In this document: positions 1-64,000 of the stretch, one piece after another
How the letters are laid out: each line of letters opens with the position of its first letter
How positions within the stretch are numbered: position 1 is the first letter of the stretch
NCBI GenBank assembly: GCA_965116315.1
Contig: OZ220672.1
Coordinates: forward strand, 1,636,777 to 1,700,776
Direction: 5' to 3'
Length of the DNA stretch: 64,000 bases
From: Dehalococcoidia bacterium
GTDB taxonomy: Bacteria > Chloroflexota > Dehalococcoidia > Lucifugimonadales > CAJWER01
The notes under the pieces: generated by a model
Databases searched by the model: none
What the model saw: the letters and a program-made list of their open reading frames with translations, nothing else
What the model was told of the DNA's origin: nothing
Translations under genes and position numbers: made by a program

Positions 1-134
1 CGCAGGTTTTCGAGACGCGGGGCGGGAGGATCGCGAGGATCACGCTGGTGTTCGACACGGGGGCTTTCGCCTAGCTTCGCTCCGCACTGTGGTGGCCACC
101 GCAAGTACCCTTGAGGAGCTACCTGAATTCGCAT

Positions 135-166
135 AGCACTGCCCTTCGACAGGCTCAGGGCGAACG
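135..166. repeat. REP-like repeat family B copy (AGCACTGCCCTTCGACAGGCTCAGGGCGAACG)
   Basis: Near-identical copies at 9431-9462, 17562-17590 and 17633-17664. A split copy flanks the IS110 element. Confidence 0.7.
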
Positions 167-282
167 CACCTGTCCTCGATTCCACCCCCCGCAGGAACGA
201 CGGAGTGGGCGCTCGGCGGGTGGGCACGCGGGTACGCCCCCCAACGTGCCATCTGCTGCCAAGGGAGGGGACGCTCTGGGTG

Positions 283-1425
283 TTAGAGCTGGCCGGCTGC
301 GTGCTTGTGGAAGTAGGGCCAGTCCCACTCTGCGCCCCAGCCGGGGCCGGATGGCGGGGCGACGTGGCCGTCGACTACGTCGAGGGGGTTGAGCATGCCT
401 ATCTCGGTGGAGGACCGCCCGGTGTGGCCGCGGTACTCGCCGAAGGTCTCGTAGTAGCCGGTGTTGGAGATGGACGCTAGCAGGTGGGCGTGGACGAGGC
501 CGTAGAGCCCGCCGTTGCCGTTCAGCTCGATGTTTGCGCCGTGCAGCTCGGCGAGGTGGGCGAGCTTGAGTATGGCGGTGGTGCCATGACGGGCGTTGGC
601 GCGGATCATGTCCGTCGCGCCGGAGATGAGCCACTGGGCCTGCAGGTCGACGTCGTTCATCATCATCTCGGGGGCGAGGATGGGGACGTCGAGGGCGTCG
701 CACAGGGCCTTCATCTTGTTGTGCTGGCGCTCGGGCAGGGGCTCCTCGAACCAGCGGTAGTCGAGCTCCTCGAGGGCGCGCCCGACGCGCAGGGCCTCCT
801 CGAAGGTGTAGATGCCGACGGCGTCGTGCATGATCTCGATGTCCGGGCCCACGGCGTCGCGGACGGCCTCGAACCATTGGAGGTTCTCGCGGACCGAGTG
901 GTAGAAGTGGTCCTTTATGGCCGGGAATCCCTCTGCGACGGCCATGCGGGAGTCTTCGGCGGCCTCCTCCTTGGTCTCACCGCGGATGTTCATGTATACG
1001 GGCGTCTTCTCGCGGACGCGGCCCAACAGGGAGTAGACGGGGAGCCCGGCGGCCTTGCCGAGAATGTCCCAGAGGCAGTTGTCGAAGGAGCCGAGCCAGC
1101 CGGGCGGCTGGTAGAGCCAGCGTGTGCCGGTGTGGAGGGCCTGGTAGAGTCGCTCGCGGTCGAGTGGGTCCTTGCCCACGACGAGGAAGCGGAGCTGCTC
1201 GAGGGAGGCGGAGGTGAGGTCGGCGGAGGCCCCGGCGTCGGCCGTGCAAGCCCCGACGATGCCCTCGTCGGTCTCGACGCGCATCACGGGCATGACGCCG
1301 GGCTCCGTGGACACGAGGTCGTGCTTCCAACGGTCGCGCCTCATGCCTGGGAGCAGGATGAGGTCGAATGTGCGGCTTGCGCCGGCGGCCGGGAGCAGGT
1401 GTACGGTGACGCTGGTGATCTTCAT
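283..1425 (-). CDS. enolase-superfamily enzyme (mandelate racemase / muconate lactonizing enzyme family)
   Basis: C-terminal 380 aa of ORF 283..1824, starting MKITSVTVHLLP at an in-frame ATG (1425). MR/MLE-like sequence throughout (GLPVYSLLGR, DYRWFEEP). The upstream 133 aa of the ORF look non-coding. Confidence 0.8.
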   Translation of the reverse strand: MKITSVTVHLLPAAGASRTFDLILLPGMRRDRWKHDLVSTEPGVMPVMRVETDEGIVGACTADAGASADLTSASLEQLRFLVVGKDPLDRERLYQALHTGTRWLYQPPGWLGSFDNCLWDILGKAAGLPVYSLLGRVREKTPVYMNIRGETKEEAAEDSRMAVAEGFPAIKDHFYHSVRENLQWFEAVRDAVGPDIEIMHDAVGIYTFEEALRVGRALEELDYRWFEEPLPERQHNKMKALCDALDVPILAPEMMMNDVDLQAQWLISGATDMIRANARHGTTAILKLAHLAELHGANIELNGNGGLYGLVHAHLLASISNTGYYETFGEYRGHTGRSSTEIGMLNPLDVVDGHVAPPSGPGWGAEWDWPYFHKHAAGQL

Positions 1426-1513
1426 GGGGGCATGATACGGGAGATGGGGTGCGGTTGCCATAGGTATGGGAGGCCAGTAGAATCGCCTGTAGGAGAAGTG
1501 AAGGAAGGACGGC

Positions 1514-1831
1514 ATGTCGGACACTGAGATCACCTTGGAAAGGCTGAGAGACGAAGCGTACGTGAGGGAGCTTGTCGAGAGTATGGGCGGCCCAGGGGCG
1601 ATCATCGCGAGCATACGGGAGTATGGTCTGATCGTCGAGCGCATGTGGGCTGAGAGAGCCGCCTTGACGAAAGCGCATCCGAATCGGTGGGTGGCGATGG
1701 GAAGGGACGGTGTCCTGGCAGTCGGCGACTCCATGGATGAGGTGCTCGAAGAGGTTGAGAGCCAGGGTATACGCGGGGGAGACATCGTCATCGAGTTTCT
1801 CGACACGGACCCACCCCTGCTCATCCTTTGA
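1514..1831 (+). CDS. small DUF5678-like protein
   Basis: 105 aa. The C-terminal half (HPNRWVAMGRDGVLAVGDSMDEVLEEVES) resembles the DUF5678 family as I remember it. Its stop overlaps the next gene's start (TTGA). Confidence 0.5.
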   Translation: MSDTEITLERLRDEAYVRELVESMGGPGAIIASIREYGLIVERMWAERAALTKAHPNRWVAMGRDGVLAVGDSMDEVLEEVESQGIRGGDIVIEFLDTDPPLLIL

Positions 1832-2259
1832 TAGCAGGCAAGTTCGATGAGTTCGGTCGGCCTTATGTGGAGGGACGACTAATCCTACCCCGGCTGAGGG
1901 TCGATCAGAGAATAGACTTCTTGGTAGACACGGGAGCAGATAGAACCTGCCTGCACTCACAAGATATTCGTAGAGTGCGGATGCCAATTGAGAAACTGGG
2001 AAACCGCACGGAGTACAGGGGGATAGGTGGAAGGTCCCGGTACTACCGTGAACCGGCCCTCCTGGGCTTCGACGACCAAGCTCACACAAGACACTATGTG
2101 ATCGAGTTGCTTGTGGCGGAACCAACTCCCCACCACGAAGGCTTGCCCTCGCTGCTGGGCCGGGATATCGTCAACCGCTGGTACATGCAGTACGACCCAA
2201 CAAGGTCGCGGCTCGAATGCACCGTGAGACATGCAGACTTCACGCTTGGATCCACATGA
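1828..2259 (+). CDS. retropepsin-like (clan AA) aspartic protease
   Basis: 143 aa with the catalytic-type motif FLVDTGADRT and a later LLGRDI flap-like motif. TTG start, translationally coupled to the upstream small ORF. Confidence 0.7.
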   Translation: MIAGKFDEFGRPYVEGRLILPRLRVDQRIDFLVDTGADRTCLHSQDIRRVRMPIEKLGNRTEYRGIGGRSRYYREPALLGFDDQAHTRHYVIELLVAEPTPHHEGLPSLLGRDIVNRWYMQYDPTRSRLECTVRHADFTLGST

Positions 2260-2301
2260 TCACCCGCTGCCACACAGCCCGTACTTTCTAGCACACGTAC
2301 C

Positions 2302-3438
2302 ATGACTGTTTCGCACTGGCAGGAGACGGCGGGGGGGCAGGAACGGGTCAGCCATGACGTGGTGGTGGTAGGCGCGGGGCTGATCGGCTCGTACATGGCC
2401 GGGCTGCTGGCGGAGTCCGGCAGGGACACGGCGGTGGTGGAGAAGCACTACCCGGCGTCGGGCGCCAGCGGCAGGAACGCCGGCATGGTGCTGCTGGGCA
2501 TGCGGGACAGCTACAACGAGACGACGGAGCGGTTCGGGCGCGAAGCCGCCCTGGAGATCTGGCGCATGACCGACGCGAACGTGCGGCGGATGCGGGAGCT
2601 TTCGCAGAAGTACGAGGTGGAGCACGAGGAGATCGGGACGTACTACTTCGGGGGCTCGCGGGAGGGCGACGAGGACCTGCGGCTGAGCGCGGGTATGCTG
2701 GAGCGCGAGGGGTTTTCGACCGAGTACTACGACCGGGACCCGCTCGACCGGGGGTTCGGTCCCGCGATGCTCCAGCCGGACGATTTCGCCACGCACCCGG
2801 CGCAGCTCACCCAAGCCCTCGCGCGGACGTGCGGGGCGGCGCTGTACGAGAACGACGAGGTGTTCGCCATCGAGCGCAGCGGCGCAGGGATGAGGGTGAC
2901 GACGCGGAGCCACGTCATCGAGTGCGAGAAGGTGATGCTGGCGGTGAACGGCTACGCGGGGCTGGTCGACCCGTTCTTCCTGCCGTATGTGGCCCCGGCG
3001 CGCGGGCAGGTGCTGCTGACAGAGCCAGCGCCGAGGATGCTCGACGTGATGTGCATGAACTACAAGGAGTGCTACTACCGTCAGCTTCCCGACGGCAGGC
3101 TGCTGGTCGGCGGCGGCAGATGGCAGCACGTGGAGCAGGAGCACACGTGGTCGGACGAGGTAACGGACAACGTCCAGCGGTTCATCGCGAGCTTCATCAG
3201 GCGGCACTTCCCTGAGGGTACGGAGGCGGGGGTGAGCCGCCGGTGGGCGGGCATCCACGGGATGACGGAGGACGGACTGCCGATACTGGGGAGCCTGCCG
3301 CACCAGCCCAACGTCTACTTCTGCGTGGGGTTCACCGGGCACGGCAACTCGATGGGGCTGGTTGCGGGGGAGCGCGCGGTGGACATGATGCTGAACGGCA
3401 CGGACCCGGGGGTGCTTAGCATCGAGCGGATGGAGTGA
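2302..3438 (+). CDS. FAD-dependent oxidoreductase (DAO / glycine-D-amino-acid oxidase family)
   Basis: 378 aa. N-terminal Rossmann motif DVVVVGAGLIGSY..VVEK and SGASGRNAG, as in the DAO family. Confidence 0.85.
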   Translation: MTVSHWQETAGGQERVSHDVVVVGAGLIGSYMAGLLAESGRDTAVVEKHYPASGASGRNAGMVLLGMRDSYNETTERFGREAALEIWRMTDANVRRMRELSQKYEVEHEEIGTYYFGGSREGDEDLRLSAGMLEREGFSTEYYDRDPLDRGFGPAMLQPDDFATHPAQLTQALARTCGAALYENDEVFAIERSGAGMRVTTRSHVIECEKVMLAVNGYAGLVDPFFLPYVAPARGQVLLTEPAPRMLDVMCMNYKECYYRQLPDGRLLVGGGRWQHVEQEHTWSDEVTDNVQRFIASFIRRHFPEGTEAGVSRRWAGIHGMTEDGLPILGSLPHQPNVYFCVGFTGHGNSMGLVAGERAVDMMLNGTDPGVLSIERME

Positions 3439-3469
3439 TGATGGTGCGGCCCGTTCCCGCCGTTGGACA

Positions 3470-3720
3470 GCTGGGCGGCAAGATGGGAGGGCGGGTTTCA
3501 AACCCGCCCCTACAGGCCGACGATCTTCGCCCGTTACGCCTGGTCGCACGCACTAAGTCACCCTCGCCCAGACCCTCTCCCGTCGAGGGACAGCAGGGCA
3601 GCAAGATGGGAGGGCGGGTTTCAAACCCGCCCCTACAGGCCGACGATCTTCGCCCGGTCGCAGGCGCTAAGTTACCCTCACCCAGACCCTCTCCCGTCGA
3701 GGGAGAGGGGGTAAGAGGGC
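3470..3720. repeat. tandem duplication (2 x ~122 bp) of a composite REP unit (family A hairpin + family E hairpin)
   Basis: The hairpin GGGCGGGTTTCAAACCCGCCC occurs at 3489-3509 and 3612-3632, each followed by CCTACAGGCCGACGATCTTCGCCC ... CCCAGACCCTCTCCCGTCGAGGGA. The two units are nearly identical. Confidence 0.85.
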
Positions 3721-3727
3721 TCTCGGC

Positions 3728-4579
3728 GTGAGTCCGGTTGTCGATTTTCATACGCATGTTTACCCGGAGTGGCTTCGGGATGGGCGGGAGAGGTACGCGG
3801 CGGCGGATGCTACCTTCGGGGAGCTGTTTGCCGACCCGAAGGCGCGGATGGCGACGGCCGAGGAGCTGGTCGCGGCGATGGACCGGGACGGGGTGGACCG
3901 GTCGGTGGTGATGGGGATCGGGTGGACGGACCGGGGCCTCGCGCGGGAGGCGAACGACTACATCGTCGAGGCGGTCTCGCGGTACCCGGGCCGGCTCAGC
4001 GGGTTCGGCGGTGTGAACCCCGACTGGGGCGAGGGCACGGCGCTGGAGGCGGAGCGGTGCGCGTCCGCGGGTCTCGTGGGCGTCGGGGAGCTGCATCCCG
4101 ATACGCAGGGGTACGACCTGGGCGACGAGGGCGCGATGGGGCCGCTGATGGAGGCGGCCGGGGCGCTGGGGCTGATCGTGCTGACGCACTCGTCGGAGCC
4201 GGTGGGGCACATGTACCAGGGCAAGGGTGAGACGCGGCCTGAGGTGCTGTGGCGGTTCATCCAGAACTTCCCCGACGCGACGATAGTGTGCGCGCACTGG
4301 GGAGGCGGGCTGCCCTTCTACGCGCTGATGCCGGAGGTGAAGGAGGGGCTGGCGAACGTCTATTTCGACACGGCGGCTTCGCCGTTCCTGTACGTCCGCC
4401 GGGTGTTCGAGGCCGGCGCAAGACTGGTCGGGGCTGATCGGATACTGCTGGGGAGCGATTATCCGCTGGTGAGGGCGAGCCGGCTGCTTCGGCAGGTCGA
4501 GAAGGCGGAGCTGGCTGAGGGGGACAAGGCGGCGATCAGGGGTGGGAACGCGGCGGGGCTGTTGGGGTTGATCGAGTAG
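3728..4579 (+). CDS. amidohydrolase-family metal-dependent hydrolase (TIM barrel)
   Basis: 283 aa. Begins VVDFHTHVYPEW (HxH metal motif). Later motifs (HSSEP, CAHWGGG, GSDYP) fit the Amidohydro_2 family. Confidence 0.8.
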   Translation: MSPVVDFHTHVYPEWLRDGRERYAAADATFGELFADPKARMATAEELVAAMDRDGVDRSVVMGIGWTDRGLAREANDYIVEAVSRYPGRLSGFGGVNPDWGEGTALEAERCASAGLVGVGELHPDTQGYDLGDEGAMGPLMEAAGALGLIVLTHSSEPVGHMYQGKGETRPEVLWRFIQNFPDATIVCAHWGGGLPFYALMPEVKEGLANVYFDTAASPFLYVRRVFEAGARLVGADRILLGSDYPLVRASRLLRQVEKAELAEGDKAAIRGGNAAGLLGLIE

Positions 4580-4585
4580 CTGCGG

Positions 4586-6805
4586 TTACTGGGGGCGCTG
4601 GGGGACCTGGATAGGGACGTCGGGGGAGACGTAGACGACTACGTCGGAGCTTCCGAGGGACGCGCTTAGCTCGCGGAACAGGAAGTAGTCCATGACGGTG
4701 CGCCAGGAGTCGCGGTCTATGGCTGATCGGGCGAGCTTTTCGGGGGTCAGGCCGCGGTAGTTCTCGGGGAACCACCACCTGTGGGGGATGCGGACGCCGC
4801 TCTCGTATTGCCCCGCCAGGACGTCGTCGGATCTGGGCCTGTTGTCGGCGTTGAGGAGGAGGATGGAGGCGTCGGGGGCCTCGGTGATCGGCTCGGAGTA
4901 GCCCGCGTATCCCACGCCCGAGCGGCCGCGGAGGTACCAGGCCCAGGGCCAACTGAAGCCGCCCGCGCCGTCGATGGTAATGGTGGTGGAGTCGTCCGAC
5001 TCGTCGATGTTGTCGACGATCTCCCGGTAGACTCCGGCGAGGGCCGGGGAAGTCTGGGTGTAGACGAGCATTTCGACGGGTGTGTCGCCGTTCCGGTACG
5101 CTGCGTACCAGGTGGCCCTGGCGGTGAGGGCCAGCAGGAGCAGTGCGAGAGACACCGCGGCGACGGACCAGAAATTGCGTGGGCCGACGAGCCTGGATAT
5201 CCAGTAGCCGAGTGCGGCCAGGCAGGCGAGCCCAGCCACCATCCCAACCACGACCAGGTAGCCGTCCCTCCCCTCCGGTTCGGCGAAGGCCAGGAGCCAA
5301 ACGCCCGCGACGAACAGGAGAACGCCGGGGACGATCAAGACGCCGTACCGCCAGGCGCGCCTCCACTCTATCCCCTCGACGACGTCGCCGAGGAACTTGC
5401 CCGCGAGGACTACCAGGGGCAGGGCGAGGTTCACGAGGAGCCAGGGCATCTTCTCCGTGATGTAGGTGTAGAGGAGGAATGTGGCCACGCACCAGAAGAC
5501 GAGGAACAGGCCGAAGCGGTCGCGGCGTCGCCAGTAGAAGACGGCGCCCGCGACGGCGAACAGGAGGGGCAGGAACTCGTACAGGGGCGTGATCACGAGG
5601 TAGTAGTAGAGGGGCTGGTTGCCCCTGGCCACGTCCTGCTGGACGATCCAGTAGCCGAGAGACTGCCAGATGCCGCTGCCCAAGCCGAGCGGGTTGGTGA
5701 AGAAGGTCGAGTAGAGCAGCACCCAGACGACGCCGAAGATGGCGGCGCACTTCCACCAGACGAATCCGGCCCACTTCGAGCCGACGGTCGCGGAAACCCA
5801 CAGCAGGAAGCCGATGGTGACCGCGGCGATCACTATGCCCCCGCCGGACGGCGCGCCGATCCTGGGGCTGCCCACCGGGCTGGCGAGCACCAGGCTGGTC
5901 CCGCCCAGAAAGGACACGTCCTGCACCATGCTGATCAGCGCGGCGCCGAGGGGCAGGGACAGGGTGAAGAGGAGGACGAAGAGACTGGCCTGGCGAGAGG
6001 GACTCTCGAAGCGAAGACTACGCTGGAGGGTCTGCCACGCACCCCCGACGAGCTGGCCCAGCGCCTGCAGGGGGTTCGAGTCCCCTACCCTGACCAGCGC
6101 CGTGATCGAGGACCAGTTGTTCGACAGGATCTCGACGAGCAGGTAGCTGCCCAGGATGGTGGTGATGACGTATGCGCTCTCCTTGGTCGCGAATGCGAGA
6201 GCGAGCAGACCCGACACCCAGAACAGGTACTTTGTCCTGCCCTCGTCGAGGAAGCGCCACATCGCTATGACGAGGCCGAGGGTCCAGACGGCCATGAGGA
6301 TGTCGTTTCGGGCGAAGCGGCTGAAGTAGAACATGGCGGGCGACGCGGCCAGCATCACGGCGACGAGGAGGGCCCCGGTGCGCCCCAGGCGGCTCCTCAG
6401 GAAAAAGGGCAGAGCGACCAGGACGGTCCCGGCGAGGGCGTAGAGGAGCCGGGCGGTGAAGTCGCTGTCGCCCAGCAGGAGGAATATGCCGGCGGTGGCC
6501 TCCATCTGGAAGGGGCCGTGCATCATGGGGTCGTGGCGGTAGCCGTCGCCCACGGCGAGGTTGTAGGAGTAGAGGGCGTGGAGGCTCTCGTCGTGGTGCA
6601 TGGCGCGGGAGCCGAGGTCCCAGAGCCGGGCGACGAGGGCTGCGATGACTAGGGCCGGGTAGGCTATGATTTCCGCGAGGTTGAGGGTCCCGTTTGCGAG
6701 GCCGGTCCTGAGACTGGCTGGGACTCGTCGGACTGCGTTCCACAGCGCCGGCCGCCGGGGGGTTGCGACTGGAGGCGCGGCTGTATCTGTGTGTTCGGAG
6801 CTCAT
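4586..6805 (-). CDS. polytopic membrane glycosyltransferase-like protein (ArnT/PMT_2 / TIGR03663-like)
   Basis: 739 aa with many hydrophobic helices. N-terminal loop motif MHHDESLHALYSY..HDPMMHGPF is typical of this family as I remember it. ATG at 6805. Confidence 0.7.
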   Translation of the reverse strand: MSSEHTDTAAPPVATPRRPALWNAVRRVPASLRTGLANGTLNLAEIIAYPALVIAALVARLWDLGSRAMHHDESLHALYSYNLAVGDGYRHDPMMHGPFQMEATAGIFLLLGDSDFTARLLYALAGTVLVALPFFLRSRLGRTGALLVAVMLAASPAMFYFSRFARNDILMAVWTLGLVIAMWRFLDEGRTKYLFWVSGLLALAFATKESAYVITTILGSYLLVEILSNNWSSITALVRVGDSNPLQALGQLVGGAWQTLQRSLRFESPSRQASLFVLLFTLSLPLGAALISMVQDVSFLGGTSLVLASPVGSPRIGAPSGGGIVIAAVTIGFLLWVSATVGSKWAGFVWWKCAAIFGVVWVLLYSTFFTNPLGLGSGIWQSLGYWIVQQDVARGNQPLYYYLVITPLYEFLPLLFAVAGAVFYWRRRDRFGLFLVFWCVATFLLYTYITEKMPWLLVNLALPLVVLAGKFLGDVVEGIEWRRAWRYGVLIVPGVLLFVAGVWLLAFAEPEGRDGYLVVVGMVAGLACLAALGYWISRLVGPRNFWSVAAVSLALLLLALTARATWYAAYRNGDTPVEMLVYTQTSPALAGVYREIVDNIDESDDSTTITIDGAGGFSWPWAWYLRGRSGVGYAGYSEPITEAPDASILLLNADNRPRSDDVLAGQYESGVRIPHRWWFPENYRGLTPEKLARSAIDRDSWRTVMDYFLFRELSASLGSSDVVVYVSPDVPIQVPQRPQ

Positions 6806-6989
6806 GGGGCAGGTTCTATTTTATCAAACGGGGGTTATGGGGTGTTCGAGGGAAGGTTCTGCTGGCTCTCGAGGGGAGAGTCTTCCTCCATTCGCCCTGC
6901 TATGGCAGGGCCGTTCCAAGGCAAGGACCTTAGATTCCTCACTTCGCTTCGCTGCGTTCGGAATCACTATGGCCCTGCGAAGGCCACAT

Positions 6990-7112
6990 GAGTGGATGAA
7001 ATGGCGTCGTCTTTTGGCATGGTCGAGGCCGACCCCACCCCAGGTCCTTCGTCGAAGACTCCTCAGGACGACATTGTGTGGTGGGCAGGCGCCATTTTCA
7101 TAGTAATGACAG
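6990..7112. repeat. ~120-bp MITE/REP-like element, family D
   Basis: Near-identical to 11953-12076 (GAGTGGATGA..GGCATGGTCGAGGCCGACCCCACCCCAGGTCCTTCGTCG..ACTCCTCAGGACGACAT..TTTTCATAGT). A partial copy lies at 7786-7831. Confidence 0.8.
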
Positions 7113-7228
7113 ACACCCTTGGCTGCGTTCGGAGTGACAGCGCCCTTGACTACGTTCGGGATGACAGCCACTGAGGTACGCACACGTTTGGTTGTGAGAG
7201 CTACAAGGTCAGGGAGAGGGGGTACGAG

Positions 7229-7699
7229 CTAGTAGAGGGTGCCGCTTTGCCAGCGGCGGAAGATCAGCCACATGAGGAGGAAGACTGCGAGGATTACGAC
7301 TGCGCCAGCGAAGTCGTGGGCGAGGGCGGCGTTCGTGGCGTCGCCGAGCATGGGCCGGATCGCGGCGGCTCCGGATACGCCCATGAGGATGGCTATTGGG
7401 GCGACCAGGCCGAGGGGGACGTAGACCTTGCGCCGGAGCCTGACGACCCTGAAGAAGGTGGCGTTCAGCATGGCGAAGATGACGCAGACGAGGTAAGAGA
7501 CGACGCCTATTGCGCCCAGGCGGTCGAGTACGAAGGGGACGAGGAGGTAGGCGATGGCGAGTCCGAGGGCGAGGTATATGAAGCGGAGGCCGCGCACGGG
7601 CTCGCGCCACGCGGCGGACCAGGCTTTCCTGGTGCTCCGCCAGCGGGAGGCCAGCAGCTTGCATGGGAGGCGGAGGAGTTTTCTTGTGAGCTTGGGCAT
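7229..7699 (-). CDS. hypothetical membrane protein
   Basis: 156 aa, ATG start, basic N-terminus followed by about four hydrophobic segments. No family recognised. Confidence 0.5.
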   Translation of the reverse strand: MPKLTRKLLRLPCKLLASRWRSTRKAWSAAWREPVRGLRFIYLALGLAIAYLLVPFVLDRLGAIGVVSYLVCVIFAMLNATFFRVVRLRRKVYVPLGLVAPIAILMGVSGAAAIRPMLGDATNAALAHDFAGAVVILAVFLLMWLIFRRWQSGTLY

Positions 7700-7785
7700 T
7701 GCTGGCTATCGAAGCATACCAGCCGCGCCTGGGGGACTCGGACTGACGGGTTGGACAACAGGCGACGTCGTCCCCTGGCGCAGCC

Positions 7786-7831
7786 GAGGCCGACCCCGCC
7801 CCAGGTCCCTCGCCAAGGCTCGGGACGACAT
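7786..7831. repeat. partial family D repeat
   Basis: GAGGCCGACCCCGCCCCAGGTCCCTCGCCAAGGCTCGGGACGACAT matches the core of the 6990 and 11953 elements. Confidence 0.6.
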
Positions 7832-7905
7832 CGGGGATGGGAGGCCGTGTCCCAGGGTTGAGAATGGGCGTGCCGCCAAGGAGAGGGGTTGCGCCAAGAT
7901 CCAGG

Positions 7906-8064
7906 CTAGCGGCGGGGGATGAAGTACCTGCGGGCTATGAAGAGTGCCAGGGACCCCGCGAATGCCAGGAGTATCATTGGCATGTTGCCAGCCACGAGGC
8001 CGATGATGAAGACGGCGACCGTTGCGACGAAGATGCCCAGGAATATGTAGTACTTGCGGTCCAT
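7906..8064 (-). CDS. possible 52-aa two-helix membrane peptide
   Basis: Hand-translated ORF below the track size cutoff: MDRKYYIFLGIFVATVAVFIIGLVAGNMPMILLAFAGSLALFIARRYFIPRR. AGGAG lies about 10 nt upstream. Speculative. Confidence 0.3.
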   Translation of the reverse strand: MDRKYYIFLGIFVATVAVFIIGLVAGNMPMILLAFAGSLALFIARRYFIPRR

Positions 8065-8164
8065 GATCGCGGCGCTCCTGTCTTCCGATCCTTCAATACT
8101 ATCTCAAGTCCACATGCGGGGCTGCCGGAGCACTGCCCCCGTATCAAGTACGGAACCTTGTATG

Positions 8165-9097
8165 TCAAGACACTGTGGCGAGTTCTGGTGTTGGCGTTAA
8201 CATTTCTTTCATCTCACGGTAGATCTGGCGAGCCAGGTAGGTCTTGAGGACCCGTATGGCCTCCCTGTGAGTTTTGCCTTCTTGTTCCTTGCGAGCCACG
8301 AGGGCCTTGGACGCTTCGTCTATACGCAGACGGGTGCGAGCGATGATGTGTATAGCCCAGTTGAGACGTCGGTTGCCGCCTCGATTGACTCGTGCATGTT
8401 TGCTCGCTCCGCTCTCGCGCGGGACGGGCGCCGCTCCGCAGTAGCTGGCAAAGTGGTGCTGGGTCTTGAAGCGTTCGATGTCCCCAACCTCGGCCAACAG
8501 CAACCCGGCTATGACAGGTCCCACGCCTTGAAGGTCCAGCAGCCCTGGGGCCACGGACTGGACCATCTGGTCGATCTGCCCCTCCAGTGTATTCAGCTCC
8601 TGCTCCAACGTATCGACGACACGCTCCAAACTCTCTCTTGCCGATGGCGTCTGCATGTCTCCCAGGCGCATCCTGTTGGCTTGGAGTTGCTGGGCCAGGT
8701 GCCTGCGGGTGCGGGTGAGTTCCTGCATTTGCCGAAGCCATGCCGGAGCTCTGACCGCAGGACGAGTCGGTTCGGCCTGCAGTACGCGGGCCACCAGCAC
8801 CGCATCGTGAGGGTCGGTCTTCCGATGCCCGCGTCGCTCAACCACTTGCTGAGTAGGTATGGGGACAACGTCCATGCCATCACCCATACAGCGCCTCAGC
8901 CACGGAGTGAAGAAGGTCTGTGTGGGACCTTCCACGGCCAGCCGGTCGCAGCCCAGGCTCTTTGCCCAAGATATGAAGGACTCCAACCCGTCCGAATCGT
9001 TCGAGAACTCTCTGACATCTCGCACCTGCCCCCGGCTATCCAGTGCCGCCGCGGCGTGGTGTCCGGGGTGAGGGTCTATACCGATGATCGTCGTCAT
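8165..9097 (-). CDS. IS110-family (DEDD) transposase
   Basis: 310 aa. Begins MTTIIGIDPHPGHH (DEDD N-domain). C-terminal YCGAAPVPRESGASKHARVNRGGNRRLNWAIH is typical of the Transposase_20 domain. Confidence 0.9.
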   Translation of the reverse strand: MTTIIGIDPHPGHHAAAALDSRGQVRDVREFSNDSDGLESFISWAKSLGCDRLAVEGPTQTFFTPWLRRCMGDGMDVVPIPTQQVVERRGHRKTDPHDAVLVARVLQAEPTRPAVRAPAWLRQMQELTRTRRHLAQQLQANRMRLGDMQTPSARESLERVVDTLEQELNTLEGQIDQMVQSVAPGLLDLQGVGPVIAGLLLAEVGDIERFKTQHHFASYCGAAPVPRESGASKHARVNRGGNRRLNWAIHIIARTRLRIDEASKALVARKEQEGKTHREAIRVLKTYLARQIYREMKEMLTPTPELATVS

Positions 9098-9313
9098 ACC
9101 GCCCCTCCTTGTGGTAGAGTCTCCCTAGGGACGTGTCTGCGCACTCCTGCGAGGAGATCGAGCCAGGGTGGCACCCTTGAATCCAGCGACGGACAAGTCC
9201 CCCAGGGGTTGCGGTGTGGGCAGTTCCGTACCAGGCCACTTATGGCAGGGCAGGCTTGGGCCACACATCGCGACCCCTATCGTGTCATAGTGACCTCTCA
9301 CTTCGCATTCGCT

Positions 9314-9345
9314 AGTGCTGTGGGCATCGCGATGCCCACAGCACT
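9314..9345. repeat. 32-nt perfect palindrome inside the IS110 5' non-coding end
   Basis: AGTGCTGTGGGCATCG|CGATGCCCACAGCACT, two 16-nt arms that are exact reverse complements (checked base by base). Confidence 0.8.
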
Positions 9346-9376
9346 ATTGCTAAGGTTGAGCTTGACATACAGGGCA

Positions 9377-9462
9377 GGCTCTTCGACAAGCTCAGGGCGA
9401 ACGATTCTTACATCGCTGCTCCAAGTCCTGAGCACTGCCCTTCGACAGGCTCAGGGCGAACG
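9377..9462. repeat. family B REP copies: right half of the split copy plus one intact copy
   Basis: The right half of the split copy is at 9382-9403 (TTCGACAAGCTCAGGGCGAACG) and the intact copy at 9431-9462. Both lie downstream of the enolase-family gene. Confidence 0.7.
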
Positions 9463-9499
9463 CATTCACGCAGCCCTGCGGGCGCTTCCAGATAGCCTC

Positions 9500-10642
9500 C
9501 TACTGGTCGACGACGGAGCCGTCGATGTGGAGGCGGGCGCCGATTTCGCCGTGGGGGACGGGCGGGCACTTCTCCTGGGCGTCGTCGGCCAGCTCAATGC
9601 CTATTCCGGGCGCGTCGGGGATGATGAGGAAGCCGTTCTCCTGTCGCAGGGGCTCCTTGACCATGTCGATCTTGGGCGACTCGAGCTCGCCCTTCGGGTA
9701 CTCCTGGATGGTGAAGTTTGGGATGCAGGCGGCGAGCTGGAGGCAGGCCGCGGTGCTGATGGGGCTGAGGGGGTTGTGGGGCACGACGCCGACGTAGTGT
9801 GCCTCGGCGACTGCGGCGATCTTCTTGCCGTGGGTCAGGCCGCCCACGAGGCAGACATCGGGGCGAACGTACTGGACCGCGCCCATCCGCAGCAGGGACT
9901 GGAACTCGTGGATGGTGTGGAGACGCTCGCCGGTGGCGATGGGGATATTGACGTTGCTGGCGACGAGGGCCATGGCCTCGAAGTTGTCGGGCAGGATGGG
10001 GTCCTCGTAGAAGAGCGGGTGAAATTCTTCTATCCCCTTCGCCAGCGTTATCGCCTCTGTAGGGGTCAATCGCCGGTGAATCTCGATGCAGAGGTCGACC
10101 TCTGTGCCGGCGGCCTCCCTGTATGCGGCGACGGCGTCGATGGCGTCGGCCATCTTGTCGGCGTGGGTCTTGAAGTAGGGGACGCTGCGCTCCTCGTCGA
10201 GGAAGGGCGTGAGGTGGCCGACGGCGGTGAATCCGTCGGCGCGGGCGTCGCGAACGCCCCGCACGAGCTTCTCCCTGGTGTCGCCGATGACGTGGTAGTA
10301 GACGCGGGCCTTGTCGCGCACGCGGCCGCCCATAAGCTGGTAGACGGGGACGCCGAAGTGCTTGCCGGCGATGTCCCAGAGGGCGATGTCGATGGCGCTG
10401 AGTGCGCCCATGATGGCCGCGCCGCGGAAGTGGCTGGTGCGGTACATGTTCTGCCAGTGGTGCTCGATGAGCAGGGGGTCCTTGCCGACGAGGTAGCGGC
10501 CGAACTTGTCGATGGCGGCGGCGGAGGCCTCGAGGAAGCCCCATGCGCCGGACTCGCCGTAGCCGACGATACCGGCGTCTGTGTGGACCTTGGTGAACAG
10601 GTAGCGGTCGACCGGGAGGGCCTCGACGGCGGTTATTTTCAT
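9500..10642 (-). CDS. enolase-superfamily dehydratase (galactonate/mannonate dehydratase-like)
   Basis: 380 aa. MKITAVEALPV..GIVGYGES..AIDIALWDIAGKHFGVPVYQLMGG is typical of MR/MLE-family acid-sugar dehydratases. Confidence 0.85.
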   Translation of the reverse strand: MKITAVEALPVDRYLFTKVHTDAGIVGYGESGAWGFLEASAAAIDKFGRYLVGKDPLLIEHHWQNMYRTSHFRGAAIMGALSAIDIALWDIAGKHFGVPVYQLMGGRVRDKARVYYHVIGDTREKLVRGVRDARADGFTAVGHLTPFLDEERSVPYFKTHADKMADAIDAVAAYREAAGTEVDLCIEIHRRLTPTEAITLAKGIEEFHPLFYEDPILPDNFEAMALVASNVNIPIATGERLHTIHEFQSLLRMGAVQYVRPDVCLVGGLTHGKKIAAVAEAHYVGVVPHNPLSPISTAACLQLAACIPNFTIQEYPKGELESPKIDMVKEPLRQENGFLIIPDAPGIGIELADDAQEKCPPVPHGEIGARLHIDGSVVDQ

Positions 10643-10671
10643 TTGCGGTTCCTTTGTGTCGTGGTCGAGGG

Positions 10672-10692
10672 AGGGCGGGTTTCAAACCCGCC
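10672..10692. repeat. family A REP hairpin GGGCGGGTTTCAAACCCGCCC
   Basis: Perfect 10-bp stem. The same 21-mer occurs at 3489, 3612, 23620, 31195 and 31306. Confidence 0.85.
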
Positions 10693-10744
10693 CCTACGCC
10701 CGATGGTTCCGTCCTCAGTGTGGCGGCTGAATGGCACGCTGGCT

Positions 10745-11707
10745 TTACTCGGGGGCTACGACTGCCAGGGGGGCCTCGCCGTTGACTACGCGGATGGCGT
10801 TTTCGAGGGCGAACTTGCGGCTCCGGTCCGAGGCCTCCTGTGCGAAGGACGCGAAGTGGGGCGTGACGACGACGTTGTCCATCTGGAGGAGCGGGTTGTC
10901 CGGCGGCGTGGGCTCCTCTTCGAGGACGTCCAGGCCTGCGCCCGCAATCTTGCCCGCCCTCATTCCCCTTATCAGTGCGGCCTCATCGACGACGGGGCCC
11001 CGGCAGGTGTTGATGAGGATGGCGGAGTCCTTCATGGCGTCCAGCTCGGCGTCGCTGATCATGCCGCGGGTGGCGTCGAGGAGCGGCACGTGGAGCGTGA
11101 CGACGTCGGAGCGGGCCAGGATGTCGTCACGCGACACGCGGGTGACGCCGAGCCGGGCCTCGAGGTCGGCCGAGCGGTCGATGGCGTCCTCGTACAGGAG
11201 CTCGCACTCCCAGCCGGCGAGCCGCTGGGCGACGTTCTGGCCGATGTGGCCGAGACCGATGATGCCGACGGTCTTGCCGGTCAGCTCGTGGGCGTTCGGC
11301 CACCACTCTTGCCGGATGCCATCAGCCCATTTCCCGGCCTTCGCGGACTCCATCTGGACGTTCAGCTTGCGGTAGACGCTGAGCATGAGGGCGATGGCGT
11401 GCTCGGCCACGGAGATGGCGTTGCCGCCGCCGCCGTTGGCCACGAGTACGCCGAGAGCGGCCAGGCCGGCCACGTCGAGCCTGTCGGTGCCTGCGCTGGA
11501 CACCTGCACGAGCTTCAGATTGGGGCAGCGACGCGCCACGTCGACGGTCCCGTCGCCAAAGATGACCACGGTGTCCTGCATGAGGGCGACCTTTTCATCG
11601 TCGGCCAGGCTCGAGTCGATCCAGGCGACGTCGGCCTCCGGCGCGAGGGTGTTCAGGTATTCCATCTGCCCGTCGTCAGGTGCGAGAAATGCGATCTTGG
11701 CTCCCAT
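10745..11707 (-). CDS. D-isomer-specific 2-hydroxyacid dehydrogenase (NAD-binding)
   Basis: 320 aa from the in-frame ATG at 11707 (MGAKIAFLAPDD), preceded by AGGAGA. NAD motif GKTVGIIGLGHIGQ. Catalytic-region motifs NTCRG and TPH. Confidence 0.85.
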   Translation of the reverse strand: MGAKIAFLAPDDGQMEYLNTLAPEADVAWIDSSLADDEKVALMQDTVVIFGDGTVDVARRCPNLKLVQVSSAGTDRLDVAGLAALGVLVANGGGGNAISVAEHAIALMLSVYRKLNVQMESAKAGKWADGIRQEWWPNAHELTGKTVGIIGLGHIGQNVAQRLAGWECELLYEDAIDRSADLEARLGVTRVSRDDILARSDVVTLHVPLLDATRGMISDAELDAMKDSAILINTCRGPVVDEAALIRGMRAGKIAGAGLDVLEEEPTPPDNPLLQMDNVVVTPHFASFAQEASDRSRKFALENAIRVVNGEAPLAVVAPE

Positions 11708-11952
11708 TCGTTCTCCTGTGTCAGTCAGTGGGTTTGCGGGGAGATTATATCGGCGGGCCTGGCTGCCCACAAGACGAGGTGGAGGTAGGTGTAACTGTTC
11801 GGAACTGTCGGACCTAGGTCGGGGAGCATCCCCCTCATCCCAGCCTTCTCCCGCCAGGGGAGAAGGGGCAGGAAGCTCTCGGCGTTGCGCGGTAGAATGG
11901 GTGCAGGTAGATTACCGGGGCAGGCTGGGCCAGAAGTGGAGACGGATTCGAT

Positions 11953-12076
11953 GAGTGGATGAGAATGACCTCCTCTTGGGGCATGGTCGAGGCCGACCCC
12001 ACCCCAGGTCCTTCGTCGGGGACTCCTCAGGACGACATGGCGGGGTGGCCGGGAGCTGTTTTCATAGTTGTGACGG
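11953..12076. repeat. family D ~120-bp element, second full copy
   Basis: Aligns over its whole length with 6990-7112. Confidence 0.8.
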
Positions 12077-12135
12077 TCTTGGAAGGGTGCCTGGGCGCAC
12101 ATAGATTGAGCACTTACTAGCGGAGGATTTTGACG

Positions 12136-12411
12136 ATGCAGGTGTATTGGCGTGAGGTTAGGAAGGGACAGAGGCTGGTGCTGGAGATGGAGGACGGGGT
12201 GGAGCAGGAGGTCGGCGGGGTGAGGGCGACGAAGCGGGGTTTCGACGCTTTCGCCCAGACCTTTGGGTATGACCCCGGGCGGGCGCAGAAGGGGATTGGG
12301 TCGATGGAGGAGGCGAAGGCATTCGTGGAGCAGTTCCGTCCGTGGGAGCTTCATGGGGCGATGGGTGTGACGGTGGACGGGGAAGTGCGTCCGCAGGCCG
12401 AGTCGTCATAG
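12136..12411 (+). CDS. hypothetical protein
   Basis: 91 aa from the ATG at 12136, with GGAGGA 8 nt upstream. Coding-like composition. No family recognised. Confidence 0.4.
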   Translation: MQVYWREVRKGQRLVLEMEDGVEQEVGGVRATKRGFDAFAQTFGYDPGRAQKGIGSMEEAKAFVEQFRPWELHGAMGVTVDGEVRPQAESS

Positions 12412-12483
12412 GGTGCGACCGAAGTTCGTTGCTGGATGACGCTGGGGCGCTGGGGAGGGGACCCCGCCCTTCCACCCATCTGG

Positions 12484-12550
12484 GTTCCTGCCTTCGCAGG
12501 AACGACGACTATATGCGCCCTCTGGGGCTCCTGGTTTCGCAGGAACGACG
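12484..12550. repeat. two adjacent family C REP hairpins (GTTCCTGC-N4-GCAGGAAC + CGACG)
   Basis: Copy at 12484-12503 plus a degenerate copy at about 12526-12550. Other copies are at 13523, 19116 and 30210, with a partial one at 191-205. Confidence 0.75.
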
Positions 12551-12732
12551 CCTTTACCAGCGACCTAGGCGCGAACATGAAGGTTATGCAGCTAGTAGTC
12601 CGACTTCCTTGAAGTGAGGGATAGTCGGCTAGCGTGATGAGCTTATCCACGAATGCACAGGCGACCTAGGGGACAGGGCTCCTCAATTCTAAGATGTTGG
12701 ACCACTAGTCTCATGGTGAGGATGGTGATGGA

Positions 12733-13377
12733 ATGATTGGGTTCGTGGGGGGCACGGGGCCTGAGGGGCGGGGGCTGGCGGTGCGGATGGCGCTGGCGGG
12801 GGAGGACGTGATCATCGGGTCGCGGGACGCCGGGCGGGCGAAGGCCGCGGCCGAGGAGGTGGCTGGGCTCGTGCCGGGCGCGGTCGTGGAGGGAGGCCTG
12901 AACGAGGAGGCCGCGGCCCGGGCGGACGTGGTGTTCGTGGTCGTGCCGTATTCGGCGCAGAGGAGCACTATCGAGCCGCTGGCCGGGCATCTGGCGGGCA
13001 AGGTGGTTGTGGGCGTGACGGTGCCGCTCCGGTTCGGCAAGGGCGGGGCGTCGATCGAGCCGGTGCCGGACGGGTCAGCCGCGCTGGAGCTCGAGTCGCT
13101 GCTTCCGGATTCGAGGGTCGCGGCGGCGTTCCAGACGATCAGCGCCCACGACCTGCTCGACCCTAACAAGAGGGTGGACTCGGACGTTGTAGTATGTAGC
13201 AGCGATGAGGAGGCTAGGGCGCAGGTCATGGAGCTGAGCGGCAGGATAGCGGGGATTCGGGCGGTGGACGGCGGGGGGCTGGCGAACGCCGCGTACGTTG
13301 AGGGGATGACGGCGTTGATCCTGAACCTGAACCGGCGTTACAGGGCGCGGGCGGCGTTCAGGATTACGGGCATATGA
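12733..13377 (+). CDS. npdG: NADPH-dependent F420 reductase
   Basis: 214 aa. MIGFVGGTGPEGRGLAVRMALAGEDVIIGSR dinucleotide fold and overall length are typical of the NpdG/F420-NADP oxidoreductase family. Confidence 0.75.
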   Translation: MIGFVGGTGPEGRGLAVRMALAGEDVIIGSRDAGRAKAAAEEVAGLVPGAVVEGGLNEEAAARADVVFVVVPYSAQRSTIEPLAGHLAGKVVVGVTVPLRFGKGGASIEPVPDGSAALELESLLPDSRVAAAFQTISAHDLLDPNKRVDSDVVVCSSDEEARAQVMELSGRIAGIRAVDGGGLANAAYVEGMTALILNLNRRYRARAAFRITGI

Positions 13378-13522
13378 TGGGCAGTATGCCCGGGGTCGAA
13401 GAGAAAGCCCCCATCCTAACCTTCCCTCTCGGGGGGAAGGGACAAGAGAGGGAGCTTCCCCCTCGGGAGACCTTTGCGCAAAAGCGGTGGCGCCGGGAGA
13501 AGACCCCTCCTCGCCCCTCTGG

Positions 13523-13542
13523 GTTCCTGCCTCCGCAGGAAC
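13523..13542. repeat. family C REP hairpin
   Basis: GTTCCTGCCTCCGCAGGAAC, an 8-bp stem. Confidence 0.75.
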
Positions 13543-13630
13543 GACGACTATATTGGCGCGCAATAGCAGGTTGTTCAAAGGTCCCCTCGGGGGGGAAGGA
13601 AAGAGAAGGACGCGGGAGATTCGACAACAG

Positions 13631-14854
13631 ATGAAGTCGAAGGTACTCGGGGCGATTGTTGGGGCGGCGGTGCTGGCGGTGCTGGCAGTTGGCGCGGCGG
13701 CGGCGGACGTTGCCGTGCCCAAGGACGCGATCCGCGTGGTTGCGGCCGTGCACAGCATCGAGTACCCGGACCAGATGGTCTTCCGGCTGCAGGCGGAGGG
13801 GGACGCGACGATAACGGAGGTCCGCCTGTTCTACAGCGTCGCCGGGCGGCCGGTGCAAGTGTACGGCTATGCCGACTTCGAGCCTGGCCTGGAGGTGTCG
13901 GCGGACTTCGAGGTGGAGACGTCCGGTTCGAGCTACATCCCGACTGGGGTGATGATCGAGTACTACTACCGGATCACGGATGTGAACGGTAACACGGTGG
14001 AGACGACGCCGTGGTCGTTCGAGTACAGGGACCCGCGGTACCGGTGGGAGTCCCTGACCATCGGCAGCCTGACGGTGCTCTATCACGACATTTCGGAGCG
14101 TCGGGTCGCGCAGGCGGCGCAGCAGGTGGCCGCGCGGATCGAGGAGATCAAGCCCGTCTTCGGAATCGAGGACGTGCACAGGATGAAGGCGGTGATCCTA
14201 AACGGCTCCAGGGAGGCGCGGCGCGCGTTCCCCCTGGTGAGCGAGGCGTCGAGGCGAGGCCACTACTTCGCGGGGTTTGCCTTCGACGAGTACGACCTGT
14301 TCCTGATGCAGGGGCTCGACACGGACACCATGATCCACGAGGCGACGCACCTGCTGGTGCACCAGGCCGCCAGCTCGGCGCTGGCAAGGGTGCCGGCGTG
14401 GCTGAACGAGGGCCTGGCGATGCAGTTCGAGGACCGGTCTATCGTGCGCAGCGCGACGGTGAGGAGCGCGGCGCGGGCGGGGCGCCTGCTGAGCCTGAAG
14501 AACATGGGCTCGGTGCCAGGCCGGTCGAACGACATCGCGCTCTTCTACTCCCAGGCGTGGAGCGTGGTGGACTACATGGTCGACACGTACGGGACCGAGC
14601 GGATTCCCGTCCTGCTCGGGACGTTGAACATGGGTAAGCGGATCGACGAGGCGCTGCCGCTCGTCTACGGGCTGACGGTGGAGGAGCTGGACGAGGAGTG
14701 GCGGAACGACCTGCTCGGCGTCACGCCCATCGCTCCCAGGCCCGATCCGGGCACCGTGGCCACCTCGGCCCTGCTGACCGGGGCAGCCGTGGCGGCGGTG
14801 GCGACGTCCGCATGGCCGTGGATATGGCGGTGGCTCAGGGGGCCCGGACAGTAG
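13631..14854 (+). CDS. secreted/membrane-anchored peptidase MA-like zinc metalloprotease
   Basis: 407 aa from the in-frame ATG at 13631 (MKSKVLGAIVGAAVLAVLAV signal/anchor). HEXXH motif IHEATHLLVH. C-terminal hydrophobic segment. Confidence 0.65.
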   Translation: MKSKVLGAIVGAAVLAVLAVGAAAADVAVPKDAIRVVAAVHSIEYPDQMVFRLQAEGDATITEVRLFYSVAGRPVQVYGYADFEPGLEVSADFEVETSGSSYIPTGVMIEYYYRITDVNGNTVETTPWSFEYRDPRYRWESLTIGSLTVLYHDISERRVAQAAQQVAARIEEIKPVFGIEDVHRMKAVILNGSREARRAFPLVSEASRRGHYFAGFAFDEYDLFLMQGLDTDTMIHEATHLLVHQAASSALARVPAWLNEGLAMQFEDRSIVRSATVRSAARAGRLLSLKNMGSVPGRSNDIALFYSQAWSVVDYMVDTYGTERIPVLLGTLNMGKRIDEALPLVYGLTVEELDEEWRNDLLGVTPIAPRPDPGTVATSALLTGAAVAAVATSAWPWIWRWLRGPGQ

Positions 14855-14882
14855 GGCCAGAAGTGAGGGAACGGGAGGCATC

Positions 14883-16214
14883 ATGCCTGTCGACATGCCC
14901 TCGAAAGATACAGTCGCCCGGGTGAGGGGAACCCCGCCCATGCGCCGAGCCGGTTTCTCATCCGGCATCGGGAACGGGGCGGGATCTTCGCTGGAGCGAC
15001 TGTCGAGCAGAGGTCTACCTGGGCGCAAAGAGGCCAGAGAGTTGACCGAAGGCGTGTTGGCGGAGACCGGCAGGAGCGGGCCGACGAGGCCCGTTGCTTT
15101 CGTGTACAGTGACGCGCTCACCCGTCACGTCCTTAGCGACGAGCACCCCCTGAAGGCCGTCAGGCTGCGGCACACTTACGACCTGCTCAGCTCCTACGGG
15201 GCGTTCGAGGGGCCGGGCGCGCTGCTGGTCGAGCCGCGCGACGCCACGGTGGACGAGGTGATGCTGTACCACACGCCGGAGTACATCGACTGCGTGCGGC
15301 GGGTGAGCGGCAACGATTTTTCCGTATCGCCGCTGGCGTTCGGACTGGGGCCGGGCGACAACCCGATCTTCGAGGGGATGTACGAGGCGGCGCTGCTCTC
15401 GACAGGGGCGACGATGCGGGCGGTGGACCTGCTGCTGGCCGACGAGGTGGACGCGGCGATCAGCATCTCGGGAGGGCTGCACCACGCCATGCCGGGGTAC
15501 GCCGCGGGGTTCTGCGTGTTCAACGACCCGGTGGTGGCGATCAAGGTGATGGCTGCGAAGGGGCTGAAGGTGGCGTACGTCGACATCGACTGCCACCACG
15601 GCGACGGGGTGCAGCACGCGTTCTACGACACGGACGCGGTGCTGACGATCTCGGTGCACGAGTCGGGGGCGTTCCTGTTTCCGGGCACGGGGTTCGCGCA
15701 GGAGACGGGCACGGGCAGCGGGCGGGGGTTCTCGGTGAACCTGCCGCTGTACGTGTACACGTCGGACGAGGTGTACGCGTGGGCGTTCGACCAGATCGTG
15801 CCGCCGCTGCTGGAGGCGTTCCAGCCGGACGTGTTGGTGACCCAGCTGGGCATCGACACGCACTTCCGCGACCCGATCACGCACCTGGCGCTGACTGTGC
15901 AGGGATTCAGCCGGGCGGTGAGGAGCTTTGCGGGCAAGGCGCCCAAGTGGCTGGCGCTGGGCGGCGGGGGCTACGACCTGCAGGCGGTGGCACGGGCGTG
16001 GGCGTCGGCGTACGGGGTGATGCTGGGCGCTCCCCTGCCCGACACGATCCCACAGTCGTACTCAGACGCGTGGAGGGTCGCGACGCTGTCGGACCCGCCG
16101 GAGGTGGCCGAGGCGGTCGAGCCGTACCAGAAGGACGCGCGGCGGTTCGCCGAGGCGAGCGTCGATACGGTGCGGAAGCTCATTTTTCCGACGCACGGCA
16201 TCCGGATTCCCTGA
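14883..16214 (+). CDS. histone deacetylase-family enzyme (AcuC/acetylpolyamine amidohydrolase-like)
   Basis: HDAC-fold motifs SGGLHHA, DIDCHHGDG, SVHESGAFLFPGTG and LGGGGY. The N-terminal ~60 aa may be an over-extension; an alternative GTG lies near 15054. Confidence 0.85.
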   Translation: MPVDMPSKDTVARVRGTPPMRRAGFSSGIGNGAGSSLERLSSRGLPGRKEARELTEGVLAETGRSGPTRPVAFVYSDALTRHVLSDEHPLKAVRLRHTYDLLSSYGAFEGPGALLVEPRDATVDEVMLYHTPEYIDCVRRVSGNDFSVSPLAFGLGPGDNPIFEGMYEAALLSTGATMRAVDLLLADEVDAAISISGGLHHAMPGYAAGFCVFNDPVVAIKVMAAKGLKVAYVDIDCHHGDGVQHAFYDTDAVLTISVHESGAFLFPGTGFAQETGTGSGRGFSVNLPLYVYTSDEVYAWAFDQIVPPLLEAFQPDVLVTQLGIDTHFRDPITHLALTVQGFSRAVRSFAGKAPKWLALGGGGYDLQAVARAWASAYGVMLGAPLPDTIPQSYSDAWRVATLSDPPEVAEAVEPYQKDARRFAEASVDTVRKLIFPTHGIRIP

Positions 16215-16342
16215 GGTACAGACTCCACGAAGTCTCTTGTATGAGGTTGGTGATTCTGGGCACCACGTCTGTTAGTCTGTGAAGGCAGACTACAGAACCC
16301 TTCTTGCTGCTGAACAGGCACCCCGAACTTCGGAGGCTTCCC

Positions 16343-17197
16343 ATGGCCGGGTACTCACTCATCGACGCGTCAGAGCTCACCAAGCCGGCAACCGTTCTAA
16401 TCGAGAAGATATCGGACGCCGTCGGAACTTTGTGGGAACCCACGCACATTCGGAGAGTCGCCCAAGCCAAGGCTGATGCGGCCATAACTCTGGCCGAAAG
16501 CGAAATCGAGATTGCTGAAGTGCAACGCAGGGCAGCTCGACGGTTTGTCGAAGAGGAAACAAGAAGGCAACAGAACATGGAGGACATAACTAGAAGGGCT
16601 ATCGAGAACCTTGACCCCGATGCCCCTTCGGAGAACGTCGACGACGATTGGATTGCGAATTTTTTCGACAAGTGCAGGATTATTTCCGATGACGACATGC
16701 AGAGCCTATGGTCTCGAATCCTTGCAGGAGAAGCCAACTCTCCAGGTTCGTTCTCGAGGAAGACGGTCAACTTGGTTGCCGACATAGACAGAGAAAGTGC
16801 CGAGCTGTTCCGCTCTCTATGTCGCTTTGTTTGGCAAATCGCAGATCACCCCTGCCCACTTGTTCACGACTTTATGGAAGACGTATACCGCCAACACGGA
16901 GTGGGCCTATACGCGCTTGGCCACTTGAACTCCATAGGGCTTGTTCAGATAAGTGCTGTGGGCGGATTCAGTATCGAGAGACAGCCTAAGAGCATAGCTG
17001 CTACCTATCACGACAGGCAAGTTCAATTGAGACTCCCAAACGACTCAGGGAACGTCCTGCCAGTCGGAAAGGTACTATTCACTCCTTCAGGAAACGAACT
17101 GCTGCGAATAGTGGACACTACACCAATCGATGGCTTCTTTGAGTTCGTCTACGACAGGTGGGCGAACGAATCCCTTGTCCCTCCCAGAGAGACATGA
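16343..17197 (+). CDS. DUF2806 domain protein
   Basis: 284 aa from the ATG at 16343, with GGAGG 6 nt upstream. DDDWIANFFDKCRIISDDDMQSLWSRILAGEANSPGSFSRKTV matches my memory of the DUF2806 signature. Local GC is about 48% on a hand-counted line. Confidence 0.6.
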   Translation: MAGYSLIDASELTKPATVLIEKISDAVGTLWEPTHIRRVAQAKADAAITLAESEIEIAEVQRRAARRFVEEETRRQQNMEDITRRAIENLDPDAPSENVDDDWIANFFDKCRIISDDDMQSLWSRILAGEANSPGSFSRKTVNLVADIDRESAELFRSLCRFVWQIADHPCPLVHDFMEDVYRQHGVGLYALGHLNSIGLVQISAVGGFSIERQPKSIAATYHDRQVQLRLPNDSGNVLPVGKVLFTPSGNELLRIVDTTPIDGFFEFVYDRWANESLVPPRET

Positions 17198-17271
17198 GAG
17201 CAAGTACAGTCCTGCCTGGCGGGTTGACTGGGATTTGGAATGGGCTTAGTCTCAGGGCGGTTTCGGGGAGG

Positions 17272-17475
17272 ATGGCTGTGGCTGAAGACAGGCAGGACGG
17301 GTATGGGGAGGTCGAGGGGGCGCTGAGGCGGCGGGCCGTGGAGCTTTGGGGCGAGGAGCGGGCGGCGGAGATCGAGGGGACTATCGAGGACGCGGCGCGT
17401 TCGATCTGGCTGGTGGAGGGCAACGCGCCTCCCGCGGACGAGGAGCCGGCGCAGTACCCCACGTCGAGCGGCTAG
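17272..17475 (+). CDS. hypothetical acidic small protein
   Basis: 67 aa, ATG preceded by GGGGAGG. No family recognised. Confidence 0.3.
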   Translation: MAVAEDRQDGYGEVEGALRRRAVELWGEERAAEIEGTIEDAARSIWLVEGNAPPADEEPAQYPTSSG

Positions 17476-17561
17476 CGGGGCTGGCTGCATTGCGTACATG
17501 GGCAGCCTTGCCTACGTGAACCTCACCAGCGAGAATGCGCCAGAGCTATCTGAACTGGTGG

Positions 17562-17664
17562 AGCACTGCCCTTCGACAAGGTCAGGAGAGCCAGGCTTTC
17601 AAGTAACTGCTACACATCATGTTGCGCTGGTGAGCACTGGCCTTCGACAGGCTCAGGCCGAACG
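17562..17664. repeat. two family B REP copies
   Basis: Copies at 17562-17590 and 17633-17664. The first is fused to a GAGCCAGGCTTTCAAGTAACTG unit that recurs at about 19045-19075. Confidence 0.7.
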
Positions 17665-17790
17665 TAACTTAGCTCACGGCAGTTGCGACCACCCACGCCC
17701 GGCCAGCGTGCGGGCGTAACGTTGCCCAGGGCGAACGGTATTCCCCGGCCAGAACGCACAATAGACGGGCAACCAGCGGGAGACTAGCGG

Positions 17791-18552
17791 ATGTCTAAGA
17801 TCGATGTGTTGACGTATGGGTTTGCGCTGGTGACGGACCAGGGGAACGTGGGGTACTCGACGGTGTCGCTGGTGGAGACGGAGGGGCGGCGCATCCTGAT
17901 CGACACGGGGCCGGCGTCGCGGCGGCTGTGGCTGCTGAAGGCATTGGAGAGCCGGGGGCTGGGTTTCGAGGACATCGACACGCTGATCCTGACGCACCTG
18001 CACTGGGACCACTGCCAGAACGCGGACCTGTTCACACACTCGAGGGTGCTGGTGCATCCGAGGGAGATCGACTACGCGCAGAACCCGAACCGGCACGACG
18101 TGATGTCGGCGAGCTACTTCGCGGATATGCTGCGCAAGCTGAAGGTCGACCCGATCTCGGACGGGGACGAAGTGGCGCCAGGGGTCTCTATCATCGACAC
18201 GCCGGGGCATACGCGGGGGCACATCAGCATAGTCGCGGAGCACGACGGCGAGAGGGCGCTGGTGGCCGGGGACGCGATGCCGGACGGCGGGACGGTGCGG
18301 CGGAAGCTGCCGTACAACGTGTTCTGGGACGTGAATGACGCGACGGAGAGCGTGGAGAAGATGCTGGCGGCGTCGGATGTTTTCTACCCGGGGCACGACC
18401 GGCCTTTCCGGCTGGAGGGCGATGACCTGAACTACCTGCACGGGCCGATGGGGCTGGAGGTGGAGGCGAACGTGGAGGGCGGCGGGTCAGCTTCGCTGAC
18501 GTACACGGTGCACTCGCACCGCAAGCCGACCATCGACTTGATGCAGCGGTAG
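17791..18552 (+). CDS. MBL-fold metallo-hydrolase
   Basis: 253 aa. Metal motif LILTHLHWDHCQN, later TPGHTRGH and the GD..PDG region. Confidence 0.85.
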   Translation: MSKIDVLTYGFALVTDQGNVGYSTVSLVETEGRRILIDTGPASRRLWLLKALESRGLGFEDIDTLILTHLHWDHCQNADLFTHSRVLVHPREIDYAQNPNRHDVMSASYFADMLRKLKVDPISDGDEVAPGVSIIDTPGHTRGHISIVAEHDGERALVAGDAMPDGGTVRRKLPYNVFWDVNDATESVEKMLAASDVFYPGHDRPFRLEGDDLNYLHGPMGLEVEANVEGGGSASLTYTVHSHRKPTIDLMQR

Positions 18553-18568
18553 TGACTTACTGCTGAGG

Positions 18569-18976
18569 CTATCGTTCCGCTTCGGCCGGGTCGCAATCAG
18601 CTTCAAGCCAGTTCAGCTTCCCCTTGGCGATCGCGGCCTTGGCTTCTTCCCACGTACCCACAGAGACTTCCATTGAGACGAGCTCTTCGGCGGCTTTCCG
18701 CCTGTCGCCCCACTCGCTCTCGATCTCGCGACGCATAGCCCTAAAGTCCTCGGGCCTAGTCTTTGGAGTGACAGCGCCATGGTTGGCCGTTATCCTCGCG
18801 CTGGAAGGGCTGATTTTGATTCCACCGTCCACCTGCTCGAGCGATACGCTGTCTTTGGGCTTGATTCCCATGGTACGCCTCAGCTCGCTTGGTATGGTCA
18901 CCTGACCCCTGGAGGTGACCTTGCTCGTGTACTTCGTTATTCCGCGCCTTCCCGGCAGTGCATGATCTGTCGCCAT
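18569..18976 (-). CDS. AbrB/MazE/SpoVT-family DNA-binding protein with a C-terminal extension
   Basis: SKVTSRGQVTIPSELRRTMGIKPKDSVSLEQVDGGIKI is a swapped-hairpin AbrB-type motif. At 135 aa it is about twice the usual antitoxin length. No toxin gene is adjacent. Confidence 0.7.
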   Translation of the reverse strand: MATDHALPGRRGITKYTSKVTSRGQVTIPSELRRTMGIKPKDSVSLEQVDGGIKISPSSARITANHGAVTPKTRPEDFRAMRREIESEWGDRRKAAEELVSMEVSVGTWEEAKAAIAKGKLNWLEADCDPAEAER

Positions 18977-19115
18977 ATTAACTTACGGTGGGTACGGGAT
19001 GGCCCTGCGACGCCCGTATCGGGTACGGGTGGGCCGTGCGGCGAACTCAGGGGAGCCAGGCTTTCGAGTAACTGTTCCTCCATGCCGTAGCGGAGCCCCG
19101 CCCACGCCCATCTGG

Positions 19116-19135
19116 GTTCCTGCCTCCGCAGGAAC
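19116..19135. repeat. family C REP hairpin
   Basis: GTTCCTGCCTCCGCAGGAAC. Confidence 0.75.
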
Positions 19136-19199
19136 GACGAAGTGGAGAGCCGCGTCCAGTCACTGAGGTCTTGCACGGCCCGCGTTCTCTTCCCGCGGT

Positions 19200-20252
19200 C
19201 TATACGATGAGCATGGCGTCGCCGAAGCTGTAGAAGCGGTAGCGGAGGTCGGCGGCTTCGCGGTAGGCGCGGAGGATGAGGTCGCGTCCGGCCAGGGCGC
19301 TGGTGAGCATCAGCAGGGTGGAGCGGGGCAGGTGGAAGTTGGTTACGAGGGCGTCGACGACCTTGAACTCGTGGCCGGGTAGTATGAACAGGTCCGCCCT
19401 GCCCGATCCCGGCTCCACGACGTTACCGCGCGAGCTATGGTGGACAGCGGCGGCGTGCTCGAGGAGCCTGACGGCGGTGGTGCCTACGGATATGACCCGG
19501 CGGCCCTCTACCCTGGCGCTGTTGATGGCGTCCGCCGCGTCCGGGCCGAGGCGCCAGTACTCCGAGTGCATGGCGTGGGAGGCTATGTCGTCGGTGTCGA
19601 CGGGCCTGAAGGAGTCCCAGCCGACGTGGAGGGTGACGAAGGCAAGCTCGGGTCCGGCCTCGCGGACCCGGTCGAGCAGGCCCGGGGTGAAGTGGAGGCC
19701 GGCGGTGGGGGCGGCGACGCTGCCTGCGACGCGGGAGTAGACGGTCTGGTAACGCTCAGGGTCTGCGAGGGGCTCATGGATGTACGGGGGCAGCGGGACG
19801 ATGCCCATTTCGGCCAGGTGCTCCTCGTCCGAGAGGGCGATGTCCCTTGACCCGTCGGCGTTGACCGCGACTACCCTGCCCGTCACGGTGCGGCCCGCGC
19901 CCTCGACCGAAAACTCCGCACCCTCGCGCATGCGCCTCCCGGGCTTGACCAGCGACCGCCACGAGCCGCCTCCCAGGCGTTCGAGGAGCAGCAGCTCTAT
20001 GCGCGCGCCAGAGGGGACGCTCGTGCCGTAGAGCCGCGCCGGGATTACGCGGCTGTCGTTGAATACGAGGAGGTCGCCCGGCCGCAGGTATTCGGGCAGA
20101 TCGTAGAAACGCGCGTGGCTGATCCTCCCGCCGGCCCGGCGCACCACCATGAGCCTGGAGTGGTCGCGCGGCTCGACGGGCGTCTGCGCGATCAGCTCCG
20201 GCGGCAGGTCGTAGTCGAAGTCGCTGGTCTTCAGTCTCGCTCGACCGTCCAC
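19200..20252 (-). CDS. queA: S-adenosylmethionine:tRNA ribosyltransferase-isomerase
   Basis: The QueA signature starts at LKTSDFDYDLPPELIAQTPVEPRDHSRLMVV and 344 aa follow. There is no ATG at that point. The nearest in-frame start is GTG at 20252, and the conserved first residue is a CTG at 20234. The gene overlaps the folD 3' end. Confidence 0.9.
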   Translation of the reverse strand: MDGRARLKTSDFDYDLPPELIAQTPVEPRDHSRLMVVRRAGGRISHARFYDLPEYLRPGDLLVFNDSRVIPARLYGTSVPSGARIELLLLERLGGGSWRSLVKPGRRMREGAEFSVEGAGRTVTGRVVAVNADGSRDIALSDEEHLAEMGIVPLPPYIHEPLADPERYQTVYSRVAGSVAAPTAGLHFTPGLLDRVREAGPELAFVTLHVGWDSFRPVDTDDIASHAMHSEYWRLGPDAADAINSARVEGRRVISVGTTAVRLLEHAAAVHHSSRGNVVEPGSGRADLFILPGHEFKVVDALVTNFHLPRSTLLMLTSALAGRDLILRAYREAADLRYRFYSFGDAMLIV

Positions 20253-21121
20253 CTGGCAGCGTTGAGGGTGTTGCGGAGGAGCATGGCGATGGTCATGGGC
20301 CCGACACCACCGGGTACGGGTGTTATTGCGGATGCCTTTTCGGAAACGGCGTCGAAGTCCACGTCTCCGACGAGCCTGTATCCGCGCCTGCGCTCGGGGG
20401 CATCGACGCGGTTGGTGCCGACGTCGATGACGACAGCGCCCGGGGCGACCATGTCGGCGGTGATGATCCTGGGCTGGCCCATGGCGGCGACGAGTATGTC
20501 GGCCTGCAGGGTCATCGCCGCCAGGTCCTTCGTCCTGGTGTGGCATACGGTGACTGTGGCGTTGGCGGCGGGCTTCCGCTGCATGAGCAGGATAGAGAGG
20601 GGCTTGCCGACTATCTCGCTGCGCCCGCACACGACGACGTGCTTGCCCTCCGGGTCGCGACCCGTGCGCAGCAGCATCTGCTGGACGCCGGCCGGGGTGG
20701 CGGGCACGAAGCGCTCCCTACCCTGCACGAGCAACCCGACGTTCGCGGGGTGTAGGCCGTCGACGTCCTTGTTGGGATCCAGCGCCTCGATGACCGTGTC
20801 GACGTCGACGTGGTCGGGCAGCGGGAGCTGGACTAGCAGGCCGTGTATCTCGTCGTCCTCGCCCAGCTCGGCCACCTTGTCGATGATCTCGTCCTGGGAG
20901 GTCGAGCCGGGCATGCTCACGTCGCGGGCGGTCATGCCGGCCTCGGTGGCCGCCTGCTGCTTGCTGCGAACGTAGACCGCCGATGCGGGGTCGTCGCCCA
21001 CGAGGACGACGGCGAGGCCGGGCGTAACGCCGTGGGCAGCCTTCAGGTCGGCCGTCTCAGCGGCCACCTCCGCGCGGACTTCGGCAGCGATTTTCTTTCC
21101 GTCGATCAGCTCCGCCTTCAA
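20231..21121 (-). CDS. folD: bifunctional methylenetetrahydrofolate dehydrogenase/cyclohydrolase
   Basis: The FolD-typical N-terminus (M)KAELIDGKKIAAEVR begins at the TTG at 21121, with GAAGGAGAG upstream. The longer ORF start at 21172 is also a TTG. Confidence 0.9.
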   Translation of the reverse strand: MKAELIDGKKIAAEVRAEVAAETADLKAAHGVTPGLAVVLVGDDPASAVYVRSKQQAATEAGMTARDVSMPGSTSQDEIIDKVAELGEDDEIHGLLVQLPLPDHVDVDTVIEALDPNKDVDGLHPANVGLLVQGRERFVPATPAGVQQMLLRTGRDPEGKHVVVCGRSEIVGKPLSILLMQRKPAANATVTVCHTRTKDLAAMTLQADILVAAMGQPRIITADMVAPGAVVIDVGTNRVDAPERRRGYRLVGDVDFDAVSEKASAITPVPGGVGPMTIAMLLRNTLNAARWTVERD

Positions 21122-21259
21122 AGCGCTCTCCTTCGCCGGACCGATTCCGGCTCGGTCCAATTGTGAACCCAATTCTTGTTGACGGCCTTCTGACTACGCT
21201 AACTATAATACCCCACAACCCTTCGTTCGAAGGCCCGGACCTGCTCAAGGAGTCCCCCT

Positions 21260-22057
21260 TTGCCCGTCGACATAGTCGTCTGCGCCAAGCAGGTGATGGA
21301 CCCGGAGATCCCACCGTCGGCGTTCCAGATAGACCCCGATACGAAGAGGGTGCGAGAGGCGCCCGGCATTTCGCCCGTGGTCAACGGTTTCGACGAGAAC
21401 GCAGTCGAGGCCGCCCTGCGAATCAGGGAGCAGGCCGGGGGCACGATCACGGTGCTCTCCGCCGGCGCGGAGTTCGCGATGGACGTGATGAAGAAGCCCC
21501 TGTCAATGGGCGCCGACGAGCTGGTGCTGGCCCAGGACGACGCGTTCGCCGACCTGGACGCCCGTGCAACGGCGCGTGTGCTCGCGAGCGCCATCGGAAA
21601 GTTGGGCCGGTTCGACCTGGTGCTGTGCGGCCGGCAGGCCTCGGACTGGGACAACGCGCACGTGCCGCTGGGACTCGCCGAGCTGCTGGACGTGGCCTGC
21701 CTGACGGTCGCGCAGGGCATAGAGGTGGTCGGGAACGGCGTGGTCGTGCACAGCGTGACGGCGGACGGCTACGACGTGATCGAGGCGGACATGCCCGCGC
21801 TGGTGACGGTGAGCAATGAGCTGGGGGAGCCGAGATACCCGACGCTCCGGGGCATCATGGCGGCGGGCCGGAAGAGACCGACGACTTGGTCGGCGGCCGA
21901 CCTGGGAGTAGAGCCGGAGATGCTCGAGCCGGGCCTCAGCATAATCGACCTGTACGTGCCGGAGAGCGGGGGGCAGGTCGAGATGGTCGAGGGCGAGGAC
22001 GAGGCGGACGCGGGGCGCAACCTGGCCCTGAGGCTCCGTGAGGCGGGACTGATCTAA
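21260..22057 (+). CDS. etfB: electron transfer flavoprotein beta subunit
   Basis: 265 aa. IVVCAKQVMDPE..., DLVLCGRQASD, and a C-terminal recognition-loop region. AAGGAG lies 7 nt upstream of the TTG start. Confidence 0.9.
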   Translation: MPVDIVVCAKQVMDPEIPPSAFQIDPDTKRVREAPGISPVVNGFDENAVEAALRIREQAGGTITVLSAGAEFAMDVMKKPLSMGADELVLAQDDAFADLDARATARVLASAIGKLGRFDLVLCGRQASDWDNAHVPLGLAELLDVACLTVAQGIEVVGNGVVVHSVTADGYDVIEADMPALVTVSNELGEPRYPTLRGIMAAGRKRPTTWSAADLGVEPEMLEPGLSIIDLYVPESGGQVEMVEGEDEADAGRNLALRLREAGLI

Positions 22058-22135
22058 CCGCGGAGGGCGCGGAGGACGCTGAGATTCAAGAATGGGTTCC
22101 GGCTCCACGCCGGAAGAGGGCTAGGAGGCTTGTGC

Positions 22136-23113
22136 TTGGTTGACGTATTGGTGCTGGGCGAGGTTGGAGATGGTGGGCTGGAGCCCATCACGGGCGAGCT
22201 GATCGCGGCCGGGCGCTCCCTGGGCGGGGTGGTCGGAGTTGCCCTGCTGGGGGACAGCCTCAACGATGCGGCGCGGGAGGTGACCGCGCTGGGCCCGGGC
22301 TCCCTGCTGCTGGCGGAGAGCCCAGCGCTGGACGGCTCGTCAATGGACGCCTACGTATCGGCATTCGAGCAGGTGTGCAGGCACGCCGAGCCCGGGACTG
22401 TGATGGTGGGCAAGACCCCCCTTGGGCAGAACGTAGGGCCGAGGGTCGCCTCCAGGCTTGGCGCCGCCGTGGCCCAGGACTGCATAGCAGTTGGAAGGGA
22501 CGAGGCGAGCGGGGCCGTCGTTGCCGAGAGACCGGTCTACGGCGGGAACGCGGTGGCGAAGGTCTCATTCACCGGCGGCGGGCCCGGCTTCATAGTGCTG
22601 AGAGGACGGGCGTACGAGGCGCCCGACCCCGAGCCCTGGCTGACGGCGGACGTGGTCCGGGTCGAAGTGGCGGTGGAGCCGTCCGACGTGCGGGTCCGCC
22701 GCGTAGAGAGCGTCAGCCAGGACGTGGAGGGGGTGAGGCTGGAGGACGCGTCCGTCGTGGTGTCGGGAGGCCGCGGCCTGGGCGGGCCTGAGCCGTTCGG
22801 CAGCCTTCGGGAGCTGGCAGAGCTGCTCGGCGGGGCAGTCGGGGCATCGCGCGCGGCGTGCGACGCGGGATGGGTCGATCACTCGCTGCAGGTCGGCCTG
22901 ACGGGCAAGTCGGTGACGCCGGACCTGTACATCACCGTCGGCATATCGGGCGCGAGCCAGCACATGGCGGGCTGCTCCGGGTCGAGGAACATCGTGGTGA
23001 TCAACAGGGACGCGGAGGCGAACATCTTCAGGGATGCGTCCTACGGCGTGGCGGGCGACTGGCAGAAGGTGCTGCCCGCCTTCATAGAAACGGTCAGGGA
23101 GCTGGTCTCCTGA
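22136..23113 (+). CDS. etfA: electron transfer flavoprotein alpha subunit
   Basis: FAD-binding C-terminal domain [44 protein letters not shown]. The TTG at 22136 lies 7 nt after AGGAGG; the track start at 22130 is also possible. Confidence 0.9.
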
Positions 23114-23133
23114 CGGGAATCGCGAGGAGAGCG

Positions 23134-23571
23134 ATGGACGGCGATTTCGTACTCGACCTGGATGAAGTGATTTACAGCCTGGAGACCGGAGAGGTGATCT
23201 CCCTGTCGTTCCAGACGTTCAACAAGGCGCTGGTGGTGGACACCCGGTGCAGCGATCGGGAGGGGCCGCTCGTCTGCGTCTGCCCTATCGTAGAGTCCCC
23301 GAGGGAGCGGATAAGGGCGCTGCGGAAGATGCGGCCGGCCTTTCCCCGGGCCAACAACCTGACGGTCATCCCGTGGCCCAAGTCGGTCTCGAGCCTGGTG
23401 AGCCTGGGGGTGTGGGGCAAGCTCGTTTCGCGGTTCGAGCACGAGGGCCAGCTTGATGCGGTGAGGGATTGCGCCACGGTGCTGGCCGAGCTCAGGTCGC
23501 TCGAGAGGTCCGAGGTAGCGGCGGTGCTGACGGGCGAGAATTACCACACGATCTGGTCGGCGACCCCGTAG
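23134..23571 (+). CDS. hypothetical protein
   Basis: 145 aa from the in-frame ATG at 23134, preceded by GAGGAGA. Follows etfA. No family recognised. Confidence 0.45.
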   Translation: MDGDFVLDLDEVIYSLETGEVISLSFQTFNKALVVDTRCSDREGPLVCVCPIVESPRERIRALRKMRPAFPRANNLTVIPWPKSVSSLVSLGVWGKLVSRFEHEGQLDAVRDCATVLAELRSLERSEVAAVLTGENYHTIWSATP

Positions 23572-23619
23572 GGAGTTTGACGGCGCCGGAAGCGAGGCGT
23601 GCCGGGTCGCAAGATGGGA

Positions 23620-23640
23620 GGGCGGGTTTCAAACCCGCCC
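23620..23640. repeat. family A REP hairpin
   Basis: GGGCGGGTTTCAAACCCGCCC, with the same CAAGATGGGA prefix seen in the 3470-3720 units. Confidence 0.85.
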
Positions 23641-23722
23641 CTACGACCCTTACGCGGCCGACCTCGACGCGGGCGGACACATGGGTCCGCCCCTACGTGA
23701 GCGAACCGCGCACCTACGGGGG

Positions 23723-25762
23723 CTAGGCTTCCTTCTGCTGCTCGACCTCGCGGACTATTCGCTCGGTGATGTGGCCGGGGACGGGGTCGTAGTGGTCGAA
23801 GCTGATTGTGAACGATCCCCTGCCCTGGGTCTGGGAACGCAGGTCCGTCGCGTAGCGCAGCATCTCGGCCTGGGGAGCCTCGGCCTCCACTACCGTGGTG
23901 CCGTCGCCCTGGGGAGTCATGCCGAGAATCCGGGCGCGCTTGCCGTTCAGGTCGCCCATCACCTCGCCGGCGTCGGAGTCCGGCACACGGACGTCGACGC
24001 GCATGACCGGCTCCAGGATGATCGGCCCGGCCAGCTTAATGCCGTCGGACAGCGCATGGCTTCCGGCGATCTCGAAGCTGACGCCGGACGAGTCGACTGA
24101 GTGGAAGCTGCCGTCGTAGAGGGTCGCCCTCAGGTCCACGACGGGGAATCCCGATACGGCGCCCCCAACCAGGGCCTGCCTGCATCCCTTCTCGACGGAT
24201 GGGATGTACTCGCGCGGGACGGCTCCGCCGACTATTTTCTCGGCGAACTCGAACCCGCCGCCCCTCTCCAGGGGCTCCAGTTCGAGATAGACGTGGCCGA
24301 ACTGGCCGTGACCGCCCGACTGTTTCTTGTGGCGGTACTCCACCTGTGTCTGCCGCGTAATCGTCTCCATGTACGGGACGCGGGGCGTCCTTAGCTCCAG
24401 CTCCACGCCAAACTTGCGCTGCATCCTCTCGACCGCGACCTCGACGTGTACGTCCCCCAAACCTCCGAGCAGGAGCTCGCCGGTGTTCAGCTCCCGCTGA
24501 ACGCTGAGGCTCGGGTCCTCTTCGGTGACACGGGCCAGCGCCGTGGTGATCTTGTCCACGTCCGCCTTGGACTTCGGGTAGGCCGCCATCTGGTACACGG
24601 GCGTTGGGAAGGAGTACGCGGGGAGGGTCATGGGCTTGCTGCGCTCGGTCAGCGTGTCGCCCGTCAGGACCGACGAGAGCTTGGCCACCGCGCCGATGTC
24701 GCCGGGGGCGAGGGATGGAACGGCCTCCTGCTCCTTGCCGGTGACCACATACACCTGCCCGACGCGCTCCGCCTCGCTCCGGGTGGCGTTCCAGACCTGC
24801 TGGTCGCTCTTGAATTCGCCGCTGACGACCCGGATGTAGGAGAGCTTGCCCACGAAGGGGTCCGCGGAGGTCTTGAAGACCTGGGCGACCAGCGGGCCGC
24901 CTGCGTCGGCGGTCAGAGTGACCTCGTCGTCGCCCGACGCAGCTTCGACCGGCTTCCCGTCGGCGGGGGAAGGCATCGCGTCCACGACGAGGTCCATCGC
25001 CTCCTCGGCGCCGATGCCCGAGCCCGCGGCGCCGAACAGCACGGGCACGATTTCGCCCGAGGCGATCCCCTGCTTCAGTCCCTGGGCGATCTCGGCGTCC
25101 GTGAGCTCCTCGCCCTCCAGGTACTTCATCATCAGGTCGTCATCGGCCTCGGCTATGGTCTCGAGCAGCTTCTCCCGCAGCTCGTCATAGGCGTCCTGCA
25201 GATCGGCAGGGACTCCACTGCCGTCTCCGAGCAGGCTGACGACTCCTGAGAAGCCGGCCTCAGCGCCGTTCGGCACCTGCACTGCGAGACACTTGCGACC
25301 GAACACTTCGACCAGCGCGTTGAGGGTGTTCTCGTAGCTGACGTTCTCCCTGTCCATCTTGTTCACGAAGACGGCGCGAGGCAGCTCGAGCTCGTCGGCC
25401 ATCTGCCACATCTGCAGGGTGCCCACCTCCACGCCGGAGGTGGCGTCGACGACGATGATGGCCGACTCGGCCACGCGTATGGCGGAGTTCACCTCGCCGC
25501 GGTAGTCGGCGTAGCCGGGGGTGTCCACGACGTTGATCTTGCGGTCCTTCCACGGGCACGGGAGCACCGCTGTCTGGACGCTGGTGGTCCTCTTCTGCTC
25601 CTCGGGCTCGTAGTCGGACGTGGTGTTGCCGTCGTCGGTCTTACCCAGCCGGTTGATCACGCCGGAGGCGAACAGCATCGCCTCGGCGAGCATGGTCTTG
25701 CCGGCACCGCCGTGGGACAGAAGCACGACATTACGCAGGTCTTGTGTATCGACATTCGCCAT
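23723..25762 (-). CDS. elongation factor G paralogue (EF-G2-like translational GTPase)
   Basis: 679 aa from the ATG at 25762, preceded by GGAGGAGAG. G1 motif SHGGAGKT, DTPGYADY, NKMD, and domains II-V throughout. Not located in a str-operon context. Confidence 0.9.
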   Translation of the reverse strand: MANVDTQDLRNVVLLSHGGAGKTMLAEAMLFASGVINRLGKTDDGNTTSDYEPEEQKRTTSVQTAVLPCPWKDRKINVVDTPGYADYRGEVNSAIRVAESAIIVVDATSGVEVGTLQMWQMADELELPRAVFVNKMDRENVSYENTLNALVEVFGRKCLAVQVPNGAEAGFSGVVSLLGDGSGVPADLQDAYDELREKLLETIAEADDDLMMKYLEGEELTDAEIAQGLKQGIASGEIVPVLFGAAGSGIGAEEAMDLVVDAMPSPADGKPVEAASGDDEVTLTADAGGPLVAQVFKTSADPFVGKLSYIRVVSGEFKSDQQVWNATRSEAERVGQVYVVTGKEQEAVPSLAPGDIGAVAKLSSVLTGDTLTERSKPMTLPAYSFPTPVYQMAAYPKSKADVDKITTALARVTEEDPSLSVQRELNTGELLLGGLGDVHVEVAVERMQRKFGVELELRTPRVPYMETITRQTQVEYRHKKQSGGHGQFGHVYLELEPLERGGGFEFAEKIVGGAVPREYIPSVEKGCRQALVGGAVSGFPVVDLRATLYDGSFHSVDSSGVSFEIAGSHALSDGIKLAGPIILEPVMRVDVRVPDSDAGEVMGDLNGKRARILGMTPQGDGTTVVEAEAPQAEMLRYATDLRSQTQGRGSFTISFDHYDPVPGHITERIVREVEQQKEA

Positions 25763-26163
25763 CGAGTCTCTCCTCCAGGAACCCACTCCGCCCTGGGAGC
25801 GGGGTTCGTTGCGTGTGCGAGTCTATTATAGGGCCACAGCGTCACCCATGGGAGACGCCGCGCCTTACGGGGCTCGCCCAACAAGGACTGCGGCATCCTA
25901 ACCACTTCTCAAGGGCCGGTCAATCCCCGGTGGAGGTAACCGTTCAGAGTTGATGGGGCATGGACATCGTTGCTCTTCGGCAGCGCGAGAGCCCCCATCT
26001 CAATCTTCCCCCTCGGGGGGAAGAGGCCGAGTCGTCCATACCGAGTCGCCGCTACCTGCGTACGGCGGGGTTCTCGTCTCACCAAGTCTGAAGGGTGGTG
26101 GAGCGGTGGAATTGTTGCCGCTCCGCTGCAGGCTCCGGTATTATCGCTGCCTGGAGGTGCGGA

Positions 26164-27096
26164 GTGGACGGCAAGGACTTCCTATCTATCGCCGACCTGT
26201 CTTCCGACGAGGTTGGGCTGCTGATCGAGAGGGCCGCGCAGATGAAGGGCGGCCCGGCCGAGCGGGCCCTGGAGGGCAGGACGATCGCCATGCTGTTCGA
26301 GAAGCCCTCGCTGCGAACGAGGGTCAGCTTCGAGGTGGGCATCAGGCGGCTGGGTGGGGAGTGCTTCCACCTGGGCGGGCCGGAGGTGGGACTGGGCGAG
26401 AGGGAGCCCGTACCGGATGTTGCGCGCGTGCTCGACCGCTGGGTCGACGGCGTGGTTGCGCGCGTGAACTCCCACGAGAGCCTGACGCTGATGGCGAAGC
26501 ACACGACTGGGCCCATCGTCAATGCGCTGTCGGACGTGGAGCACCCCTGCCAGGCGATGGCGGACCTGCTGACGATCCTGGAGCACAGGGGCGGGCTGGA
26601 CGGCCAGCGCGTTGCCTACGTGGGGGACGGGAATAACGTGGCGGCCAGCCTGGCGCTGGCGTGCGCGTCGGTCGGCGCAAGTTTCGTCCTAGCGTCGCCG
26701 CCGGACTACCGGGTAGACCGCGCGACATGGGAGGAGGCGAAGCACCGGGCGGGCGCGAGCGGCGGGAGCGTGGAGTGGGTGGAGCACCCTGAGGACGCGG
26801 CAAAGGACGCCGACGTGGTCTACACGGACGTGTGGGTCAGCATGGGGCAGGACGCCGAGAGCGAAGCCCGGCACAGCGCATTCCAGGGCTACCAGGTCAG
26901 CCCGGGTCTGATGGAGCTAGCCAAGCCGGACGCGGTCTTCATGCACGACATGCCCGCCCACGAGGGCGAGGAGATCACGCCCGGGATGCTGGACCATCCG
27001 CAGTCGGTGGTCTTCGACCAGGCCGAGAACCGTCTCCACGCCCAGAACGCCGTGCTCGCCTACCTGTTCGACGACGCGACCGGCGGGGCCTCCTGA
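26164..27096 (+). CDS. argF: ornithine carbamoyltransferase
   Basis: 310 aa from the GTG at 26164, preceded by GGAGG. Motifs SLRTRVSFE, HPCQAMADL, DVWVSMG, HDMPAH. Confidence 0.9.
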   Translation: MDGKDFLSIADLSSDEVGLLIERAAQMKGGPAERALEGRTIAMLFEKPSLRTRVSFEVGIRRLGGECFHLGGPEVGLGEREPVPDVARVLDRWVDGVVARVNSHESLTLMAKHTTGPIVNALSDVEHPCQAMADLLTILEHRGGLDGQRVAYVGDGNNVAASLALACASVGASFVLASPPDYRVDRATWEEAKHRAGASGGSVEWVEHPEDAAKDADVVYTDVWVSMGQDAESEARHSAFQGYQVSPGLMELAKPDAVFMHDMPAHEGEEITPGMLDHPQSVVFDQAENRLHAQNAVLAYLFDDATGGAS

Positions 27097-27166
27097 AGCC
27101 CAAGCCCGCGCCTCCCGCTACCCCTGAGCACTCCGGGGGTCGAGTGGCCGAAAGCGGAGTGACTAA

Positions 27167-28492
27167 ATGACGGGCGCCTCCAAGCCGATCGTCGCCATAG
27201 TCGGGCAGCCCAACGTGGGCAAGTCGACGCTGTTCAACAGGCTGGCGGAGACCCGCCCGTCGATAGTCTCCGACATCGCGGGTACCACGCGCGACCGGGT
27301 CATAGCGGACGTGGAGTGGGGCGAGCGGCTGCTGACGCTGATCGACACGGGCGGGCTGGACGAGTTTCCCGAGACGGAGCTGTGGTCCAGCGTGCGCGAC
27401 CAGATACAGGTCGCCATCGAGGGGGCCGACGTGGTCGTGATGCTCACGGACGTGACCGCCGGGGTCACCGCGCCGGACGAGGACGTGGCCCGGGTGCTGC
27501 GCCTGTCCGGCAGGCAGGTCGTTCTTGCGGTCAACAAGGCCGACAACGAACTGCGCGAGGCGGACGCGGCCGAGTTCTACAGGCTGGGGCTGGGCGAGCC
27601 GACGCCGGTCAGCGCCTATCACAACAGGGGCGTGGACGAGATGATGTCGCGGGTGCTGGACCTGCTGCCCGATGGGGAGTCGAGACCGGACCCGGAGGCG
27701 GACTTCAGGCTGGCGATCGTGGGCCGGACGAACGTGGGCAAGTCTATGCTGCTGAACTCCATCCTGGGCGAGGAGCGGGCCATAGTCAGCGACGTGCCCG
27801 GCACGACGCGGGACGCCCTGGACACGCTCGTCACCGTCGGCGGCAGGACCGTACACCTGATCGACACGGCCGGGCTGCGCCGAAGGGGCAGAATCGAACG
27901 GGGGATCGAGCAGTTCAGCGCCATCAGGACGATCAGGGCCATAGACCGCGCCGAGGTCGCGGTGCTGGTCATGGACGCGTCGGAGCTGGCTACAACCCAG
28001 GACTCCCACATAGCGGGGTATGTGCTGGAGGCGTACCGGGGCATAGTGCTGGCCATCAACAAGTGGGACCTGGCCGGCGGCCTGGAGGTGACGAAGGAAG
28101 AGGCGGAGCGCAAGGTCCGCGAGCGGTTCAAGTTCGTGAGCCACGTGCCCATCTGCTTCACGTCCGCGCTGGATGGGACGGGCATCGGCGACCTGCTGGA
28201 GCAGGCCGCGGAGGTCCACCGCAAGTGGAGCATGGGGTTGCCGCGCTACGACCTGCGCCGCACCGTGCTCAACGCAGTGGCGGCCCACCCGCCCGCAACC
28301 GGGAGGCGCAGGCTGAAGTTCTATGGCGTCACACAGGACAACTCGCAGCCGCCCAGCTTCACCTTCTACGTAAACAACTCGGACGTGGTACACTTCTCCT
28401 ACCGGCGCTACCTTGAGAATGCCCTACGCAGCGCCTACGGCTTCGAGGGCACCCCCCTCAGGATGCGTTTCAAGAGCAGGGGAGAGCGATGA
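27167..28492 (+). CDS. der: ribosome biogenesis GTPase Der (EngA)
   Basis: 441 aa with two tandem GTPase domains (GQPNVGKST and GRTNVGKSM) plus a KH-like C-terminus. Confidence 0.95.
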   Translation: MTGASKPIVAIVGQPNVGKSTLFNRLAETRPSIVSDIAGTTRDRVIADVEWGERLLTLIDTGGLDEFPETELWSSVRDQIQVAIEGADVVVMLTDVTAGVTAPDEDVARVLRLSGRQVVLAVNKADNELREADAAEFYRLGLGEPTPVSAYHNRGVDEMMSRVLDLLPDGESRPDPEADFRLAIVGRTNVGKSMLLNSILGEERAIVSDVPGTTRDALDTLVTVGGRTVHLIDTAGLRRRGRIERGIEQFSAIRTIRAIDRAEVAVLVMDASELATTQDSHIAGYVLEAYRGIVLAINKWDLAGGLEVTKEEAERKVRERFKFVSHVPICFTSALDGTGIGDLLEQAAEVHRKWSMGLPRYDLRRTVLNAVAAHPPATGRRRLKFYGVTQDNSQPPSFTFYVNNSDVVHFSYRRYLENALRSAYGFEGTPLRMRFKSRGER

Positions 28493-29154
28493 TTGAGGTT
28501 GTCGGCTTCGCTGTGTTCGGGTACCTGCTTGGGTCGCTGCCGTTCGGCGTGATCTTCGGGCGGGTCTTCGGGGGCGTGGACGTGCGCGACCACGGAAGCG
28601 GCAGCACTGGAATGACCAACGTGCTGCGCACGGCCGGAGTCCCCGCGGCCGCCCTGGTGCTGCTCCTGGACATGCTGAAGGGGGCGGCTGCCATAGTCGC
28701 GGCCAAGCTGATTACCGGGTCCGCCGGGGCCGAGGTCGCGGCGGGGCTGGGCGCCATATCGGGGCACATGTGGCCCGTCTTTGCCGGGTTCAGGGGCGGC
28801 AAGGGCGTGTCGCCCGGCTGGGCAGGACTCTTCCCGCTGGAGCCCATTTCGGGGATCGTGGCGGGGATCATCGGCGTGACCGTGATCGCGGTGAGCCGAT
28901 ACGCCTCGCTGGGGTCGCTCGTGGGCGCTGTGTCGGGATCGGCCATCCTTGCGGCCATGGCCCTGCTCGGCGGGACGCACGACGTGTACGCCCTGTACGG
29001 CATCGCGGGCAGCGTGCTCGTGGTGGCAAAGCACAAGGACAACATCGTCAGGCTGTCGAGGGGCGAGGAGCGGCGGTTCGGCTCTTCCCCGGACGGCGGC
29101 GGAGAGCACAAGGCCAGCTGGAGCAGGGTCCTTCGATGGCCCAGGTCGGCGTAG
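28489..29154 (+). CDS. plsY: glycerol-3-phosphate acyltransferase PlsY
   Basis: GYLLGSLPFGVIFG, GSGSTGMTNV and FRGGKGV motifs. Overlaps the der stop (ATGA) and the gpsA start. Confidence 0.9.
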   Translation: MIEVVGFAVFGYLLGSLPFGVIFGRVFGGVDVRDHGSGSTGMTNVLRTAGVPAAALVLLLDMLKGAAAIVAAKLITGSAGAEVAAGLGAISGHMWPVFAGFRGGKGVSPGWAGLFPLEPISGIVAGIIGVTVIAVSRYASLGSLVGAVSGSAILAAMALLGGTHDVYALYGIAGSVLVVAKHKDNIVRLSRGEERRFGSSPDGGGEHKASWSRVLRWPRSA

Positions 29155-30134
29155 CCGGGACGACGACCTGGGGAACGACCCTTGCCATAATCGCCGGGCG
29201 TGCGGGTGTGGACGTTTCGCTGTGGGCGCGCACCCAGGCCGAGGCCGATGAGATACGCCGGGCCGGCGAGAATCGCCGACTCCTGCCCGGTATCGAGCTG
29301 CCGCCGGGCGTCAACGTAACGGCATCCCCAGGCGAAGCGCTGCGCGGAGCCGAGCTCGTCGTCATCGCCGTGCCCTCGCAGACGATGCGCGCCAACGCCC
29401 GCGCCGTGAGGGAAGCGATAGCCCCTTCGACCGTGGTCGTCAGCGCGACGAAGGGGCTGGAGATCGACTCCGGGAAGCGGATGAGCGAGGTGCTGGCCGT
29501 GGAGCTGCCGCAAGTCCGCGAGAGCCTGTGCGCCCTCTCGGGGCCCAACCTGGCCGGGGAGATCGTGGCGGGGAAGCCGACCTCCACCGTCGTTGCGTCG
29601 GCCAGCCAGGATGCGGCGGACCGGGTCCAGGCCGTGCTCACGTCTCCCCTATTCCGCGTGTACACGAACAGCGACATCGTCGGCGTGGAGCTTGCGGGCG
29701 CGCTCAAGAACATAGTCGCGCTGGGAGCGGGCGTCTGCGACGGGCTCGACATCGGCGACAACGCGAAGGCCACCTTCGTGACGCGAGGCATAGCCGAGAT
29801 CGCGAGGCTGGGAGTCGCCGCCGGGGCGGACCTGATGACCTTCGCCGGGCTGGCCGGAATCGGTGACGTGATCGCCACATGCTCGAGCACGCTGAGCCGC
29901 AACCATCACGTGGGGGTGGAGCTTGCGCGGGGCAGGCCGCTGGCCGAGATCGTGGGCTCGATGACCCAGGTTGCGGAGGGCGTGGACACGACGCGCGCGG
30001 CCCTCAGGCTTGCGGCGTCACTCGGCGTCGAGATGCCCATAACGCAGGTCACCCACGACGTGCTGTTCGAGGGGCTGGAGATCAGGCAGGCCATTGCGGA
30101 CCTGATGGGCAGGGAGCCGGTCTCGGAGTGGTAG
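29136..30134 (+). CDS. gpsA: NAD(P)H-dependent glycerol-3-phosphate dehydrogenase
   Basis: 332 aa from the in-frame ATG at 29136 (MAQVGVAGTTTWGTTLA). Motifs GPNLAGE, LKNIVALGAG, GDVIATC. Confidence 0.9.
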   Translation: MAQVGVAGTTTWGTTLAIIAGRAGVDVSLWARTQAEADEIRRAGENRRLLPGIELPPGVNVTASPGEALRGAELVVIAVPSQTMRANARAVREAIAPSTVVVSATKGLEIDSGKRMSEVLAVELPQVRESLCALSGPNLAGEIVAGKPTSTVVASASQDAADRVQAVLTSPLFRVYTNSDIVGVELAGALKNIVALGAGVCDGLDIGDNAKATFVTRGIAEIARLGVAAGADLMTFAGLAGIGDVIATCSSTLSRNHHVGVELARGRPLAEIVGSMTQVAEGVDTTRAALRLAASLGVEMPITQVTHDVLFEGLEIRQAIADLMGREPVSEW

Positions 30135-30209
30135 AAGGGTAGAGGGCGCCGATAATGTCTCCCAACGCAGGAGCCTAAGAGGGGAAGTCTCCCCGCCCCA
30201 CCCCTCTGG

Positions 30210-30229
30210 GTCCCTGCCTCCGCAGGGAC
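30210..30229. repeat. family C REP hairpin variant
   Basis: GTCCCTGCCTCCGCAGGGAC, with compensatory changes on both arms relative to GTTCCTGC/GCAGGAAC. Confidence 0.7.
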
Positions 30230-30255
30230 GACGGTTTGTGTCGCCGCCCGTCATT

Positions 30256-31167
30256 TCAAACATTTCGGACTACTAGCCTGAGGGCGACCCAGTCGCCGTC
30301 CACGTCGACCCGTTCCAGGTCGAGCCCGGCCTCCTCCAGGCGCTCGACGACGGGTCCCCGCGCCTGATCCAGTATTCCCGAGGCGACAACCCTGCCTCCA
30401 GGCCTGGCCGCCCGGGCGATGTCGGCGGCGAGGCTGCCTATCACCGTGGAGGATATGTTCGCGACCACGACGTCGTATCCGCCGGGCCTGAGGGACGGAT
30501 AGGGCAGCGTGCCCTCGTCGACCTTCACGACCGATGCCACGCCGTTCTGGCGGACGTTTGCGGCCGCCACGTCCACGGCCGTGGAGTCGATGTCGAGGGC
30601 GAGCACGTCGGACGCGCCGAGCCTGGCCGCCGCGATCGACAGGATGCCGGAGCCGCAGCCGAGGTCCAGGACCGAGCCGGCGGGCTCCACGGTCTCTTCG
30701 AGGGCCGCCAGGCACATGGTGGTGGTGGGATGGTGGCCGGTCCCGAAGGCCATGCCCGGGTCGAGCTCGATGATCACCTCGCCCTCCGAGGGCTCGTAGC
30801 TGCGCCACGTGGGCACGATTACGGTGCGCGAGCCGACGTGGAGGGTGTGGAAGTGCTCGCGCCAGCTGTCCTGCCACTCGGCCTCATCGACCTCGCGGCT
30901 CCGGAGCATCGAGACCGGGCCGAGCTGGGCCATGAGCCTGACGCCGACGTCGATGCTCCCCTCGCGGGACTTCGCGGTCGGGCCGACGGGCAGGTACGTC
31001 ATCACCCTGACGTGTCCAGTGTCGGGCGGGGACTCGCCCTCGTCGGGGTTGAATCCGCCGGGCTCCTCGACGGCCACACCGGCGTGTCCGTATTTCAGGA
31101 AGAGGGAAGTGAGGGGCTCCACGAACTCGCGGGGCGCCTGGACGCTGAGCTCCAGCCATTTCCTCAT
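30256..31167 (-). CDS. prmA: ribosomal protein L11 methyltransferase
   Basis: 303 aa. FGTGHHPTT and the SAM motif VLDLGCGSGILSIAAA. Confidence 0.9.
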   Translation of the reverse strand: MRKWLELSVQAPREFVEPLTSLFLKYGHAGVAVEEPGGFNPDEGESPPDTGHVRVMTYLPVGPTAKSREGSIDVGVRLMAQLGPVSMLRSREVDEAEWQDSWREHFHTLHVGSRTVIVPTWRSYEPSEGEVIIELDPGMAFGTGHHPTTTMCLAALEETVEPAGSVLDLGCGSGILSIAAARLGASDVLALDIDSTAVDVAAANVRQNGVASVVKVDEGTLPYPSLRPGGYDVVVANISSTVIGSLAADIARAARPGGRVVASGILDQARGPVVERLEEAGLDLERVDVDGDWVALRLVVRNV

Positions 31168-31190
31168 TGGAGGGACACGGTAGGACGCCG

Positions 31191-31385
31191 GGGAGGGCGG
31201 GTTTCAAACCCGCCCCTACGTGGAAGGGAGCAGGGGCGACGACGGCGGCCAGGGTCGGTCTCAGAGCCGCCCCCACATACGGGGGAGCCGGGGCGACGAC
31301 GGGGAGGGCGGGTTTCAAACCCGCCCCTACGTGGGAGGGTGCTGGGGCGACGACGGCGAGGGCGGGTTTGAGAGCCGCCCCTACT
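31191..31385. repeat. tandem array of four ~56-bp family A units (two perfect, two degenerate hairpins)
   Basis: Perfect hairpins at 31195-31215 and 31306-31326 alternate with degenerate ones (GGTCGGTCTCAGAGCCGCCC, GGGCGGGTTTGAGAGCCGCCC). The array fills the prmA-dnaJ gap. Confidence 0.85.
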
Positions 31386-32505
31386 CCCCGCCAAGGGAGT
31401 CCTTGAACTTGTCGAACCAGCTCTTGTCGCCGCCATTCGTCGATTCGCCCAGGCTCTCGGCCAGCTCCTCGATCAGCTCGCGCTGGCGGTCGGTGAGGGA
31501 GCGCGGCACGTCAACAACGACGGTGACCAGGTGGCTCCCGCGGCGCTTCTCCCTTCCCAGGTGCGGGATACCCAGCCCATCGAGGCGGAGGACGTCACCC
31601 GTCTGGGCGCCGGCGGGTATATCCAGGTCGCGCTCGCCGTCGAGGGTTGGGACCTGCACGGAGGTCCCCAGAGTCGCCTGGGCTATGTTGACGTGCAGGG
31701 AGGCCAGGACGTCGTTGCCGCTCCTCTCGAACAGCGGGTGAGGCCTGACGCGGATGGCAGCGTACAGGTCGCCGGGGCCTCCGCCTCCCACGCCAGCCGC
31801 GCCCTCACCGGTGAGCCGGATCTGCGTGCCGGTCTCGATTCCGGCCGGGACGGATATGGCGATCTTGCGCCTGCGCGCCTCGGTGCCCGCGCCGCCGCAC
31901 GAGCCGCACGGGTCGCTCACCACCCTGCCCTCGCCCCCGCACCGGCCACAGGTCGAGACCTGCATGAACTGTCCGAAGATGCTCTGGGCGGCCCGGCGGA
32001 CCTCGCCCGTGCCGCTGCAGTTGAGGCACGTAACGGGGCTGGTGTCGGGCTCGCTTCGCGTGCCCATGCACCGGCGACAGACCTCCGTGCGCCTGATCTC
32101 GCGCTCCCTCTCGACGCCGAACGCGGCCTCCTCGAAGTCCAGCGTCAGGGTGATGCGGAGGTCTGCGCCCCTCCTTGCCGTGGAGCGGGTGCGCGCGCCG
32201 CCGCCGAAGAAGGCCTCGAAAATATCGCCGAAGCCGCCGAAGTCCGAGTAGCCCTCGAAGCCGGCGCCGCCGTTCATATTGACGCCGGCGTGGCCCAGCC
32301 GGTCGTACCTGGCGCGCTTCTCGGAGTCGGTCAGCACCTGGTAGGCCTCGTTGACCTCCTTGAAGCGCTCGGTGGCGTCGGGGCTCCTGTTGCGGTCGGG
32401 GTGGTACTCGAGGGCGAGTTTCCTGAAGGCCTTGCGCACCTCCTCATCCGAGGCGGTTCGGGGCAGACCCAGGACCTCGTAGTAGTCTCTTTTCTGTGTG
32501 GTCAT
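31381..32505 (-). CDS. dnaJ: molecular chaperone DnaJ
   Basis: J domain ([11 protein letters not shown]), G/F region, and four CxxCxGxG zinc-finger repeats. Confidence 0.95.
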
Positions 32506-32518
32506 GCGAAGGCGGGCG

Positions 32519-33538
32519 CTACCGGCCGCTCACGCCTCCTACCAGCTCGCTCATGACGTCGGCCATGGTGTCGACGACCGACACGGCCTTCTTGTAGTGC
32601 ATGCGTACCGGGCCGACGGCCGCTATGGTGCCGGCCATCTGTCCCGGAACCCCATACCTGGTGATGACGACGCCCATGGGCTGGAGCAGATCGTCGCTGT
32701 TCTCGTGCCCGATGACCACCCTGACGACGGCGGACTCCGGGGCCTGGTCCAGGGTGGCCTGGGCGAGCCGCCCATCCTCGACCGCCTCCACGAAGCCGGC
32801 CAGGGCGTCCCTGTCGGCGAACTCCTGCTGGGCGAACAGGTTCCTGAGGCCGTCCACGTAGTGGTCCACCCTGCCCGCCCGGTCCTCCTCGCGGAGTATG
32901 TCGACGGTGGCCTGGAGCAGGTCCTCTTCGAGGGGGTTGAGGGCCTCGCCGTGCGAGTCGATCTCCTCCCAGGAGAGGCCTCGCACGATGTCCGTGACGC
33001 GGTTGGCCGTGGTGTCGAGCTCCCCGTCGTCCAGGGGCCGGCTGAGGGGGATGAGCTGCCTCCTCAGCCGCGCCTCGTTGAGCACGACGATGAGGAGGGT
33101 CTGCAGGCTTTCGAGGGGCACGAGACGGACCTGCCTGACGCGCGACTCGGGGGCCCTCGGAAACGTGACGATGGCCACGCTGCCCACGAGCCCCGCTAGG
33201 ACGGCGGCGGCGAATTCTGTCCACTCGTCGATCTCCCTCTCCACGTCGATGAAGCGGTCCCTCATCGACCGGCGCTCCGAAGGGACGACCCGGTGAGACA
33301 GGGCGACGGTCTCGACATAGGTGCGGTAGCCGGGGTCCAGGGGGACGCTCCCCGCGGAGGTGTGGGGGCGCGTGATGTACCCACCCTGCTCGAGGCCGGC
33401 CACATCGTTCCTGATGGTCGCGGAGCTGACGCTGAGGTCGTGTGTGCGTACGAGGGTTTGGGAGGCGATGGGCGCACCCGTGTTGATGTAGTCGTCGACT
33501 ATGAGATTTAGGATGTTCGTCGCCCGCTCGGTAAGCAT
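32519..33538 (-). CDS. hrcA: heat-inducible transcription repressor HrcA
   Basis: [18 protein letters not shown] is the typical HrcA N-terminus (ATG at 33538). The track start is a GTG three codons upstream at 33547. Confidence 0.9.
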
Positions 33539-33600
33539 CCTGTCCACCGCCAGTGGGGTGCCCCGCGAGGGGGCCGGCTCCGTCGGCGCCTACCTTGAAT

Positions 33601-33627
33601 CTAGCACCCGCATTTCGGGAGTGTCAA
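33601..33627. promoter_or_regulatory. CIRCE-like operator upstream of hrcA
   Basis: CTAGCACCC-N9-GAGTGTCAA compared with the consensus TTAGCACTC-N9-GAGTGCTAA: 7/9 + 7/9 with exact N9 spacing, about 60-90 nt upstream of hrcA. Confidence 0.6.
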
Positions 33628-33804
33628 CTACCGAGTCGCCCGATCACCGGAGGCGGACCCCTAGGGGGCAGACGGCGTCATGTCCCCCGGAAGAGCCGGG
33701 CAGCGCCCGTATTGCTCCCATAGCTGCGACATGCGCGCCGGGCGAGCTGGGAATGTTGGCGGGTGCCGCCCGGAGGGCTGTACAATTGACCTGCGAGCCG
33801 CTTC

Positions 33805-33889
33805 GGGGAAGTGTCGGAACTGGCAGACGAGCATGATTTAGGATCATGTGCCGCAAGGCGTCCGGGTTCGAGTCCCGGCTTCCCCACCA
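33805..33889 (+). tRNA. tRNA-Leu (anticodon UAG), CCA encoded
   Basis: Hand-folded. 7-bp acceptor stem GGGGAAG/CTTCCCC, anticodon stem CATGA/TCATG with loop TTTAGGA, long variable arm GCCGCAAGGCGT, T arm CCGGG-TTCGAGT-CCCGG, discriminator A + CCA. Confidence 0.9.
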
Positions 33890-35469
33890 TGACGTACCGA
33901 TTTGCGAACTCCGCCATTGAGGACGATTTCAGCGGAGTCCGCTCCCCCTAACGGACTGTCATCAGGCGTAGGCATCGAGTAGATGATGGCGGCCTTGCCG
34001 GGCTTGATCTGTATCTCCTTTACGAACGAGTGGACGAAGGCTTTGGTCTCGGTCAGCTCGCTGTCCTTGAGAAACTCGCTCATCTCCTCTGCGAAGGTGG
34101 CGATGGTGTCGGCGCTGTCCAGGTACTGCCGCCGCTCGGCCAGCACCGCCCGTGCCTCGTCTGAGGCGCTCTCCAGACTCTCCTTGCGCCTCTGCAACTC
34201 CACGATATGGTCCGAGGCGGCGGCGATGTCTACGCTGTCGCTCTTCGATATGAAGTGCCAGACGCGGCCCAGTTGCTTCTTCACCTCCTCAAGCTCCGCC
34301 TCGATGCTCTCCAGCTTCTGACGGTGCTCCAAGGCCGCTCCGTCCATCTCCTCGTCCAGGTGCTTTACCAGTTCTCTGATGTTGGACTCGGTGAGAACGT
34401 TGGCGCGAAGCTCATCGACGATGGTGTTCTCGATCTTCTTGGCATTGAGCCTGGGGGTCTTGCAGGTCCCGCTGCCCCTCTTCATCAGGGACTGGCAGAC
34501 GTAGTAGGTGTACTTGCCGCTCTTGGCCTCGGAGGCGGACATGGCCCTGCCGCAGGTCTCGCACTTGAGGATGCCGCTGAGCAGGTAGGGGCTGGACGCC
34601 CGGCGCGGGTTCGCCTGCTTCGGGGCGCGGGAGCCGAGTAGCTTCTTGACCCGCATGTATTCCCGCTTGCTGATGATGGCGGGGTGCGCGTTCTCCACCC
34701 GCACGGGCGGCTGGCGGTCCTTGGCGCTGATTCCCCACACCACGGCCCCCGTGTACGCTTCGTTGTCCAGCATGGCGTGGACGGTGGTCTTCTGCCACTT
34801 CTTGCCGTTGACCGTTGGGATGCCCTCGGCGTTGAGGGTCTTGGTGATGTCGAGGATGCTCCTGCCCTGTAGGGCCATGGCGAAGATGCGCCGGACCATT
34901 GCGTCGGCGGGCGGGTCTAGCTCCAGCCTGGGGCGCTTCTTCGCCCCGTCCTGTACGTGGACCCGCTTGTAGCCGTAGGGTGCGTAGGCCGACATCCAGA
35001 AGCCGCGTGACGCTGCCTCGCGCAACCCCCTGGAGACCTCCTGCGCCAGATTCTCCGAGTAAAATTCGTCCACGCTCTCGATGATGGCCTCCAGGAGCCT
35101 GCCGGTGGGGTTGTCCTCGGCCTGCTCGGTGATGGAGACCACGCGGATGCCCTTGCGCCTGAGCTTCGACTTGAAGGCGACGGCGTGCTCGCGTTTCCGC
35201 GTGAACCTTGAGAATTTCCAGACAAGAATCTCCTTGAAAGGGGCCTCGGGCTTTTCGGCTTCGTCCAGCATCTTCTGGAACTGGGGCCGAGCGGCAATAC
35301 GTCCGCTCTCGGCCTCGTCCACGTATTCGCGGACGATCATGTAGCCGTTCTTCTCGGCGTAGTCCCTGAGCGCCCGCAGCTGGGCGGCCACGGACAGGTC
35401 CACGTCCTGGCGGTCGCTGGAGACCCTGGCGTAGAGGGCTGCCGGCGTCAGATCGAATCGGTCGTTCAT
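33844..35469 (-). CDS. large serine recombinase (integrase)
   Basis: 541 aa from the in-frame ATG at 35469 (MNDRFDLTPAALYARVSSDRQ holds the catalytic Ser motif). Recombinase domain, zinc ribbon CETCG..YYVCQ..GTC, and coiled coil. The last ~15 codons are read from the complement of tRNA-Leu. Confidence 0.9.
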   Translation of the reverse strand: MNDRFDLTPAALYARVSSDRQDVDLSVAAQLRALRDYAEKNGYMIVREYVDEAESGRIAARPQFQKMLDEAEKPEAPFKEILVWKFSRFTRKREHAVAFKSKLRRKGIRVVSITEQAEDNPTGRLLEAIIESVDEFYSENLAQEVSRGLREAASRGFWMSAYAPYGYKRVHVQDGAKKRPRLELDPPADAMVRRIFAMALQGRSILDITKTLNAEGIPTVNGKKWQKTTVHAMLDNEAYTGAVVWGISAKDRQPPVRVENAHPAIISKREYMRVKKLLGSRAPKQANPRRASSPYLLSGILKCETCGRAMSASEAKSGKYTYYVCQSLMKRGSGTCKTPRLNAKKIENTIVDELRANVLTESNIRELVKHLDEEMDGAALEHRQKLESIEAELEEVKKQLGRVWHFISKSDSVDIAAASDHIVELQRRKESLESASDEARAVLAERRQYLDSADTIATFAEEMSEFLKDSELTETKAFVHSFVKEIQIKPGKAAIIYSMPTPDDSPLGGADSAEIVLNGGVRKSVRHGGEAGTRTRTPCGT

Positions 35470-35690
35470 CAGTCTCTCCTCCCTGTCTCTTCCTGTTCGT
35501 TCTGGCGGGAGCGCAGCCATTCCAGCCGCTCCCGTCTGCGCCACTCCCGCTCCTCCATGAACAGGCGGATGGCCTGCCTGAGCAACTCGCTCACGGAGAG
35601 GTCGTCCTTCTTCATCACACTCCGCACCTGCGCCTCCATCTCCGGGGGCAGGGAGAAGGTGATGGTCTTGGAACGCCTGGGGGTGGTCAT
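35469..35690 (-). CDS. ribbon-helix-helix (CopG/Arc-like) protein
   Basis: 73 aa. KTITFSLPPEMEAQVRSVMKKDDLSVSELLRQAIRLFM has the RHH pattern. Its stop overlaps the integrase ATG (ATGA). Confidence 0.7.
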   Translation of the reverse strand: MTTPRRSKTITFSLPPEMEAQVRSVMKKDDLSVSELLRQAIRLFMEEREWRRRERLEWLRSRQNEQEETGRRD

Positions 35691-35775
35691 GCTCTCTCTT
35701 TTTGCCTCTTGTTGTAGTGCTATGTCTTACAATACACTATCGAGGAACCGCATTGCAACTGTCTTGCCAGTGCCA

Positions 35776-36819
35776 TCACACGCCGTATCGCTCCCTCCAG
35801 TAACCTGCCCATTCTGCCGCTTCATCGGGGAGGGAACGGGTCACGGCGTCGAGCAGGGAAGATGGGGCCGCCATGTCGAACTGTGCGGCCGGTTCCTTCA
35901 AAGAAGCCCGCATCACAGCTTCCACCGTATCCAGTCCTGGGAATCGCCGGGCCAGCAAAGGAGAAGTGGTGGTCCTACCGTCGGAGATCGTTCGATAGGC
36001 CCAATTCTCCTGCGGCACTATCACCACCACTTTGGCCTCGTCGATTCCCAACTCGCCATCCTGGACCATGCGGTCTGCCAGAAGTCTCTGGCGCATGATC
36101 TGGTAGAACGGCTCATAGAGGAAATCGTCCAGGTCCGGCGCCACATCCAGATTGAAAGAGGAGAATGAAGCCCGGTAACGCTCGGCGTATCTCCGTCGGC
36201 GCGTGTCGCCTCGCGTCCCTTCGCCCATGAAATGAGGCCGAGTGCTCAGGTATTGCTCGACGTACTTCCACTCCAGAAGATAGGCCCGCCTTCTTCCCTT
36301 CGTGGTTACGGCGACGAGGAAGGCGTCGATGCTGGTGTTCTGAGCTCCCCTGGTCGTGCCTCCCTCCAGGGAACGGCCCAAGCCTATCCACTCGAACTCC
36401 ACGTCCGACTCATTTCCATTGTGAGAGATGTTCACCACACCTGCGACATCACCATCAAGGGTGCGTAGGACCGAAAGGAGCGCCCCTGGGATTCCGGCTA
36501 GGGGCAGCAGGAAGTTGACGCAGGCAACTTGGGAACTGGCCAGATTGCGGGTGGGGCCGTCTGACTTGGTGTCGTCGCCGCTCCTGGAGCTCTTCCACCA
36601 CTTGATCCCGCGCCGGGCGAAGAATTCGATGGCTCCGCCCTCTCCCCGGATGCCGGGATAGAGGTTGTCGAGCTCGCAGCCTATGGCCAGCAGATGGGGG
36701 TTGCGCACGCCCTTGTCGTCGGCAGGATGTCGCCCTTGGCCGCTGACTGTCGGAGATGCGTCCCTGAACAGCTGTTGTCGCCGTTTGGCTGACCGTTCAA
36801 AGCCGGTTCTTGATGGCAT
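35776..36819 (-). CDS. PD-(D/E)XK restriction-endonuclease-like protein
   Basis: Candidate nuclease motif IDAFLVAV...AYLLEWKY (D...ExK). LASSQVACVNFLLPL resembles the SSQ-containing motif of the PGN_0703-type putative restriction enzymes as I remember them. ATG at 36819 is preceded by GAGGAGAG; an alternative GTG is at 36864. Confidence 0.5.
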   Translation of the reverse strand: MPSRTGFERSAKRRQQLFRDASPTVSGQGRHPADDKGVRNPHLLAIGCELDNLYPGIRGEGGAIEFFARRGIKWWKSSRSGDDTKSDGPTRNLASSQVACVNFLLPLAGIPGALLSVLRTLDGDVAGVVNISHNGNESDVEFEWIGLGRSLEGGTTRGAQNTSIDAFLVAVTTKGRRRAYLLEWKYVEQYLSTRPHFMGEGTRGDTRRRRYAERYRASFSSFNLDVAPDLDDFLYEPFYQIMRQRLLADRMVQDGELGIDEAKVVVIVPQENWAYRTISDGRTTTSPLLARRFPGLDTVEAVMRASLKEPAAQFDMAAPSSLLDAVTRSLPDEAAEWAGYWRERYGV

Positions 36820-36880
36820 CCTCTTACTCTCCTCTGCCGTCGTGTCCACCTCAACTGGCTGCACAATCGGCTTGCAGGTC

Positions 36881-37813
36881 CTACCAGGGGCCGACCGCTG
36901 CCGCCGCCGCCACGGGCTTGCGCCTGCGCCCGGGCATGTCCGAGGCGATCATCTGAGGTCCGAGGACGGCGGCGTGGCTCTCGGGCACGGCGACGACCAC
37001 CACCCTCGCCAGCTTCCCGTTCCTGATGACGGGCCGGGCGAGGGCAGCATAGCCGCCGCCCAGGGCGAAGCGCGCTTCGCCGTAGCGGACAGCCTGTTCC
37101 GCCAGGGAGCCTGGGGGTATGGGCCTGCCCCAGCGGGGGATACCGCCCCGCTCTCCGCAGATGGGGAAGCCGGTCGGGTTGCCGAAGCCCCGCGTCCGCC
37201 GGACGACCTTGGCCCGCAGGTCGGGCAGCCTGCTTCCGTTCTTAGAGCCTATCCCGTCCTCCTGGGTGTACAGGACCACCATGAGGGGCGGGTCGCGCAG
37301 CACCTCGGCCAGCCGGATTGACACGGCGGCGTAGGAGCAGCGGAACGCCCGCTGCAACCTCAGCACGTCCAGGCCCCACTCCACGGCCAGTGGCTCGAAG
37401 GCCCTCGGCTGCATGAGCACTGCCGCAGCGAACCGCTCGGCCTGCCGGCACACCTTCCGGTCGGGCGGAGAGCCGGAGTCCATGTCGCAGAGGGTCTCGT
37501 AGATGATCTCGTAGGTCTCGTGTATCACCGAGTAGTCCTGCGTTCCCTCCCACAGGTCCTCCCGGTAGTGGATGTCGTAGCCGCCGCCCGGCGCGCTGTA
37601 GTGGATGCCCTTCACGTCCATGTGCCCGTTGCCCGACACCTCGCCGAACCCGGCCCGCTTCAGCAGGGCCTTCAACTGTTCCATCGAGGGACGGGCGGCC
37701 AGGTCGAAGTAGCGCACGAAGCGGGCGGCTAGGGTCTCAGGGTCTAGGGCCTCGCGGGGGCGTTCTTCCAGAAGGATGCGGCAGAAGTCCTCTCTCGTCC
37801 TGTTCATTCTCAC
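36881..37813 (-). CDS. ImmA/IrrE-family (COG2856) metallopeptidase-like protein with a C-terminal extension
   Basis: IHETYEIIYE sits at the position of HEXXH, followed by CRQAERFAAAVLMQPRAF (typical ImmA E..AN.FA..LLMP region). 310 aa. Overlaps the XRE gene stop. Confidence 0.65.
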   Translation of the reverse strand: MRMNRTREDFCRILLEERPREALDPETLAARFVRYFDLAARPSMEQLKALLKRAGFGEVSGNGHMDVKGIHYSAPGGGYDIHYREDLWEGTQDYSVIHETYEIIYETLCDMDSGSPPDRKVCRQAERFAAAVLMQPRAFEPLAVEWGLDVLRLQRAFRCSYAAVSIRLAEVLRDPPLMVVLYTQEDGIGSKNGSRLPDLRAKVVRRTRGFGNPTGFPICGERGGIPRWGRPIPPGSLAEQAVRYGEARFALGGGYAALARPVIRNGKLARVVVVAVPESHAAVLGPQMIASDMPGRRRKPVAAAAAVGPW

Positions 37814-38241
37814 TCCAGCAGCCTCTTATTGGCGAAACGCTCGTACATCTCGACGATGAACCGCTTGGTCTTCAGGGTGATGGGGCCGTCGGGCCGGGTG
37901 CCCACCCGGAACACAGGGTCGGCCAGGACGTACTGGTAGGCACGCTCCACCTCCATCGCCTCGTCGCTGAAGGGGTCGATGTGGGCCTCCCGCCCGGCCC
38001 TCTTCATCAGCTCCTCGGCGTCCACGTTGTAGAGGTGGGCCAGCTTGCGAACGACGTTTGAGCCGGGCATTCGGTCTCCCCGCTCTATCTGGGAGAGGTA
38101 GGAGCTGGAGACGCCGATGCGCTTGGTCACGTCCCGCAGGCTGAGGTCTCCCCGAAGCCGCCGGAGGAGCGGGCCTATGGCGTCGTCTCCCTCGATCTCG
38201 CGGCGTTCGTCCAGGTCCCGGTCGTCTTCAAGCTCGTCCAT
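37810..38241 (-). CDS. XRE-family HTH transcriptional regulator (ImmR-like)
   Basis: LRRLRGDLSLRDVTKRIGVSSSYLSQIERGDRMP is a canonical XRE HTH. First gene of the leftward operon. Confidence 0.85.
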   Translation of the reverse strand: MDELEDDRDLDERREIEGDDAIGPLLRRLRGDLSLRDVTKRIGVSSSYLSQIERGDRMPGSNVVRKLAHLYNVDAEELMKRAGREAHIDPFSDEAMEVERAYQYVLADPVFRVGTRPDGPITLKTKRFIVEMYERFANKRLLE

Positions 38242-38311
38242 GTCGTCTCCCCTATGAGTCCGTAGCTGCGGACATCCACGCGAACGATGCGCCTGCTAAA
38301 ACGCAGCTAAA

Positions 38312-38323
38312 CTTTCGCGAAAG
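38312..38323. promoter_or_regulatory. 12-bp perfect palindrome CTTTCGCGAAAG in the divergent control region
   Basis: Lies in the AT-richer 290-bp gap between the divergent XRE operons, preceded by the direct repeat GCTAAA-N5-GCTAAA. Operator candidate only. Confidence 0.3.
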
Positions 38324-38531
38324 AATTATTACAACAGAGCGAGCAATTGTCAACGAGTTCAGTTTCCAAGCGTGAATAACGCCTCTCGGTCATTGCCTCG
38401 ACACACTCTATATTGCTACACTTACGCACACAGAACGCATCTTCTAAATCTGGAAGCAGTATACATCACCGGCGCACGCGAAGACCACTCCCTCGTGGCG
38501 GCGCCGGAACCCCGCGAGAGAGACGTATCGC

Positions 38532-38717
38532 GTGAACACCAAGCGAAGGCTTACGGCGAAGCAGGAGCGGCAGCGGACGGAGGGCCTGCGAATACTGGCC
38601 CGCATCATCGCTCGCCACTACCTGGCCAACCCTCACCTGTACCCCAACGGCTCCACCCCGGCCGACGGTCAGCAGGCCGATGACGGGAAGACGGCCCGAA
38701 GGGAGGACAGGGAGTGA
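38532..38717 (+). CDS. hypothetical small basic protein
   Basis: 61 aa, GTG start. Its stop overlaps the next gene's start (GTGA). No family recognised. Confidence 0.35.
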   Translation: MNTKRRLTAKQERQRTEGLRILARIIARHYLANPHLYPNGSTPADGQQADDGKTARREDRE

Positions 38718-38953
38718 AGCGGAGGCAGCCATCGTCGCGGGTGAAGCTCAACCCCCACGCCGTCTGGGACTTGCTCAACCGGCGCAACATGACCCAGAAC
38801 GAGTTGGCACGGCTTGTCGGCACCTCGTCCAGCTACCTCTCCCAACTGATGTCGGGGCATCGCTGCCCCTCGGCGGCCTTCCGCAAGAAGCTCATGGACG
38901 CCTTAGGCGTCACCGACTTTGACGACCTCTTCATCCTGGAGGCCGTCGAGTGA
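38714..38953 (+). CDS. XRE-family HTH protein (Cro-like position)
   Basis: 79 aa. MTQNELARLVGTSSSYLSQLMSG is an HTH. Coupled to both neighbours by GTGA overlaps. Confidence 0.8.
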   Translation: MKRRQPSSRVKLNPHAVWDLLNRRNMTQNELARLVGTSSSYLSQLMSGHRCPSAAFRKKLMDALGVTDFDDLFILEAVE

Positions 38954-39288
38954 GGCCCAGCTCCATGCCCCCGCGCCGTCTGCTCTTCTGCGACACCTCG
39001 CCACCGGAGGACTTCGGCGCGCGCCTGAAAGCCTTCAAGGAGGCCACGGGCCTCACGTGGGAGGGTCTGGCCGCGTGCTTGGGCGTGGACCTGCGGCAGC
39101 TTGAGCGGTGGCGCGACGGCACGAACCCCGGCTGGAAGGGGACCTGCGCCCTGGTGAAGCTGGCGTCCACCATTCCAGGCGGCCTTCACATGCTGTTCGG
39201 GGTGCATGTCCTTCCACCCTCCGGCTGGGTGTTGCAGCCTCCGCTGTCGGCGGGTTCCAGGCGTCATACGAACGGCAAGGGAGGCTAG
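38950..39288 (+). CDS. small HTH-like protein, paralogue 1 of 3
   Basis: PEDFGARLKAFKEATGLTWEGLAACLGVDLRQLERWRDG..LVKLASTIPGG aligns with the next two genes. Confidence 0.5.
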   Translation: MRPSSMPPRRLLFCDTSPPEDFGARLKAFKEATGLTWEGLAACLGVDLRQLERWRDGTNPGWKGTCALVKLASTIPGGLHMLFGVHVLPPSGWVLQPPLSAGSRRHTNGKGG

Positions 39289-39292
39289 GGAC

Positions 39293-39604
39293 GTGGCAGA
39301 GCAGCGCAGAGCGCATGGGCTGCCAGTCGTGTGGGTCTTCCCGCCGGACTTCCCGGAGCGGCTGGCGCTGTTTCAAGAGGAGAGCGGCCTGTCCACGCGG
39401 GGCCTGGCCCGTCTGTTGGGAGTCAACCCCGACCGCATCAGGAAGTGGAAGAGCGGGGCCGTGGCCCCCAACCACACCCATCTCTTCGCGCTTTACACCA
39501 TCGCCGGAGCGATGGGCCTGCGGGACGGGATTCTGATGCAGGGCGACCAGGACCTTGCCGAGGGGGTGGACGCGGCGGTCCTGCGGGCGATGAAGCGGAC
39601 GTAG
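39293..39604 (+). CDS. small HTH-like protein, paralogue 2 of 3
   Basis: 103 aa from the in-frame GTG at 39293, preceded by AAGGGAGG. PPDFPERLALFQEESGLSTRGLARLLGVNPDRIRKWKSG. Confidence 0.55.
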   Translation: MAEQRRAHGLPVVWVFPPDFPERLALFQEESGLSTRGLARLLGVNPDRIRKWKSGAVAPNHTHLFALYTIAGAMGLRDGILMQGDQDLAEGVDAAVLRAMKRT

Positions 39605-39635
39605 AGACGTTCTTGAAACAGAGGAGGAGAGACCA

Positions 39636-39917
39636 ATGACGACTGAGGTACGGAAGCGAACGTTGAACCACCGGCCACCGCTCTTTCCCGAAGACTTCGG
39701 GGAGCGGCTGGAGCGGTTGAAGGAAATGTCGGGTCTGCCGTGGGGCGAGTTCTCCGAGCGACTCGGCGTGACGCAGACGGGCCTGAGAAAGTGGCGCAAT
39801 GGAGGGCCGCCCTCGGGGGCCTATTTCTGGGCGATTCTGAAGCTGGCCCGCGAGATTCCCGGAGGCTTCGACCTGATCATGCACGGCGGCGACGGCATGG
39901 AAGGGCATGAGGGCTGA
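39636..39917 (+). CDS. small HTH-like protein, paralogue 3 of 3
   Basis: 93 aa. PEDFGERLERLKEMSGLPWGEFSERLGVTQTGLRKWRNG..ILKLAREIPGG. Confidence 0.6.
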   Translation: MTTEVRKRTLNHRPPLFPEDFGERLERLKEMSGLPWGEFSERLGVTQTGLRKWRNGGPPSGAYFWAILKLAREIPGGFDLIMHGGDGMEGHEG

Positions 39918-40057
39918 GGGTGCCATCCAGAGGCGCTGAGGCTCCCGACCAGCGAAGGAGGGCCGGGCGGAGTGAACCGCCCGGCCCTCCTTTCGTTCTC
40001 CTCTACCCAGCCCCGCGCATGTCGGCGACCGCTCTATTGCTCTGCCGTGCGGTCGGG

Positions 40058-40504
40058 CTACTCCTCCGCCTCTTCGGCCCAGAAGGATGCCAGGAGCGTC
40101 TCGGGAGAGTCGTAACGCCGGTCGATCCACCAGGCGGCGTCGGACTGGGCCTTCAGCGGTTCGAGCACCCTCTCCTTCTGCGCCTCGAAGAACTCCGTGT
40201 CCTTCGCCACCCTTCCCTTCAGTTGCCCGCTGTCCCGCAGGTGATCCAGGTGCGCCTCGGCATCGGAGAGAGCCTCGTGGCGGAGGGTGAGCGCCCAGGC
40301 TGTCTGCTTGGGCGTCCCGGTAAGCGCGGGGAGCCCCTCGCCCTCCGCCACCGCTTCAGCCTGCGCCCTCTGACTCTCGATGTAGCAGGGTCGGCAGGTC
40401 CGCGCCCGCTCCCGACGCAGCTTGAGATCCAGGCGCTCTTCGGAGCCGCGCATCTTCACGACCTCTGAGTGCCCGCAGGCCCGGACGATCGTTTGCTTCG
40501 CCAT
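40058..40504 (-). CDS. hypothetical protein with an N-terminal Cys/His cluster
   Basis: 148 aa from the in-frame ATG at 40504 (MAKQTIVRACGHSEVV...TCRPCY). Acidic C-terminus. No family recognised. Confidence 0.5.
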   Translation of the reverse strand: MAKQTIVRACGHSEVVKMRGSEERLDLKLRRERARTCRPCYIESQRAQAEAVAEGEGLPALTGTPKQTAWALTLRHEALSDAEAHLDHLRDSGQLKGRVAKDTEFFEAQKERVLEPLKAQSDAAWWIDRRYDSPETLLASFWAEEAEE

Positions 40505-40748
40505 CTCCCGTCGCTCATTCTCAGATACCAACCATGTTACATCCGGGAGCCGCCCGGCGTCCGCTGCAATCCAGCGAGACCTGAACCCCGGGATTGCTCT
40601 GTCCTGCCCATCTGTCGGACAATGGGGCATAGCCCCATATACCCATAGACGACGTGAAGGCGCTCGCCGACCGCTTCGGTCCCCGCAGCGATGCGGACAT
40701 CCCTTTCATCCGAAGGGGCCGGGACGGAGATCGGGGGAGGTTCGAGCA

Positions 40749-42104
40749 ATGCCCAGGTACAGGAAGAAGGTCTGCCGAGGGTGCGGCCGCATCTACCAGC
40801 GTCGGTATGTGAGAACATCCGGCGTCCTGGGCTGGTGCGGTCCCAGCTGTTACCTGAAGTCGTACCATCGGCGGAGGAAGGGCAAGGCGGCGGACGAACC
40901 CCCGGTCCCATTCGACGACGGCGCCATTCGGGAGCCTCGGGTGTTGGAGGCCCTTGCCCATGTGCTCCGGGAAGCCTCTCAGGAGGAGGGAACGGTTGCC
41001 GGGGAAGCGGCGGCTCAGGAGACCGAATATACCGGCGCTATGAACATCGAGGTCGTGGCGGACCGCGCCCTGGTTGCGCATACGCGGCTAGGCGGTGACG
41101 GCCGGGTCGAGGTCGAGTGGGTGGGTCGCTGCTGGGCGTGGCTGACCGAAGGCGACGTCCCATCGCTCATGGATGTGGTGGTCAGAGACGGCGAGATCGT
41201 CAAGCTGTTGGAGCCGGGGCAGGTGCGGCGCGTCCGGGCGATGGAGCGGACCATAGAGACGGCTGGGGGCGAGGTCGTCGGTCTTGAGGTGTGGATGGAG
41301 TTCAAGGGGTTTAGGGCGGAGTCCGAACCGGACGACCGGGCGGCGGCGATGGGGTTGCGGGAGGGGACGAAAGTTCGCATAACCGGTGAACGCAGCAGGG
41401 CCGAGCGGGGCAAGGTCGGCACCCTGTTGAGGTTCATCGCGGCCGTGGTCGAGGTGGACGGCAAGCGGTTCGGAACAGGACTGGAGAAACTGGAGCCGCT
41501 GGACAGCCCCGATGGGCCGCCGCATGCGGTCGAAGACGGCGTCATCGGGGAGGCCGGTGACGTCGAGGAAGGGGACGGGCCTAGCGAGTCAATGGTCGAG
41601 GTGGTGGCGGACCGCGCCCTCGTTGCGCGGACGCGGTTCGGCGAGGACGGCCGCGTCGGCGTCGAGTGGGTGGGCCGCTGCTGGGTGTGGCTGACCGAAG
41701 GAGAGTCCCCTTCGCTCATGGACGTGGCGGTCGGGGAAGCCGAGGTCGCCAAGCTGCTGGAACCGGGCCGGGTGCGGCGGGTCCGGGCAGTGGAGCGGGC
41801 CATCGAGACGGACGAGGGAGAGGTCGATGGCCTGGAGCTGCGGGCGGAGTCGGGGTCGGAGCCTGAGCCGGACCTCAGGGTGGCGGCCAGAGGGCTCTGG
41901 GAGGGAGGAAAGGTCCGCTTGCAGCCAGAGTATCCCTGGCGTGAAGAGGAGGGCAAAATAGGGACGCTGCTGAGGTTCTCCGTGGCACTCCTGGAGGTGG
42001 ACGGCAGGAAGTTCGCCATAGGACCGAGGGACCTGGAACCGGTCGACAGCTCGGAGGGATCGCCTACAGGACTAGGAAGGGGCGGAAGCCAAACCGAAGG
42101 ATAA
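40749..42104 (+). CDS. zinc-ribbon protein with an internal ~180-aa tandem duplication
   Basis: 451 aa from the in-frame ATG at 40749 (MPRYRKKVCRGCGRIY...WCGPSCY). The block VEVVADRALVA.TR.G.DGRV.VEWVGRCW.WLTEG..PSLMDV ... GK.GTLLRF...VEVDG.KF...LEP.D occurs twice (nt ~41046-41595 and ~41596-42100). Confidence 0.55.
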   Translation: MPRYRKKVCRGCGRIYQRRYVRTSGVLGWCGPSCYLKSYHRRRKGKAADEPPVPFDDGAIREPRVLEALAHVLREASQEEGTVAGEAAAQETEYTGAMNIEVVADRALVAHTRLGGDGRVEVEWVGRCWAWLTEGDVPSLMDVVVRDGEIVKLLEPGQVRRVRAMERTIETAGGEVVGLEVWMEFKGFRAESEPDDRAAAMGLREGTKVRITGERSRAERGKVGTLLRFIAAVVEVDGKRFGTGLEKLEPLDSPDGPPHAVEDGVIGEAGDVEEGDGPSESMVEVVADRALVARTRFGEDGRVGVEWVGRCWVWLTEGESPSLMDVAVGEAEVAKLLEPGRVRRVRAVERAIETDEGEVDGLELRAESGSEPEPDLRVAARGLWEGGKVRLQPEYPWREEEGKIGTLLRFSVALLEVDGRKFAIGPRDLEPVDSSEGSPTGLGRGGSQTEG

Positions 42105-42178
42105 TTGAACCTATCCCCTTCATCCTGACGATGCGCAAGGTTTATGACCTCGTCTACGATTCAGTCCTCTGCAATCCG

Positions 42179-45100
42179 CTATTGTAGTAGCTTGGAGGAC
42201 AGCTCTGTCAGAGGAACCCCATCGCTTTCCCAGATTGACCTCGCGATGCTTATTCGTGTGTTACCGCCCGTGACGATCAGATGCACACCGTCGGCGTATT
42301 CACCGGTTATCTGGCCTCGCTCCTGCTCGAACTTATCGAGTTCATCACACAATTCCGACACACGTTCGCCGATGTCCCCAACGAACCGCATACTTGCCTT
42401 AACGTCGACTAGCTCCGGTTCATCTTCCGAGTCCACAGGAACCACACAGAGCAGGAAACGATCACCTTGTTTGACCGCATTTCTCGCCTGGCTCGGTGTC
42501 ATTCGCGCGTCATCGGTTCGTGTGGCCTTTACCTCTACAAGCCAACTCTCATCGTCTTTCGATATTTTCAACTCCCCCGCATCGTCCTCCGATAAATCCT
42601 CTGTCGCATCGGCTGCCACCTTGATCACCAAGTCGGCGCCCACTCTAGTTTTCTCAACCAAGTACCCTTCGTTTTCGAGGTTTTCCTTGACGAGACATTC
42701 TACGAGATTCCCGAATTGCTGATTGCGATGTACTCTCTGCGTCTGTTTGATGCGGTCTGCAAGGTAGTCACTGACAGCTTCATCCTTGCCCAATTGCGTC
42801 AAGAACTTAGGGACTACATCCAATCGGTCGAGCACATTCTCTGCCGCATTGATTATTGCCATGAGTTTGTTGTCCACACTGACGCGGGTCTGAGCGTCCA
42901 CAGCCATGGACTCTCTCACTAAGTCAAGACGTGAAACTCCAATTGCTTGGAGCAAACTGTCAACGGCGGGATTGTCGGGAATTGAAAGTGTACCGCTGTC
43001 CCGGAACAAGCGACCAAGCGACTGAGCAGTCGCTGTTGTGTACCTGTCATTTCCAAGGGGGACCCAGCTGTTCTCTACTACAGTCGGTAGCCACTGACTC
43101 TGATAATGGTTGTGCTTGACATCGCACGTACAGAGTGCTTCCTCCGTCTGCAATCCTTGAGCGTCATGGACAACCAACCATTCAGTCAAGAATCTCCAGA
43201 AAAGGCGAGCACGTCGCTGGCTCCCGCGCGCCCGCCTGATGACGCTGTTGTCGTCGCCCCTGAAATGTACTATATCGGTTAGTTTGACTGCCTCATGTGC
43301 TTCATGCCTTGCGCCCTCAGCTAATGCTGGCAAGGGTTCGTCGGGCAAGAACCTGGGATGTCGAACCTCACGGGAGACCACTATTGAAGCTCTAACGATT
43401 TGGAACTCGCTCAACTTCTGCCAAACCTCAGCATGAGGGACCTCGTCATAGAATGCTGTTGATAGAATTCGCGCTGGCGGGAAGAGTTCCAAAAACTCCT
43501 GAAGGTCTTCGTCCCAGAGTGTTGCCGGCGCAAGAGGGACTTCTTCGTCAATCTGTCCGTCCGGGGCCAGCCAAACGACATGCTTGTCGCTGTCTTCCTC
43601 CTCTTGGCAGAACACAGGGAAACCACGTAGACGGTCCCATTCCTCATGCTTGGTGATCCAAGCGAACGCTCGAGTACTGCCCATAGCAAAGGCATCATCG
43701 AGATCACCACTAGCGGCGATTTCTCTAAGCTCCTCAATGACTTCTTTGACTACATCCTGATTTCGTTTGACATCCTTCCCGTCTTCACTATCAAGGGAAG
43801 TAAGTCGTTTGTCACGAAGTTCCTCCCTTAGTTTTAAGCCAACTTCATCAGCTATGTCCTTTAGCTCTTCATCAATGTTCTCATCGCGAAAGAGATTCCC
43901 TAGCTTATCGAGAGATCCCGACTGGTCCAAGATCAAGTAGCGGCTATTGACCTCGTCGGCATGTTCACCACCCCTCAGGAACGCAAGGACATTATCCAGC
44001 CATTCGGTGGCATCTATGCCTTCTACTAGCGCATCCTGGAGGTTCTCGATATTGCCATAAGTCTCATCCTCTGAGCTTCTCGCCACTCGCTCGATGTAGC
44101 GAGCAAATCCGGCTCCATCAAGCACTCCGTCGAATTCGGTAGTGTCGCAGCCACTCAGTGTGGCCCAGCTCTTTACCGCCTTGTTCCAACCAACTACCTC
44201 TCTCCGTCTTGGTAGTCTTGAACGAAACGCTTTCAGCCCACTCAGCAAGTCCCAGAGGGTTTCAACTTTGGTATCCTCGTCGGCGAGAGGAAGGAGCGAC
44301 TCCGAAGGAGCCAGCGCACCCTCACCATACTCGCAGAGGACGGCAGGGGTACCAAGTAGAGGGCCTAGTAGATTCTCAGTAAGATGTTCTCGAAGCTTTT
44401 CGGGGACCAGCCATTCCCTATCGGGGATAGGTGGCACATCCGCTAACGTCGATACGTCATCCCACGCCGACTCACCCGCAAACTGAATGAGCCGGATAAG
44501 AAGTGTGCAGGCTTCTTCCACGGCCGCCTGATTGAGGAGATTGGCCTCGTCGCTCTCGTTCAACCAGAGGTTTACTCCGTCCCGGTCTTCATCTGACGGG
44601 GTAAACTGAAAGCTGTTTATAATGGCGGGAAAACTGAAGTTCTCGGTTCCAATCAATGGAAGCCCCAGAAACAACCTGGGAATATCTGCAACTTGCAGGC
44701 AAGATGTAGAGTCTCCTAGCGTAGCTGCCTGCACAGCAATGGAGGTGGCTTCTTTCTTGATCAGGAGATACTTGCTGCTGGTCCAATTGTCGGGGCTTGT
44801 TCGCCGGACCGTGACTTCCTGCACATCATTATCCTGTAACTGCTTCCGTTCAGTGACGTTGAAACTCACGAATTCACCTAGAGACTCGACAGAAATTTCA
44901 CTGAACTCTTCATTGAATGCAAGGATGAGAGGAGACAGCATTTCCAGACTGGAGATGCCTTGGCTCACGACCCTAGCCGCTGCCTCACCTTCAACGGTAT
45001 ACCGGAACCTAGTCGTATAACCATGTGGTAAAGTCACCGCCTGGACAGACGTCAGAGAAGCATTGAATCTCCTTGCGGACTCTCGCATATCGTCATCTAT

Positions 45101-45553
45101 CGACTGGATTGAAGTGGGTGCCCTTCGCACAGGAAAATTGAAACCCCGGCCGTCAACGAGCTTCCCTGAAACATAGATTTCGTTGGAGAGCAGATGCGTC
45201 GTGAGTAACCCACTTCCGTATTGCCCTAGCTTCGACTTGTCCTCGGCCTTGGTTGATCCATGGTAAATGACGCGAGCTATTTCTTTCATCTCGAATGGTC
45301 GGCCATTGTGCTCTAGCAGGACTTGCCCTTGATCGTGTCTGACTGAGCAAGTGAGGCTCATTGCGCCGTTGGGAGAAGCGTCACGTGCATTCTGCAACAG
45401 CTCCCATATCCAACGCGTTTGTACACGGTCTCTCCGTGCCGCGAGATTGGTGAGAAGTTGATAAACACGTTGTGCGTTAGTCGTGGTAAGTGTGTCTCGT
45501 TCGATCTGTTCCCAATCACTCTTGTCCACTATCATTTGTTCTCCCGGGTCCAT
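42179..45553 (-). CDS. GHKL (sacsin/HATPase_c_3-like) ATPase fused to a C-terminal DUF3883 PD-(D/E)XK nuclease-like domain
   Basis: 1124 aa. N-box WIWELLQNARDA and G-box GQYGSGLLT lie near the N-terminus. The C-terminus (GADLVIKV...SWLVEVKATR...FLLCVV) is as in DUF3883. GC is about 43-52% on hand-counted lines, against about 70% in the flanks. Confidence 0.8.
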   Translation of the reverse strand: MDPGEQMIVDKSDWEQIERDTLTTTNAQRVYQLLTNLAARRDRVQTRWIWELLQNARDASPNGAMSLTCSVRHDQGQVLLEHNGRPFEMKEIARVIYHGSTKAEDKSKLGQYGSGLLTTHLLSNEIYVSGKLVDGRGFNFPVRRAPTSIQSIDDDMRESARRFNASLTSVQAVTLPHGYTTRFRYTVEGEAAARVVSQGISSLEMLSPLILAFNEEFSEISVESLGEFVSFNVTERKQLQDNDVQEVTVRRTSPDNWTSSKYLLIKKEATSIAVQAATLGDSTSCLQVADIPRLFLGLPLIGTENFSFPAIINSFQFTPSDEDRDGVNLWLNESDEANLLNQAAVEEACTLLIRLIQFAGESAWDDVSTLADVPPIPDREWLVPEKLREHLTENLLGPLLGTPAVLCEYGEGALAPSESLLPLADEDTKVETLWDLLSGLKAFRSRLPRRREVVGWNKAVKSWATLSGCDTTEFDGVLDGAGFARYIERVARSSEDETYGNIENLQDALVEGIDATEWLDNVLAFLRGGEHADEVNSRYLILDQSGSLDKLGNLFRDENIDEELKDIADEVGLKLREELRDKRLTSLDSEDGKDVKRNQDVVKEVIEELREIAASGDLDDAFAMGSTRAFAWITKHEEWDRLRGFPVFCQEEEDSDKHVVWLAPDGQIDEEVPLAPATLWDEDLQEFLELFPPARILSTAFYDEVPHAEVWQKLSEFQIVRASIVVSREVRHPRFLPDEPLPALAEGARHEAHEAVKLTDIVHFRGDDNSVIRRARGSQRRARLFWRFLTEWLVVHDAQGLQTEEALCTCDVKHNHYQSQWLPTVVENSWVPLGNDRYTTATAQSLGRLFRDSGTLSIPDNPAVDSLLQAIGVSRLDLVRESMAVDAQTRVSVDNKLMAIINAAENVLDRLDVVPKFLTQLGKDEAVSDYLADRIKQTQRVHRNQQFGNLVECLVKENLENEGYLVEKTRVGADLVIKVAADATEDLSEDDAGELKISKDDESWLVEVKATRTDDARMTPSQARNAVKQGDRFLLCVVPVDSEDEPELVDVKASMRFVGDIGERVSELCDELDKFEQERGQITGEYADGVHLIVTGGNTRISIARSIWESDGVPLTELSSKLLQ

Positions 45554-45658
45554 TCGGTGGACCAGAAGGGTTGAGGCTAGGAATCAGTGTAGGTTAATGA
45601 TCGCTCGGAGTCCACATTGTTATTCTTCCTTGAGGCGTACATTAGAACGCGTGCCCCA

Positions 45659-46414
45659 TCACCGTCTGACGACGCCCTGGGGATCTCGCCTCGAAGCCCT
45701 CCGGTTGAGGGCGCGGTCGAGGATGCCGAAGGCGAGGTGGAGGCCCAACTCCGTCACTCTCTTGGACGGCTCCTCCTCCTGCTTGAGGAGGGCATGGGCG
45801 ATGAGGTCGGCCATCTGGAGCAGGTCGTCGTCCTGGGAGCTTCGGAAGGTGGGGCCGCCGATGATTCGCTCTATGGGAATGTTCCTGGTGGCCTCCCCGT
45901 CCTCCCACGCCTCGTACCTGCTGGGCACGGGGTTGCGGCTCCTGAGCCTGCCGTAGAGCCTTCTGACCATGTTCTCCCCGCCCTCGTCGAAGATGAGGTG
46001 GGCGTAGCGGCCCTCCCCGGCGACGGAGGTGTTGATGCGGTTGAGGAGACGGTCGAGGCTGACCCGCTCGTAGCCGTTGAAGTCGGCCTTGCGCAGACAG
46101 ACGTTGATGACCTCAATGCCCCCGCGATGGGCGGCGCTCTCGATGATGCGCAGGCCATCCATGAAAATCTCGGCCCCTTGCTCCGGGGTTAGCCTGCGGC
46201 CCGTGTTGTCGATGCGGGCCAGCTTGCCCCGTCCGGCCAGCAGGTCGCAGGCGTGCAGCTCCCGGCTGGTGGGGACGTTGTAGTCGCCTGCCATGGCGCT
46301 GCGCCAGTCCTGGATGGTGGCGTGCAAGCCGTTCCACCGCTCGGCGTCCACGCCCAGGGCGGAGCGGACGTAGCAGGTGGGGCCTTCTGACTCGTCGATG
46401 TAGTAGATTCTCAT
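45659..46414 (-). CDS. DUF3800 domain protein
   Basis: 251 aa. Begins MRIYYIDESE and has the distal LLQMADLIAHAL motif; both are characteristic of DUF3800 as I remember it. Confidence 0.7.
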   Translation of the reverse strand: MRIYYIDESEGPTCYVRSALGVDAERWNGLHATIQDWRSAMAGDYNVPTSRELHACDLLAGRGKLARIDNTGRRLTPEQGAEIFMDGLRIIESAAHRGGIEVINVCLRKADFNGYERVSLDRLLNRINTSVAGEGRYAHLIFDEGGENMVRRLYGRLRSRNPVPSRYEAWEDGEATRNIPIERIIGGPTFRSSQDDDLLQMADLIAHALLKQEEEPSKRVTELGLHLAFGILDRALNRRASRRDPQGVVRR

Positions 46415-46444
46415 GACGGCGGTTCTCCTCGTTGTGTTCGGGTT

Positions 46445-48076
46445 TCAGCGGCTGCTGAAGGCGTGGACCGGTTCGGGGAAGCCCGGTCTGCGCCAGGTGC
46501 GGCCCAGCGGCCCCTCCCGCTCGACCAGATCCCTGTGGGAGACCAGCAGCGGGACCTCAACCCCGGCCCGCGCCATCTCCTCCCCGGCGATGCGCAGGAA
46601 GTGGGTCTGGGCGATGTCGTCGTCGAAGACGACCAGCACGTCGGGCCGCGTCCCGTGGTCGTCGGTCGGGCGGCGGGACGAGTAGTAGCGCAGGTAGGGT
46701 GCGAGGCGGGCAGCCATCGTGACTGGCCTGACGGCCCGGCGCTCCCACTCCAGGAAGAAGGCCCAGGTCACATCGCCCTTGCGCAGGACGCCGAAGGCGT
46801 CTGGGTGGATGGAGCGGAGCCGGTCGGCGTGCCGGAAGTAGCGGGAGGCCCTGCGGGGCGGGTCGAGCTGGACGATCTCCCTTGAGCGGGAGCGTGCCTG
46901 CCTCGCCAGGGCCGCCATGAAACCGTGGACGGCGGCGGTGTGCTGGACGTTTCTGAGAAGCTGTCCCGTGCGCTTGCCGGAGACGGTGCGCCAATCGACG
47001 GCATCGCCGGTGGAAGCGGCGCTCCATCGCTTCCTGGAGCCGCCCACGGAGGCGCGGTCCCTCCGGGCCAGCATCGCCAGCCCCCGGTCGGTGACGGCGA
47101 GACGGCGGCGGCCCTCGACGGTCGTGACCGCCGCCAGGCTCAATGCGGTCAGCCGCCCGACGACCTCGGAGAGCCTCGACCGCTTCAGCCCCATCAGCGC
47201 GCCGAGGTGGACGGCGGTCAGCCAGGGCCAGTCGGAGAGCAGGTCGAGGGCGCGCTTCTCGAAGGGCTTGAGCAGGGCGGGCAGCATCCAGTCCTCTCCG
47301 GCCTTCATGTCCAGGTCTGCGGGGAGAGACGCCCGCGCCGGAGGCTCCTCGTCGAGCCAGCGGCCTCGCGGACCGGTGTGGTCGAGGACGGTGCGCAGGT
47401 CCAGGAGCGCTGCCCCGGAGGGGGTACGCCAGATGGGCGCACCGGCCCCCGCAGAGGAGGCGTCCCGCTCCAGGGCGAGGTAGGCGATGAACGGCGCTCC
47501 TGCCAGCAGCCTGCGGGCGTGGCGCAGCCGGGTCTCGTCGGGCATGAGCAGCAGCGCGGCGGCGGGCTGCGCCCCCTCCCTGAGCCGCCAGAGCCGCTTG
47601 GAGAAGCCGGTGCGGTCGGTGGCCGGTCCCTGCCTGACGATTGCGATCACGCGCCCGTCGGGGAGGGCGACGACTGCGTCCATCGGCATGGCGCGGTACC
47701 ACCGCAAGCGAATGGGGTGGGCGAGGGTCGATACGGCGGAGGCGATGCGGTAGACGACGCCAACGGCGTCCAGCCGCTCCAAGAGGAGCCGCCGCCACTG
47801 GTCCGAGACCGGTCGGCTGCGGAGCAGTCCGCCCACACTCTCGCCCTCCTTGCGGGCCAGCAGTCGCAGCCCCGCATCGGTGAGGCAGTAGCGGCGGGTC
47901 GCCGGTGTCAGATGGTAGGCGTGGGGGAAGGAGGCCACCAGCCCCTCGCATTCGAGACTCTCAACGGCCCGATAGACTGTGCCCCGCGACCAGCCGGAGA
48001 CTGCCACCGCCTCCAGCCGGTCGAGGAGGGGCATGTGGGAGAGCAGCCGCAGGGTGTCGGCTTCGACGCGCCTCAC
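46445..48076 (-). CDS. replication-relaxation (Replic_Relax) family protein with a duplicated module
   Basis: 543 aa from the GTG at 48076, which overlaps the T4CP stop (GTGA). The C-terminal half (HTAAVHGF...IHPDAFGVL...AFFLEWERRAVRP..LAPYLRYY) fits Replic_Relax. The N-terminal half repeats the wHTH + similar-module layout in degenerate form. Confidence 0.65.
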   Translation of the reverse strand: MRRVEADTLRLLSHMPLLDRLEAVAVSGWSRGTVYRAVESLECEGLVASFPHAYHLTPATRRYCLTDAGLRLLARKEGESVGGLLRSRPVSDQWRRLLLERLDAVGVVYRIASAVSTLAHPIRLRWYRAMPMDAVVALPDGRVIAIVRQGPATDRTGFSKRLWRLREGAQPAAALLLMPDETRLRHARRLLAGAPFIAYLALERDASSAGAGAPIWRTPSGAALLDLRTVLDHTGPRGRWLDEEPPARASLPADLDMKAGEDWMLPALLKPFEKRALDLLSDWPWLTAVHLGALMGLKRSRLSEVVGRLTALSLAAVTTVEGRRRLAVTDRGLAMLARRDRASVGGSRKRWSAASTGDAVDWRTVSGKRTGQLLRNVQHTAAVHGFMAALARQARSRSREIVQLDPPRRASRYFRHADRLRSIHPDAFGVLRKGDVTWAFFLEWERRAVRPVTMAARLAPYLRYYSSRRPTDDHGTRPDVLVVFDDDIAQTHFLRIAGEEMARAGVEVPLLVSHRDLVEREGPLGRTWRRPGFPEPVHAFSSR

Positions 48077-50700
48077 TCCTCGCCCTCCCCGTCGTCCGAG
48101 TCCTGGGCGGGCCTGCCCGTTGGCGGCTGGAAGTGCTTGCTGCGCGTGTCCTTGCGCTCCAGGTCCTTGGGCGCGTCCTTCTGCTCGTTCTTGGCAGCGT
48201 CCTCGCCCTCCCTGGCCTCCTTGACGGCCTTGCGGAACTCCTCGACTCGCCTGCGGCCTTCGGCCTGCTGCGCGGCGATCTCCTCGTCGGTGGTGAGGTA
48301 GGAGGCCGCCTCTGCGGTGATGCGCTCGGCTATCGCGGGGTCTCCGTGCTCGGGCTTGCCCACCATCATGGAGAAAGCGGGCATCCGCTCCTTCTCCACG
48401 GTGGCGCGGACGTAGCACTGGTGGACGGGGAGGGACACGATGTCCTCCTCGCTCACCCGGTCCTTGCCCAGCTCCCACACCATCTGCCTGGCGTCGTTGC
48501 CCGCCACCTGGAAGACGGCGAGGCAGCCCACGTTGGCAAGCAGGGTGTCGCGCATGGTGCGGGAGAGGTCGTCGAGCTTGGCGAGGCTCTGGGTGGCCAG
48601 CACGAAGCTGGCCCCGAACTTCCCCAGCTCGCTGAGCATCGACTCGTAGTCCACGCCGGGCATGGACTGCATCTCGTCCACCACCACCAGCGCGCCGCGC
48701 CTCTGCTCCGGGGCGAGGCTTCCCTGCTCCCGTATCAACGCGTCCACCAGGTTGAGGAGGGACGCGCCCACCAGGGCGGCCACGTCCTTGCCCGCCTTGC
48801 CCTGGGCGGTTGAGACCAGCAGGATGCCGCCGTCCCGAACGACCCGGCGCATGTCGATGGTGGATCGGGGCTGTCCCAGGATGGCCCTTGCCCGCTTGGA
48901 GGAGGCGTAGTAGGAGAGACGGGTCTGGACGGGGGCCAGGGCGTCGGCCCTGGTCTCGCCCCGCCAGCCCTTGAAGTCCCTCCTCCACCACTGGAGCAGG
49001 AAGGGGTCGCTCACCCTGGTCAGCACCCCGTTCTTGAACTTGTCGTCGGCCAGGAGCGTCAGCGCGTCCAGGATGGTGAACTGCTCGTCGTCGGCGGTGT
49101 CCGGGTGCTCGTTGGCCTCGTGGAGGGTCTTGACGGTCTGCTCCAGGATGGACTGCATCCTCGGCCCCCACTGCTCCCACAGGCCCTTGGCGATGCGCAC
49201 GACGGAATCGGCGGTGCGGTCGCGGTCGGAGAAGATGCGGGTGTCGAGGAGGTTGACGCCGGGCGCTCCCCGGTCGTCGGCCAGGTCGATGAGCCGCACC
49301 TGCCCCACGAGGGACTCCGGCACCTGACGGAGCAGGCCGCCCACCAGGTCGGCGTGGGGGTCGACGACGATGATGGCGTCTCCGTCCCTGCCCTCGGCCT
49401 TCTCCTGCATCTTGTGCCGGACGATGTGGTGCATCAACGTGGACTTGCCCATGCGGGTCCTCGCCACGTAGAGGTGGTGCCGTCTGAGCAGGTCGGCGGG
49501 GAAGCGGATGGGCCGGGGCTTGCCCGCCGTGGTCTGCCCCACCGGCGCTCCTCCGCTGACGCCCCTGGCGGCGGGCATCAGCACCCTCGCTCCGGACCGC
49601 TCCACCAGGGGCGTCTCGTCACGCGCTCCGGGCGGGTGCCAGAGGGCCGCCGCCTCGCGGACGCCCAGGACGCTGCGCCTGCCGAAGAGTCCCGGGCCGG
49701 AGGGGTGGAGCATCGAGGGGTCGGGCGCGACGGGCCGTACCTTGCTCACCTGGAAGCGCGCCCCGGCGGGATGGTCGTAATGGCAGTAGGCGGCGGCCAC
49801 CGGCTCAAGCATCTCCCTGGCGCGCCGCCGTCCATCCCCCGGTTCCTCCGTCGCCGGCAGGACCGCAGTGACCTGAAGCTCACCGTCGAAGGCGATGCGG
49901 GAGACCTTCTCCCTGATGAGCAGGGGGTCGTAGACCCGCTTTCCCGCCTTCTTGATGCGGTGCCACAGCCAACCGCCTGCGGCCAGGGCTGCGGCGACGC
50001 CGATTCCCATGGCCACGGCCTTCCACGTCTCGCCCGCCTGCACCCACAGGTAGCCCTTGAGGGCGGCCAGGGCGGCAACTCCGAGGACGGCCATCGTCAC
50101 GCCGTCCGTCTGGAGGGGCCGGGTCTGGTATGTGTAGGAGGGCTCGTACCGCTCAGGCACGGGTTTCTTGTGGGCCTTCTCCATGTGCGCCTGAGACCAG
50201 TCGGGTCCCAGGGAGCGAAGCATCAGCCGCGCCACGATGCGCTCGTTCTCCCCCAGGTTGGACAGTGCCCCCAGGAGAGCGATGAGCGGGTCCGAGCCGG
50301 GGTCGAGCAGGTCGTCGTCACGGAAGGTGCGCAGGGGGACGTACTCGGGGCCGTCGGCCCGCAGGGTCATGCTCCACGCCTGCTCACCCTCGTCCAGGCG
50401 CAGAGGGTCGTCCTCCATCGGCACATCGTGGATGCGGGCCTGGGGGTAGTGGGCCCCGATCTGTCCTTGCACCACCTGCCTGTCGAGGCAGCGGGCCAGC
50501 AGGGTCACGCCGTTCGTATCCCCCGCAAGCTCCAGGGAGAAGGGTTCGGGAACGGCGATGGACTGGAGCATGTTCTCCACGCCGAGCATGGTGCGCTCCC
50601 CGTCCCTGGGCGGCGTCACCGCCAGCAGCGCGGGTTTCCTATCCTCGTCTTTCGGCAGCCACTTCATCGGGTTCAGCTTCAATTGCTCTACTCCTTTCAT
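48073..50700 (-). CDS. type IV coupling protein (VirD4/TraD/TcpA-like ATPase)
   Basis: 875 aa. Two hydrophobic segments around residues 200-250. Walker A VARTRMGKST, Walker B ALVVVDEMQS, followed by FGASFVLATQS. Confidence 0.8.
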   Translation of the reverse strand: MKGVEQLKLNPMKWLPKDEDRKPALLAVTPPRDGERTMLGVENMLQSIAVPEPFSLELAGDTNGVTLLARCLDRQVVQGQIGAHYPQARIHDVPMEDDPLRLDEGEQAWSMTLRADGPEYVPLRTFRDDDLLDPGSDPLIALLGALSNLGENERIVARLMLRSLGPDWSQAHMEKAHKKPVPERYEPSYTYQTRPLQTDGVTMAVLGVAALAALKGYLWVQAGETWKAVAMGIGVAAALAAGGWLWHRIKKAGKRVYDPLLIREKVSRIAFDGELQVTAVLPATEEPGDGRRRAREMLEPVAAAYCHYDHPAGARFQVSKVRPVAPDPSMLHPSGPGLFGRRSVLGVREAAALWHPPGARDETPLVERSGARVLMPAARGVSGGAPVGQTTAGKPRPIRFPADLLRRHHLYVARTRMGKSTLMHHIVRHKMQEKAEGRDGDAIIVVDPHADLVGGLLRQVPESLVGQVRLIDLADDRGAPGVNLLDTRIFSDRDRTADSVVRIAKGLWEQWGPRMQSILEQTVKTLHEANEHPDTADDEQFTILDALTLLADDKFKNGVLTRVSDPFLLQWWRRDFKGWRGETRADALAPVQTRLSYYASSKRARAILGQPRSTIDMRRVVRDGGILLVSTAQGKAGKDVAALVGASLLNLVDALIREQGSLAPEQRRGALVVVDEMQSMPGVDYESMLSELGKFGASFVLATQSLAKLDDLSRTMRDTLLANVGCLAVFQVAGNDARQMVWELGKDRVSEEDIVSLPVHQCYVRATVEKERMPAFSMMVGKPEHGDPAIAERITAEAASYLTTDEEIAAQQAEGRRRVEEFRKAVKEAREGEDAAKNEQKDAPKDLERKDTRSKHFQPPTGRPAQDSDDGEGEE

Positions 50701-50734
50701 TACAGGTTCGGATGGACGGTTGAGCAGGCCGCGC

Positions 50735-53002
50735 CTAGTGCTTTCCCGGAATCCACTCGATCACCTCCGTCTCCTCCGGCGTGGCTTCGATGCGCACGGG
50801 GAAGCGGTGTCCCTTCGACAACAGGAGGCCGTCGCCGCGCGGACACGACAGCAGCCATCGCTGGAGGTCTTCGGGCAGGTCGAAGGCGTCTCCGACCGTG
50901 CTTATCGCCGCCGCGTCCTGCTGGAGGAGCAGCTTGAAGGCGGCGTTCTGAAGCAGGGCACGCCCGGAGTGCCCCGTGATGGCGCGGGACGAGTCTTCCG
51001 ACAGAAGGTCCTGGACGTCCTGGGTGATGAACTGCAACCCCAGCCGGTGCTTGCGGGCGCGCTTGGCCATAGACACCATGAATGCAGCGCCCTCGGGGTG
51101 CTGCATGATGCTCCAAACCTCGTCCACGACGAGAAGGCGGGGCTTGGGGTCCTGGGCCGCCGCCGCCCACACCGTCTCGGTGCAGACCATCGCGGCGGCG
51201 GGCCTCAGCTCCGGCTCCAGGAGGCGAAGGTCGAAGACGGTGACCAGGGCCTCGTTGCCCAGCAGGTCGTCTCCCTCGTCGGAGAGGAGGTTGCGCAGGC
51301 TGCCTGTGGCGAAGGGCCGCAGCAGCCGCGAGAGGTCCTCCTCCTCCCGTTCGAGGTAGGCGTAGAAGTCGCGGAAGCCGTTGCGCCCCCCGGCCCGGGC
51401 GTAGTAACCCGCAAGGGCGTGGTCGAGGGCGGCCCGCCGCTCGGCGGAAAGGCGCTCGCCGACCATGACCTCGATTAGTCGCCGGAGGCTGCCGATGCGC
51501 TGCAACAGCTCCTCGGAGTCTCCCTTGTCGATGACGAAGGGATTCATGCCCTGTCCGGGGACGCCGGGGGAGAGGACGCGCCCACCTGCGGCGCGGGCCA
51601 TGTCCGCGTACTCGCCCTCCGGGTCGATGACGTAGGCAGTCACACCCCGGCACAGGCCCCTCAGCACGCCCAGCTTTGTAGCGAACGATTTACCGCTCCC
51701 CGACCTGGCGAGGACGGCGGTGTTGGCGTTCAGGTGCGTTCCGTCCCAGGGGTCGTAGACGACGGGGGAGCAGGCCCGCATGTCGATGCCGTAGAGGGTC
51801 CCCCGGCGGGTGTCGAGGTCGGGCGGCGAGAAGGGGAAGAGTTGGGCCAGGCTCGACGTGTCGAGACTGCGCCACTCGGCGACGGCGTTCAGTCCCAGGG
51901 GCAACGTCGATAGCAGCCCCTCGCGCTGCCTGAACCCCAGGTTGTCCAGCTTGCCGAGGGTCGCCCCGAAGTGGCCCTTGGCCCGCTGGGTCATCTCCTT
52001 GAGGGACGCCTCGTCCTTCGCGTGAAGGGTGACGGACAACGACGAATGAAATAGCCGCTCCCTGCCGCGCTGCACCTCGTCGCGTAGACGAGTCACGTCC
52101 TCCAGGGCGATCTGCGCCTCCGGGGACATGGTGCGTCCCCGCTTGAACGACAGGGACTGGGCCGACTCGAATCGCACCTTCTGCCACTCCAGCGTCCTCG
52201 CGGCCTGCTCCGTGGGGATCGGCCCCAGGTGGATCGACAGGTCCATCGGCGCTCCCGCAGCCATGAGGTTCTGTAGGAAGCCGGGGGCCAGGGAGCGGGG
52301 CCACTTGCCCAGGTGAAGGGAGCGCACCAGCCGGTCGCCGATCCGCATCTCGCGTCGGCCCATCTCAACCTCGACCGGCGTGTCGGCGTCAAACTCCCCA
52401 GGGGTAGTTCCGAGGCCGGCAGATACGAGAAACATCCGCAGCCGCCTGCCGCCGAGGGGATGGACGGACAGCCCGGCCCGCGCCAGCAGGCCCCGCAGCT
52501 CGTCGAACCGGGAGTGCTCGCACACGGCGTAGAATCGCCGGTCGAGGATGCCGTCGCGGGACTCCAAGTCGGTCAGGAGCCCGCGCAGGGACTCGGCTGC
52601 CGCCTTCGTCTGCGGGGGCAGGTCGGGCGGCTGGGCCTCGGTGAGCTTGTCCCTCAGCCCGTCCAGGCGCGGGGGGTGCTGCCTGACGAGGAGCTGCACG
52701 GGGAAGTCGCAGGCGTTGAGCGCCCCGGCGAAGGCCCCCAGCTTCGGCTCGTCGATCTCAAGGCCCATCACCTCGCACACTCCCAGCTTCACCCCGTCCA
52801 GCCGGACGGGTCCGTCGCCTTCGAGGTGGGACAGCATGAAGAACAGGGGCAGGTCGGGCGGCGGCTTGGGGGCCGGTGCCTGGGGTTCGGTCAATTGGGA
52901 TGCCGACGCTGTGTCGGCCCCCGGGGTGTCTTGCGGAGCGGTCGCCGCTTCGGGCAACCCCTCCGCTCCGTCTCTCTTGAATCGTGCGATCAGCTTCTTC
53001 AA
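50735..53002 (-). CDS. VirB4/TrbE-family conjugative transfer ATPase
   Basis: 755 aa. Walker A VLARSGSGKSFATK, Walker B RLLVVDEVWSIM, RKHRLGLQFITQ. TTG start with AAGGAGAG 7 nt upstream. Confidence 0.85.
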   Translation of the reverse strand: MKKLIARFKRDGAEGLPEAATAPQDTPGADTASASQLTEPQAPAPKPPPDLPLFFMLSHLEGDGPVRLDGVKLGVCEVMGLEIDEPKLGAFAGALNACDFPVQLLVRQHPPRLDGLRDKLTEAQPPDLPPQTKAAAESLRGLLTDLESRDGILDRRFYAVCEHSRFDELRGLLARAGLSVHPLGGRRLRMFLVSAGLGTTPGEFDADTPVEVEMGRREMRIGDRLVRSLHLGKWPRSLAPGFLQNLMAAGAPMDLSIHLGPIPTEQAARTLEWQKVRFESAQSLSFKRGRTMSPEAQIALEDVTRLRDEVQRGRERLFHSSLSVTLHAKDEASLKEMTQRAKGHFGATLGKLDNLGFRQREGLLSTLPLGLNAVAEWRSLDTSSLAQLFPFSPPDLDTRRGTLYGIDMRACSPVVYDPWDGTHLNANTAVLARSGSGKSFATKLGVLRGLCRGVTAYVIDPEGEYADMARAAGGRVLSPGVPGQGMNPFVIDKGDSEELLQRIGSLRRLIEVMVGERLSAERRAALDHALAGYYARAGGRNGFRDFYAYLEREEEDLSRLLRPFATGSLRNLLSDEGDDLLGNEALVTVFDLRLLEPELRPAAAMVCTETVWAAAAQDPKPRLLVVDEVWSIMQHPEGAAFMVSMAKRARKHRLGLQFITQDVQDLLSEDSSRAITGHSGRALLQNAAFKLLLQQDAAAISTVGDAFDLPEDLQRWLLSCPRGDGLLLSKGHRFPVRIEATPEETEVIEWIPGKH

Positions 53003-53021
53003 CTTGGTACTCTCCTTTGTG

Positions 53022-53354
53022 CTAGGGGGTGGGGAACGGGACGAGGCCGCTTCTCAGCAGCGCGGCGACACCTTTGGCCAAGAGCACCAGCACCAGGCCA
53101 ACGACCGCCATCACCACGGCGGTCCTGGCCCTGCCGCCGCCCCGGTCGTCCGCGCCCTCGGCCATCAGGACGAAGCCCGCCCAGACGATGGCGAAGAGAC
53201 AGAGGCCGGAGGCGGCGTAGGCCATCGCGGTGAGAACCTCGTCGAAGGCCGCGAGCATGGTCCGCTCCTCCGGTGGGGCCGCGCCGGTGGTCGCCAGCGC
53301 GGCCCCAGCCAGCAGCGTTGCCGTCAGCAAACGCCTCACCACGGCCACTCCCAT
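53022..53354 (-). CDS. TrbC/VirB2-like pilin candidate (second copy)
   Basis: About 110 aa. Signal-like N-terminus MGVAVVRRLLTATLLAGAALATTGA, then two hydrophobic helices separated by a short charged loop. An alternative GTG start is at 53372. Confidence 0.5.
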   Translation of the reverse strand: MGVAVVRRLLTATLLAGAALATTGAAPPEERTMLAAFDEVLTAMAYAASGLCLFAIVWAGFVLMAEGADDRGGGRARTAVVMAVVGLVLVLLAKGVAALLRSGLVPFPTP

Positions 53355-55045
53355 CCCAATCGCTCGAACCACTCGCGTAGACCGCCCGCGTGCGTCTGCT
53401 CGGCGGGCGGGTCTTCCGGATCGGGCTCCGGCAGGACCAGGGCGACGTAGGGGTCGTCCGATCCCACGCCGGACGCAAGGCTCAACGTCTCCTCGCTGGT
53501 GCGCGTGACCGGCTCTCGCTCCACGACCTCGGCCTTCACGTGCTCCGGGTGGACGATGGTGAGGGTCACGTCCTTCTGGATCGTCCTGCCCGGCACGTGG
53601 GCGTAGGCGTAGGCGGAGACAGTGTGCTCCGTCGTGGTGCCGTCCTCGTGGGTGACGGTGATGGTCTCGCTGTCGCTGTCGGAGTCACTGGCCCCCGGCC
53701 TCCACAGACTCACCGTCTCGGTGCGCTCCTCCGTCCGTTCCGGGTGGTGGGTGAGCACGGTCAGCGGGGGTATGGGGATGCTCAGCGACGCCTGAAGGCT
53801 CACTTCCACGCTCACGTCATGGATGGCGTGGCCGACCGCTATGGGCAGGGTGAACGGCGTCTCGCCGTCGGCGACGAAGGAGACGCTGGCCTGCGACGCT
53901 CCGGCCGCTGCAACTAGCGTCCCCGTGATCGCCGTCACCCCGGCTTCCATGAGCGCCGTCTGGGTGACGTTCTCATGCCCGGTCACCGTCTGAAGCTCGA
54001 CCGGGTGCTCGATGAGCGCGACGCACTCGGACTCGACGACGCCCGTCACCACTCCCGGCGTCCAGCCGAGCGAGGTAACTCTCAGGTTGCAGAGCTCGCC
54101 CTCGACCTCCGGCAGCGGGTGCGGTATCCAGTCGTGCTCGACGGTAAACGCCCCGGCCTGACCCAGGCCGTCCTCCCACGAGAAGGTGTAGGATGGCACC
54201 GGGCCGTGCAGGGGGAGCGAGAAGTTCACCCGCTCCCCCGCGTTGAGGGTCGCCGAACCCCAGAATCGGAGCCAGTTCCCCTCCGGGCCGCCGTATGCCC
54301 GCGCGCGCAGGTCGATGTTGGTGGCTGCTCTCAGGGTCACGGCGGCCCGGTCTCCGGAGACGGTCAGGCCCTCGACGAATACCCGGCGGCCCTCCACCGG
54401 CTCGGCGATCTCGAAGTCGATCTCGTCCCGCCATGGCTCGTGGTCGTCGGCGAGCACGACCTGGGGGAGCGTGGCGGACGCCGCCAGTGTGACGGCGGCC
54501 ATGACCGCGAGGAAGCCATTCGGCTTCTTCCGGCGTTTGTCTTTGCCCTTTACGTTGACGTTCTTTCTGCCGACCTGCATCCTCCTGGGCTTGCCGAACC
54601 AGCGGTGGGGACGGAAGGGTTTTCTTCCCCGCCCGTGGTTCCTGCGTCGGCGCAGTCTCTTCAGAGTCTTTCCAGCCCGTTTCGCCATCAGGCTCAGCGG
54701 ACCGGGGCCGCCTTTCACCGGCTGCGCCGGCGCGGGCGGCTCGCTTCTCACCAGCTGGGATGGCGGCCCGACGTAGAGCCTCGCCCCCAGCCTGTACTTC
54801 AGGAGGTCGGCGGCCACCAGCGGCAGCCTCCGCCCGCCTACCTTCCCGACGACAGCGGCGATCCCTGATAGGCCGAACAGGACGGCAATCGCCATCCTCA
54901 CCTCGGACGGCCCCACGGGGGCGTAGCGGTATGCGCCGTAGGACAGAGCGCACACCGCCGTCAGCGCCACGATCTGCGGGAAGGTGAACCACAGCAGCAC
55001 CCTGTCTTCGGCCTGCACGTGGGTAGGTACCTCGTGTTCTCTCAT
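53336..55045 (-). CDS. PrgI/VirB3-like membrane protein fused to a large extracytoplasmic domain
   Basis: 569 aa. The N-terminus (HVQAEDRVLLWFTFPQIVALTAVCALSYGAY) fits the PrgI-family pattern. A basic linker and a second TM segment follow, then ~370 aa rich in V/T/E beta-like sequence. Confidence 0.55.
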   Translation of the reverse strand: MREHEVPTHVQAEDRVLLWFTFPQIVALTAVCALSYGAYRYAPVGPSEVRMAIAVLFGLSGIAAVVGKVGGRRLPLVAADLLKYRLGARLYVGPPSQLVRSEPPAPAQPVKGGPGPLSLMAKRAGKTLKRLRRRRNHGRGRKPFRPHRWFGKPRRMQVGRKNVNVKGKDKRRKKPNGFLAVMAAVTLAASATLPQVVLADDHEPWRDEIDFEIAEPVEGRRVFVEGLTVSGDRAAVTLRAATNIDLRARAYGGPEGNWLRFWGSATLNAGERVNFSLPLHGPVPSYTFSWEDGLGQAGAFTVEHDWIPHPLPEVEGELCNLRVTSLGWTPGVVTGVVESECVALIEHPVELQTVTGHENVTQTALMEAGVTAITGTLVAAAGASQASVSFVADGETPFTLPIAVGHAIHDVSVEVSLQASLSIPIPPLTVLTHHPERTEERTETVSLWRPGASDSDSDSETITVTHEDGTTTEHTVSAYAYAHVPGRTIQKDVTLTIVHPEHVKAEVVEREPVTRTSEETLSLASGVGSDDPYVALVLPEPDPEDPPAEQTHAGGLREWFERLGWEWPW

Positions 55046-55066
55046 GGTCTTCTCCTTCCCTTCCGT

Positions 55067-55363
55067 CTATCCGCCGCTGGTGTCAGGGGTGGGCGCAGGC
55101 GTGGGGTCGGGAACCGTGACGTCCACCGGCGATCCGACGACCGCGTTCATCACCAGTTCGACGACGCCGTAGGCCACCATCGCCAGGACGATGCCCGCCA
55201 GGGCGGTCATCATGGCGCTCTTGCCGCGCTCCATCTGGTGGGGCGCTCCCGACGCGGTGAGGTACATGTAGGCCCCGTAGATAAAGAAGCCCACGCCGAC
55301 TACGCCGACGATCCCCAGCAGGATGCCCACCAGGTTCGATATGGTCTGAGTCAGGTCTTCCAT
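55067..55363 (-). CDS. TrbC/VirB2-like pilin candidate
   Basis: 98 aa from the in-frame ATG at 55363, with GAGGAG 8 nt upstream. Two hydrophobic helices flank the loop YLTASGAPHQMERGKS. Confidence 0.55.
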   Translation of the reverse strand: MEDLTQTISNLVGILLGIVGVVGVGFFIYGAYMYLTASGAPHQMERGKSAMMTALAGIVLAMVAYGVVELVMNAVVGSPVDVTVPDPTPAPTPDTSGG

Positions 55364-55530
55364 TCGTTTGTCTCCTCTCGTTTCCTCTGCCGGGCGTTCC
55401 CCGCCCGGACTTCCTCGGTTCATCCGTCTCTATCGGTGTTGTCCGTCTCGCTTCAGTTACTTGCACATCGCTCCACCTCCTTCGCGTTCTCGGTCGGCGT
55501 GGGGCCGCGCCCCCGCCGAATGGGTTGTCG

Positions 55531-56511
55531 TTACTCGTCTGCGCTTCGGGGAGCCTGGCCTCCGGCATTCCCGCCGCCCGATGGGGTCGCCATGGACGCC
55601 GCCGAGCTAAGGCCGCTCGCCGTCGCCGAAAGCCCGGCGCTGGCCGCCATCGCTCCCACCGCCACGCCTCCCGGCCCTCCCGTCGCACCTCCGGCGATCA
55701 GCCCGATGGTCTTGGCCGAGCGCACCATCGAGGCGGGAAGGTTCATCCCGAAGTACAGGGTGCTCAGCCATGCGTCGAAGGTCCCGGCGTTGCCGAGCAT
55801 CGACGGCACCCTGGTCGCCATGTAGACGAAGGCCAGGGACATGAGCAGCTTCCAGATGAGGTCCTGCACCGGCTCGAACGCGGCGACGGACGCGAACTCC
55901 TCAAGGAACCCGAAACCCAGGGCCAGCGCGATGAGCTGCACGGCCTGCTGGAACACGGTCGTCATGAAGAGCCGCAGCCAGTGGCGGCCCCAGCCCGCCG
56001 TATGCGGGAGAATCCACAGCCCCAGCGCGATGGGCGCCAGGGCCAGCAGGATGTCGATGAGCGCGAGGCGCAGGATCATCTGCACGATCACGTACAGCAC
56101 GAAGAAGCCGTATACGAGATAGAGCAGGGCCAGAAGCTGCGCCATGCCGACGCTGCCTGCCTGGACTGCGGTGAGAAACGTTTCGAGGGGAGCCCTTAGC
56201 AGGTCTCCGGGAGTGACGTTGAGGGAGACGGCTATGAAGCCGGAAACGGCGTCCGCCACGTCCAGCACCAGCGCGCACCACCAGAGGGACGACGCTGCGG
56301 CCACCAGGCCCAGAACCAGCCGGGGCACCATCTCTCGCCATCCGGCCTGGGACCTGCCCACGTGCTCGGACACGATTAGGCTCAGCCCCATCCAGCCGAG
56401 GATCACCACAAGCGCGGCGGACGTGACGGCCCATACGACCGTCCACGCCCGGAAAACCAACTCGTGGCCGTAGGTGAGGTCAGCAGGGGTGCCGGTGAGG
56501 ATGTCGGTCAT
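55531..56511 (-). CDS. VirB6/TrbL-like polytopic membrane protein
   Basis: 326 aa with 6 or more hydrophobic helices and a Gly/Ala/Ser-rich C-terminal tail. Its position in the T4SS operon fits. Confidence 0.55.
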   Translation of the reverse strand: MTDILTGTPADLTYGHELVFRAWTVVWAVTSAALVVILGWMGLSLIVSEHVGRSQAGWREMVPRLVLGLVAAASSLWWCALVLDVADAVSGFIAVSLNVTPGDLLRAPLETFLTAVQAGSVGMAQLLALLYLVYGFFVLYVIVQMILRLALIDILLALAPIALGLWILPHTAGWGRHWLRLFMTTVFQQAVQLIALALGFGFLEEFASVAAFEPVQDLIWKLLMSLAFVYMATRVPSMLGNAGTFDAWLSTLYFGMNLPASMVRSAKTIGLIAGGATGGPGGVAVGAMAASAGLSATASGLSSAASMATPSGGGNAGGQAPRSADE

Positions 56512-56517
56512 CTCCCG

Positions 56518-57135
56518 CTACCCTCCCCGGCAGTTGTCGGCGTCCTCGCCGGACGCTCGCTCAACCACCCCGCAGAGAGTCCCGTGGACTCCCTCGATCA
56601 CCCAGCCCGCGAAGGCCCTCGCCCAGCGAGCGGGGTTGAGAGCAGCCAGAATCTTGTCCCAGATACGGCCCGGCTCGTGGACGGGCACGACGGCGTAGAA
56701 GTCGCCACGCCTGCCGTCCTCTGCCTCGGCCAGCATCACCAGCAGGTATGCGTGGTCGGGGTCGAGGTCGGGCTGCTCGTCCAGGCGTGGGTACTCCCAC
56801 GAGTACTCCCAGCCGTCGCTGCGCCGCTTCTCGCCGCCCGACACGCGGTACATGGTCGATATCCAGTCGCCTGTGTCGGCGTCCCGCACGGCGTAGTAGA
56901 GGCTCGCTATCTCGCGGTCGAAGACGGGGCGGGCGACGAACTCGCCGCCCTTCTTGCGCTCCACGAACTCCCGGTCCCAGTTGACCAGGACGATGGAGTC
57001 GCCGGGCGGGGCCTGTGCCAGGGCGACGTTGCTCGCGGGGATCGCCGCCAGCGCCGCCAACAGCAGCGCGGCGGCCAGGGGAACGAGCCTTCCGGCTCTT
57101 CCAAGGTTCCGTCGGACGGTCGATTGCGCTCCCAC
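56518..57135 (-). CDS. secreted hypothetical protein (first gene of the T4SS operon)
   Basis: 205 aa. GTG start with GAGGAGG 7 nt upstream. Signal peptide LVPLAAALLLAALAAIPASNVALA. No family recognised. Confidence 0.5.
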   Translation of the reverse strand: MGAQSTVRRNLGRAGRLVPLAAALLLAALAAIPASNVALAQAPPGDSIVLVNWDREFVERKKGGEFVARPVFDREIASLYYAVRDADTGDWISTMYRVSGGEKRRSDGWEYSWEYPRLDEQPDLDPDHAYLLVMLAEAEDGRRGDFYAVVPVHEPGRIWDKILAALNPARWARAFAGWVIEGVHGTLCGVVERASGEDADNCRGG

Positions 57136-57217
57136 GTTGATGCCTCCTCGCAGGTGGGTCTACTTGCCTGCCAACGAGTCTGGCGAGTCGAAAAGGGCTT
57201 AGGAACGGCGCACGAGG

Positions 57218-57256
57218 GGGGTCAGTCCACGCGCCCCGGGTCAGGGAACTGACCCC
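57218..57256. promoter_or_regulatory. 9-bp-stem inverted repeat in the divergent control region (oriT/operator candidate)
   Basis: GGGGTCAGT-N21-ACTGACCCC between the T4SS operon start and the rightward operon. Confidence 0.35.
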
Positions 57257-57451
57257 TCTCGCAGGGCGTGACAAATGGCGGCGCGGATGTGGTGCACTAC
57301 CCGTGTACAGGAAAAGGACTTCGGTGGACGGTGGCAAGGCTGGTTGTGGGCAAGCTGGTACAGGCGTGGGGCGCCCCCTACAGGACGTAGCCTGCGAGCA
57401 CTTTGTCTCCGGAGTTCCTTCCACGGGCGTTGGACAACGGCACGTAGGAAA

Positions 57452-57527
57452 GTGGACAAAACGCCGGTGGGCCAAGCGAAGGTGAGTGGACAGTGACAGC
57501 TATGGAAGTTGACAAAACGCCGGTGGG
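57452..57527. promoter_or_regulatory. 20-nt direct repeat pair GT(G/T)GACAAAACGCCGGTGGG spaced 56 bp apart
   Basis: Copies at 57452-57471 and 57508-57527. The second lies inside the first codons of ORF 57493. Confidence 0.45.
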
Positions 57528-58377
57528 GGCCGAGACGGGGCCTGACGTGGTGGATTTCTTCCCTGAAGCGACTCGGAGGCTGGACAGTCTGCGGCACATG
57601 CGGTTGTTGGCGCTGCTGCACGACATGATCGACGCCGGAGACGGTGCGACGACGGCGGCTGCGTTGGGTGTCAGCTACAGAACTGTGTCGAGGGCGGTCC
57701 GGTCAGGCACGCTGACCGACCGCATGGCGAGTGCGCTGGAGCGTCACCTGCTGCTGGGGGGCGGCTCTGCTGCCGCCCAGCAACGGGAGCAGGTCGAGAA
57801 TCTGGAGAAGCGGGTTGCGGAATTGGAGCGTGACCTGGGTGGTCGCCTCGATGCCGCCGTAAGAGAGGTCAAGTCCCTGCGGGAGGAGTACGCCAGGGCG
57901 ATGCGGCACGTGGAGCGCCGCCTGGTGGGTCTGGAATCTAGCAGGAGTGGCTCCGGGGAGCCCTCCTCGACCGGCCAGGAGCCGGATCCCGCGGAGCAAG
58001 GGTATGTCCGCCCCAGGGAGTACCCCCAGCTCGTGACTGAGGAGGCCGAACCCGACGAGGAGCGAGTGTACGGCGACGCAACGCCGGTGGTCGTTCAGTG
58101 GCGCACGGCGCGGGACAAGTGGCGGGCGCTGCTGAAGTCCGGGCCGGCTCTGGCGACGGCGGAGGCCAAGATGCAGATGCTGAAGCTGGAGATCGCCATC
58201 ATCGAGGAGCACGAGCTGACGTTGCCCCCGGCCTCGTACCCCTGGGGGCGGGAGGACCGGCGAGACCAGGCCAGGCGGCGCATGGGGGCGCTGGACGAGG
58301 CGGAGGATGACCGGAGACGGGCGCTGTTCCGGCGGTGGGTGCGCCGCATTCTGACCTGCTGGCTGTGGCGGAACTAG
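57493..58377 (+). CDS. HTH + coiled-coil protein (putative ICE regulator)
   Basis: 294 aa. TTAAALGVSYRTVSRAVRSG is HTH-like, followed by a long heptad-like region (QQREQVENLEKRVAELERDL). The true start may be downstream because of the repeat in codons 6-12. Confidence 0.5.
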   Translation: MTAMEVDKTPVGAETGPDVVDFFPEATRRLDSLRHMRLLALLHDMIDAGDGATTAAALGVSYRTVSRAVRSGTLTDRMASALERHLLLGGGSAAAQQREQVENLEKRVAELERDLGGRLDAAVREVKSLREEYARAMRHVERRLVGLESSRSGSGEPSSTGQEPDPAEQGYVRPREYPQLVTEEAEPDEERVYGDATPVVVQWRTARDKWRALLKSGPALATAEAKMQMLKLEIAIIEEHELTLPPASYPWGREDRRDQARRRMGALDEAEDDRRRALFRRWVRRILTCWLWRN

Positions 58378-58392
58378 GCCCCTGGGCTTCCC

Positions 58393-58414
58393 TGCGAAAT
58401 GGGTGCGAAATCGG
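58393..58414. repeat. tandem 11-mers TGCGAAATGGG / TGCGAAATCGG (iteron-like)
   Basis: Two adjacent copies with one-helical-turn periodicity, followed by a third, degenerate GCAATCGGGG. They sit at the start of a 628-bp gene-free stretch. Confidence 0.4.
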
Positions 58415-59005
58415 AGCGAGCAATCGGGGCGTCATGGGTCGATTTCCCCGTCCGGGGCCTTCCATTCGCTCGGTTGTTCGGGCGATAATTGACGCAGTTT
58501 CTGGCTTTTTCCAGCGTTTCCCGCCTAGAAACCTGGAGGGTCCATCCCCGACCCGGAGCGGCCTGACGGATCGAGCCCTGCTCTCCCGATGGCGCTTCAC
58601 GAGGGATAAGCGCCTTCCCGCTGCGTGAGCCGGTCGAGGGGTCGAGCACTGCTCCCCCGATGCCGGTTCGGAAGTCGGGACACATTCGCAGAGGCTGAGG
58701 CGCAGACCGCGCTTCGGCTCCTCGGACACCTTGGTCGGAGTGCGTCCCGCACCCCGGCCATTCCTCATGCCTGCGGCACAACCGTCACGCGGTTGGGTCG
58801 CAGCTTCCACGCACGCCGTCCTGCGATGACACCGCTGGGCTGCGTCGCTCTCACCGCGTCGGTCTCGGACTGATCTGCAGGCGGACCGCAATTCCCCACC
58901 CACACCAGCTCACCCTCAGTCGCCTCTTCGTGATGTGACCCTGGGCCGAGCTGCGTCTTTTCACGGCGTCAGAAGCATCGAGCATCGAAAGGAGGTCACG
59001 ACGGC

Positions 59006-59518
59006 ATGGACGAAACACGGACACGGACAACGGAAGGAGGAACGAACATGGCGGAACGGTACACGGGACCCAGTGCGAGGCGGATCGCGGACCTGCTTCC
59101 GCACCGGGTGAGCTACGAGAGGGGCTGGTTCTGGACGACGACGGCCATCTGTCACGGCGGTCGCTCGGACGGGCTGGCGTTCAGGCAGAGGCCGGACGGC
59201 GAGGGCATCGAGGTCAGGTGCCACACGGGGAACTGCGGCAAGGGCGTGGTCATAACCGAGCTGGAGGCACTGGTCGGGCTGCCCATCTGGACGGCCTTCG
59301 AACCGGTGGTGGAAGTGACTGACAAGGCCCCTGGGAAGCGGCCCTGGTGGAAGCGGAAGAAGGTCGTGGTGGCCGGGATCGTGGCACTGGTGATTGCGGC
59401 GCCGCTCCTGACCCTCGACCTGGAACTGTTCTTCCTCAACCTCTTCGGCCTGGGAATCGGGGCGCTGCTGCTCAGGCGGTTCCTCGTGCGGCGCACGGTG
59501 CGCAGGTTCCGGCGCTGA
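59006..59518 (+). CDS. membrane-anchored protein with a primase-type Cys/His zinc motif
   Basis: AICHGGRSDGLAFRQRPDGEGIEVRCHTGNCG resembles the CxH...CHxGC zinc-binding modules of plasmid/phage primases. C-terminal TM region. An alternative ATG at 59048 also has an AGGAGG. Confidence 0.45.
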   Translation: MDETRTRTTEGGTNMAERYTGPSARRIADLLPHRVSYERGWFWTTTAICHGGRSDGLAFRQRPDGEGIEVRCHTGNCGKGVVITELEALVGLPIWTAFEPVVEVTDKAPGKRPWWKRKKVVVAGIVALVIAAPLLTLDLELFFLNLFGLGIGALLLRRFLVRRTVRRFRR

Positions 59519-59557
59519 CCGGGCGGGTTTCAGCCCTCTCACAACCCATTCAACGCA

Positions 59558-59587
59558 AAGGGTCGCCTCCATCCGGGGGCGGCCCTT
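59558..59587 (+). terminator. 10-bp stem hairpin followed by a T-rich tract
   Basis: AAGGGTCGCC-TCCATCCGGG-GGCGGCCCTT, then CTTCTTTGCC, 40 nt after the stop of 59006..59518. Member of the ICE-specific hairpin family. Confidence 0.45.
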
Positions 59588-59650
59588 CTTCTTTGCCCGC
59601 AAGCGGGCGCAGATCGAAGGCAACGCAAAGCAAAGGCACTTAGGAGGTGC

Positions 59651-60124
59651 ATGATGACAACGGCGACATTGGCAGCAGGCAATCGGACGATGGGCACGGC
59701 GGTGAGGCCCGGGCGCAGCCTGGAGGAGCTGGTCGACCGGCTCTTCGAGGCGATGGGGTTCGGGCAGGCGACGGAGACGGCGGAGCAGAGCGCGGTGCGT
59801 TCGATTCACGAGGCGCGGCGGCTCAGGCAGGCCGGGGACGTGGACGGCGGGCTGGCCGTCCTCGCCGGCATGGACATGGCGAGGGCGGAGACGCGGGAGG
59901 TCCGGTGGGCCTTCGCCGAGTGGAAGCAGCTTGTGAGGCGGCGGTTCGGGGGCCGGGAGGTCATGGTGTACAGCCAGGGCACGGGCCGGGCCGCCGCCCT
60001 GTTGTCCCACGGAGACAGCGGGACGCTCGAGGTCGCGGCGGTCCTGGGGATGCGGTGGAAGACCGGCAAGCTGGTCTCCCGGCGCAGTCTGCGGGGTCTG
60101 CGGCCCCTGAACGGGGGTGCATGA
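59651..60124 (+). CDS. hypothetical protein
   Basis: 157 aa with AGGAGG upstream. Its stop overlaps the primase start (ATGA). No family recognised. Confidence 0.45.
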   Translation: MMTTATLAAGNRTMGTAVRPGRSLEELVDRLFEAMGFGQATETAEQSAVRSIHEARRLRQAGDVDGGLAVLAGMDMARAETREVRWAFAEWKQLVRRRFGGREVMVYSQGTGRAAALLSHGDSGTLEVAAVLGMRWKTGKLVSRRSLRGLRPLNGGA

Positions 60125-61161
60125 TGGTCACGGCCAACGTGGACATACCCGCGCTGAAGGCCCGTCACCCCCTGGGCGACACGGTGGAGGCTTCGGGCGT
60201 CCGGCTCAGGGGCCGGGGCCGTGTCCGCCAGGGCGTCTGCCCCTTCCACGAAGAGGTTGAGGGCAGCTTCACGGTGTACGCCGACTCGGAGCGGTGGTAC
60301 TGCTTCGGCTGCGGGCTTAGGGGAGACGTGCTGGACTTCATCCGGCAGTCCGAGAACCTGAGCCTGCCGGAGGCCATCAGGCGGCTTGACGGGGGCGCTT
60401 ACCCCGCCGTCAGCCGTCCGGCCCCGGCTCGGCGTCCCAGGGCGGCTCCGCCGCCTCCCAGGGACCCGGCGCTCTTGACGGCGGCGGCTCGGTTCTACGC
60501 CGGGCAGCTCCGGCGCAGCCCCGCCGGGCTTGACTACCTTGCCTCGCGGGGCCTCGGCCCTGACGCCGCCGTGCGGCTCGGCCTCGGCTTCGCGCCGGGC
60601 GACGGCCTGCGGCACGCTCTTGAGTCGGCTGGCTTCTCCGCCGACAGGCTGAGGAACTGCGGTCTGTTCACCGAGCGGGGTTCGGAGCGGTTCGCCGGGA
60701 TGGTGGTCGTTCCCGACCTCTCCGGCGGGCTTGTCCGCTGGCTAGTGGGCCGGGCCGTCGATGCCCACCGGACTCCCCGGTTCCAGGCGTTGCCCGGCCC
60801 CAAGCCGGTGCTTGGACTTGGGCGTCTCGGCCCCGCTCCGCCCTGGGCGGTCGTTGCCGAGGGCGTCTTCGACTGGCTCGCGCTTGCTTCCTGGGGCGTC
60901 CCCGCCGTCGCTGCCCTGGGCACCCAGGGCGTCGAGCGAGTGGCCTCGGCCCTCCGTGGCTGCCCCCGCGTCTTCCTCGCCTTCGACAACGACGACGTGG
61001 GCCTTGAGGCGACGGAGGGGCTTGCGGTCTTGCTTGGCAGGCGGACCGCAGCCGTCACCCTTCCCCAGGGCGTCGGCGACGTGGCCGAGCTTGCTTCCCT
61101 CCCCCAGGGGCGCTCCCTGTTCATGCGGCTGCTCGCACGTGCGGCCCGCTCCGCCCGGTAG
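60121..61161 (+). CDS. DnaG-like primase (CHC2 zinc finger + Toprim)
   Basis: 346 aa from the in-frame ATG at 60121. The zinc finger is CPFHEEVEGSFTVYADSERWYCFGCG..GDVLDF. The Toprim region includes WAVVAEGVFDWLAL and LAFDNDDVG. Confidence 0.8.
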   Translation: MMVTANVDIPALKARHPLGDTVEASGVRLRGRGRVRQGVCPFHEEVEGSFTVYADSERWYCFGCGLRGDVLDFIRQSENLSLPEAIRRLDGGAYPAVSRPAPARRPRAAPPPPRDPALLTAAARFYAGQLRRSPAGLDYLASRGLGPDAAVRLGLGFAPGDGLRHALESAGFSADRLRNCGLFTERGSERFAGMVVVPDLSGGLVRWLVGRAVDAHRTPRFQALPGPKPVLGLGRLGPAPPWAVVAEGVFDWLALASWGVPAVAALGTQGVERVASALRGCPRVFLAFDNDDVGLEATEGLAVLLGRRTAAVTLPQGVGDVAELASLPQGRSLFMRLLARAARSAR

Positions 61162-61370
61162 CTCCCCGCTACCGTCTTGCCCTAACGGAGCTTCCCCGCT
61201 CCGCCTGCTTGTGCGGGACTCGCTCCCGCTTCATTCCCACACCACTCTGACCACCCAGGAGGACCTATGCCCAATTCACGCCGGGCCATGCCCGCTCACG
61301 GCTTCCCGTAGGGGAACCCGCCCATCGCTCACTCTCTACAGGAACGAACACCAATGGAAGGAGACACGAG

Positions 61371-62234
61371 ATGTCTAACGGCAACAACAACGGACACCAC
61401 CGCAACGGCGTCCACCAGGACACCGCCATCGTAGCCAGGAACGGCAACGGGGCGCACCACGACCCCGCCATCATCGAGGGACACGACCCCGCATCGAGTG
61501 CGGGGCAGGCTCTGCTGTGGGACGGGCTGCCGCCCGCCGTCACGCAGGCCCTCGGACAGCCCATCGCCCCCTCGCTGGTCTCCCAGCGCAAGGGGCGCGG
61601 CGGCAGGGTCTTCGACTACCTCGAAGGCCACGTCGTCATCGACCAGGCAAACCGCATCTTCGGCTACGGCGGGTGGGGCTACGAGCTGGTCTCGGACGTG
61701 AGGCTGCGCCAGATCGAGTCGGTCGATCCCCAGACGGGCGAGATCAAGACCGTCTCCGCCTACAGCGCCCCCGTGAGAGTCACCGTCGCGGGCGCTCTGC
61801 CCCGCACCGACACCGGCTTCCACGCCGTGACCGACGAGACCGCGGACGGACACGACACGGCGATGAAAGGGGCCGTCACGGACGGGATGAAGCGGGCCTT
61901 CCGCAGCTTCGGCGTCCAGTTCGGCAACGGCTTCTACGGAGACCAGCAGACGGTGGGCAACCAGCCCCGGCCTGAGCGTGCGCCGGTCCAGGCGCAGGCC
62001 AGCGGCACGTCGGGGCAGGCTCAGAGCGGGCGCAACGGCTCCCAGACGAAGACCCTCCGCAAGCGGCTCGTCGAACTGGCCGGGCGGCAGGGCTTCGACG
62101 AGGCGAAGGTGCGGGCCGCCGTCCAGAGGCAGATGGACAAGGACCTGGACGACCTGACGGCGGACGAGCTGAGGAAGCTGGTGGAGTCCGCCGCCGACAA
62201 GCTCAACCAGAAGCGGCAGGCGCAGGCCGCCTAG
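61371..62234 (+). CDS. Rad52/Rad22-family single-strand annealing protein
   Basis: VFDYLEGHVVIDQANRIFGYGGWGYE ... AMKGAVTDGMKRAFRSFGVQFGNGFYG matches the Rad52 core. Confidence 0.8.
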   Translation: MSNGNNNGHHRNGVHQDTAIVARNGNGAHHDPAIIEGHDPASSAGQALLWDGLPPAVTQALGQPIAPSLVSQRKGRGGRVFDYLEGHVVIDQANRIFGYGGWGYELVSDVRLRQIESVDPQTGEIKTVSAYSAPVRVTVAGALPRTDTGFHAVTDETADGHDTAMKGAVTDGMKRAFRSFGVQFGNGFYGDQQTVGNQPRPERAPVQAQASGTSGQAQSGRNGSQTKTLRKRLVELAGRQGFDEAKVRAAVQRQMDKDLDDLTADELRKLVESAADKLNQKRQAQAA

Positions 62235-62260
62235 CCTCCCGGCAATCGGCACACGGAATC

Positions 62261-62296
62261 GAGCGGGGTTCGTCTCCTTCGGGGGCGGCCCCGCTC
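62261..62296 (+). other. intercistronic hairpin, ICE-specific family
   Basis: GAGCGGGG-N20-CCCCGCTC with a loop containing GTCTCC and CGGGGG. A TACAGGA motif follows at 62303-62309. Confidence 0.5.
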
Positions 62297-62322
62297 TCTC
62301 ATTACAGGAAGGAGGTCACGAA

Positions 62323-62826
62323 ATGGTGACGACGACCTTGACTTACACACCCTGGGGTTGGACGAAGGACGTTGCCGAGCTGGCGGAGGGCGTCTGGAGA
62401 GTGTCCACGCCGAGCCACGGCGGGCTGAAGCTCAGCCGGGAGCGGTGGAACGAGCTTCCCGCCGAGCTGCGGGACGCCATGTACACGCAGACCTTCGCCG
62501 AGGAGGACTGCGAGGAGCCGATGGTCCGCACGCTGCTGGGCCTGGGCGACGAGTGCGAGAGAGAGATGGCCCTGAAGGTGGCGGGCTACTTCGACCGCTA
62601 CTCTCCGGCGCTCCCCTACCTCCGCGACTGCCCGCCGGGCAGCCACCACCACGCCGTCTCCCACCGGGGCGGCTACGGGACGGACCCCCTGGAGCGGTTC
62701 GACACCTGCATCGAGGCCGAGTCGTTTGCCAACGACCCGGAGATGGTGCGGAGGTACGGACGGATGGAGGCCGTGGAGTGCAGCCGGACCCGCCCGCTCT
62801 GCCGGGCGGAAGGGGGAAGGCCATGA
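62323..62826 (+). CDS. DUF7007-like protein
   Basis: 167 aa. YTPWGWTKDVAELAEGVWRVSTPSHGGLKLS matches my recollection of the DUF7007 N-terminal signature common on plasmids and ICEs. Confidence 0.5.
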   Translation: MVTTTLTYTPWGWTKDVAELAEGVWRVSTPSHGGLKLSRERWNELPAELRDAMYTQTFAEEDCEEPMVRTLLGLGDECEREMALKVAGYFDRYSPALPYLRDCPPGSHHHAVSHRGGYGTDPLERFDTCIEAESFANDPEMVRRYGRMEAVECSRTRPLCRAEGGRP

Positions 62827-63224
62827 CCACGACGACAAAGGCCAGGCCCCACAGCCTGCCCAGCACGACCACGAAGCTGCAAACGGAGTTCGGGAACCTG
62901 TTCGTGACCGTTTCCGTGGACGAGGACGGCGAGCCCTTCGAGGTCTTCGGATTTCTCGGCAAGGGCGGGTCGTTCCAGCACGGGGTGACGGAGCTTGCCT
63001 GCCGGTTGATCTCCCTGCACCTGCGCAGGGGGACTCCCCTGGAGGAGGTGATCGACCAGATGCAGGGCATCCAGGAGATGCAGCCCTTCTGGAACCAGTT
63101 GGGCGACGGCAGGAGCGTGCCCGTCCACGGCCTCGGCGACGGCATCGCCCACATCCTCAAGGGCCACCTGAAGGCGAAGGAGGAGAGGGCGGCGGAAACG
63201 GTCGAGGCGAAGGCGGCCGCGTGA
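62823..63224 (+). CDS. TSCPD-domain-like protein
   Basis: 133 aa from the in-frame ATG at 62823 (ATGA overlap). GNLFVTVSVDEDGEPFEVFGFLGKGGS...ACRLISLHLRRGTPLEEVIDQMQGI resembles the TSCPD domain of class II RNR tails. The eponymous Cys motif is replaced by GLGDG. Confidence 0.55.
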   Translation: MTTTTKARPHSLPSTTTKLQTEFGNLFVTVSVDEDGEPFEVFGFLGKGGSFQHGVTELACRLISLHLRRGTPLEEVIDQMQGIQEMQPFWNQLGDGRSVPVHGLGDGIAHILKGHLKAKEERAAETVEAKAAA

Positions 63225-63237
63225 GCGGCTTGCGCAA

Positions 63238-63264
63238 CGGGGCTGTCTCCACCGGGCGGCCCCG
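63238..63264 (+). other. intercistronic hairpin, ICE-specific family
   Basis: CGGGGC-TGTCTCCACCGGGCG-GCCCCG. A TACAGGA motif follows at 63274-63280. Confidence 0.45.
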
Positions 63265-63298
63265 CTTCCCATCTACAGGACACAAGGAGGCAATGACG

Positions 63299-64000
63299 AT
63301 GACAACGACGACTACCGACAGGGCGGAGGTCTTCTCCCGTCCTGCGGCGAAGATCAACGACGACGGCGAGCTGGTGGTGCGGGCCTCGGCGGCCCTGGGC
63401 TGCCGCCGCTCCCTCTGGTACTCGGCGACGGGCTACCAGCCGACCAATCCCCCCGGCGACGACTCGCTGACGGCGATGGAGGCGGGCAACGCCCTTGAGC
63501 CGGTGGTGGTGCGGGCGATGGAGCGGGCTGGCTGGAAGGTGGACGCCGCCGACTCCCAGGACCCGCAGCAGGTGGCGGTGCGCATCGGCCCCGGACTGCT
63601 GGTGACGGGACACCCGGACGGCACGGCGCGGATGCCCCTCCCCGAAGACGAGGCGGCGGCCCAGGTCCAAATGCTCCTGTTCGGGGACGTGTCGGACACT
63701 CCCGCCTACGGGACGGAGATGGTGGTCGAAATCAAGACCAGGGGGCCGGAGGCGTTCAGGCGGTGGCAGACCCTGGGGGCCGAGCGCAGCCACCCGCAGG
63801 CGGTGGCCCAGGCCGCCCTCTACACCCTGGGAAACTACGACGACCTTCGGGACGCCGTGATAGCCACGATGGACACGGGCGGCAGGACGTGGGACTACGA
63901 GGTCATCCCCGCCGACCGGCTGGAGAAGGCCCTCCAGGACGCCTGCGCATGGCTCGGCGAGCTGGGGGCGCACCACACCCGGAACGGGCCGGACCCCGAC
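63299..64000 (+). CDS. PD-(D/E)XK nuclease (RecB/Cas4/YqaJ-like), 3'-truncated by the window edge
   Basis: Hand-translated; absent from the ORF track because no stop occurs. MTTTTTDRAEV...LLVTGHPDG...EMVVEIKTRG...AVAQAALYTLG gives D, ExK and QxxxY motifs. AAGGAGG lies 8 nt before the ATG at 63299. The frame stays open to 64000. Confidence 0.65.
   Translation, partial: MTTTTTDRAEVFSRPAAKINDDGELVVRASAALGCRRSLWYSATGYQPTNPPGDDSLTAMEAGNALEPVVVRAMERAGWKVDAADSQDPQQVAVRIGPGLLVTGHPDGTARMPLPEDEAAAQVQMLLFGDVSDTPAYGTEMVVEIKTRGPEAFRRWQTLGAERSHPQAVAQAALYTLGNYDDLRDAVIATMDTGGRTWDYEVIPADRLEKALQDACAWLGELGAHHTRNGPDPD

Follow-up and report, generated by a model that had tools for sequence, protein, structure and literature searches.

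The window analysed here (64,000 nt) carries a tRNA-Leu(TAG) gene, to the right of which lie genes for a large serine recombinase, a repressor-peptidase pair, a type IV secretion system (T4SS) and DNA-processing proteins (Table 1; positions past its right edge are window-equivalent). The initial annotation proposed that more than 30 kb of an integrative conjugative element (ICE) with a Gram-positive-type T4SS began at this tRNA and overran the window. The gene set identified using Pfam, NCBIfam and PHROGs, together with both ends, supports this proposal. The element, designated E1, spans 33,890 to ~87,185 (53.3 kb) and ends 23 kb past the window. Its neighbours are host genes (HrcA and DnaJ on the left; formamidase, glyoxalase and S15 peptidase on the right). 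The annotated serine integrase, RHH protein, XRE/ImmA pair, VirB4, coupling protein, VirB6-like protein, two pilin-like proteins, Replic_Relax protein, CHC2-Toprim primase, Rad52, DUF7007 protein and RecB-like nuclease were all recovered in one or another of these searches. We consider it highly probable that this interval is a single ICE in a Dehalococcoidia chromosome. Further, the guess that the host belongs to the Chloroflexota was borne out: at least 562 VirB4 relatives were found across GTDB species, and the best 80 (84-96% identical, several within one genome) were all located in Dehalococcoidia/Chloroflexi MAGs.

Table 1. Features of E1 and its insertion site (window or window-equivalent positions; TM, transmembrane segment).
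Feature	Position	Strand	Evidence
tRNA-Leu(TAG); B arm of attB/attL	33805..33889	+	ARAGORN; identical in two genomes of the same genus
Large serine recombinase (integrase), 566 aa	33844..35544	-	Pfam Resolvase + Recombinase + Zn_ribbon_recom, E 5e-34
E1 left end (P' arm): TGA, then 18-bp terminal inverted repeat CGTACCGATTTGCGAACT at 33893-33910	33890..33916		
RHH (CopG-like) protein, overlaps integrase start	35469..35690	-	Pfam RHH_1, E 4e-4, at threshold
PD-(D/E)XK nuclease (REase-ARP / PDDEXK_13)	35776..36864	-	Profile match; E1-specific insertion, not in E2
ImmA/IrrE-type M78 peptidase	36881..37813	-	Pfam/NCBIfam/PHROGs
XRE repressor	37810..38241	-	Pfam/NCBIfam/PHROGs
Small HTH proteins, rightward operon	38532..39917	+	Pfam HTH_3/HTH_31
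Two E1-specific genes, 182 aa and 560 aa	39920..42104	+	Not in E2
TmtA-like (Tiamat defence) ATPase with DUF3883/NOV_C domain, 1124 aa	42179..45553	-	PADLOC TmtA 1e-156; Pfam
DUF3800 protein, conserved backbone	45659..46414	-	Also in E2, E4, E5
Putative relaxase, wHTH domains + Replic_Relax (PD-(D/E)XK), MOBC type, 541 aa	46445..48070	-	Pfam PF13814, 7e-10
Type IV coupling protein (T4CP; VirD4/TraD-like), 875 aa, 2 TM	48073..50700	-	Pfam TrwB_AAD_bind/TraG-D_C
VirB4-type ATPase, monoderm (MPF_FATA-like)	50735..53002	-	NCBIfam CD1110 family 2.8e-67, next Mycoplasma ICE VirB4
VirB2/TrbC-like pilin, small membrane protein	53022..53372	-	T4SS_pilin 26.0 bits vs cutoff 26.6, borderline; 3 hydrophobic segments
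PrgI/VirB3-like N-terminus (2 TM), basic linker, third TM, ~370-aa beta-rich extracellular domain	53336..55045	-	N-terminal alignment; TM prediction
VirB2-like T4SS pilin	55067..55423	-	Pfam T4SS_pilin, 3.2e-12, 46.8 bits
VirB6/TrbL-like polytopic membrane protein, 5 TM	55531..56511	-	Pfam TrbL 5e-5, just under cutoff
Secreted 205-aa protein, first gene of transfer operon	56518..57135	-	Signal-peptide-like N-terminus; kept in all copies
294-aa, 170-aa and 157-aa proteins, start of rightward operon	57493..60124	+	Kept among copies
DnaG-type primase (CHC2 zinc finger + Toprim)	60130..61161	+	Pfam Zn_ribbon_DnaG 1.5e-17, Toprim_2 1.3e-8
Rad52/22 annealase	61371..62234	+	Pfam
DUF7007 protein	62323..62826	+	Pfam
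Cas4/RecE-like (RecB-fold) PD-(D/E)XK exonuclease	62726..64000, on to 64399	+	PHROG Cas4-domain exonuclease 2.5e-15
DUF2958, SSB, RadC, DUF6094 methyltransferase, SNF2 helicase	past window, up to 71.3 kb		Pfam
Lower-GC defence cargo: HKD-Snf2 + type IIG RM; HNH protein; CBASS-like cyclase + SLOG effector; Dcm + HATPase REase + Vsr	71.8-87 kb		Pfam, PADLOC
E1 right end AGTTCGCAAATCGGTACG-CCTTGGCCCACCA	87155-87185		

Sequence comparisons support the assignment of the T4SS to the monoderm ('Gram-positive') type. The sole PDB match of VirB4 was Thermoanaerobacter VirB4 (4AG5), and its plasmid relatives were overwhelmingly from monoderms (23-34% identity; 33% for the best match). The T4CP was 29% identical to an annotated T4CP (6e-37). 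The initial annotation saw no canonical relaxase; however, CONJscan types Replic_Relax (PF13814) as MOBC (PMC5357655), and the putative relaxase of this family adjoins the T4CP, as it does in an actinomycete (Embleya) plasmid. The PrgI-like call stood at the N-terminus, which aligned with the PrgI family protein annotated at the matching place in that plasmid; a Pfam search returned no match for this protein. The matches of the TrbL, first-pilin and RHH proteins were at or just under the Pfam cutoffs. Once E1 has excised, its DNA would be nicked by the MOBC-type Replic_Relax protein and passed by the T4CP to a minimal T4SS of the monoderm type, for which we propose VirB4, the PrgI/VirB3-like protein, VirB6, the two VirB2-like pilins and the secreted protein as parts.

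A similar gene content, with PF18895/TrbC VirB2-like pilins, PrgI/VirB3 and VirB6 alongside a VirB4 of monoderm type, occurs in the T4SS of Patescibacteria (PMC12102498), the sister lineage of the Chloroflexota, to which the host of E1 belongs. Most of the Patescibacteria clusters are without a relaxase, chromosomal, non-mobile and single-copy, and non-conjugative roles have been proposed for most of them (PMC12102498). E1 might likewise be a serine-recombinase island whose T4SS takes up or releases DNA, or mediates contact-dependent secretion, instead of conjugating the island itself; consistent with this, E1 yielded no oriT, no adhesin and no cell-wall hydrolase. In contrast to most of those clusters, however, E1 is multi-copy and possesses an integrase and a candidate MOBC-type relaxase adjoining the T4CP, and it carries primase, SSB and anti-restriction-type genes. 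Its multi-copy state and its spread over many species, with VirB4 84-96% identical, point to self-transfer. We therefore regard a non-conjugative T4SS as very unlikely.

Regulatory genes accompany the integrase in the left arm. The best NCBIfam match of the integrase was CcrB (2.7e-40); it possesses the catalytic motif YARVSSDRQ, and its dN/dS between E1 and a sister element, E2, was 0.20. Its final 14 codons and stop lie within the reverse complement of tRNA-Leu, past the crossover. The RHH protein, kept in E2 at 90%, may be a regulator or directionality factor, and the ImmA/IrrE and XRE module was 88-97% identical in E2. As in the ImmR/ImmA system of ICEBs1, the genes for the XRE repressor and the M78 (ImmA/IrrE) peptidase are, judging from the sequence, co-transcribed towards the integrase. 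ICEBs1 has a tyrosine integrase and a MOBT relaxase, whereas E1 has a serine integrase and a MOBC-type relaxase. The XRE/ImmA pair and the RHH protein probably govern excision of E1.

Phage-defence genes are located in the right arm of E1 and in one internal low-GC insert; the TmtA-like gene is low-GC cargo (52-54% GC). The 182-aa and 560-aa E1-specific proteins had no match in Pfam, NCBIfam or PHROG, and the latter contains an internal duplication of ~550 bp (repeats D2/D8). The 294-aa, 170-aa and 157-aa proteins likewise had no family match in Pfam and PHROG scans. The start codon of the primase is approximate, its reading frame being taken from the GC3 phase. Primase, SSB, Rad52, the Cas4/RecE-like exonuclease, RadC, the orphan methyltransferase and the SNF2 helicase would together serve establishment in the recipient, through replication, recombination and anti-restriction. 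The serine integrase, the XRE/ImmA switch and the phage-like pair of Rad52 and RecE/Cas4-like exonuclease would also be expected of a prophage or phage-plasmid. However, none of the proteins scanned with Pfam or PHROGs across the 53 kb was a capsid, portal, terminase, tail or lysis protein, and E1 possesses a full T4SS/T4CP/relaxase set. A prophage or phage-plasmid is extremely improbable. A second ARAGORN call, a tRNA-Thr at 59869-59966, is probably false (98 nt, within coding sequence); an Rfam gathering scan missed it but also missed the genuine tRNA-Leu.

The terminal repeat at 33893-33910 and the junction sequence confirmed tRNA-Leu as the left boundary. A direct repeat of the tRNA-Leu 3' segment had been expected at the other end, which instead holds an inverted repeat around CCACCA. 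The left-end 18-mer recurs there as an exact reverse complement (87155-87172), and the terminal inverted repeat, perfect over 18 bp and imperfect over 24 bp, flanks the shared CCACCA (33884-33889, the encoded tRNA-Leu 3' end), which is the only direct repeat common to both ends. The perfect 18-bp repeat is present in exactly four copies in the 4.19-Mb host genome, as two pairs bracketing E1 and E2. With CCACCA as the only direct repeat and inverted-repeat ends, this arrangement agrees with the action of a large serine recombinase rather than with a repeated tRNA fragment. Inverted-repeat ends are expected for such an enzyme, and the absence of a second att repeat, which the initial annotation would have counted against an ICE, is therefore the wrong test.

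The five REP families of the left part of the window, whose absence right of the tRNA had been taken as an independent mark of the boundary, were recovered. The absence is real: none occurred between 31,360 and 88,315 with up to 3 mismatches allowed, and the first REPs past attR lie 1.1 kb to its right. Stretches of 45-306 kb without REPs are, however, frequent in the host genome, and the absence is therefore a weak marker, suggestive but not decisive.

We infer the mechanism of integration from this anatomy. [quoted passage not shown] Symmetry and spacing suggest that crossover occurs within the shared CCACCA, most likely at CC of tRNA positions 71-72. The P' arm of the element restores A73-CCA, and thus tRNA-Leu would remain intact. 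In attB the T-loop GTTCGA stands 18 bp away from the centre; in each attP arm GTTCG stands 24 bp away. This parallels the shift of the zinc-ribbon motif between attB and attP described for serine integrases (PMC3783163), although the shift here is 6 bp and that of the published model 5 bp.

E2, a 47-kb element with the same ends, is inserted at tRNA-Ala in the host genome, which harbors at least six T4SS-bearing related copies. The backbones of E1 and E2 were 82-95% identical in nucleotide sequence (dN/dS 0.13-0.38), and their cargo differed. Comparison with related genomes yielded a precise empty site for E2, whose joined flanks align over their full 620 nt (88% identity) with one contiguous stretch of G008, a genome of the same genus. 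That of E1 was not recovered; synteny is broken in the nearest genomes, and an arm left over from a different element family forms the right flank of E1. In other Chloroflexota MAGs, at least 118 sites carry the 18-mer ends. Complete tRNAs, of eight tRNA species, abutted 17 of 29 left ends, each ending exactly 3 nt before the repeat, whereas no right end did (0/52). In related genomes the conjugation genes again lie near tRNAs; these are mobile copies at various tRNAs rather than conserved core genes.

E1 could nevertheless be a fixed relic, with genes and ends kept and excision and transfer lost. The attP pattern had no match in metagenome and genome contigs, in which neither an attP junction nor a circular contig was found, and the surrounding att sites resemble a graveyard of remnant arms. 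In contrast, no backbone ORF is disrupted and all evolve under purifying selection, the perfect terminal repeats match those of other species exactly, and the sister copy E2 has its precise empty site in a congener. Further, the integrases at different tRNAs are 93-98% identical, which implies recent insertions. A relic is accordingly an unlikely reading, and a complete ICE remains the preferred one.

Among known systems, the Dehalococcoides ssrA-specific islands (DsiB; McMurdie et al. 2011, PMC3146451) share the host class of E1. By gene type and position, both have a CcrB-like large serine recombinase on the reverse strand beside attL; both leave intact the tRNA-like gene whose 3' end they use for insertion, and both accumulate in tandem. 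The DsiB islands target only the tmRNA gene, have a 20-bp direct repeat and a second small recombinase, DsiA, and are read as IMEs because they are without conjugation genes (PMC3146451). In contrast, E1 and its relatives use ordinary tRNAs with a 6-7 bp shared core and 18-24 bp inverted arms, and E1 has a full T4SS, T4CP and relaxase, with no DsiA-like gene seen. Serine-integrase ICEs and IMEs of the monoderm MPF_FATA kind, such as the Clostridioides CTn-type and streptococcal IME class 8 (serine integrase + MOBC + VirD4; PMC5357655), share with E1 the serine integrase, Replic_Relax/MOBC, VirD4-type T4CP and CD1110-family VirB4. However, Firmicute serine-integrase elements insert within protein-coding genes (PMC5704250), unlike E1; MPF_FATA systems are normally without VirB2-like pilins (PMC12102498), whereas E1 has two, and its VirB4 is just distantly related to any plasmid-borne relative. 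An uncharacterised T4SS cluster on the Embleya/Streptomyces plasmid (NZ_CP108778.1) has the same order as E1 (PrgI-family, small protein, VirB4, T4CP, replication-relaxation protein; VirB4 33% and T4CP 29% identical). It differs in being plasmid-borne and in having an NlpC/P60 hydrolase, with no annotated pilin or serine integrase nearby; the plasmid is non-mobilizable by MOB-suite.

The gene content supports the view that E1 is a complete, self-transmissible element of a soil Dehalococcoidia (Chloroflexota) genome. Its family is unusual in that the insertion sites are the CCA ends of tRNA genes of many kinds. Symmetry and spacing suggest that the integrase recognises common tRNA-gene features, the T-loop GTTCGA and a 3' end of the form ...CC-A-CCA. 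Such recognition would explain the near-identical integrases at Leu, Ala, Val, Ile, Met, Lys and Glu tRNAs, and also the tandem pile-up of these elements.

The window (positions 1,636,777-1,700,776) is part of a single-contig genome of 4.19 Mb. Because the G+C content is approximately 66%, reading frames were picked by codon-position GC and then scanned for domains. An initial annotation had placed mobile-element-type genes to the right of tRNA-Leu(TAG). In this region we found a large serine recombinase, an RHH protein and an ImmA/IrrE peptidase with an XRE repressor. Transfer genes (Replic_Relax, coupling protein, VirB4, TrbL/VirB6 and two VirB2-like pilins) and replication and recombination genes (CHC2-Toprim primase, Rad52, DUF7007 and a Cas4/RecE-like exonuclease, previously termed a RecB-like nuclease) were likewise present as named. 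Further, the part of the putative integrative conjugative element (ICE) inside the window, hereafter E1, encodes a PD-(D/E)XK nuclease, four small HTH proteins and a DUF3800 protein. ARAGORN, which located tRNA-Leu, also called a 98-nt tRNA-Thr(GGT), which is probably a false positive because it lies inside a coding sequence. An Rfam gathering scan of 33-64 kb gave no match and missed the genuine tRNA-Leu as well, and was uninformative on the ARAGORN calls.

The right att site was expected to be a direct repeat of the tRNA-Leu 3' segment, and this was not the case. A whole-genome search with 15-30-mers of the tRNA-Leu 3' end returned only an unrelated T-arm 15-mer, and the direct repeat was dropped in favor of inverted arms. 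Reading the sequence past the Vsr gene, we found the right end as the reverse complement of an 18-mer, CGTACCGATTTGCGAACT, present at the left end. The inverted symmetry of the two ends reaches 24 bp with two mismatches. The sole direct repeat between them is CCACCA, which on the left is the tRNA-Leu 3' end itself and on the right closes E1 (...CGGTACGCCTTGGCCCACCA). E1 is therefore 53.3 kb long, with an integrase and defined ends within the chromosome and host genes on both sides: hrcA and dnaJ on the left and, on the right, two small genes, a REP repeat cluster at 88.3-88.7 kb, and then formamidase, glyoxalase, ArsR and S15 peptidase genes. Positions of the features are listed in the table.

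Positions of E1, its sister copies and associated features (window coordinates; values above 64,000 are window-equivalent positions on the same contig; G000, source genome)
Feature	Position	Remarks
tRNA-Leu(TAG)	33805-33889	ARAGORN
E1	33,890-87,185	ICE at tRNA-Leu(TAG)
Integrase frame within the tRNA-Leu complement	33844-33889	stops here
18-mer, left	33893-33910
18-mer, right	87155-87172	exact complement
PD-(D/E)XK nuclease gene	35776-36864
41-nt motif, weaker copy	36515-36555	within PD-(D/E)XK nuclease gene
Duplication in 560-aa ORF	41047-42064	blocks 82% and 71% identical
41-nt motif pair	57431-57527	two copies, 56 bp apart
tRNA-Thr(GGT) call	59869-59966	within coding sequence; probably false positive
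DUF2958, SSB, RadC, DUF6094 methyltransferase, SNF2 helicase	beyond 64,000	continue same operon
Defence block	up to 86.9 kb	lower GC, 57-62%
HKD-Snf2 helicase and type IIG restriction-modification enzyme	defence block	type IIG enzyme 2e-281
HNH protein	defence block
CBASS-type cyclase and SLOG/DprA-like protein	defence block	cyclase 2e-97
Dcm, HATPase-type restriction enzyme and Vsr	defence block
~90-bp unit	87,186-87,280	also at G000 C1:132,446 and C1:1,779,745
E3	~339-372 kb	T4SS-bearing; inverted orientation; within 306-kb REP-free stretch
E2	858,345-905,589 (G000 C1:2,495,121-2,542,365)	47 kb, beside tRNA-Ala(TGC)

Four copies of the 18-mer are present genome-wide, arranged in two inverted pairs that bracket E1 and a sister element, E2. 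The two elements share 82-95% nucleotide identity over the integrase/RHH, ImmA/XRE, transfer and replication-recombination blocks, and their cargo differs. For the integrase, VirB4, the coupling protein (T4CP) and SNF2, dN/dS between E1 and E2 was 0.20, 0.13, 0.38 and 0.15, respectively; the proteins are under purifying selection. Comparison with related genomes without the insertion, proposed in the initial annotation, succeeded for E2. When the flanks of E2 were joined at CCACCA, the resulting 620-nt query had one contiguous match, at 88% identity, in a same-genus genome. This precise empty site indicates that the ends inferred from sequence are true insertion boundaries. In the case of E1, an empty site was not found, as there was no contiguous match among 40 relatives; in the nearest genomes synteny is broken, and the right flank is an arm remnant, approximately 90 bp in length, of another element family. 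The junction pattern of the E1 attP had 0 matches in metagenome contig and genome contig collections.

The tRNA-Ala(TGC) of E2 directly follows the 16S rRNA gene 3' end (...GGATCACCTCCTTTCT), and thus a 47-kb ICE occupies the normal place of the rRNA operon spacer. In the same-genus genome without E2, the tRNA-Ala has no encoded CCA. At the right end of E1, the ~90-bp unit (CCGCTACGGTAGATACCGCTATCTTCGAGATG...) directly follows CCACCA. In many related genomes it follows CCACCA or tRNA ends, and it looks like the left arm remnant of another serine-integrase element family. An Rfam scan of this unit and the attR region gave one weak chance match only.

The absence of the five host REP families had been taken as an independent mark of the boundary at the tRNA. 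These families are real, none of them occurs between 31,360 and 88,315, and they resume 1.1 kb past attR. ICE-family DNA is found in several of the eleven longest REP-free gaps: the gaps of E1 and E2 fit the elements closely, and those around four further T4SS-bearing copies (E3, E4, E5 and E6) overlap them. REP absence therefore tracks foreign DNA. However, a gap of 306 kb (88.7-394.7 kb) adjoins E1, whose own gap is only the ninth longest, and thus REP absence is supportive but not decisive as a boundary marker. The 306-kb stretch may represent a large region where foreign DNA has accumulated.

The Resolvase, Recombinase and zinc-ribbon Pfam domains of the E1 integrase were all above cutoff and the YARVSSDRQ motif was present, and we assigned the protein on these features to the large serine recombinases (serine integrases). 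The reconstructed attP is 52 bp long with inverted arms (joined junction on the circle, ...CGGTACGCCTTGGCCCACCATGACGTACCG...) and shares 6-7 bp of identity with attB. Its symmetry is centered on CC, corresponding to tRNA positions 71-72. The distance from this center to the motif GTTCG is 24 bp in both attP arms, as it is in the arms of two other families, and 18 bp in the tRNA (attB) arm, where the motif is the T-loop. The zinc-ribbon domain of a serine integrase recognizes, in attP, a distal motif at positions 16-24, which is shifted inward by ~5 bp in attB (Rutherford et al., PMC3783163). The 6-bp shift of GTTCG appears to match this scheme approximately. Because the element would supply A73-CCA, the tRNA would stay intact after integration. 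The integrase frame spans the crossover and stops in the tRNA-Leu complement (...VRH followed by GGEAGTRTRTPCGT and a stop codon), and in the circular form, as worked out by hand, the tail would read ...VRH followed by GGPRRTDLRTFRWEVFI and a stop codon. The last 14 residues would thus not be the same in the integrated form as in the circular one; we saw no sign that this difference matters.

When GTDB species genomes were scanned for the 18-mer, at least 118 stretches matched, almost all in Dehalococcoidia/Chloroflexota, and 81 ends were oriented and classified. Left-type ends (...CCACCA, then TGA or ACA, then the repeat) accounted for 29/81, and right-type ends (the repeat, then CCTTGGCCCACCA and variants) for 52/81. 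A complete tRNA ended exactly three bases before the repeat at 17/29 left ends; these were Glu-TTC, Ala-CGC, Ala-GGC, Leu-TAG, Lys-TTT, Met-CAT, Val-GAC and Ile-GAT. The remaining 12 left ends mostly abutted the GGCCCACCA end of another element, indicating tandem arrays. No tRNA abutted any of the right ends (0/52), and orientation is therefore fixed, as an asymmetric central dinucleotide would give. An attP core that mimics the tRNA end on both strands (CC-ACCA / GG-GCCA) would permit either orientation, and was ruled out by the same 0/52 right-end flanks.

The integrases from the 18-mer loci formed two clades, which correspond to the TGA and ACA variants, and targets were mixed inside each. 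The E1 integrase shared 95.9% identity with an integrase at a different tRNA-Leu, 95.8% with one at tRNA-Ala(CGC) and 93.0% with one at tRNA-Val. Further, a pair of integrases that were 98.0% identical lay at tRNA-Ala(GGC) and tRNA-Ile, respectively. The consensus of 15 distinct target arms was only GGTTCGAgTCC...CCACCA, and downstream of the target tRNA conservation stopped at ACCA. At least eight tRNA species serve as targets of the E1 integrase family, all with the same attP. We lean slightly towards the view that what the integrase clade reads is not one particular gene but the 3' architecture that tRNA genes have in common (the T-loop GTTCGA and, at a fixed distance, ...CC-A-CCA). Any tRNA with a ...CC-A-CCA acceptor end would then be an attB and, since the tRNA would be regenerated on insertion, it would be a target again. 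CCA was encoded in 43/53 ARAGORN calls of the genome, and six of its tRNAs were followed by arm-like sequences of the family of E1 or of related families. Distant paralogues of the integrase (44-52% identity) lay beside the CCA ends of tRNA-Val and tRNA-Asp with other arm sequences. At least three other arm families with the GGCCCACCA core were seen (ACGGTAGACAGAACC, GTTCTTGATTT..TCCAG and GTTTGTAGCTAAGACTTACGGGGACTCGAACT).

An inverted, T-loop-like GTTCGAnTCC (n being G or A) was present 18-19 bp from the inferred crossover, the spacing of the tRNA arm, in 9/52 of the downstream (B') arms, where ~0.2 would be expected by chance at a fixed position. Eight of these right-end flanks were identified by eye (L095, L117, L133, L138, L150, L162, L167 and L172), and ARAGORN found no tRNA in the flanks. 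They may be preferred pseudo-palindromic attB sites or the product of rearrangement between elements. Contigs from bins labelled Acidimicrobiaceae, Caldilineaceae and Symbiobacteriaceae also carried the exact 18-mer (loci L120, L161 and L168), which could reflect mis-binning or transfer beyond Dehalococcoidia; the context of L168 is unlike a typical end.

VirB4 of E1 matched the NCBIfam CD1110 family (2.8e-67) and TIGR00929 (2.8e-25). It scored best against the CD1110 and Mycoplasma ICE VirB4 models, and lower against the F-type and VirB4/CagE models. Its sole PDB sequence match was Thermoanaerobacter VirB4 (4AG5, 1.5e-26), and its plasmid matches (n = 1,112) came overwhelmingly from monoderm genera, the best being 33-34% identical (Streptomyces/Embleya). 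The T4CP matched Pfam TrwB_AAD_bind (30.4 bits; cutoff, 20.5) and an annotated T4CP (6e-37). The initial annotation saw no canonical relaxase in the window. A candidate is present there, with a Pfam Replic_Relax match of 39.7 bits (cutoff, 25.3), since this domain, which has a PD-(D/E)XK fold (PMC3424549), is the one typed MOBC by CONJscan (PMC5357655). In one operon beside virB4 lie further MPF-type genes, namely T4SS_pilin (46.8 bits), TrbL/VirB6 (23.6 bits, near cutoff) and a PrgI-like N-terminus. The last holds in part: the first 40 residues of a 569-aa protein aligned to the N-terminus of an annotated PrgI-family protein, which holds the same place in an actinomycete T4SS cluster, but there was no Pfam match. 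PDB sequence searches with the 569-aa protein, the relaxase candidate and the exonuclease gave nothing significant, and no outer-membrane core (VirB7/9/10) domain was found in any E1 protein tested.

The order PrgI-family protein, small protein, VirB4, T4CP and replication-relaxation protein is the same in E1 and an Embleya plasmid. The monoderm MPF_FATA class normally lacks a VirB2-type pilin (described for Gram-positive classes; PMC12102498), whereas E1 has two VirB2-like pilin genes, one clearly above the Pfam cutoff, which recall the T4SS variant of Patescibacteria (PMC12102498). The E1 integrase resembles the DsiB-type integrase (PMC3146451) in position, strand and CcrB-likeness, and no second small serine recombinase like DsiA was found in E1. 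The Dehalococcoides ssrA-GI family differs from E1 in its ssrA target and 20-bp direct repeat, as opposed to tRNA-Leu and a 6-7 bp repeat.

The genome holds at least six T4SS-bearing copies as well as fragments, with VirB4 83-92% identical (tblastn with E1 proteins). E3-E6 have the transfer backbone in common (VirB4 83-89% identical) without the E1-type integrase, which among these copies is found only in E1 and E2. The others adjoin distant serine recombinases or none (the recombinase beside E5 is only 25% identical), indicating that the integration module is exchangeable among related ICEs. In an even sample of Chloroflexota genomes, 71/301 had a VirB4 homologue; besides the window's own genome, only two had a close one (88-89%), and the next best was ~41%. 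VirB4 relatives numbered at least 562 across GTDB species genomes; the best 80 of these were 84-96% identical, often with several per genome. The lineage is a tight one that is spreading recently. All of the best 80 (80/80) were in MAGs labelled Dehalococcoidia or Chloroflexi/Chloroflexota, which supports the earlier guess of a Chloroflexota host.

No match to phage structural genes was found among the unassigned E1 proteins tested. An E1-specific 560-aa ORF contains an internal duplication ~550 bp apart, and had no family match in Pfam, NCBIfam or PHROGs. The divergent region that separates the transfer operon from the rightward operon has two copies of a 41-nt motif (TGGACA..GGAAAGTGGACAAAACGCCGGTGGG), of which a weaker copy lies elsewhere; the motif is a candidate operator or oriT-associated repeat.

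E1 is a complete and probably active ICE, and belongs to a Dehalococcoidia family that had not been described before. The components belong to known types; the integration specificity and copy behavior of E1 are unusual, the integration chemistry being the unusual side of the family. Full-text literature searches found no papers on conjugation in Chloroflexota, where conjugation is essentially undescribed, and the E1 family is a complete, delimitable ICE family definable in this phylum. The 18-mer arm plus CCACCA provides a rule for finding islands that tools based on tRNA fragments will miss. Further, the system offers a natural setting in which to test the attB/attP zinc-ribbon spacing model, and its integrase, whose target is small and conserved, is a candidate for practical use. 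The family makes up several per cent of one genome, is present in hundreds of Dehalococcoidia species genomes and moves defence systems (Tiamat-like, type IIG restriction-modification, CBASS-like and Dcm/Vsr restriction-modification). If the integrase does read generic tRNA architecture, no serine-integrase system that targets ordinary tRNA genes would have been described before this one, and the conjugation module of E1 would connect the monoderm MPF_FATA class to the pilin-bearing T4SS of Patescibacteria. Such targeting would explain the multi-copy ICEs and why different arm families stand in tandem arrays next to a single tRNA, and would point to a very successful ICE lineage across soil Dehalococcoidia.

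Follow-up and report, generated by a model that had tools for sequence, protein, structure and literature searches.

We suggest that the region described here serves an integrative conjugative element (ICE), which is inserted beside a tRNA-Leu gene, as its module for immunity and integration, that a nuclease gene is carried in this module as cargo, and that the metal site of the module's peptidase has been remodelled. For this reading as a whole we estimate a probability of about one half. The window analysed was a 64,000-nt stretch of DNA from a Dehalococcoidia bacterium. The five-gene order on the minus strand proposed in the original prediction was borne out: all five ORFs were present at the coordinates it gave, each with a family match, and chance ORFs can be ruled out from homologues at E-values between 1e-120 and 1e-217. 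The module includes the following genes:

37810–38241, minus strand: XRE-family HTH repressor, 143 aa (HTH_31, 1.4e-12; HTH_3)
36881–37807, minus strand: IrrE/CapP-type M78 peptidase, 308 aa (Peptidase_M78, 8.6e-8)
35776–36819 (ORF to 36864), minus strand: PD-(D/E)XK nuclease, 347 aa, cargo (REase-ARP, 5.9e-31; PDDEXK_13, 7.2e-21)
35469–35690, minus strand: small ribbon-helix-helix (RHH) protein (RHH_1, 4e-4)
33844–35469, minus strand: large serine integrase (Pfam Resolvase, 4.8e-34; Recombinase, 1.4e-22; Zn_ribbon_recom, 1.5e-14)

The surroundings of the module contain:

33805–33889, plus strand: tRNA-Leu(tag), found by ARAGORN; the chromosomal junction of the element, overlapped by the 3′ end of the integrase ORF
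42179–46414, minus strand: low-GC cargo region of the same element (GC 0.52–0.54)
42179–45553, minus strand: TmtA (Tiamat) defence protein (PADLOC TmtA, 1e-156)
45659–46414, minus strand: DUF3800 protein (DUF3800, 1.3e-6)
46445–56511, minus strand: transfer genes, including a Replic_Relax protein (Pfam)
48073–50700, minus strand: TrwB/TraG-like coupling protein (Pfam)
50735–53002, minus strand: VirB4/TraC-like ATPase (Pfam)
55531–56511, minus strand: TrbL/VirB6-like protein (Pfam)

The element is identified as an ICE by the T4SS, coupling-protein and relaxase-like genes present in the window together with a serine integrase at a tRNA gene. Host dnaJ and hrcA, identified by eye from ORF translations, lie directly to the left of tRNA-Leu; the far end of the element and its att sites were looked for and not located. 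The module with transfer genes alongside is conserved in Dehalococcoidia genomes at differing chromosomal sites, and the same transfer genes flank it in loci L003, L089, L090 and L095. The TrwB-like, VirB4/TraC-like, TrbL-like and Replic_Relax genes thus support the earlier reading of the operon as the repressor/anti-repressor/integrase module of an ICE, as do the divergent operon and the promoter-like site upstream of the XRE gene:

38532–38953, plus strand: first two genes of the divergent operon, a small ORF of 61 aa and, after it, a cro-like HTH gene of 79 aa (HTH_3, 4.7e-11)
38325–38353, minus strand: promoter-like site TTGACA-17-AATAAT upstream of the XRE gene (11/12 matches, TG-extended)
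35729–35758, minus strand: promoter-like element TTGCAA-N18-TATTGT before the RHH and integrase genes, recognised by eye

A consensus promoter scan gave the one site upstream of the XRE gene against 0.6 expected in shuffles, and it did not report the TTGCAA-N18-TATTGT element. Based on alignment, the latter element is also found in the ImmA–RHH spacer of L089, L093, L094, L095 and L082. The divergent operon continues with more small HTH genes to about 39917, and its first pair (a gene for 67–75 aa and an HTH gene for 78–80 aa) was found in L001, L003, L089 and L090–L095. Operator repeats were sought in the XRE/cro intergenic region, and none were found.

For the integrase, the ATG at 35469 is the most likely start, judging from its position in TGATG, where it overlaps the RHH stop by 1 nt, and from GGGAGGAG upstream; the integrase ORF is extendable to a GTG at 35544. 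CcrB- and XisF-like NCBIfam matches to the integrase were below the cut-offs. The RHH gene is translationally coupled to the integrase gene, and in about 20 related loci a gene for an RHH homologue of 65–97 aa lies before that of the integrase. The RHH protein may serve as a directionality factor or a regulator. The XRE protein, which also gave weak NCBIfam RstR/ClgR matches, invariably accompanies the peptidase in related loci and is its presumed substrate. The peptidase likely starts at the ATG at 37807, 2 nt past the XRE stop and preceded by GGAG; this start was preferred because homologues begin at MNRTRED. Of the two start/stop overlaps originally described, the RHH/integrase one therefore stands, whereas the 4-nt GTGA overlap between the XRE and ImmA genes holds only with a GTG start at 37813. 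The nuclease gene is indeed set off by short gaps (61 nt from the ImmA stop and 85 nt to the RHH start). It has a good ribosome-binding site, and its ATG at 36819 gives 347 aa, with homologues of 350 aa.

The peptidase scored 32.5 bits with Peptidase_M78 against a cut-off of 22. Foldseek returned IrrE/PprI (including the ssDNA complex 8SLN) and PrpR at E about 1e-6, and the profile of the subfamily aligned to CapP (7T5T), its best PDB sequence match, at E 4.4e-4. In CapP, His96, His100 and Glu129 bind zinc and Glu97 is catalytic (bioRxiv 10.1101/2022.04.27.489752). In the alignment, H98, E99 and E102 fall on HELGH, which places HETYE at the HEXXH position as had been proposed, and C122 falls on the canonical zinc-ligand Glu. 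The downstream Glu that was thought to be retained, E126, aligns instead with the Asp/Asn of ExxA(N/D)xFA in canonical members; it is Cys122 that occupies the position of the third zinc ligand. Likewise, the supposed C-terminal extension of about 130 aa turned out to be the standard GAF-like domain of IrrE/PprI/CapP, which follows the N-terminal peptidase domain. Among the listed 50%-identity representatives covering the motif, roughly 95% have HExxE; in homologues at 23–44% identity H98 and E102 never vary and E99 hardly does. A profile search from the subfamily found only its 356 clusters and did not reach canonical M78 proteins; across the listed members the H-E-x-x-E plus Cys pattern is conserved, with Cys or Glu at position 122. 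We propose His98, Glu102 and Cys122, together with catalytic Glu99, as a candidate metal site replacing the usual His/His/Glu. Since the variant pattern is conserved in the listed subfamily members, the site looks remodelled and not decayed, and we consider it most likely that the peptidase is active, perhaps preferring another metal or responding to redox state.

The module resembles immR-immA-int of ICEBs1 from Bacillus subtilis in that an XRE-type repressor, an M78 peptidase and an integrase are co-oriented at one element end and divergent from the excision and transfer genes, with the same presumed logic of induction by repressor cleavage. The likeness to ICEBs1 originally claimed is functional and does not extend to the integrase type or the peptidase architecture: ICEBs1 has a tyrosine integrase and a short ImmA, whereas here a large serine recombinase follows an RHH protein, the peptidase is of the long IrrE/CapP type including a GAF-like domain, with an HExxE plus Cys metal site, and the peptidase and integrase genes are separated by a cargo slot. 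The best sequence and fold matches were the CBASS-associated CapH/CapP (7T5T) and the Deinococcus DdrO/IrrE-PprI (3DTE, 8SLM/8SLN), which share the M78 domain, linker and GAF-like domain and the pairing with an XRE repressor; those pairs control a defence operon or a repair regulon, while a conjugative element is concerned here.

By analogy with these systems, we suggest the following mechanism. The XRE repressor, expressed from a strong promoter, would hold the divergent cro-like and transfer operon off. The peptidase, with its peptidase domain and GAF-like sensor domain, would cleave XRE upon receiving a signal, for which single-stranded DNA or DNA damage is the most likely candidate, and the element would be induced; the RHH protein and the serine integrase would then carry out integration and excision. 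The proposed trigger follows the activation of CapP by ssDNA and the ImmR/ImmA and DdrO/IrrE analogies (bioRxiv 10.1101/2022.04.27.489752; PMC13228613). The nuclease cassette lies outside the switch machinery, as the comparison of relatives shows, and is probably transcribed in the integrated state by read-through from the repressor promoter, given the gene orientation and no terminator detected.

In close relatives the basal module is XRE-ImmA-RHH-Int, and the variable slot is the ImmA–RHH spacer of 65–72 nt. It is empty in L082, L089, L094 and L095, whose peptidases are 51% (tblastn), 81% (P0155), 79% (P0171) and 73% (P0191) identical to that of the window, respectively. In L090/L091, with a peptidase 91% identical and the closest among the six looked up, the slot is occupied by a methylase-HNH fusion, DUF4238 and a 301-aa protein; it contains a small HNH protein in L093 and a NYN gene (PADLOC HEC-09, 1.7e-33) in L084. 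A TPR protein precedes the nuclease in L029 and L033, and a single ORF spans both in L032. Based on the empty-site alignment, the nuclease cassette lies inside the spacer with an imperfect 10-bp repeat on both sides; the right copy is TTGCAATGCG (35758–35749), the −35-like part of the element before the RHH gene, and the left copy marks the insertion point:

36868–36877, minus strand: left copy CTGCAAGCCG of the imperfect 10-bp repeat (sequence and empty-site alignment)

The nuclease of L001 is 92% identical but its peptidase just 78%, while in L090 the peptidase is 91% identical and the nuclease is lacking; as far as sequence identities go, this contrast is one of modular exchange. Because relatives have other occupants or none in the slot, the nuclease is accessory cargo and not core machinery, in agreement with the predicted use of this position for accessory, defence-type genes.

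Profile search (REase-ARP/PDDEXK_13) confirmed the nuclease, for which 877 homologues were found, as a PD-(D/E)XK member. E143, D165 and E183-x-K185 are invariant in 69 homologues down to 33% identity, as well as in a 51-sequence set, and are candidate catalytic residues. The IDAF...LLEWKY motif is present, and further motifs are S96-Q97/C100/N102 and Q240/R243. The AF2 model (pLDDT 85) gave no significant fold match in PDB, its weak top matches being nucleases, so the fold assignment rests on the Pfam profiles and motifs. No characterised member of PF22558 (REase-ARP) or PF20796 (PDDEXK_13) was found in a literature search; the protein is well above both cut-offs and keeps the E...D...ExK core. 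There was no PADLOC match. As originally noted, a methyltransferase is absent from the window (no motif in ORFs of at least 150 aa), and no methylase partner was found in 78 nuclease loci, with flanks scanned in 43 of the 56 solo ones, where a constant partner gene of any kind was also lacking. The nuclease therefore does not belong to a type II restriction-modification system. The majority of homologues stand alone in the chromosome as solo genes (56/78 loci have no XRE-peptidase pair), usually among housekeeping genes outside defence islands. One stands beside a DISARM-like helicase/DUF1998/PLD cluster, and another is joined in one ORF to an AAA_15-type Walker A segment. In Gammaproteobacteria MAGs the domain occurs in frame at the RpoB N-terminus and inside RpoC. 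It should be noted that such fusions to RNA polymerase subunits fit poorly with a simple restriction-like role.

The nuclease could also be a selfish, homing-endonuclease-like mobile ORF that entered the ICE operon, as well as other genomic sites, by its own activity and persists while benefiting neither host nor element. DNA similarity of solo loci to the window starts and stops at the ORF borders, the 10-bp repeat flanks the ICE cassette, and the tree interleaves ICE-borne and solo copies; the in-frame RpoB/RpoC domains and the missing partners point the same way. We nevertheless consider this unlikely, although it is the alternative with the most weight. Solo copies are syntenic within lineages (loci L055/56/57/68, L037/42/48 and L043/46/50), which indicates stable inheritance and not frequent homing, and the identical right-hand junction in all ICE copies suggests one capture. 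Moreover, neighbours share no target gene, intein or intron features are absent, sister elements have unrelated defence-type cargo in the same slot, and TPR or AAA_15 partners accompany the nuclease in some clades. The peptidase homologue, in turn, might be a catalytically dead sensor or scaffold, as PrpR/RamB reuse the M78-GAF fold for ligand binding: both the canonical HEXXH and the Glu ligand are changed, M. tuberculosis PrpR is among the top Foldseek matches, a weak NCBIfam RamB match was obtained, and the Pfam score is modest. This possibility, raised originally as an inactive protease, appears quite unlikely. The variant pattern holds in almost all listed motif-covering representatives, the catalytic E99 is nearly invariant, and the replacement residues E102 and C122 (or E122) are themselves conserved side chains able to bind metal in the listed members, which argues for selection for a working peptidase site. 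The peptidase is also separate from XRE yet always paired with it, like protease-substrate pairs, whereas PrpR/RamB-type regulators have the HTH in the same chain.

It is improbable that XRE, peptidase and nuclease form a CapH/CapP-style damage-induced defence or toxin module controlling mainly the nuclease and not the element. Weak PADLOC matches of XRE to capH (4.7e-5) and of the peptidase to capP (1.3e-5), the sequence match to CapP mentioned above and an XRE-ImmA-nuclease arrangement without integrase in L092 are consistent with such a module. However, close relatives have the XRE-peptidase pair together with other cargo or an empty slot, the pair is missing from the solo nuclease loci and always adjoins cro-like and transfer genes, and the nuclease gene follows further downstream within the operon of the repressor itself and not behind a divergent promoter under repression. 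The least probable reading assigns the nuclease to the element life cycle, for instance in excised-circle processing, DNA-level entry exclusion or maintenance through killing of cells that lost the element. About 20 related elements keep its position and orientation, its ribosome-binding site is good, and its amino-acid sequence is well conserved compared with the DNA (92% protein versus 86% DNA identity for L001), but the gene is missing in sister elements with the same transfer genes and peptidases 73–91% identical, and its family is ancestrally chromosomal and solo.

Based on the above, we favour the reading of the nuclease as ICE cargo: most likely it would act in defence or exclusion, as a methylase-independent, stand-alone enzyme guarding host and element against incoming phage or rival elements. 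Hotspots for defence genes are known from lambda (rexAB with cI), the immunity-integrase region of cluster N mycobacteriophages, P2/P4 and hotspot 5 of SXT ICEs. There, as here, alternative unrelated conflict genes occupy, by isolate, a fixed position of an element that is conserved otherwise, in or beside the operon of the integrated state. In this Dehalococcoidia ICE, the hotspot is the 65–72 nt spacer in the repressor-peptidase-RHH-integrase string, and one of its occupants belongs to an uncharacterised nuclease family.

Five open reading frames are present on the minus strand at 33.8-38.3 kb, where the original prediction had placed them, and each has a family match:

37810-38241, minus: XRE HTH protein (HTH_31, 1.4e-12)
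36881-37813, minus: M78 peptidase (PF06114, COG2856; 32.5 bits against a cut-off of 22, E 8.6e-8, residues 64-168)
35776-36819/36864, minus: nuclease (REase-ARP, PF22558, 5.9e-31, 108.5 bits; PDDEXK_13, PF20796, 7.2e-21, 75.2 bits)
35469-35690, minus: RHH protein (family match)
33844-35544, minus: large serine recombinase, the integrase (Resolvase, Recombinase and Zn_ribbon_recom)

The nuclease had 877 homologue matches and the peptidase 328; given these hundreds of close homologues, both are real genes. The most likely start of the peptidase is ATG 37807, which lies 2 nt past the XRE stop, so that of the two start/stop overlaps proposed earlier the XRE/peptidase one probably does not exist. 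The RHH/integrase overlap does, the most likely integrase start being ATG 35469 within a TGATG that overlaps the RHH stop. Starting at 36819, the nuclease is 347 aa long and is flanked by spacers of 61 nt and 85 nt; the remaining junctions of the module are tight.

Based on its gene content, the region belongs to an integrative conjugative element (ICE), with the following features around the module:

33805-33889: tRNA-Leu, adjoining and overlapping the 3' end of the integrase gene
38353-38325: strong promoter-like site TTGACA-17-AATAAT, right of the XRE gene
42179-45553, minus: TmtA (Tiamat defence) protein, 1124 aa, in a low-GC block (PADLOC TmtA, 1e-156)
45659-46414, minus: DUF3800 protein, beside TmtA in the same low-GC block

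The host genes dnaJ and hrcA lie left of the tRNA gene. Right of the promoter-like site there is a divergent gene string, made up of a small ORF, a gene for a cro-like HTH protein of 79 aa and other small HTH genes. The interval between the XRE and cro-like genes showed no operator-like repeats. The block with TmtA and DUF3800 (GC 0.52-0.54) is cargo of the same element as the module, and beyond it are conjugation genes (Replic_Relax, TrwB/TraG-like, VirB4/TraC-like and TrbL-like). Related loci in Dehalococcoidia MAGs share both the module and the transfer genes and lie at other chromosomal sites. In the window and the related loci, the genes for the repressor, the anti-repressor peptidase and the integrase point the same way at the end of the element, and the transfer genes diverge from them. 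Att-type direct repeats matching the 3' end of tRNA-Leu were sought with no convincing result, as expected for a serine integrase.

Several further observations concern the element. The DUF3800 gene occurs without TmtA in some relatives (loci L089-L091 and L095). A 560-aa ORF at 40422-42104 (plus strand) has no Pfam match and contains an internal direct duplication of ~550 nt (41047-41301 vs 41596-41850, 82% identity; 41403-41521 vs 41946-42064, 71%); locus L001 encodes a 351-aa protein of unknown function at a comparable position. In addition, another peptidase (P0125) shares 88% identity with that of the window (P0121); both are recorded on contigs of equal length (4,189,098 bp), seemingly one and the same, which suggests a further related element in this genome. 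Likewise, L005/L006 and L009/L010 represent two copies per genome.

Relatives sampled by the nuclease gave 78 genome loci. About 20 of these, all from Dehalococcoidia/Chloroflexota, keep the cro-like gene and the order XRE-ImmA-nuclease-RHH-Int; a few have nuclease-RHH-Int only, and 56 are without any of the cro-like, XRE, ImmA, RHH and Int genes. Sampling by the peptidase, which is unbiased as to the presence of the nuclease, showed that the site between ImmA and RHH (the slot) varies in content. It is empty in L089, L094 and L095, whose queried peptidases (P0155, P0171 and P0191) are 81%, 79% and 73% identical to that of the window, and likewise in the more distant L082 and in L083, where RHH is absent too. 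In L090/L091, with the closest peptidase among those looked up (91% identity), the slot holds a methylase-HNH fusion (PADLOC MTase_II, 3.8e-61), a DUF4238 gene and a gene for a 301-aa protein. Other occupants are a small HNH protein (L093), an NYN-domain gene matching the PADLOC defence candidate HEC-09 at 1.7e-33 (L084-86) and a REase-ARP nuclease in a locus that has lost its integrase (L092). In one ICE clade (L029 and L033), the nuclease comes after a TPR protein of 550 aa, and L032 has one 909-aa ORF covering both the TPR region and the nuclease.

Alignment of empty spacers with both window junctions placed the nuclease cassette inside a 65-72 nt ImmA-RHH spacer. An imperfect 10-bp repeat borders the cassette on both sides (CTGCAAGCCG, 36877-36868; TTGCAATGCG, 35758-35749), and at empty sites one TTGCAAGCCG-like sequence matches both copies. 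This sequence forms the -35-like half of a promoter-like element that is conserved in front of RHH-int:

35758-35729: promoter-like element TTGCAA-N18-TATTGT

Furthermore, the nuclease of L001 is 92% identical to that of the window and its peptidase only 78%, while L090 combines a 91% identical peptidase with different cargo. Such incongruent identities indicate that slot contents have been exchanged between elements. On the evidence of these sequence comparisons, the nuclease is an accessory gene at a hotspot otherwise occupied by conflict-type genes. The exclusion or defence position proposed for it is thus supported by comparison, through its slot-mates. Cargo hotspots in integrated elements are well known; we found no earlier description of this one, of the peptidase subfamily or of the nuclease family.

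The profile matches to REase-ARP and PDDEXK_13 bear out the assignment of the 35776 protein as a PD-(D/E)XK nuclease. All of 69 homologues, with identities as low as 33%, have E143, D165 and E183-x-K185 as well as S96-Q97, C100, N102-F103, Q240 and R243, in ICE-borne, solo and fused contexts alike. The AF2 model was confident (pLDDT 85), and Foldseek found no significant PDB neighbour for it; the best matches were the nucleases SduA, Avs3, EcoO109I, EndoMS and MspI at E 0.5 or worse. The protein had no match in PADLOC or NCBIfam, and no published work on REase-ARP/PF22558 or PDDEXK_13/PF20796 was found in the literature.

No DNA methyltransferase was found in window ORFs of 150 aa or more, in line with what had been noted before, and none lies beside the nuclease in the ICE-type loci. 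Similarly, no methylase was found among the 171 flanking genes of 43 solo nuclease loci, which are mostly housekeeping or metabolic and include no constant partner. Because no methylase was found in the window or in the solo-locus flanks, a type II restriction-modification system was ruled out. We infer that the protein works as a stand-alone nuclease, independent of any methylase, in genetic conflict.

In a neighbour-joining tree of the nuclease, the deep branches are all solo, and the crown consists of ICE copies interleaved with solo ones. The right-hand junction is common to all ICE copies. One "solo" copy (L002/L008) still has the spacer together with 66 nt from the start of the RHH gene and is for this reason considered a decayed element. 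The simplest history compatible with these sequences is that an ICE lineage captured a chromosomal solo gene, followed by exchange and decay. A 327-aa protein convergent to the solo nuclease of L002/L008 was considered as an ImmA relative and rejected (hhalign probability 0.7%).

Homologues with 48-70% identity were also found in L019, L036, L041, L054, L067 and others, from MAGs labelled Vicinamibacterales, Pseudomonadales, Alphaproteobacteria and even Klebsiella pneumoniae, which implies inter-phylum transfer or binning errors. In L054, one ORF encodes both the nuclease and an AAA_15-type Walker A segment. A distant homologue (36% identity) in an Anaerolineaceae MAG (L072, 3472-11381) directly follows a DISARM-like trio of a helicase, an MZB/DUF1998 protein and a PLD-domain protein, and is itself followed by a Gp49/HigB-like gene.

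Fusions to RNA polymerase subunits were observed in Gammaproteobacteria MAGs. In L043 (9995-17353, OZ241844.1), L046 (9992-15967, OY282353.1) and L050 (9995-15802, OZ242023.1), the nuclease homologue forms the N-terminal 335 aa of ORFs of 1935-2452 aa that run into a complete RpoB; these domains are 51-57% identical to the window nuclease and have intact catalytic residues. The L046 locus is the housekeeping operon tuf-secE-nusG-rplKAJL-[nuclease::rpoB]-rpoC. In L047 (6680-12772, OZ241901.1), the nuclease domain (aa 1111-1443) lies in frame within RpoC and splits the match to Rpb1 domain 5 (aa 976-1914), the trigger-loop-side domain.

The AF2 model of the peptidase (pLDDT 74) matched the IrrE/PprI structures 3DTE, 3DTI, 8SLM and 8SLN (ssDNA complex) and M. 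tuberculosis PrpR (6cyy) in Foldseek at E 6.5e-7 to 1.1e-5 over 220-300 columns, with isolated GAF domains ranking lower. Based on these matches, the ~130-aa C-terminal extension, at first regarded as unusual, is the GAF-like domain usual in the IrrE/CapP class, and its peculiarity was dropped. The protein has the M78 profile and the IrrE-like fold with a C-terminal GAF-like domain, whereas it lacks two defining features of canonical M78 proteins, the HEXXH motif and the Glu ligand.

Searches of PDB sequences with the peptidase alone and with a narrow alignment of its subfamily (A1) gave noise only; a profile from diverse members (broader alignment A5) matched CapP (7T5T) at E 4.4e-4. The zinc ligands of CapP are His96, His100 and Glu129, and its catalytic residue is Glu97 (bioRxiv 10.1101/2022.04.27.489752); the 2-residue numbering offset in CapP comes from the expression tag. 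H98-E99-T-Y-E102 aligns with HELGH of CapP, so HETYE does occupy the active-site position of HEXXH, with the second His replaced by Glu. Cys122 aligns with the Glu of IEAQADLFAS, i.e., CapP Glu129, the third ligand in ExxA(N/D)xFA; the downstream Glu originally taken as retained (E126) is not the ligand.

An exhaustive profile search of the subfamily gave only 356 clusters at 50% identity and did not reach canonical M78 proteins, and a regex search found no canonical HEXXH M78 proteins in the fetched loci. HE-x-(Y/F/C/H/R)-E was present in roughly 95% of the representatives covering the motif, among the matches listed. Members at 23-44% identity all have H98 and E102, and nearly all have E99. 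Position 122 is Cys in most members and Glu in a distant minority; one group with a short insertion has the Cys two residues earlier instead. Position 105 varies freely; many relatives have His there, and the window protein has Tyr. Also, Cys11 is conserved in nearly the whole subfamily and Cys159 in the crown group (A1); PrpR, which has a related fold, has been reported to hold an iron-sulfur cluster.

The conservation of H98, E99, E102 and position 122 points to a remodelled metal site under selection and not to decay, and for that reason an active peptidase with altered metal chemistry appears more likely than the dead sensor suggested originally. That the enzyme is catalytically dead is unlikely, since the conservation pattern contradicts it. 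A further conjecture, which we consider distinctly improbable, is that the nuclease is RNA polymerase-linked, transcription-coupled and used by the ICE against invading DNA and that, independently, the His/Glu/Cys site of the peptidase is a redox- or metal-sensitive induction switch. The transcription-coupled reading of the free-standing nuclease derives from the same domain, with intact catalytic residues, being fused to RpoB and inserted in RpoC.

It is possible, if rather unlikely, that the nuclease is a selfish homing-like ORF: the similarity borders coincide with the ORF alone, the cassette is flanked by a repeat, and in-frame insertions exist at other sites. However, synteny is kept within lineages, there is no common target, and the slot-mates are defence-type genes. 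Control of the nuclease by the XRE-peptidase pair in the CapH/CapP manner seems very doubtful; PADLOC capH and capP have weak matches in the module, the pair is also present in loci that lack the nuclease, and most nuclease loci lack the pair. A role of the nuclease in the element life cycle, argued against by sister elements that do without it, is highly improbable. The nuclease as core ICE machinery was likewise dropped, given the close relatives that lack it.

Gene content, promoter-like sites, the cargo nature of the nuclease and the conservation of catalytic residues in both enzymes can be read from the sequences and their comparison. By analogy with ImmR/ImmA, DdrO/IrrE and CapH/CapP (bioRxiv 10.1101/2022.04.27.489752; PMC13228613), we suggest the following scheme. 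The XRE protein would repress the divergent operon, and the peptidase would cleave it on a DNA-damage or ssDNA signal, whereupon excision and transfer would be induced. The XRE gene adjoins the peptidase gene in every related locus examined. Judging from position, the accessory nuclease may be transcribed with the repressor while the element is integrated and may act against incoming DNA, and the RHH protein may be a directionality factor or regulator for the integrase. The proposed likeness to immR-immA-int of ICEBs1 holds for the module logic, including the co-orientation and the conjugation genes. It does not extend to the recombinase, which in ICEBs1 is the tyrosine recombinase Int with a separate Xis and here is a large serine recombinase with RHH upstream, nor to the peptidase, which is of the IrrE/CapP type, whereas ICEBs1 ImmA is a short form without the GAF-like domain.

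These results describe, from Dehalococcoidia-type genomes, a family of conjugative elements that have a serine integrase and whose control operon includes a defined, swappable cargo slot, useful for discovering new conflict genes in an uncultured lineage. They also delineate a strongly conserved solo nuclease family without a methylase partner, elsewhere fused to RNA polymerase subunits. Finally, they define an M78 anti-repressor subfamily with conserved substitutions at two of the three canonical metal ligands (His to Glu and Glu to Cys), which poses a biochemical question about the choice of metal and the activation signal in the ImmA/IrrE/CapP class.

Follow-up and report, generated by a model that had tools for sequence, protein, structure and literature searches.

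What is a gene of low GC content doing at the distal end of a conjugation operon, and what might its product do? The question is raised by a stretch of 64,000 nucleotides from a Dehalococcoidia bacterium (contig OZ220672.1), here called the window. A preliminary description of it, made from the sequence alone, had read a minus-strand open reading frame of 1124 amino acids as a GHKL ATPase fused to a DUF3883 nuclease, had joined it to a neighboring DUF3800 gene, and had offered the pair as a candidate defense module. The analysis reported here points elsewhere. The gene is very probably tmtA, which by itself makes up the anti-phage system Tiamat, carried by an ICE as a horizontally acquired one-gene cassette; its product would couple a sensor ATPase to a nuclease, with the DUF3800 protein uninvolved.

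The gene itself is much as first described. The ORF call and the translation agree exactly, and each motif that had been quoted lies at the end of the protein to which it had been assigned: WIWELLQNARDA (aa 48-59) and GQYGSGLLT (110-118) near the N-terminus, GADLVIKV (972-979), SWLVEVKATR (1003-1012), and FLLCVV (1033-1038) near the C-terminus. The three-part layout, with a GHKL/sacsin-like ATPase, a long middle, and a DUF3883-type PD-(D/E)XK domain, also holds. The base composition is indeed foreign. Across approximately 42.0-45.7 kb, GC in 500-nt windows dips sharply to 0.50-0.55, against 0.62-0.70 downstream and 0.60-0.74 upstream; GC3 is 0.55 in the ORF versus 0.85-0.93 in neighboring genes (about 0.90 for the flanks). 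The dip had been noticed by hand counting, and it is confirmed; the counts themselves (43-52%) were slightly low, as 100-nt windows within the gene give 0.42-0.58.

Table 1. Features of the tmtA locus and of the ICE that carries it (positions in the window).
Feature	Position	Strand	Basis or remark
tmtA, short-form Tiamat gene	42179..45553	-	ATG start, 1124 aa
Conserved N-terminal module, aa ~22-600 (ATPase, beta-rich domain, first helical domain)	43754..45490	-	Profile comparisons
GHKL (Bergerat) ATPase domain, sacsin/Hsp90-like, aa ~40-215	44909..45436	-	NF047352, invariant motifs, Foldseek
Central region, aa 331-962, mostly helical	42668..44563	-	AF2 model m3220dbabe390, pLDDT 76
C808-x-C810-x3-H814 cluster, candidate metal site	43112..43132	-	Invariant in 49 sequences
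PD-(D/E)XK nuclease domain, NOV_C/DUF3883 family, aa ~944-1058	42380..42724	-	Pfam, motifs, model
DUF3800 gene, 251 aa, ICE backbone, hotspot edge	45659..46414	-	Pfam 29.6 bits, cutoff 21
ICE cargo hotspot, variable region	39906..45658	.	Between DUF3800 stop codon and conserved regulatory module
ICE conjugation module	46445..56511	-	Pfam; frame settled by GC3
Replic_Relax	46445-48034	-	Pfam
VirD4-like	48073-50700	-	Pfam
VirB4-like	50735-53002	-	Pfam
TrbL/VirB6	55531-56511	-	Pfam
ICE end region	33805..38241	.	tRNA, recombinase, and further genes
tRNA-Leu	33805-33889	+	ICE end
Serine recombinase	33844-35544	-	ICE end
REase-ARP/PDDEXK_13	35776-36864	-	ICE end
M78 peptidase	36881-37813	-	ICE end
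HTH	37810-38241	-	ICE end

The identity of the gene comes from the PADLOC model for TmtA, PDLC03967, which matches the window protein with 522 bits (E=1e-156). The match runs end to end, from residue 9 to residue 1122 and from profile position 3 to 1056 of 1063. The preliminary description had proposed just such a search; it had also held that this architecture has no experimentally named defense system, and here it was mistaken, for Tiamat had already been named. In the original work, TmtA carries the domain string "Hsp90, DUF3684, DUF3883" (Millman et al., 2022). The 1590-aa TmtA of Bacillus cereus FORC_005 is marked there as verified, and this long form is the one TmtA for which protection against phage is reported; a 1429-aa TmtA from Enterobacter gave no defense in the same screen (Millman et al., 2022).

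The window protein resembles the verified B. cereus protein in being encoded by a single gene and in having an N-terminal Hsp90/sacsin-like ATPase and, narrowly below the Pfam threshold in the window protein, a C-terminal DUF3883. Unlike it, the window protein is about 470 aa shorter, has no Pfam match to DUF3684, and is assigned to PDLC03967 rather than to PDLC03964. The N-terminal 399 aa of the verified protein, the part compared, match PDLC03967 positions 7-413 (E=1.1e-13), and BLASTP aligns that N-terminus with the window protein in the ATPase core only (aa 47-131; 30% over 86 aa, E=6e-8). Comparison could show homology to the 1590-aa protein over its first ~400 aa only. The window gene is a member of a TmtA subfamily of short proteins (~1100 aa), which, unlike the B. 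cereus form, comes mostly from uncultured sponge-associated lineages. Table S20 of Millman et al. (2022) includes a TmtA gene on the plus strand of Poribacteria WGA-3G POR3G_contig_6.7, and a full-length homologue of the window protein (L032; 39% identity over residues 22-1122) lies on that same contig and strand. The short subfamily thus falls within the Tiamat family as originally published, and a defense role, as first proposed, is the best reading of the gene.

The N-terminal domain passes the NCBIfam profile NF047352, "sacsin N-terminal ATP-binding-like" (59.5 bits, cutoff 50). In a conservation set of 49 homologues (41-94% identity), E51, N55, and D58 of motif I and G110, G113, and G115 of the G2 box GQYGSG are invariant in 49 of 49. 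Foldseek returns Hsp90 N+M structures as the best matches (E about 1e-7), and the G-box aligns with GQFGVGF of Hsp90. Motif I, the G2 box, and an Hsp90-like fold are therefore all found, as in a GHKL (Bergerat-fold) ATPase; motif II deviates. Canonically DxGxG, it reads H82-N83-G84 here and NNG in the verified TmtA. Because its Asp is replaced by Asn, ATP hydrolysis is not assured.

These matches bear on the MORC/paraMORC frame in which the gene had been placed. Prokaryotic MORC/paraMORC proteins are GHKL ATPases with links to restriction systems (Iyer, Abhiman and Aravind, 2008; PMC2292703), combined with restriction-fold nucleases in genome conflict. TmtA shares with them the general logic of an ATP-driven clamp and a nuclease. 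However, they are MutL-like (GHKL+S5) and usually encoded in multi-gene operons, whereas TmtA is Hsp90 N+M-like and a stand-alone gene. Membership was rejected, as there is no HATPase_c_3 match, the best structures are of Hsp90 and not of MutL or MORC, and no operon is conserved.

The C-terminal domain scores 21.3 bits against Pfam NOV_C/DUF3883 (PF13020), where the cutoff is 22.1; two homologues (P0036 and P0096) reach 26.5-26.6. Pfam scores for the two end domains are weaker than had been expected: the generic HATPase_c (21.2 bits, cutoff 26.4), like NOV_C, stays just below threshold, and no HATPase_c_3 or MORC profile passes. E952, D974, E1007-V-K1009, and Q1022 form an E...D...EVK...Q motif that is invariant in the 49 sequences. 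The predicted model has a helix-strands-helix-strand topology, with weak fold matches to RecU/Hjc resolvases. DUF3883 has been placed in the PD-(D/E)XK superfamily (PMC3424549). Between the end domains, the central region has no Pfam match, and Foldseek against the PDB gives none at E<=0.001 (best E=0.26). H750 (43304-43306) is invariant alongside C808, C810, and H814 in the same 49 sequences, and these four residues make up a candidate metal site.

Relatives suggest how the protein is built. Aligned by hhalign, the family profile matches a Calothrix plasmid protein with probability 100% (E=1e-48) in columns 22-599 only. A 799-aa protein from a B. cereus FM1 plasmid matches only positions 24-570 of PDLC03967, and its gene is followed directly by an AlbA_2-TIR gene. 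Residues ~22-600 thus appear to be a module that recurs with other C-termini or effectors, and from this we infer a modular design, a sensor with a swappable effector.

That pairing with TIR, typical of abortive infection, speaks against another mechanism within defense, in which TmtA would be a Type IV-like restriction enzyme, dependent on DNA modification or structure, that itself cuts the DNA of the invader and whose ATPase translocates or clamps with no signaling or abortive infection. Its nuclease is, of course, fused in cis and comes from a restriction-fold family, DUF3883 having been termed a novel REase domain (PMC3710099). GHKL and REase combinations are also predicted in restriction contexts (PMC2292703), and three TmtA neighbors are Type II methyltransferases. 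However, no cognate methylase is conserved, and neither Pfam nor Foldseek of the central region detects a modification-reading domain of a known kind. We regard this reading as possible, although on the unlikely side. A comparison with Hma is instructive. HmaA, a helicase with DUF3883, likewise places a nuclease of the PD-(D/E)XK family at the C-terminus of a defense protein; unlike TmtA, a GHKL ATPase encoded by a single gene, Hma has an SF2/Snf2 helicase motor and three genes.

Homologues of the window protein number 514 at E<=1e-5, mostly full length, and 502 representatives of 50%-identity clusters match at E<=1e-30. The short subfamily is common in sponge-associated Dehalococcoidia/SAR202, Poribacteria, Latescibacterota, and other phyla. 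Many homologues lie among housekeeping-type genes, not in obvious defense islands; their contexts vary, and one (L003) adjoins CBASS genes, another (L004) a Fic gene. Of 136 immediate neighbors, at most 5 belong to any one Pfam family, and two loci outside any ICE (L064, L006) share by blastn only 45519-42210 with the window, as would be found for a single-gene cassette without a conserved partner.

Is TmtA then a housekeeping chaperone or DNA-repair factor, unrelated to conflict? The Hsp90-like fold, the weak RecU/Hjc matches, and metabolic neighbors at several homologues point that way, as do domains shared with eukaryotic proteins. Sacsin shares the sacsin-type Hsp90-like ATP-binding domain (NF047352), plant NO VEIN (NOV) shares the C-terminal NOV_C family, and Tiamat HMMs cross-match plant genomes. 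Like TmtA, sacsin joins Hsp90-like modules to a C-terminal domain of a nuclease superfamily, HEPN in its case; unlike TmtA, it repeats its ATPase modules, carries DnaJ as well as HEPN, and has been described as a chaperone. Pfam SACS gives the window protein 14.8, far under its cutoff of 32.8. Against a housekeeping role stand the end-to-end match to a defense-system HMM, a patchy distribution over more than 10 phyla in contexts that are not conserved, a consistently foreign GC content (at least 2 points under the flanks in 52 of 72 loci), discordant phylogenies of TmtA and the ICE backbone, and presence/absence polymorphism at the hotspot. Such a role deserves very little credence.

The setting of tmtA is an ICE, as first recognized; its VirD4-like, VirB4-like, TrbL, Replic_Relax, and serine recombinase genes confirm this. 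One relative (L001) has the identical ICE-end gene order, with chromosomal genes beyond the recombinase. In blastn against related ICEs, backbone identity ends at 45659-45666 and restarts at approximately 39905; what occupies the interval between these points differs among the relatives, being other TmtA alleles, Trypsin+Fic, ThsB-TIR+8xMP, an unknown gene, or nothing at all. As judged from these breakpoints, tmtA is cargo in the hotspot of a T4SS-type ICE, directly after the backbone DUF3800 gene. It very probably arrived by horizontal transfer, as a cassette of one gene.

Cargo may, of course, serve its carrier. Thus, TmtA might exclude competing plasmids or ICEs, or be an addiction module, rather than provide immunity to phage. 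Its place beside transfer genes, the toxin-like or defense-like nature of other occupants of the hotspot (Fic, TIR), and a search that found no phage-encoded homologues agree with service to the ICE. However, most homologues are chromosomal, outside any ICE; no antitoxin-like partner is conserved among neighbors; and one tested family member protects against phage. We consider this unlikely.

The neighbor is a DUF3800 protein, as had been said, with a Pfam score above cutoff. Its proposed partnership with TmtA has not survived. A new two-gene module of DUF3800 and GHKL-nuclease would be suggested by two adjacent, co-oriented genes, 105 nt apart in the window, and by the same pairing in six related Dehalococcoidia ICE loci. 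In a seventh (L079), however, TmtA has the opposite orientation and converges on DUF3800. All of these loci belong to one ICE family, in which backbone similarity stops at the DUF3800 stop codon; in three (L012, L060, L011), DUF3800 is 67-88% identical and TmtA only 42%. All five ICE relatives found via DUF3800 lack TmtA, and the remaining ~70 genome loci with TmtA lack DUF3800. The DUF3800 gene lies outside the low-GC tract; its GC3 of 0.90 resembles that of the host, whereas tmtA has 0.55. Its homologues at 73% identity or more make up at least 120 clusters. On these comparisons DUF3800 is not a partner of TmtA, but an ICE backbone gene, and a two-gene module is highly improbable.

How, then, would TmtA act alone as a defense protein? 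Its N-terminal ~600 aa would be an Hsp90/sacsin-like GHKL module that senses or clamps in an ATP-dependent way and, like other GHKL proteins, probably dimerizes once ATP is bound. What this module would recognize is a sign of infection, either foreign DNA or a phage protein; how it senses is conjectural, because the central 630 aa have no fold relative. Recognition would license the C-terminal PD-(D/E)XK (DUF3883) nuclease to cleave DNA, and either the invader would be destroyed or abortive infection would follow. The DUF3800 protein would have no part in this.

A minor observation concerns the start of the gene. Translation from Met7 (45535), which has GGGAG 5' of it, would give 1118 aa, within the range of the closest homologues (1114-1118 aa); Met7 may be the true start.

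The minus-strand reading frame at the centre of this analysis is present as the preliminary description had it, and every motif cited there was found, in the same relative positions. Its architecture, a sacsin-like ATPase joined to a DUF3883 nuclease in one polypeptide, had been thought to correspond to no named defence system. The same architecture has in fact been published as TmtA, the product of the one-gene anti-phage system Tiamat. The PADLOC TmtA model PDLC03967 recognizes the window protein with 522 bits (E=1e-156), aligning residues 9-1122 with profile positions 3-1056 of 1063. PADLOC and DefenseFinder would thus call the gene Tiamat; as judged from sequence, it is a member of that known family, carried as cargo of an integrative conjugative element (ICE), and not a new system.

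General domain models are less decisive here. Pfam NOV_C/DUF3883 (21.3 bits, cutoff 22.1) and HATPase_c (21.2 bits, cutoff 26.4) are borderline, and SACS reaches 14.8 bits for a cutoff of 32.8. The NCBIfam model for the sacsin N-terminal ATP-binding-like domain scores 59.5 bits, above its cutoff of 50. Among sampled homologues, P0036 and P0096 passed Pfam NOV_C.

The supplement to the preprint of Millman et al. lists Tiamat as SG165 from Bacillus cereus FORC_005 (IMG gene 2641244160), marked verified, with a TmtA of 1590 aa annotated "Hsp90, DUF3684, DUF3883." For another candidate, an Enterobacter protein of 1429 aa, the same supplement records no defence. The window protein belongs to a shorter form of about 1100 aa, and the verified B. 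cereus protein scores under another PADLOC model (PDLC03964, 462 bits). The two forms were compared over the first ~400 aa of the long one. Here, its first 399 aa match PDLC03967 positions 7-413 (E=1.1e-13), and in BLASTP this part and the window protein are 30% identical over aa 47-131 (E=6e-8). The family list of Millman et al. (Table S20) supplies a second connection. It places a TmtA gene on the plus strand of Poribacteria WGA-3G POR3G_contig_6.7, and one of our homologous loci, L032, lies on the same contig and strand; its protein shares 39% identity with the window protein across residues 22-1122. The short form therefore falls inside the published Tiamat family. Table S20 also includes Dehalococcoidia single-cell genomes and Caldilinea.

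An AlphaFold2 model of the window protein, built with 49 homologues, has a mean pLDDT of 83.6. Its best matches in the PDB are full-length Hsp90, GRP94 and TRAP1 (E ~1e-7, 500-750 aligned columns), which means that the N-terminal part resembles the N and M domains of Hsp90, as in sacsin. Conservation was read from an alignment of 49 sequences 41-94% identical to the window protein. Motif I (E51, N55, D58), the G2 box (G110, G113, G115), and H82 and G84 are invariant in all 49. At the place of the canonical motif II aspartate stands N83, in 47 of 49 sequences and likewise in the verified TmtA. At the other end of the chain, the PD-(D/E)XK set (E952, D974, E1007, K1009, Q1022) is invariant; DUF3883 has been placed in the PD-(D/E)XK superfamily (PMC3424549) and termed a novel REase domain (PMC3710099).

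Between these lies a region for which the PDB offers no counterpart. Modelled alone, aa 331-962 gave a pLDDT of 76, and a fold search of the PDB with this model returned no significant neighbour (best E=0.26). By sequence, too, the family as a whole found no solved structure in the PDB: a single-sequence search had no match, a profile search gave only matches with E>0.1, to an Hsp90 G-box and an Hjc-like protein, and no TmtA structure turned up. The central region contains H750, C808, C810 and H814, invariant in all 49 sequences and a candidate metal site. The short form, being compact and carrying invariant ATPase, Cys/His and nuclease residues, thus offers a tractable construct and explicit mutants for work on the Tiamat mechanism.

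The preliminary description had also read the gene as ICE cargo of low GC content, and both points hold. The window contains an ICE of the T4SS type, and tmtA lies in its variable region.

Features of the ICE and its cargo region in window coordinates
Feature	Position	Strand	Remark
TrbL/VirB6	55531-56511		
VirB4-like	50735-53002		
VirD4-like	48073-50700		
Replic_Relax	46445-48034		
DUF3800	45659-46414	-	
Variable region	39906-45658		cargo hotspot
tmtA ORF	42179-45553	-	ATG start, 1124 aa
ORF of the variable region	40422-42104	+	
Inverted repeat	39955-39992		
HTH	37810-38241	-	
M78 peptidase	36881-37813	-	
REase-ARP/PDDEXK_13 nuclease	35776-36864	-	
Large serine recombinase	33844-35544	-	
tRNA-Leu	33805-33889	+	

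In 500-nt windows GC is 0.50-0.55 at ~42.0-45.7 kb, against 0.62-0.74 on either side; 100-nt windows place the start of the drop at ~42.1 kb and its end at ~45.65 kb. GC3 is 0.55 in tmtA and 0.85-0.93 in the surrounding genes. In blastn alignments, backbone identity to related elements stops at 45659-45666, the DUF3800 stop codon, and resumes near 39905. In L007 and L005, two related loci, similarity runs from 45747 and 55499, respectively, down to 42164 and 42166, and then diverges. In two loci outside such elements (L064, L006) it covers only 45519-42210, inside the tmtA frame. By these limits tmtA behaves as an independent cassette within the variable region. A 14-nt direct repeat pair (40559 and 42164) at the cassette edges is at chance level by estimate, and no target-site duplication is claimed; a scan for promoters and terminators around tmtA gave nothing above shuffled expectation.

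The kinship of cassette and backbone is discordant. In L012, L060 and L011 the DUF3800 protein is 67-88% identical to that of the window and TmtA only 42%; L001 and L025 show the opposite, with 74-76% identity for the DUF3800 protein and 93-94% for TmtA. A DUF3800 protein at 88% may accompany a TmtA at 42%, and one at 76% a TmtA at 94%. Such discordance indicates, at the level of sequence comparison, repeated exchange of cassettes at one hotspot. (In each of these five loci TmtA lies at about 10000-13300.) Of the ~800 ICE relatives that bear DUF3800, five distinct ones were sampled through that gene, and all lack TmtA; their hotspot is empty (L085, and L093/L094) or holds Trypsin_2 with Fic (L086-L089), an unknown gene with an HTH gene (L090), or ThsB-TIR with 8xMP (L095). 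Divergent TmtA alleles, TIR genes, Fic genes and empty sites alternate at this one defined place. The ICE family is widespread in sponge-associated Dehalococcoidia and would serve well as a natural system in which to follow defence genes as they move between symbionts of different phyla.

These data bear on the proposal that the DUF3800 gene and tmtA form one module. The DUF3800 gene, upstream of tmtA, is genuine (Pfam DUF3800 29.6 bits, cutoff 21), and its GC3 of 0.90 groups it by composition with the host or element, and not with the insert. A partnership is rejected: similarity of the backbone ends at the DUF3800 stop codon, and the identities of the two proteins are discordant. The pairing is tied to one ICE family, and the five members of it sampled through DUF3800 lack TmtA. 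Close DUF3800 homologues occur at only 8 TmtA loci (7 distinct, as L002 and L005 are one place), all of them Dehalococcoidia ICE relatives; in L079 TmtA points the other way and converges on DUF3800. For the DUF3800 protein itself there are at least 120 clusters with 73% identity or more, many more than for the TmtA lineage of the window. Nor does tmtA have another steady companion: among the 136 immediate neighbours at 72 genome loci, each Pfam family is present in 5 at most, and PADLOC finds beside the homologues only scattered methyltransferases, mad2 and LmuB. A weak PADLOC match of the DUF3800 protein to DruM (E=1e-3) was disregarded.

A 90%-clustered database holds 514 homologues at E<=1e-5, most of them full length, and 50%-identity clusters give 502 representatives at E<=1e-30; lengths stay at ~1070-1130 aa down to ~26% identity. 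When one genome per species was scanned, 242 encoding stretches were confirmed, and 80 loci were retained from them. Going by the record titles, most of these are Dehalococcoidia/SAR202/Chloroflexota (~23) and Poribacteria (~22); Latescibacterota, Binatia, Gemmatimonadota, Acidobacteriota, Verrucomicrobiota, Planctomycetota and Proteobacteria are among the rest. Lineages typical of sponge symbionts are numerous here. At 52 of 72 loci the GC of TmtA is below that of its flanks (mean difference 5.8 points). A search of a phage collection found no TmtA homologue.

Reviews still list the mechanism of Tiamat as unknown, and a literature search for Tiamat and TmtA found no mechanistic paper. The N-terminal ATPase module would act as sensor, and the C-terminal PD-(D/E)XK nuclease as effector. 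The main basis for this proposal is that a conserved ATPase module is found with changeable C-termini and effectors. Distant relatives on plasmids retain only the N-terminal half. On the B. cereus FM1 plasmid CP009368.1 (L091, 4902-8285), a 799-aa protein matches PDLC03967 at positions 24-570 only (348 bits); an AlbA_2-TIR gene follows it and a KAP P-loop gene lies nearby, and the 799-aa and AlbA_2-TIR genes are possibly an unnamed two-gene relative of Tiamat. A 1068-aa Calothrix plasmid protein aligns with the family profile only at columns 22-599 (hhalign probability 100%, E=1e-48) and continues into an unrelated C-terminus; its gene lies two genes downstream of a TIR gene and a TPR gene. 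The module is thus seen with a nuclease in cis (TmtA), an adjacent AlbA_2-TIR (B. cereus) and a C-terminus of 440 aa (Calothrix).

Tentatively, and with rather more doubt than belief, this might be extended. The N-terminal ~600-aa sacsin/Hsp90-like module could be a general scaffold for sensing infection, with interchangeable effectors, and Tiamat would then be a single branch within a larger defence superfamily that has no name yet. In it the short form of sponge symbionts, with its fold-orphan centre and invariant CxC..H/H cluster, would sense a cue other than that sensed by the verified B. cereus protein. Of mild interest are the short subfamily itself, that central region with its Cys/His cluster, and the possible generality of the module as a sensor.

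Some features of the element deserve mention in their own right. The ORF convergent with tmtA in the variable region is absent from some related ICEs and has no Pfam or PADLOC match. Its plausible coding part opens with a CxxC motif, and two internal repeats of ~183 aa lie in the ORF; the corresponding DNA repeats (41047-41301 and 41596-41850) are 82% identical. The inverted repeat at the variable region's inner edge is GC-rich and perfect over 16 nt, with a loop of 6 nt, and the 61-nt stretch around it is conserved in L005; the repeat may serve as a terminator or mark a site of recombination.

The serine recombinase frame and the tRNA-Leu gene overlap at the 3' end of the former. This overlap is probably the integration site and boundary of the ICE; in L001 chromosomal genes directly follow the recombinase. 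The HTH and M78 peptidase pair, with weak PADLOC matches to capH/capP, resembles damage-responsive regulators of the ImmR/ImmA or CapH/CapP type and probably controls induction of the element. ARAGORN reports a 98-nt tRNA-Thr at 59869-59966(+), in an ORF-dense, GC-rich region; the call could be spurious, or the tRNA atypical. Between M78 peptidase and recombinase lies a second cargo hotspot, occupied in the window by the REase-ARP/PDDEXK_13 nuclease and in the relatives L086, L093 and L085 by ApeA-HEPN, an MTase-HNH fusion, or a 76-aa ORF only.
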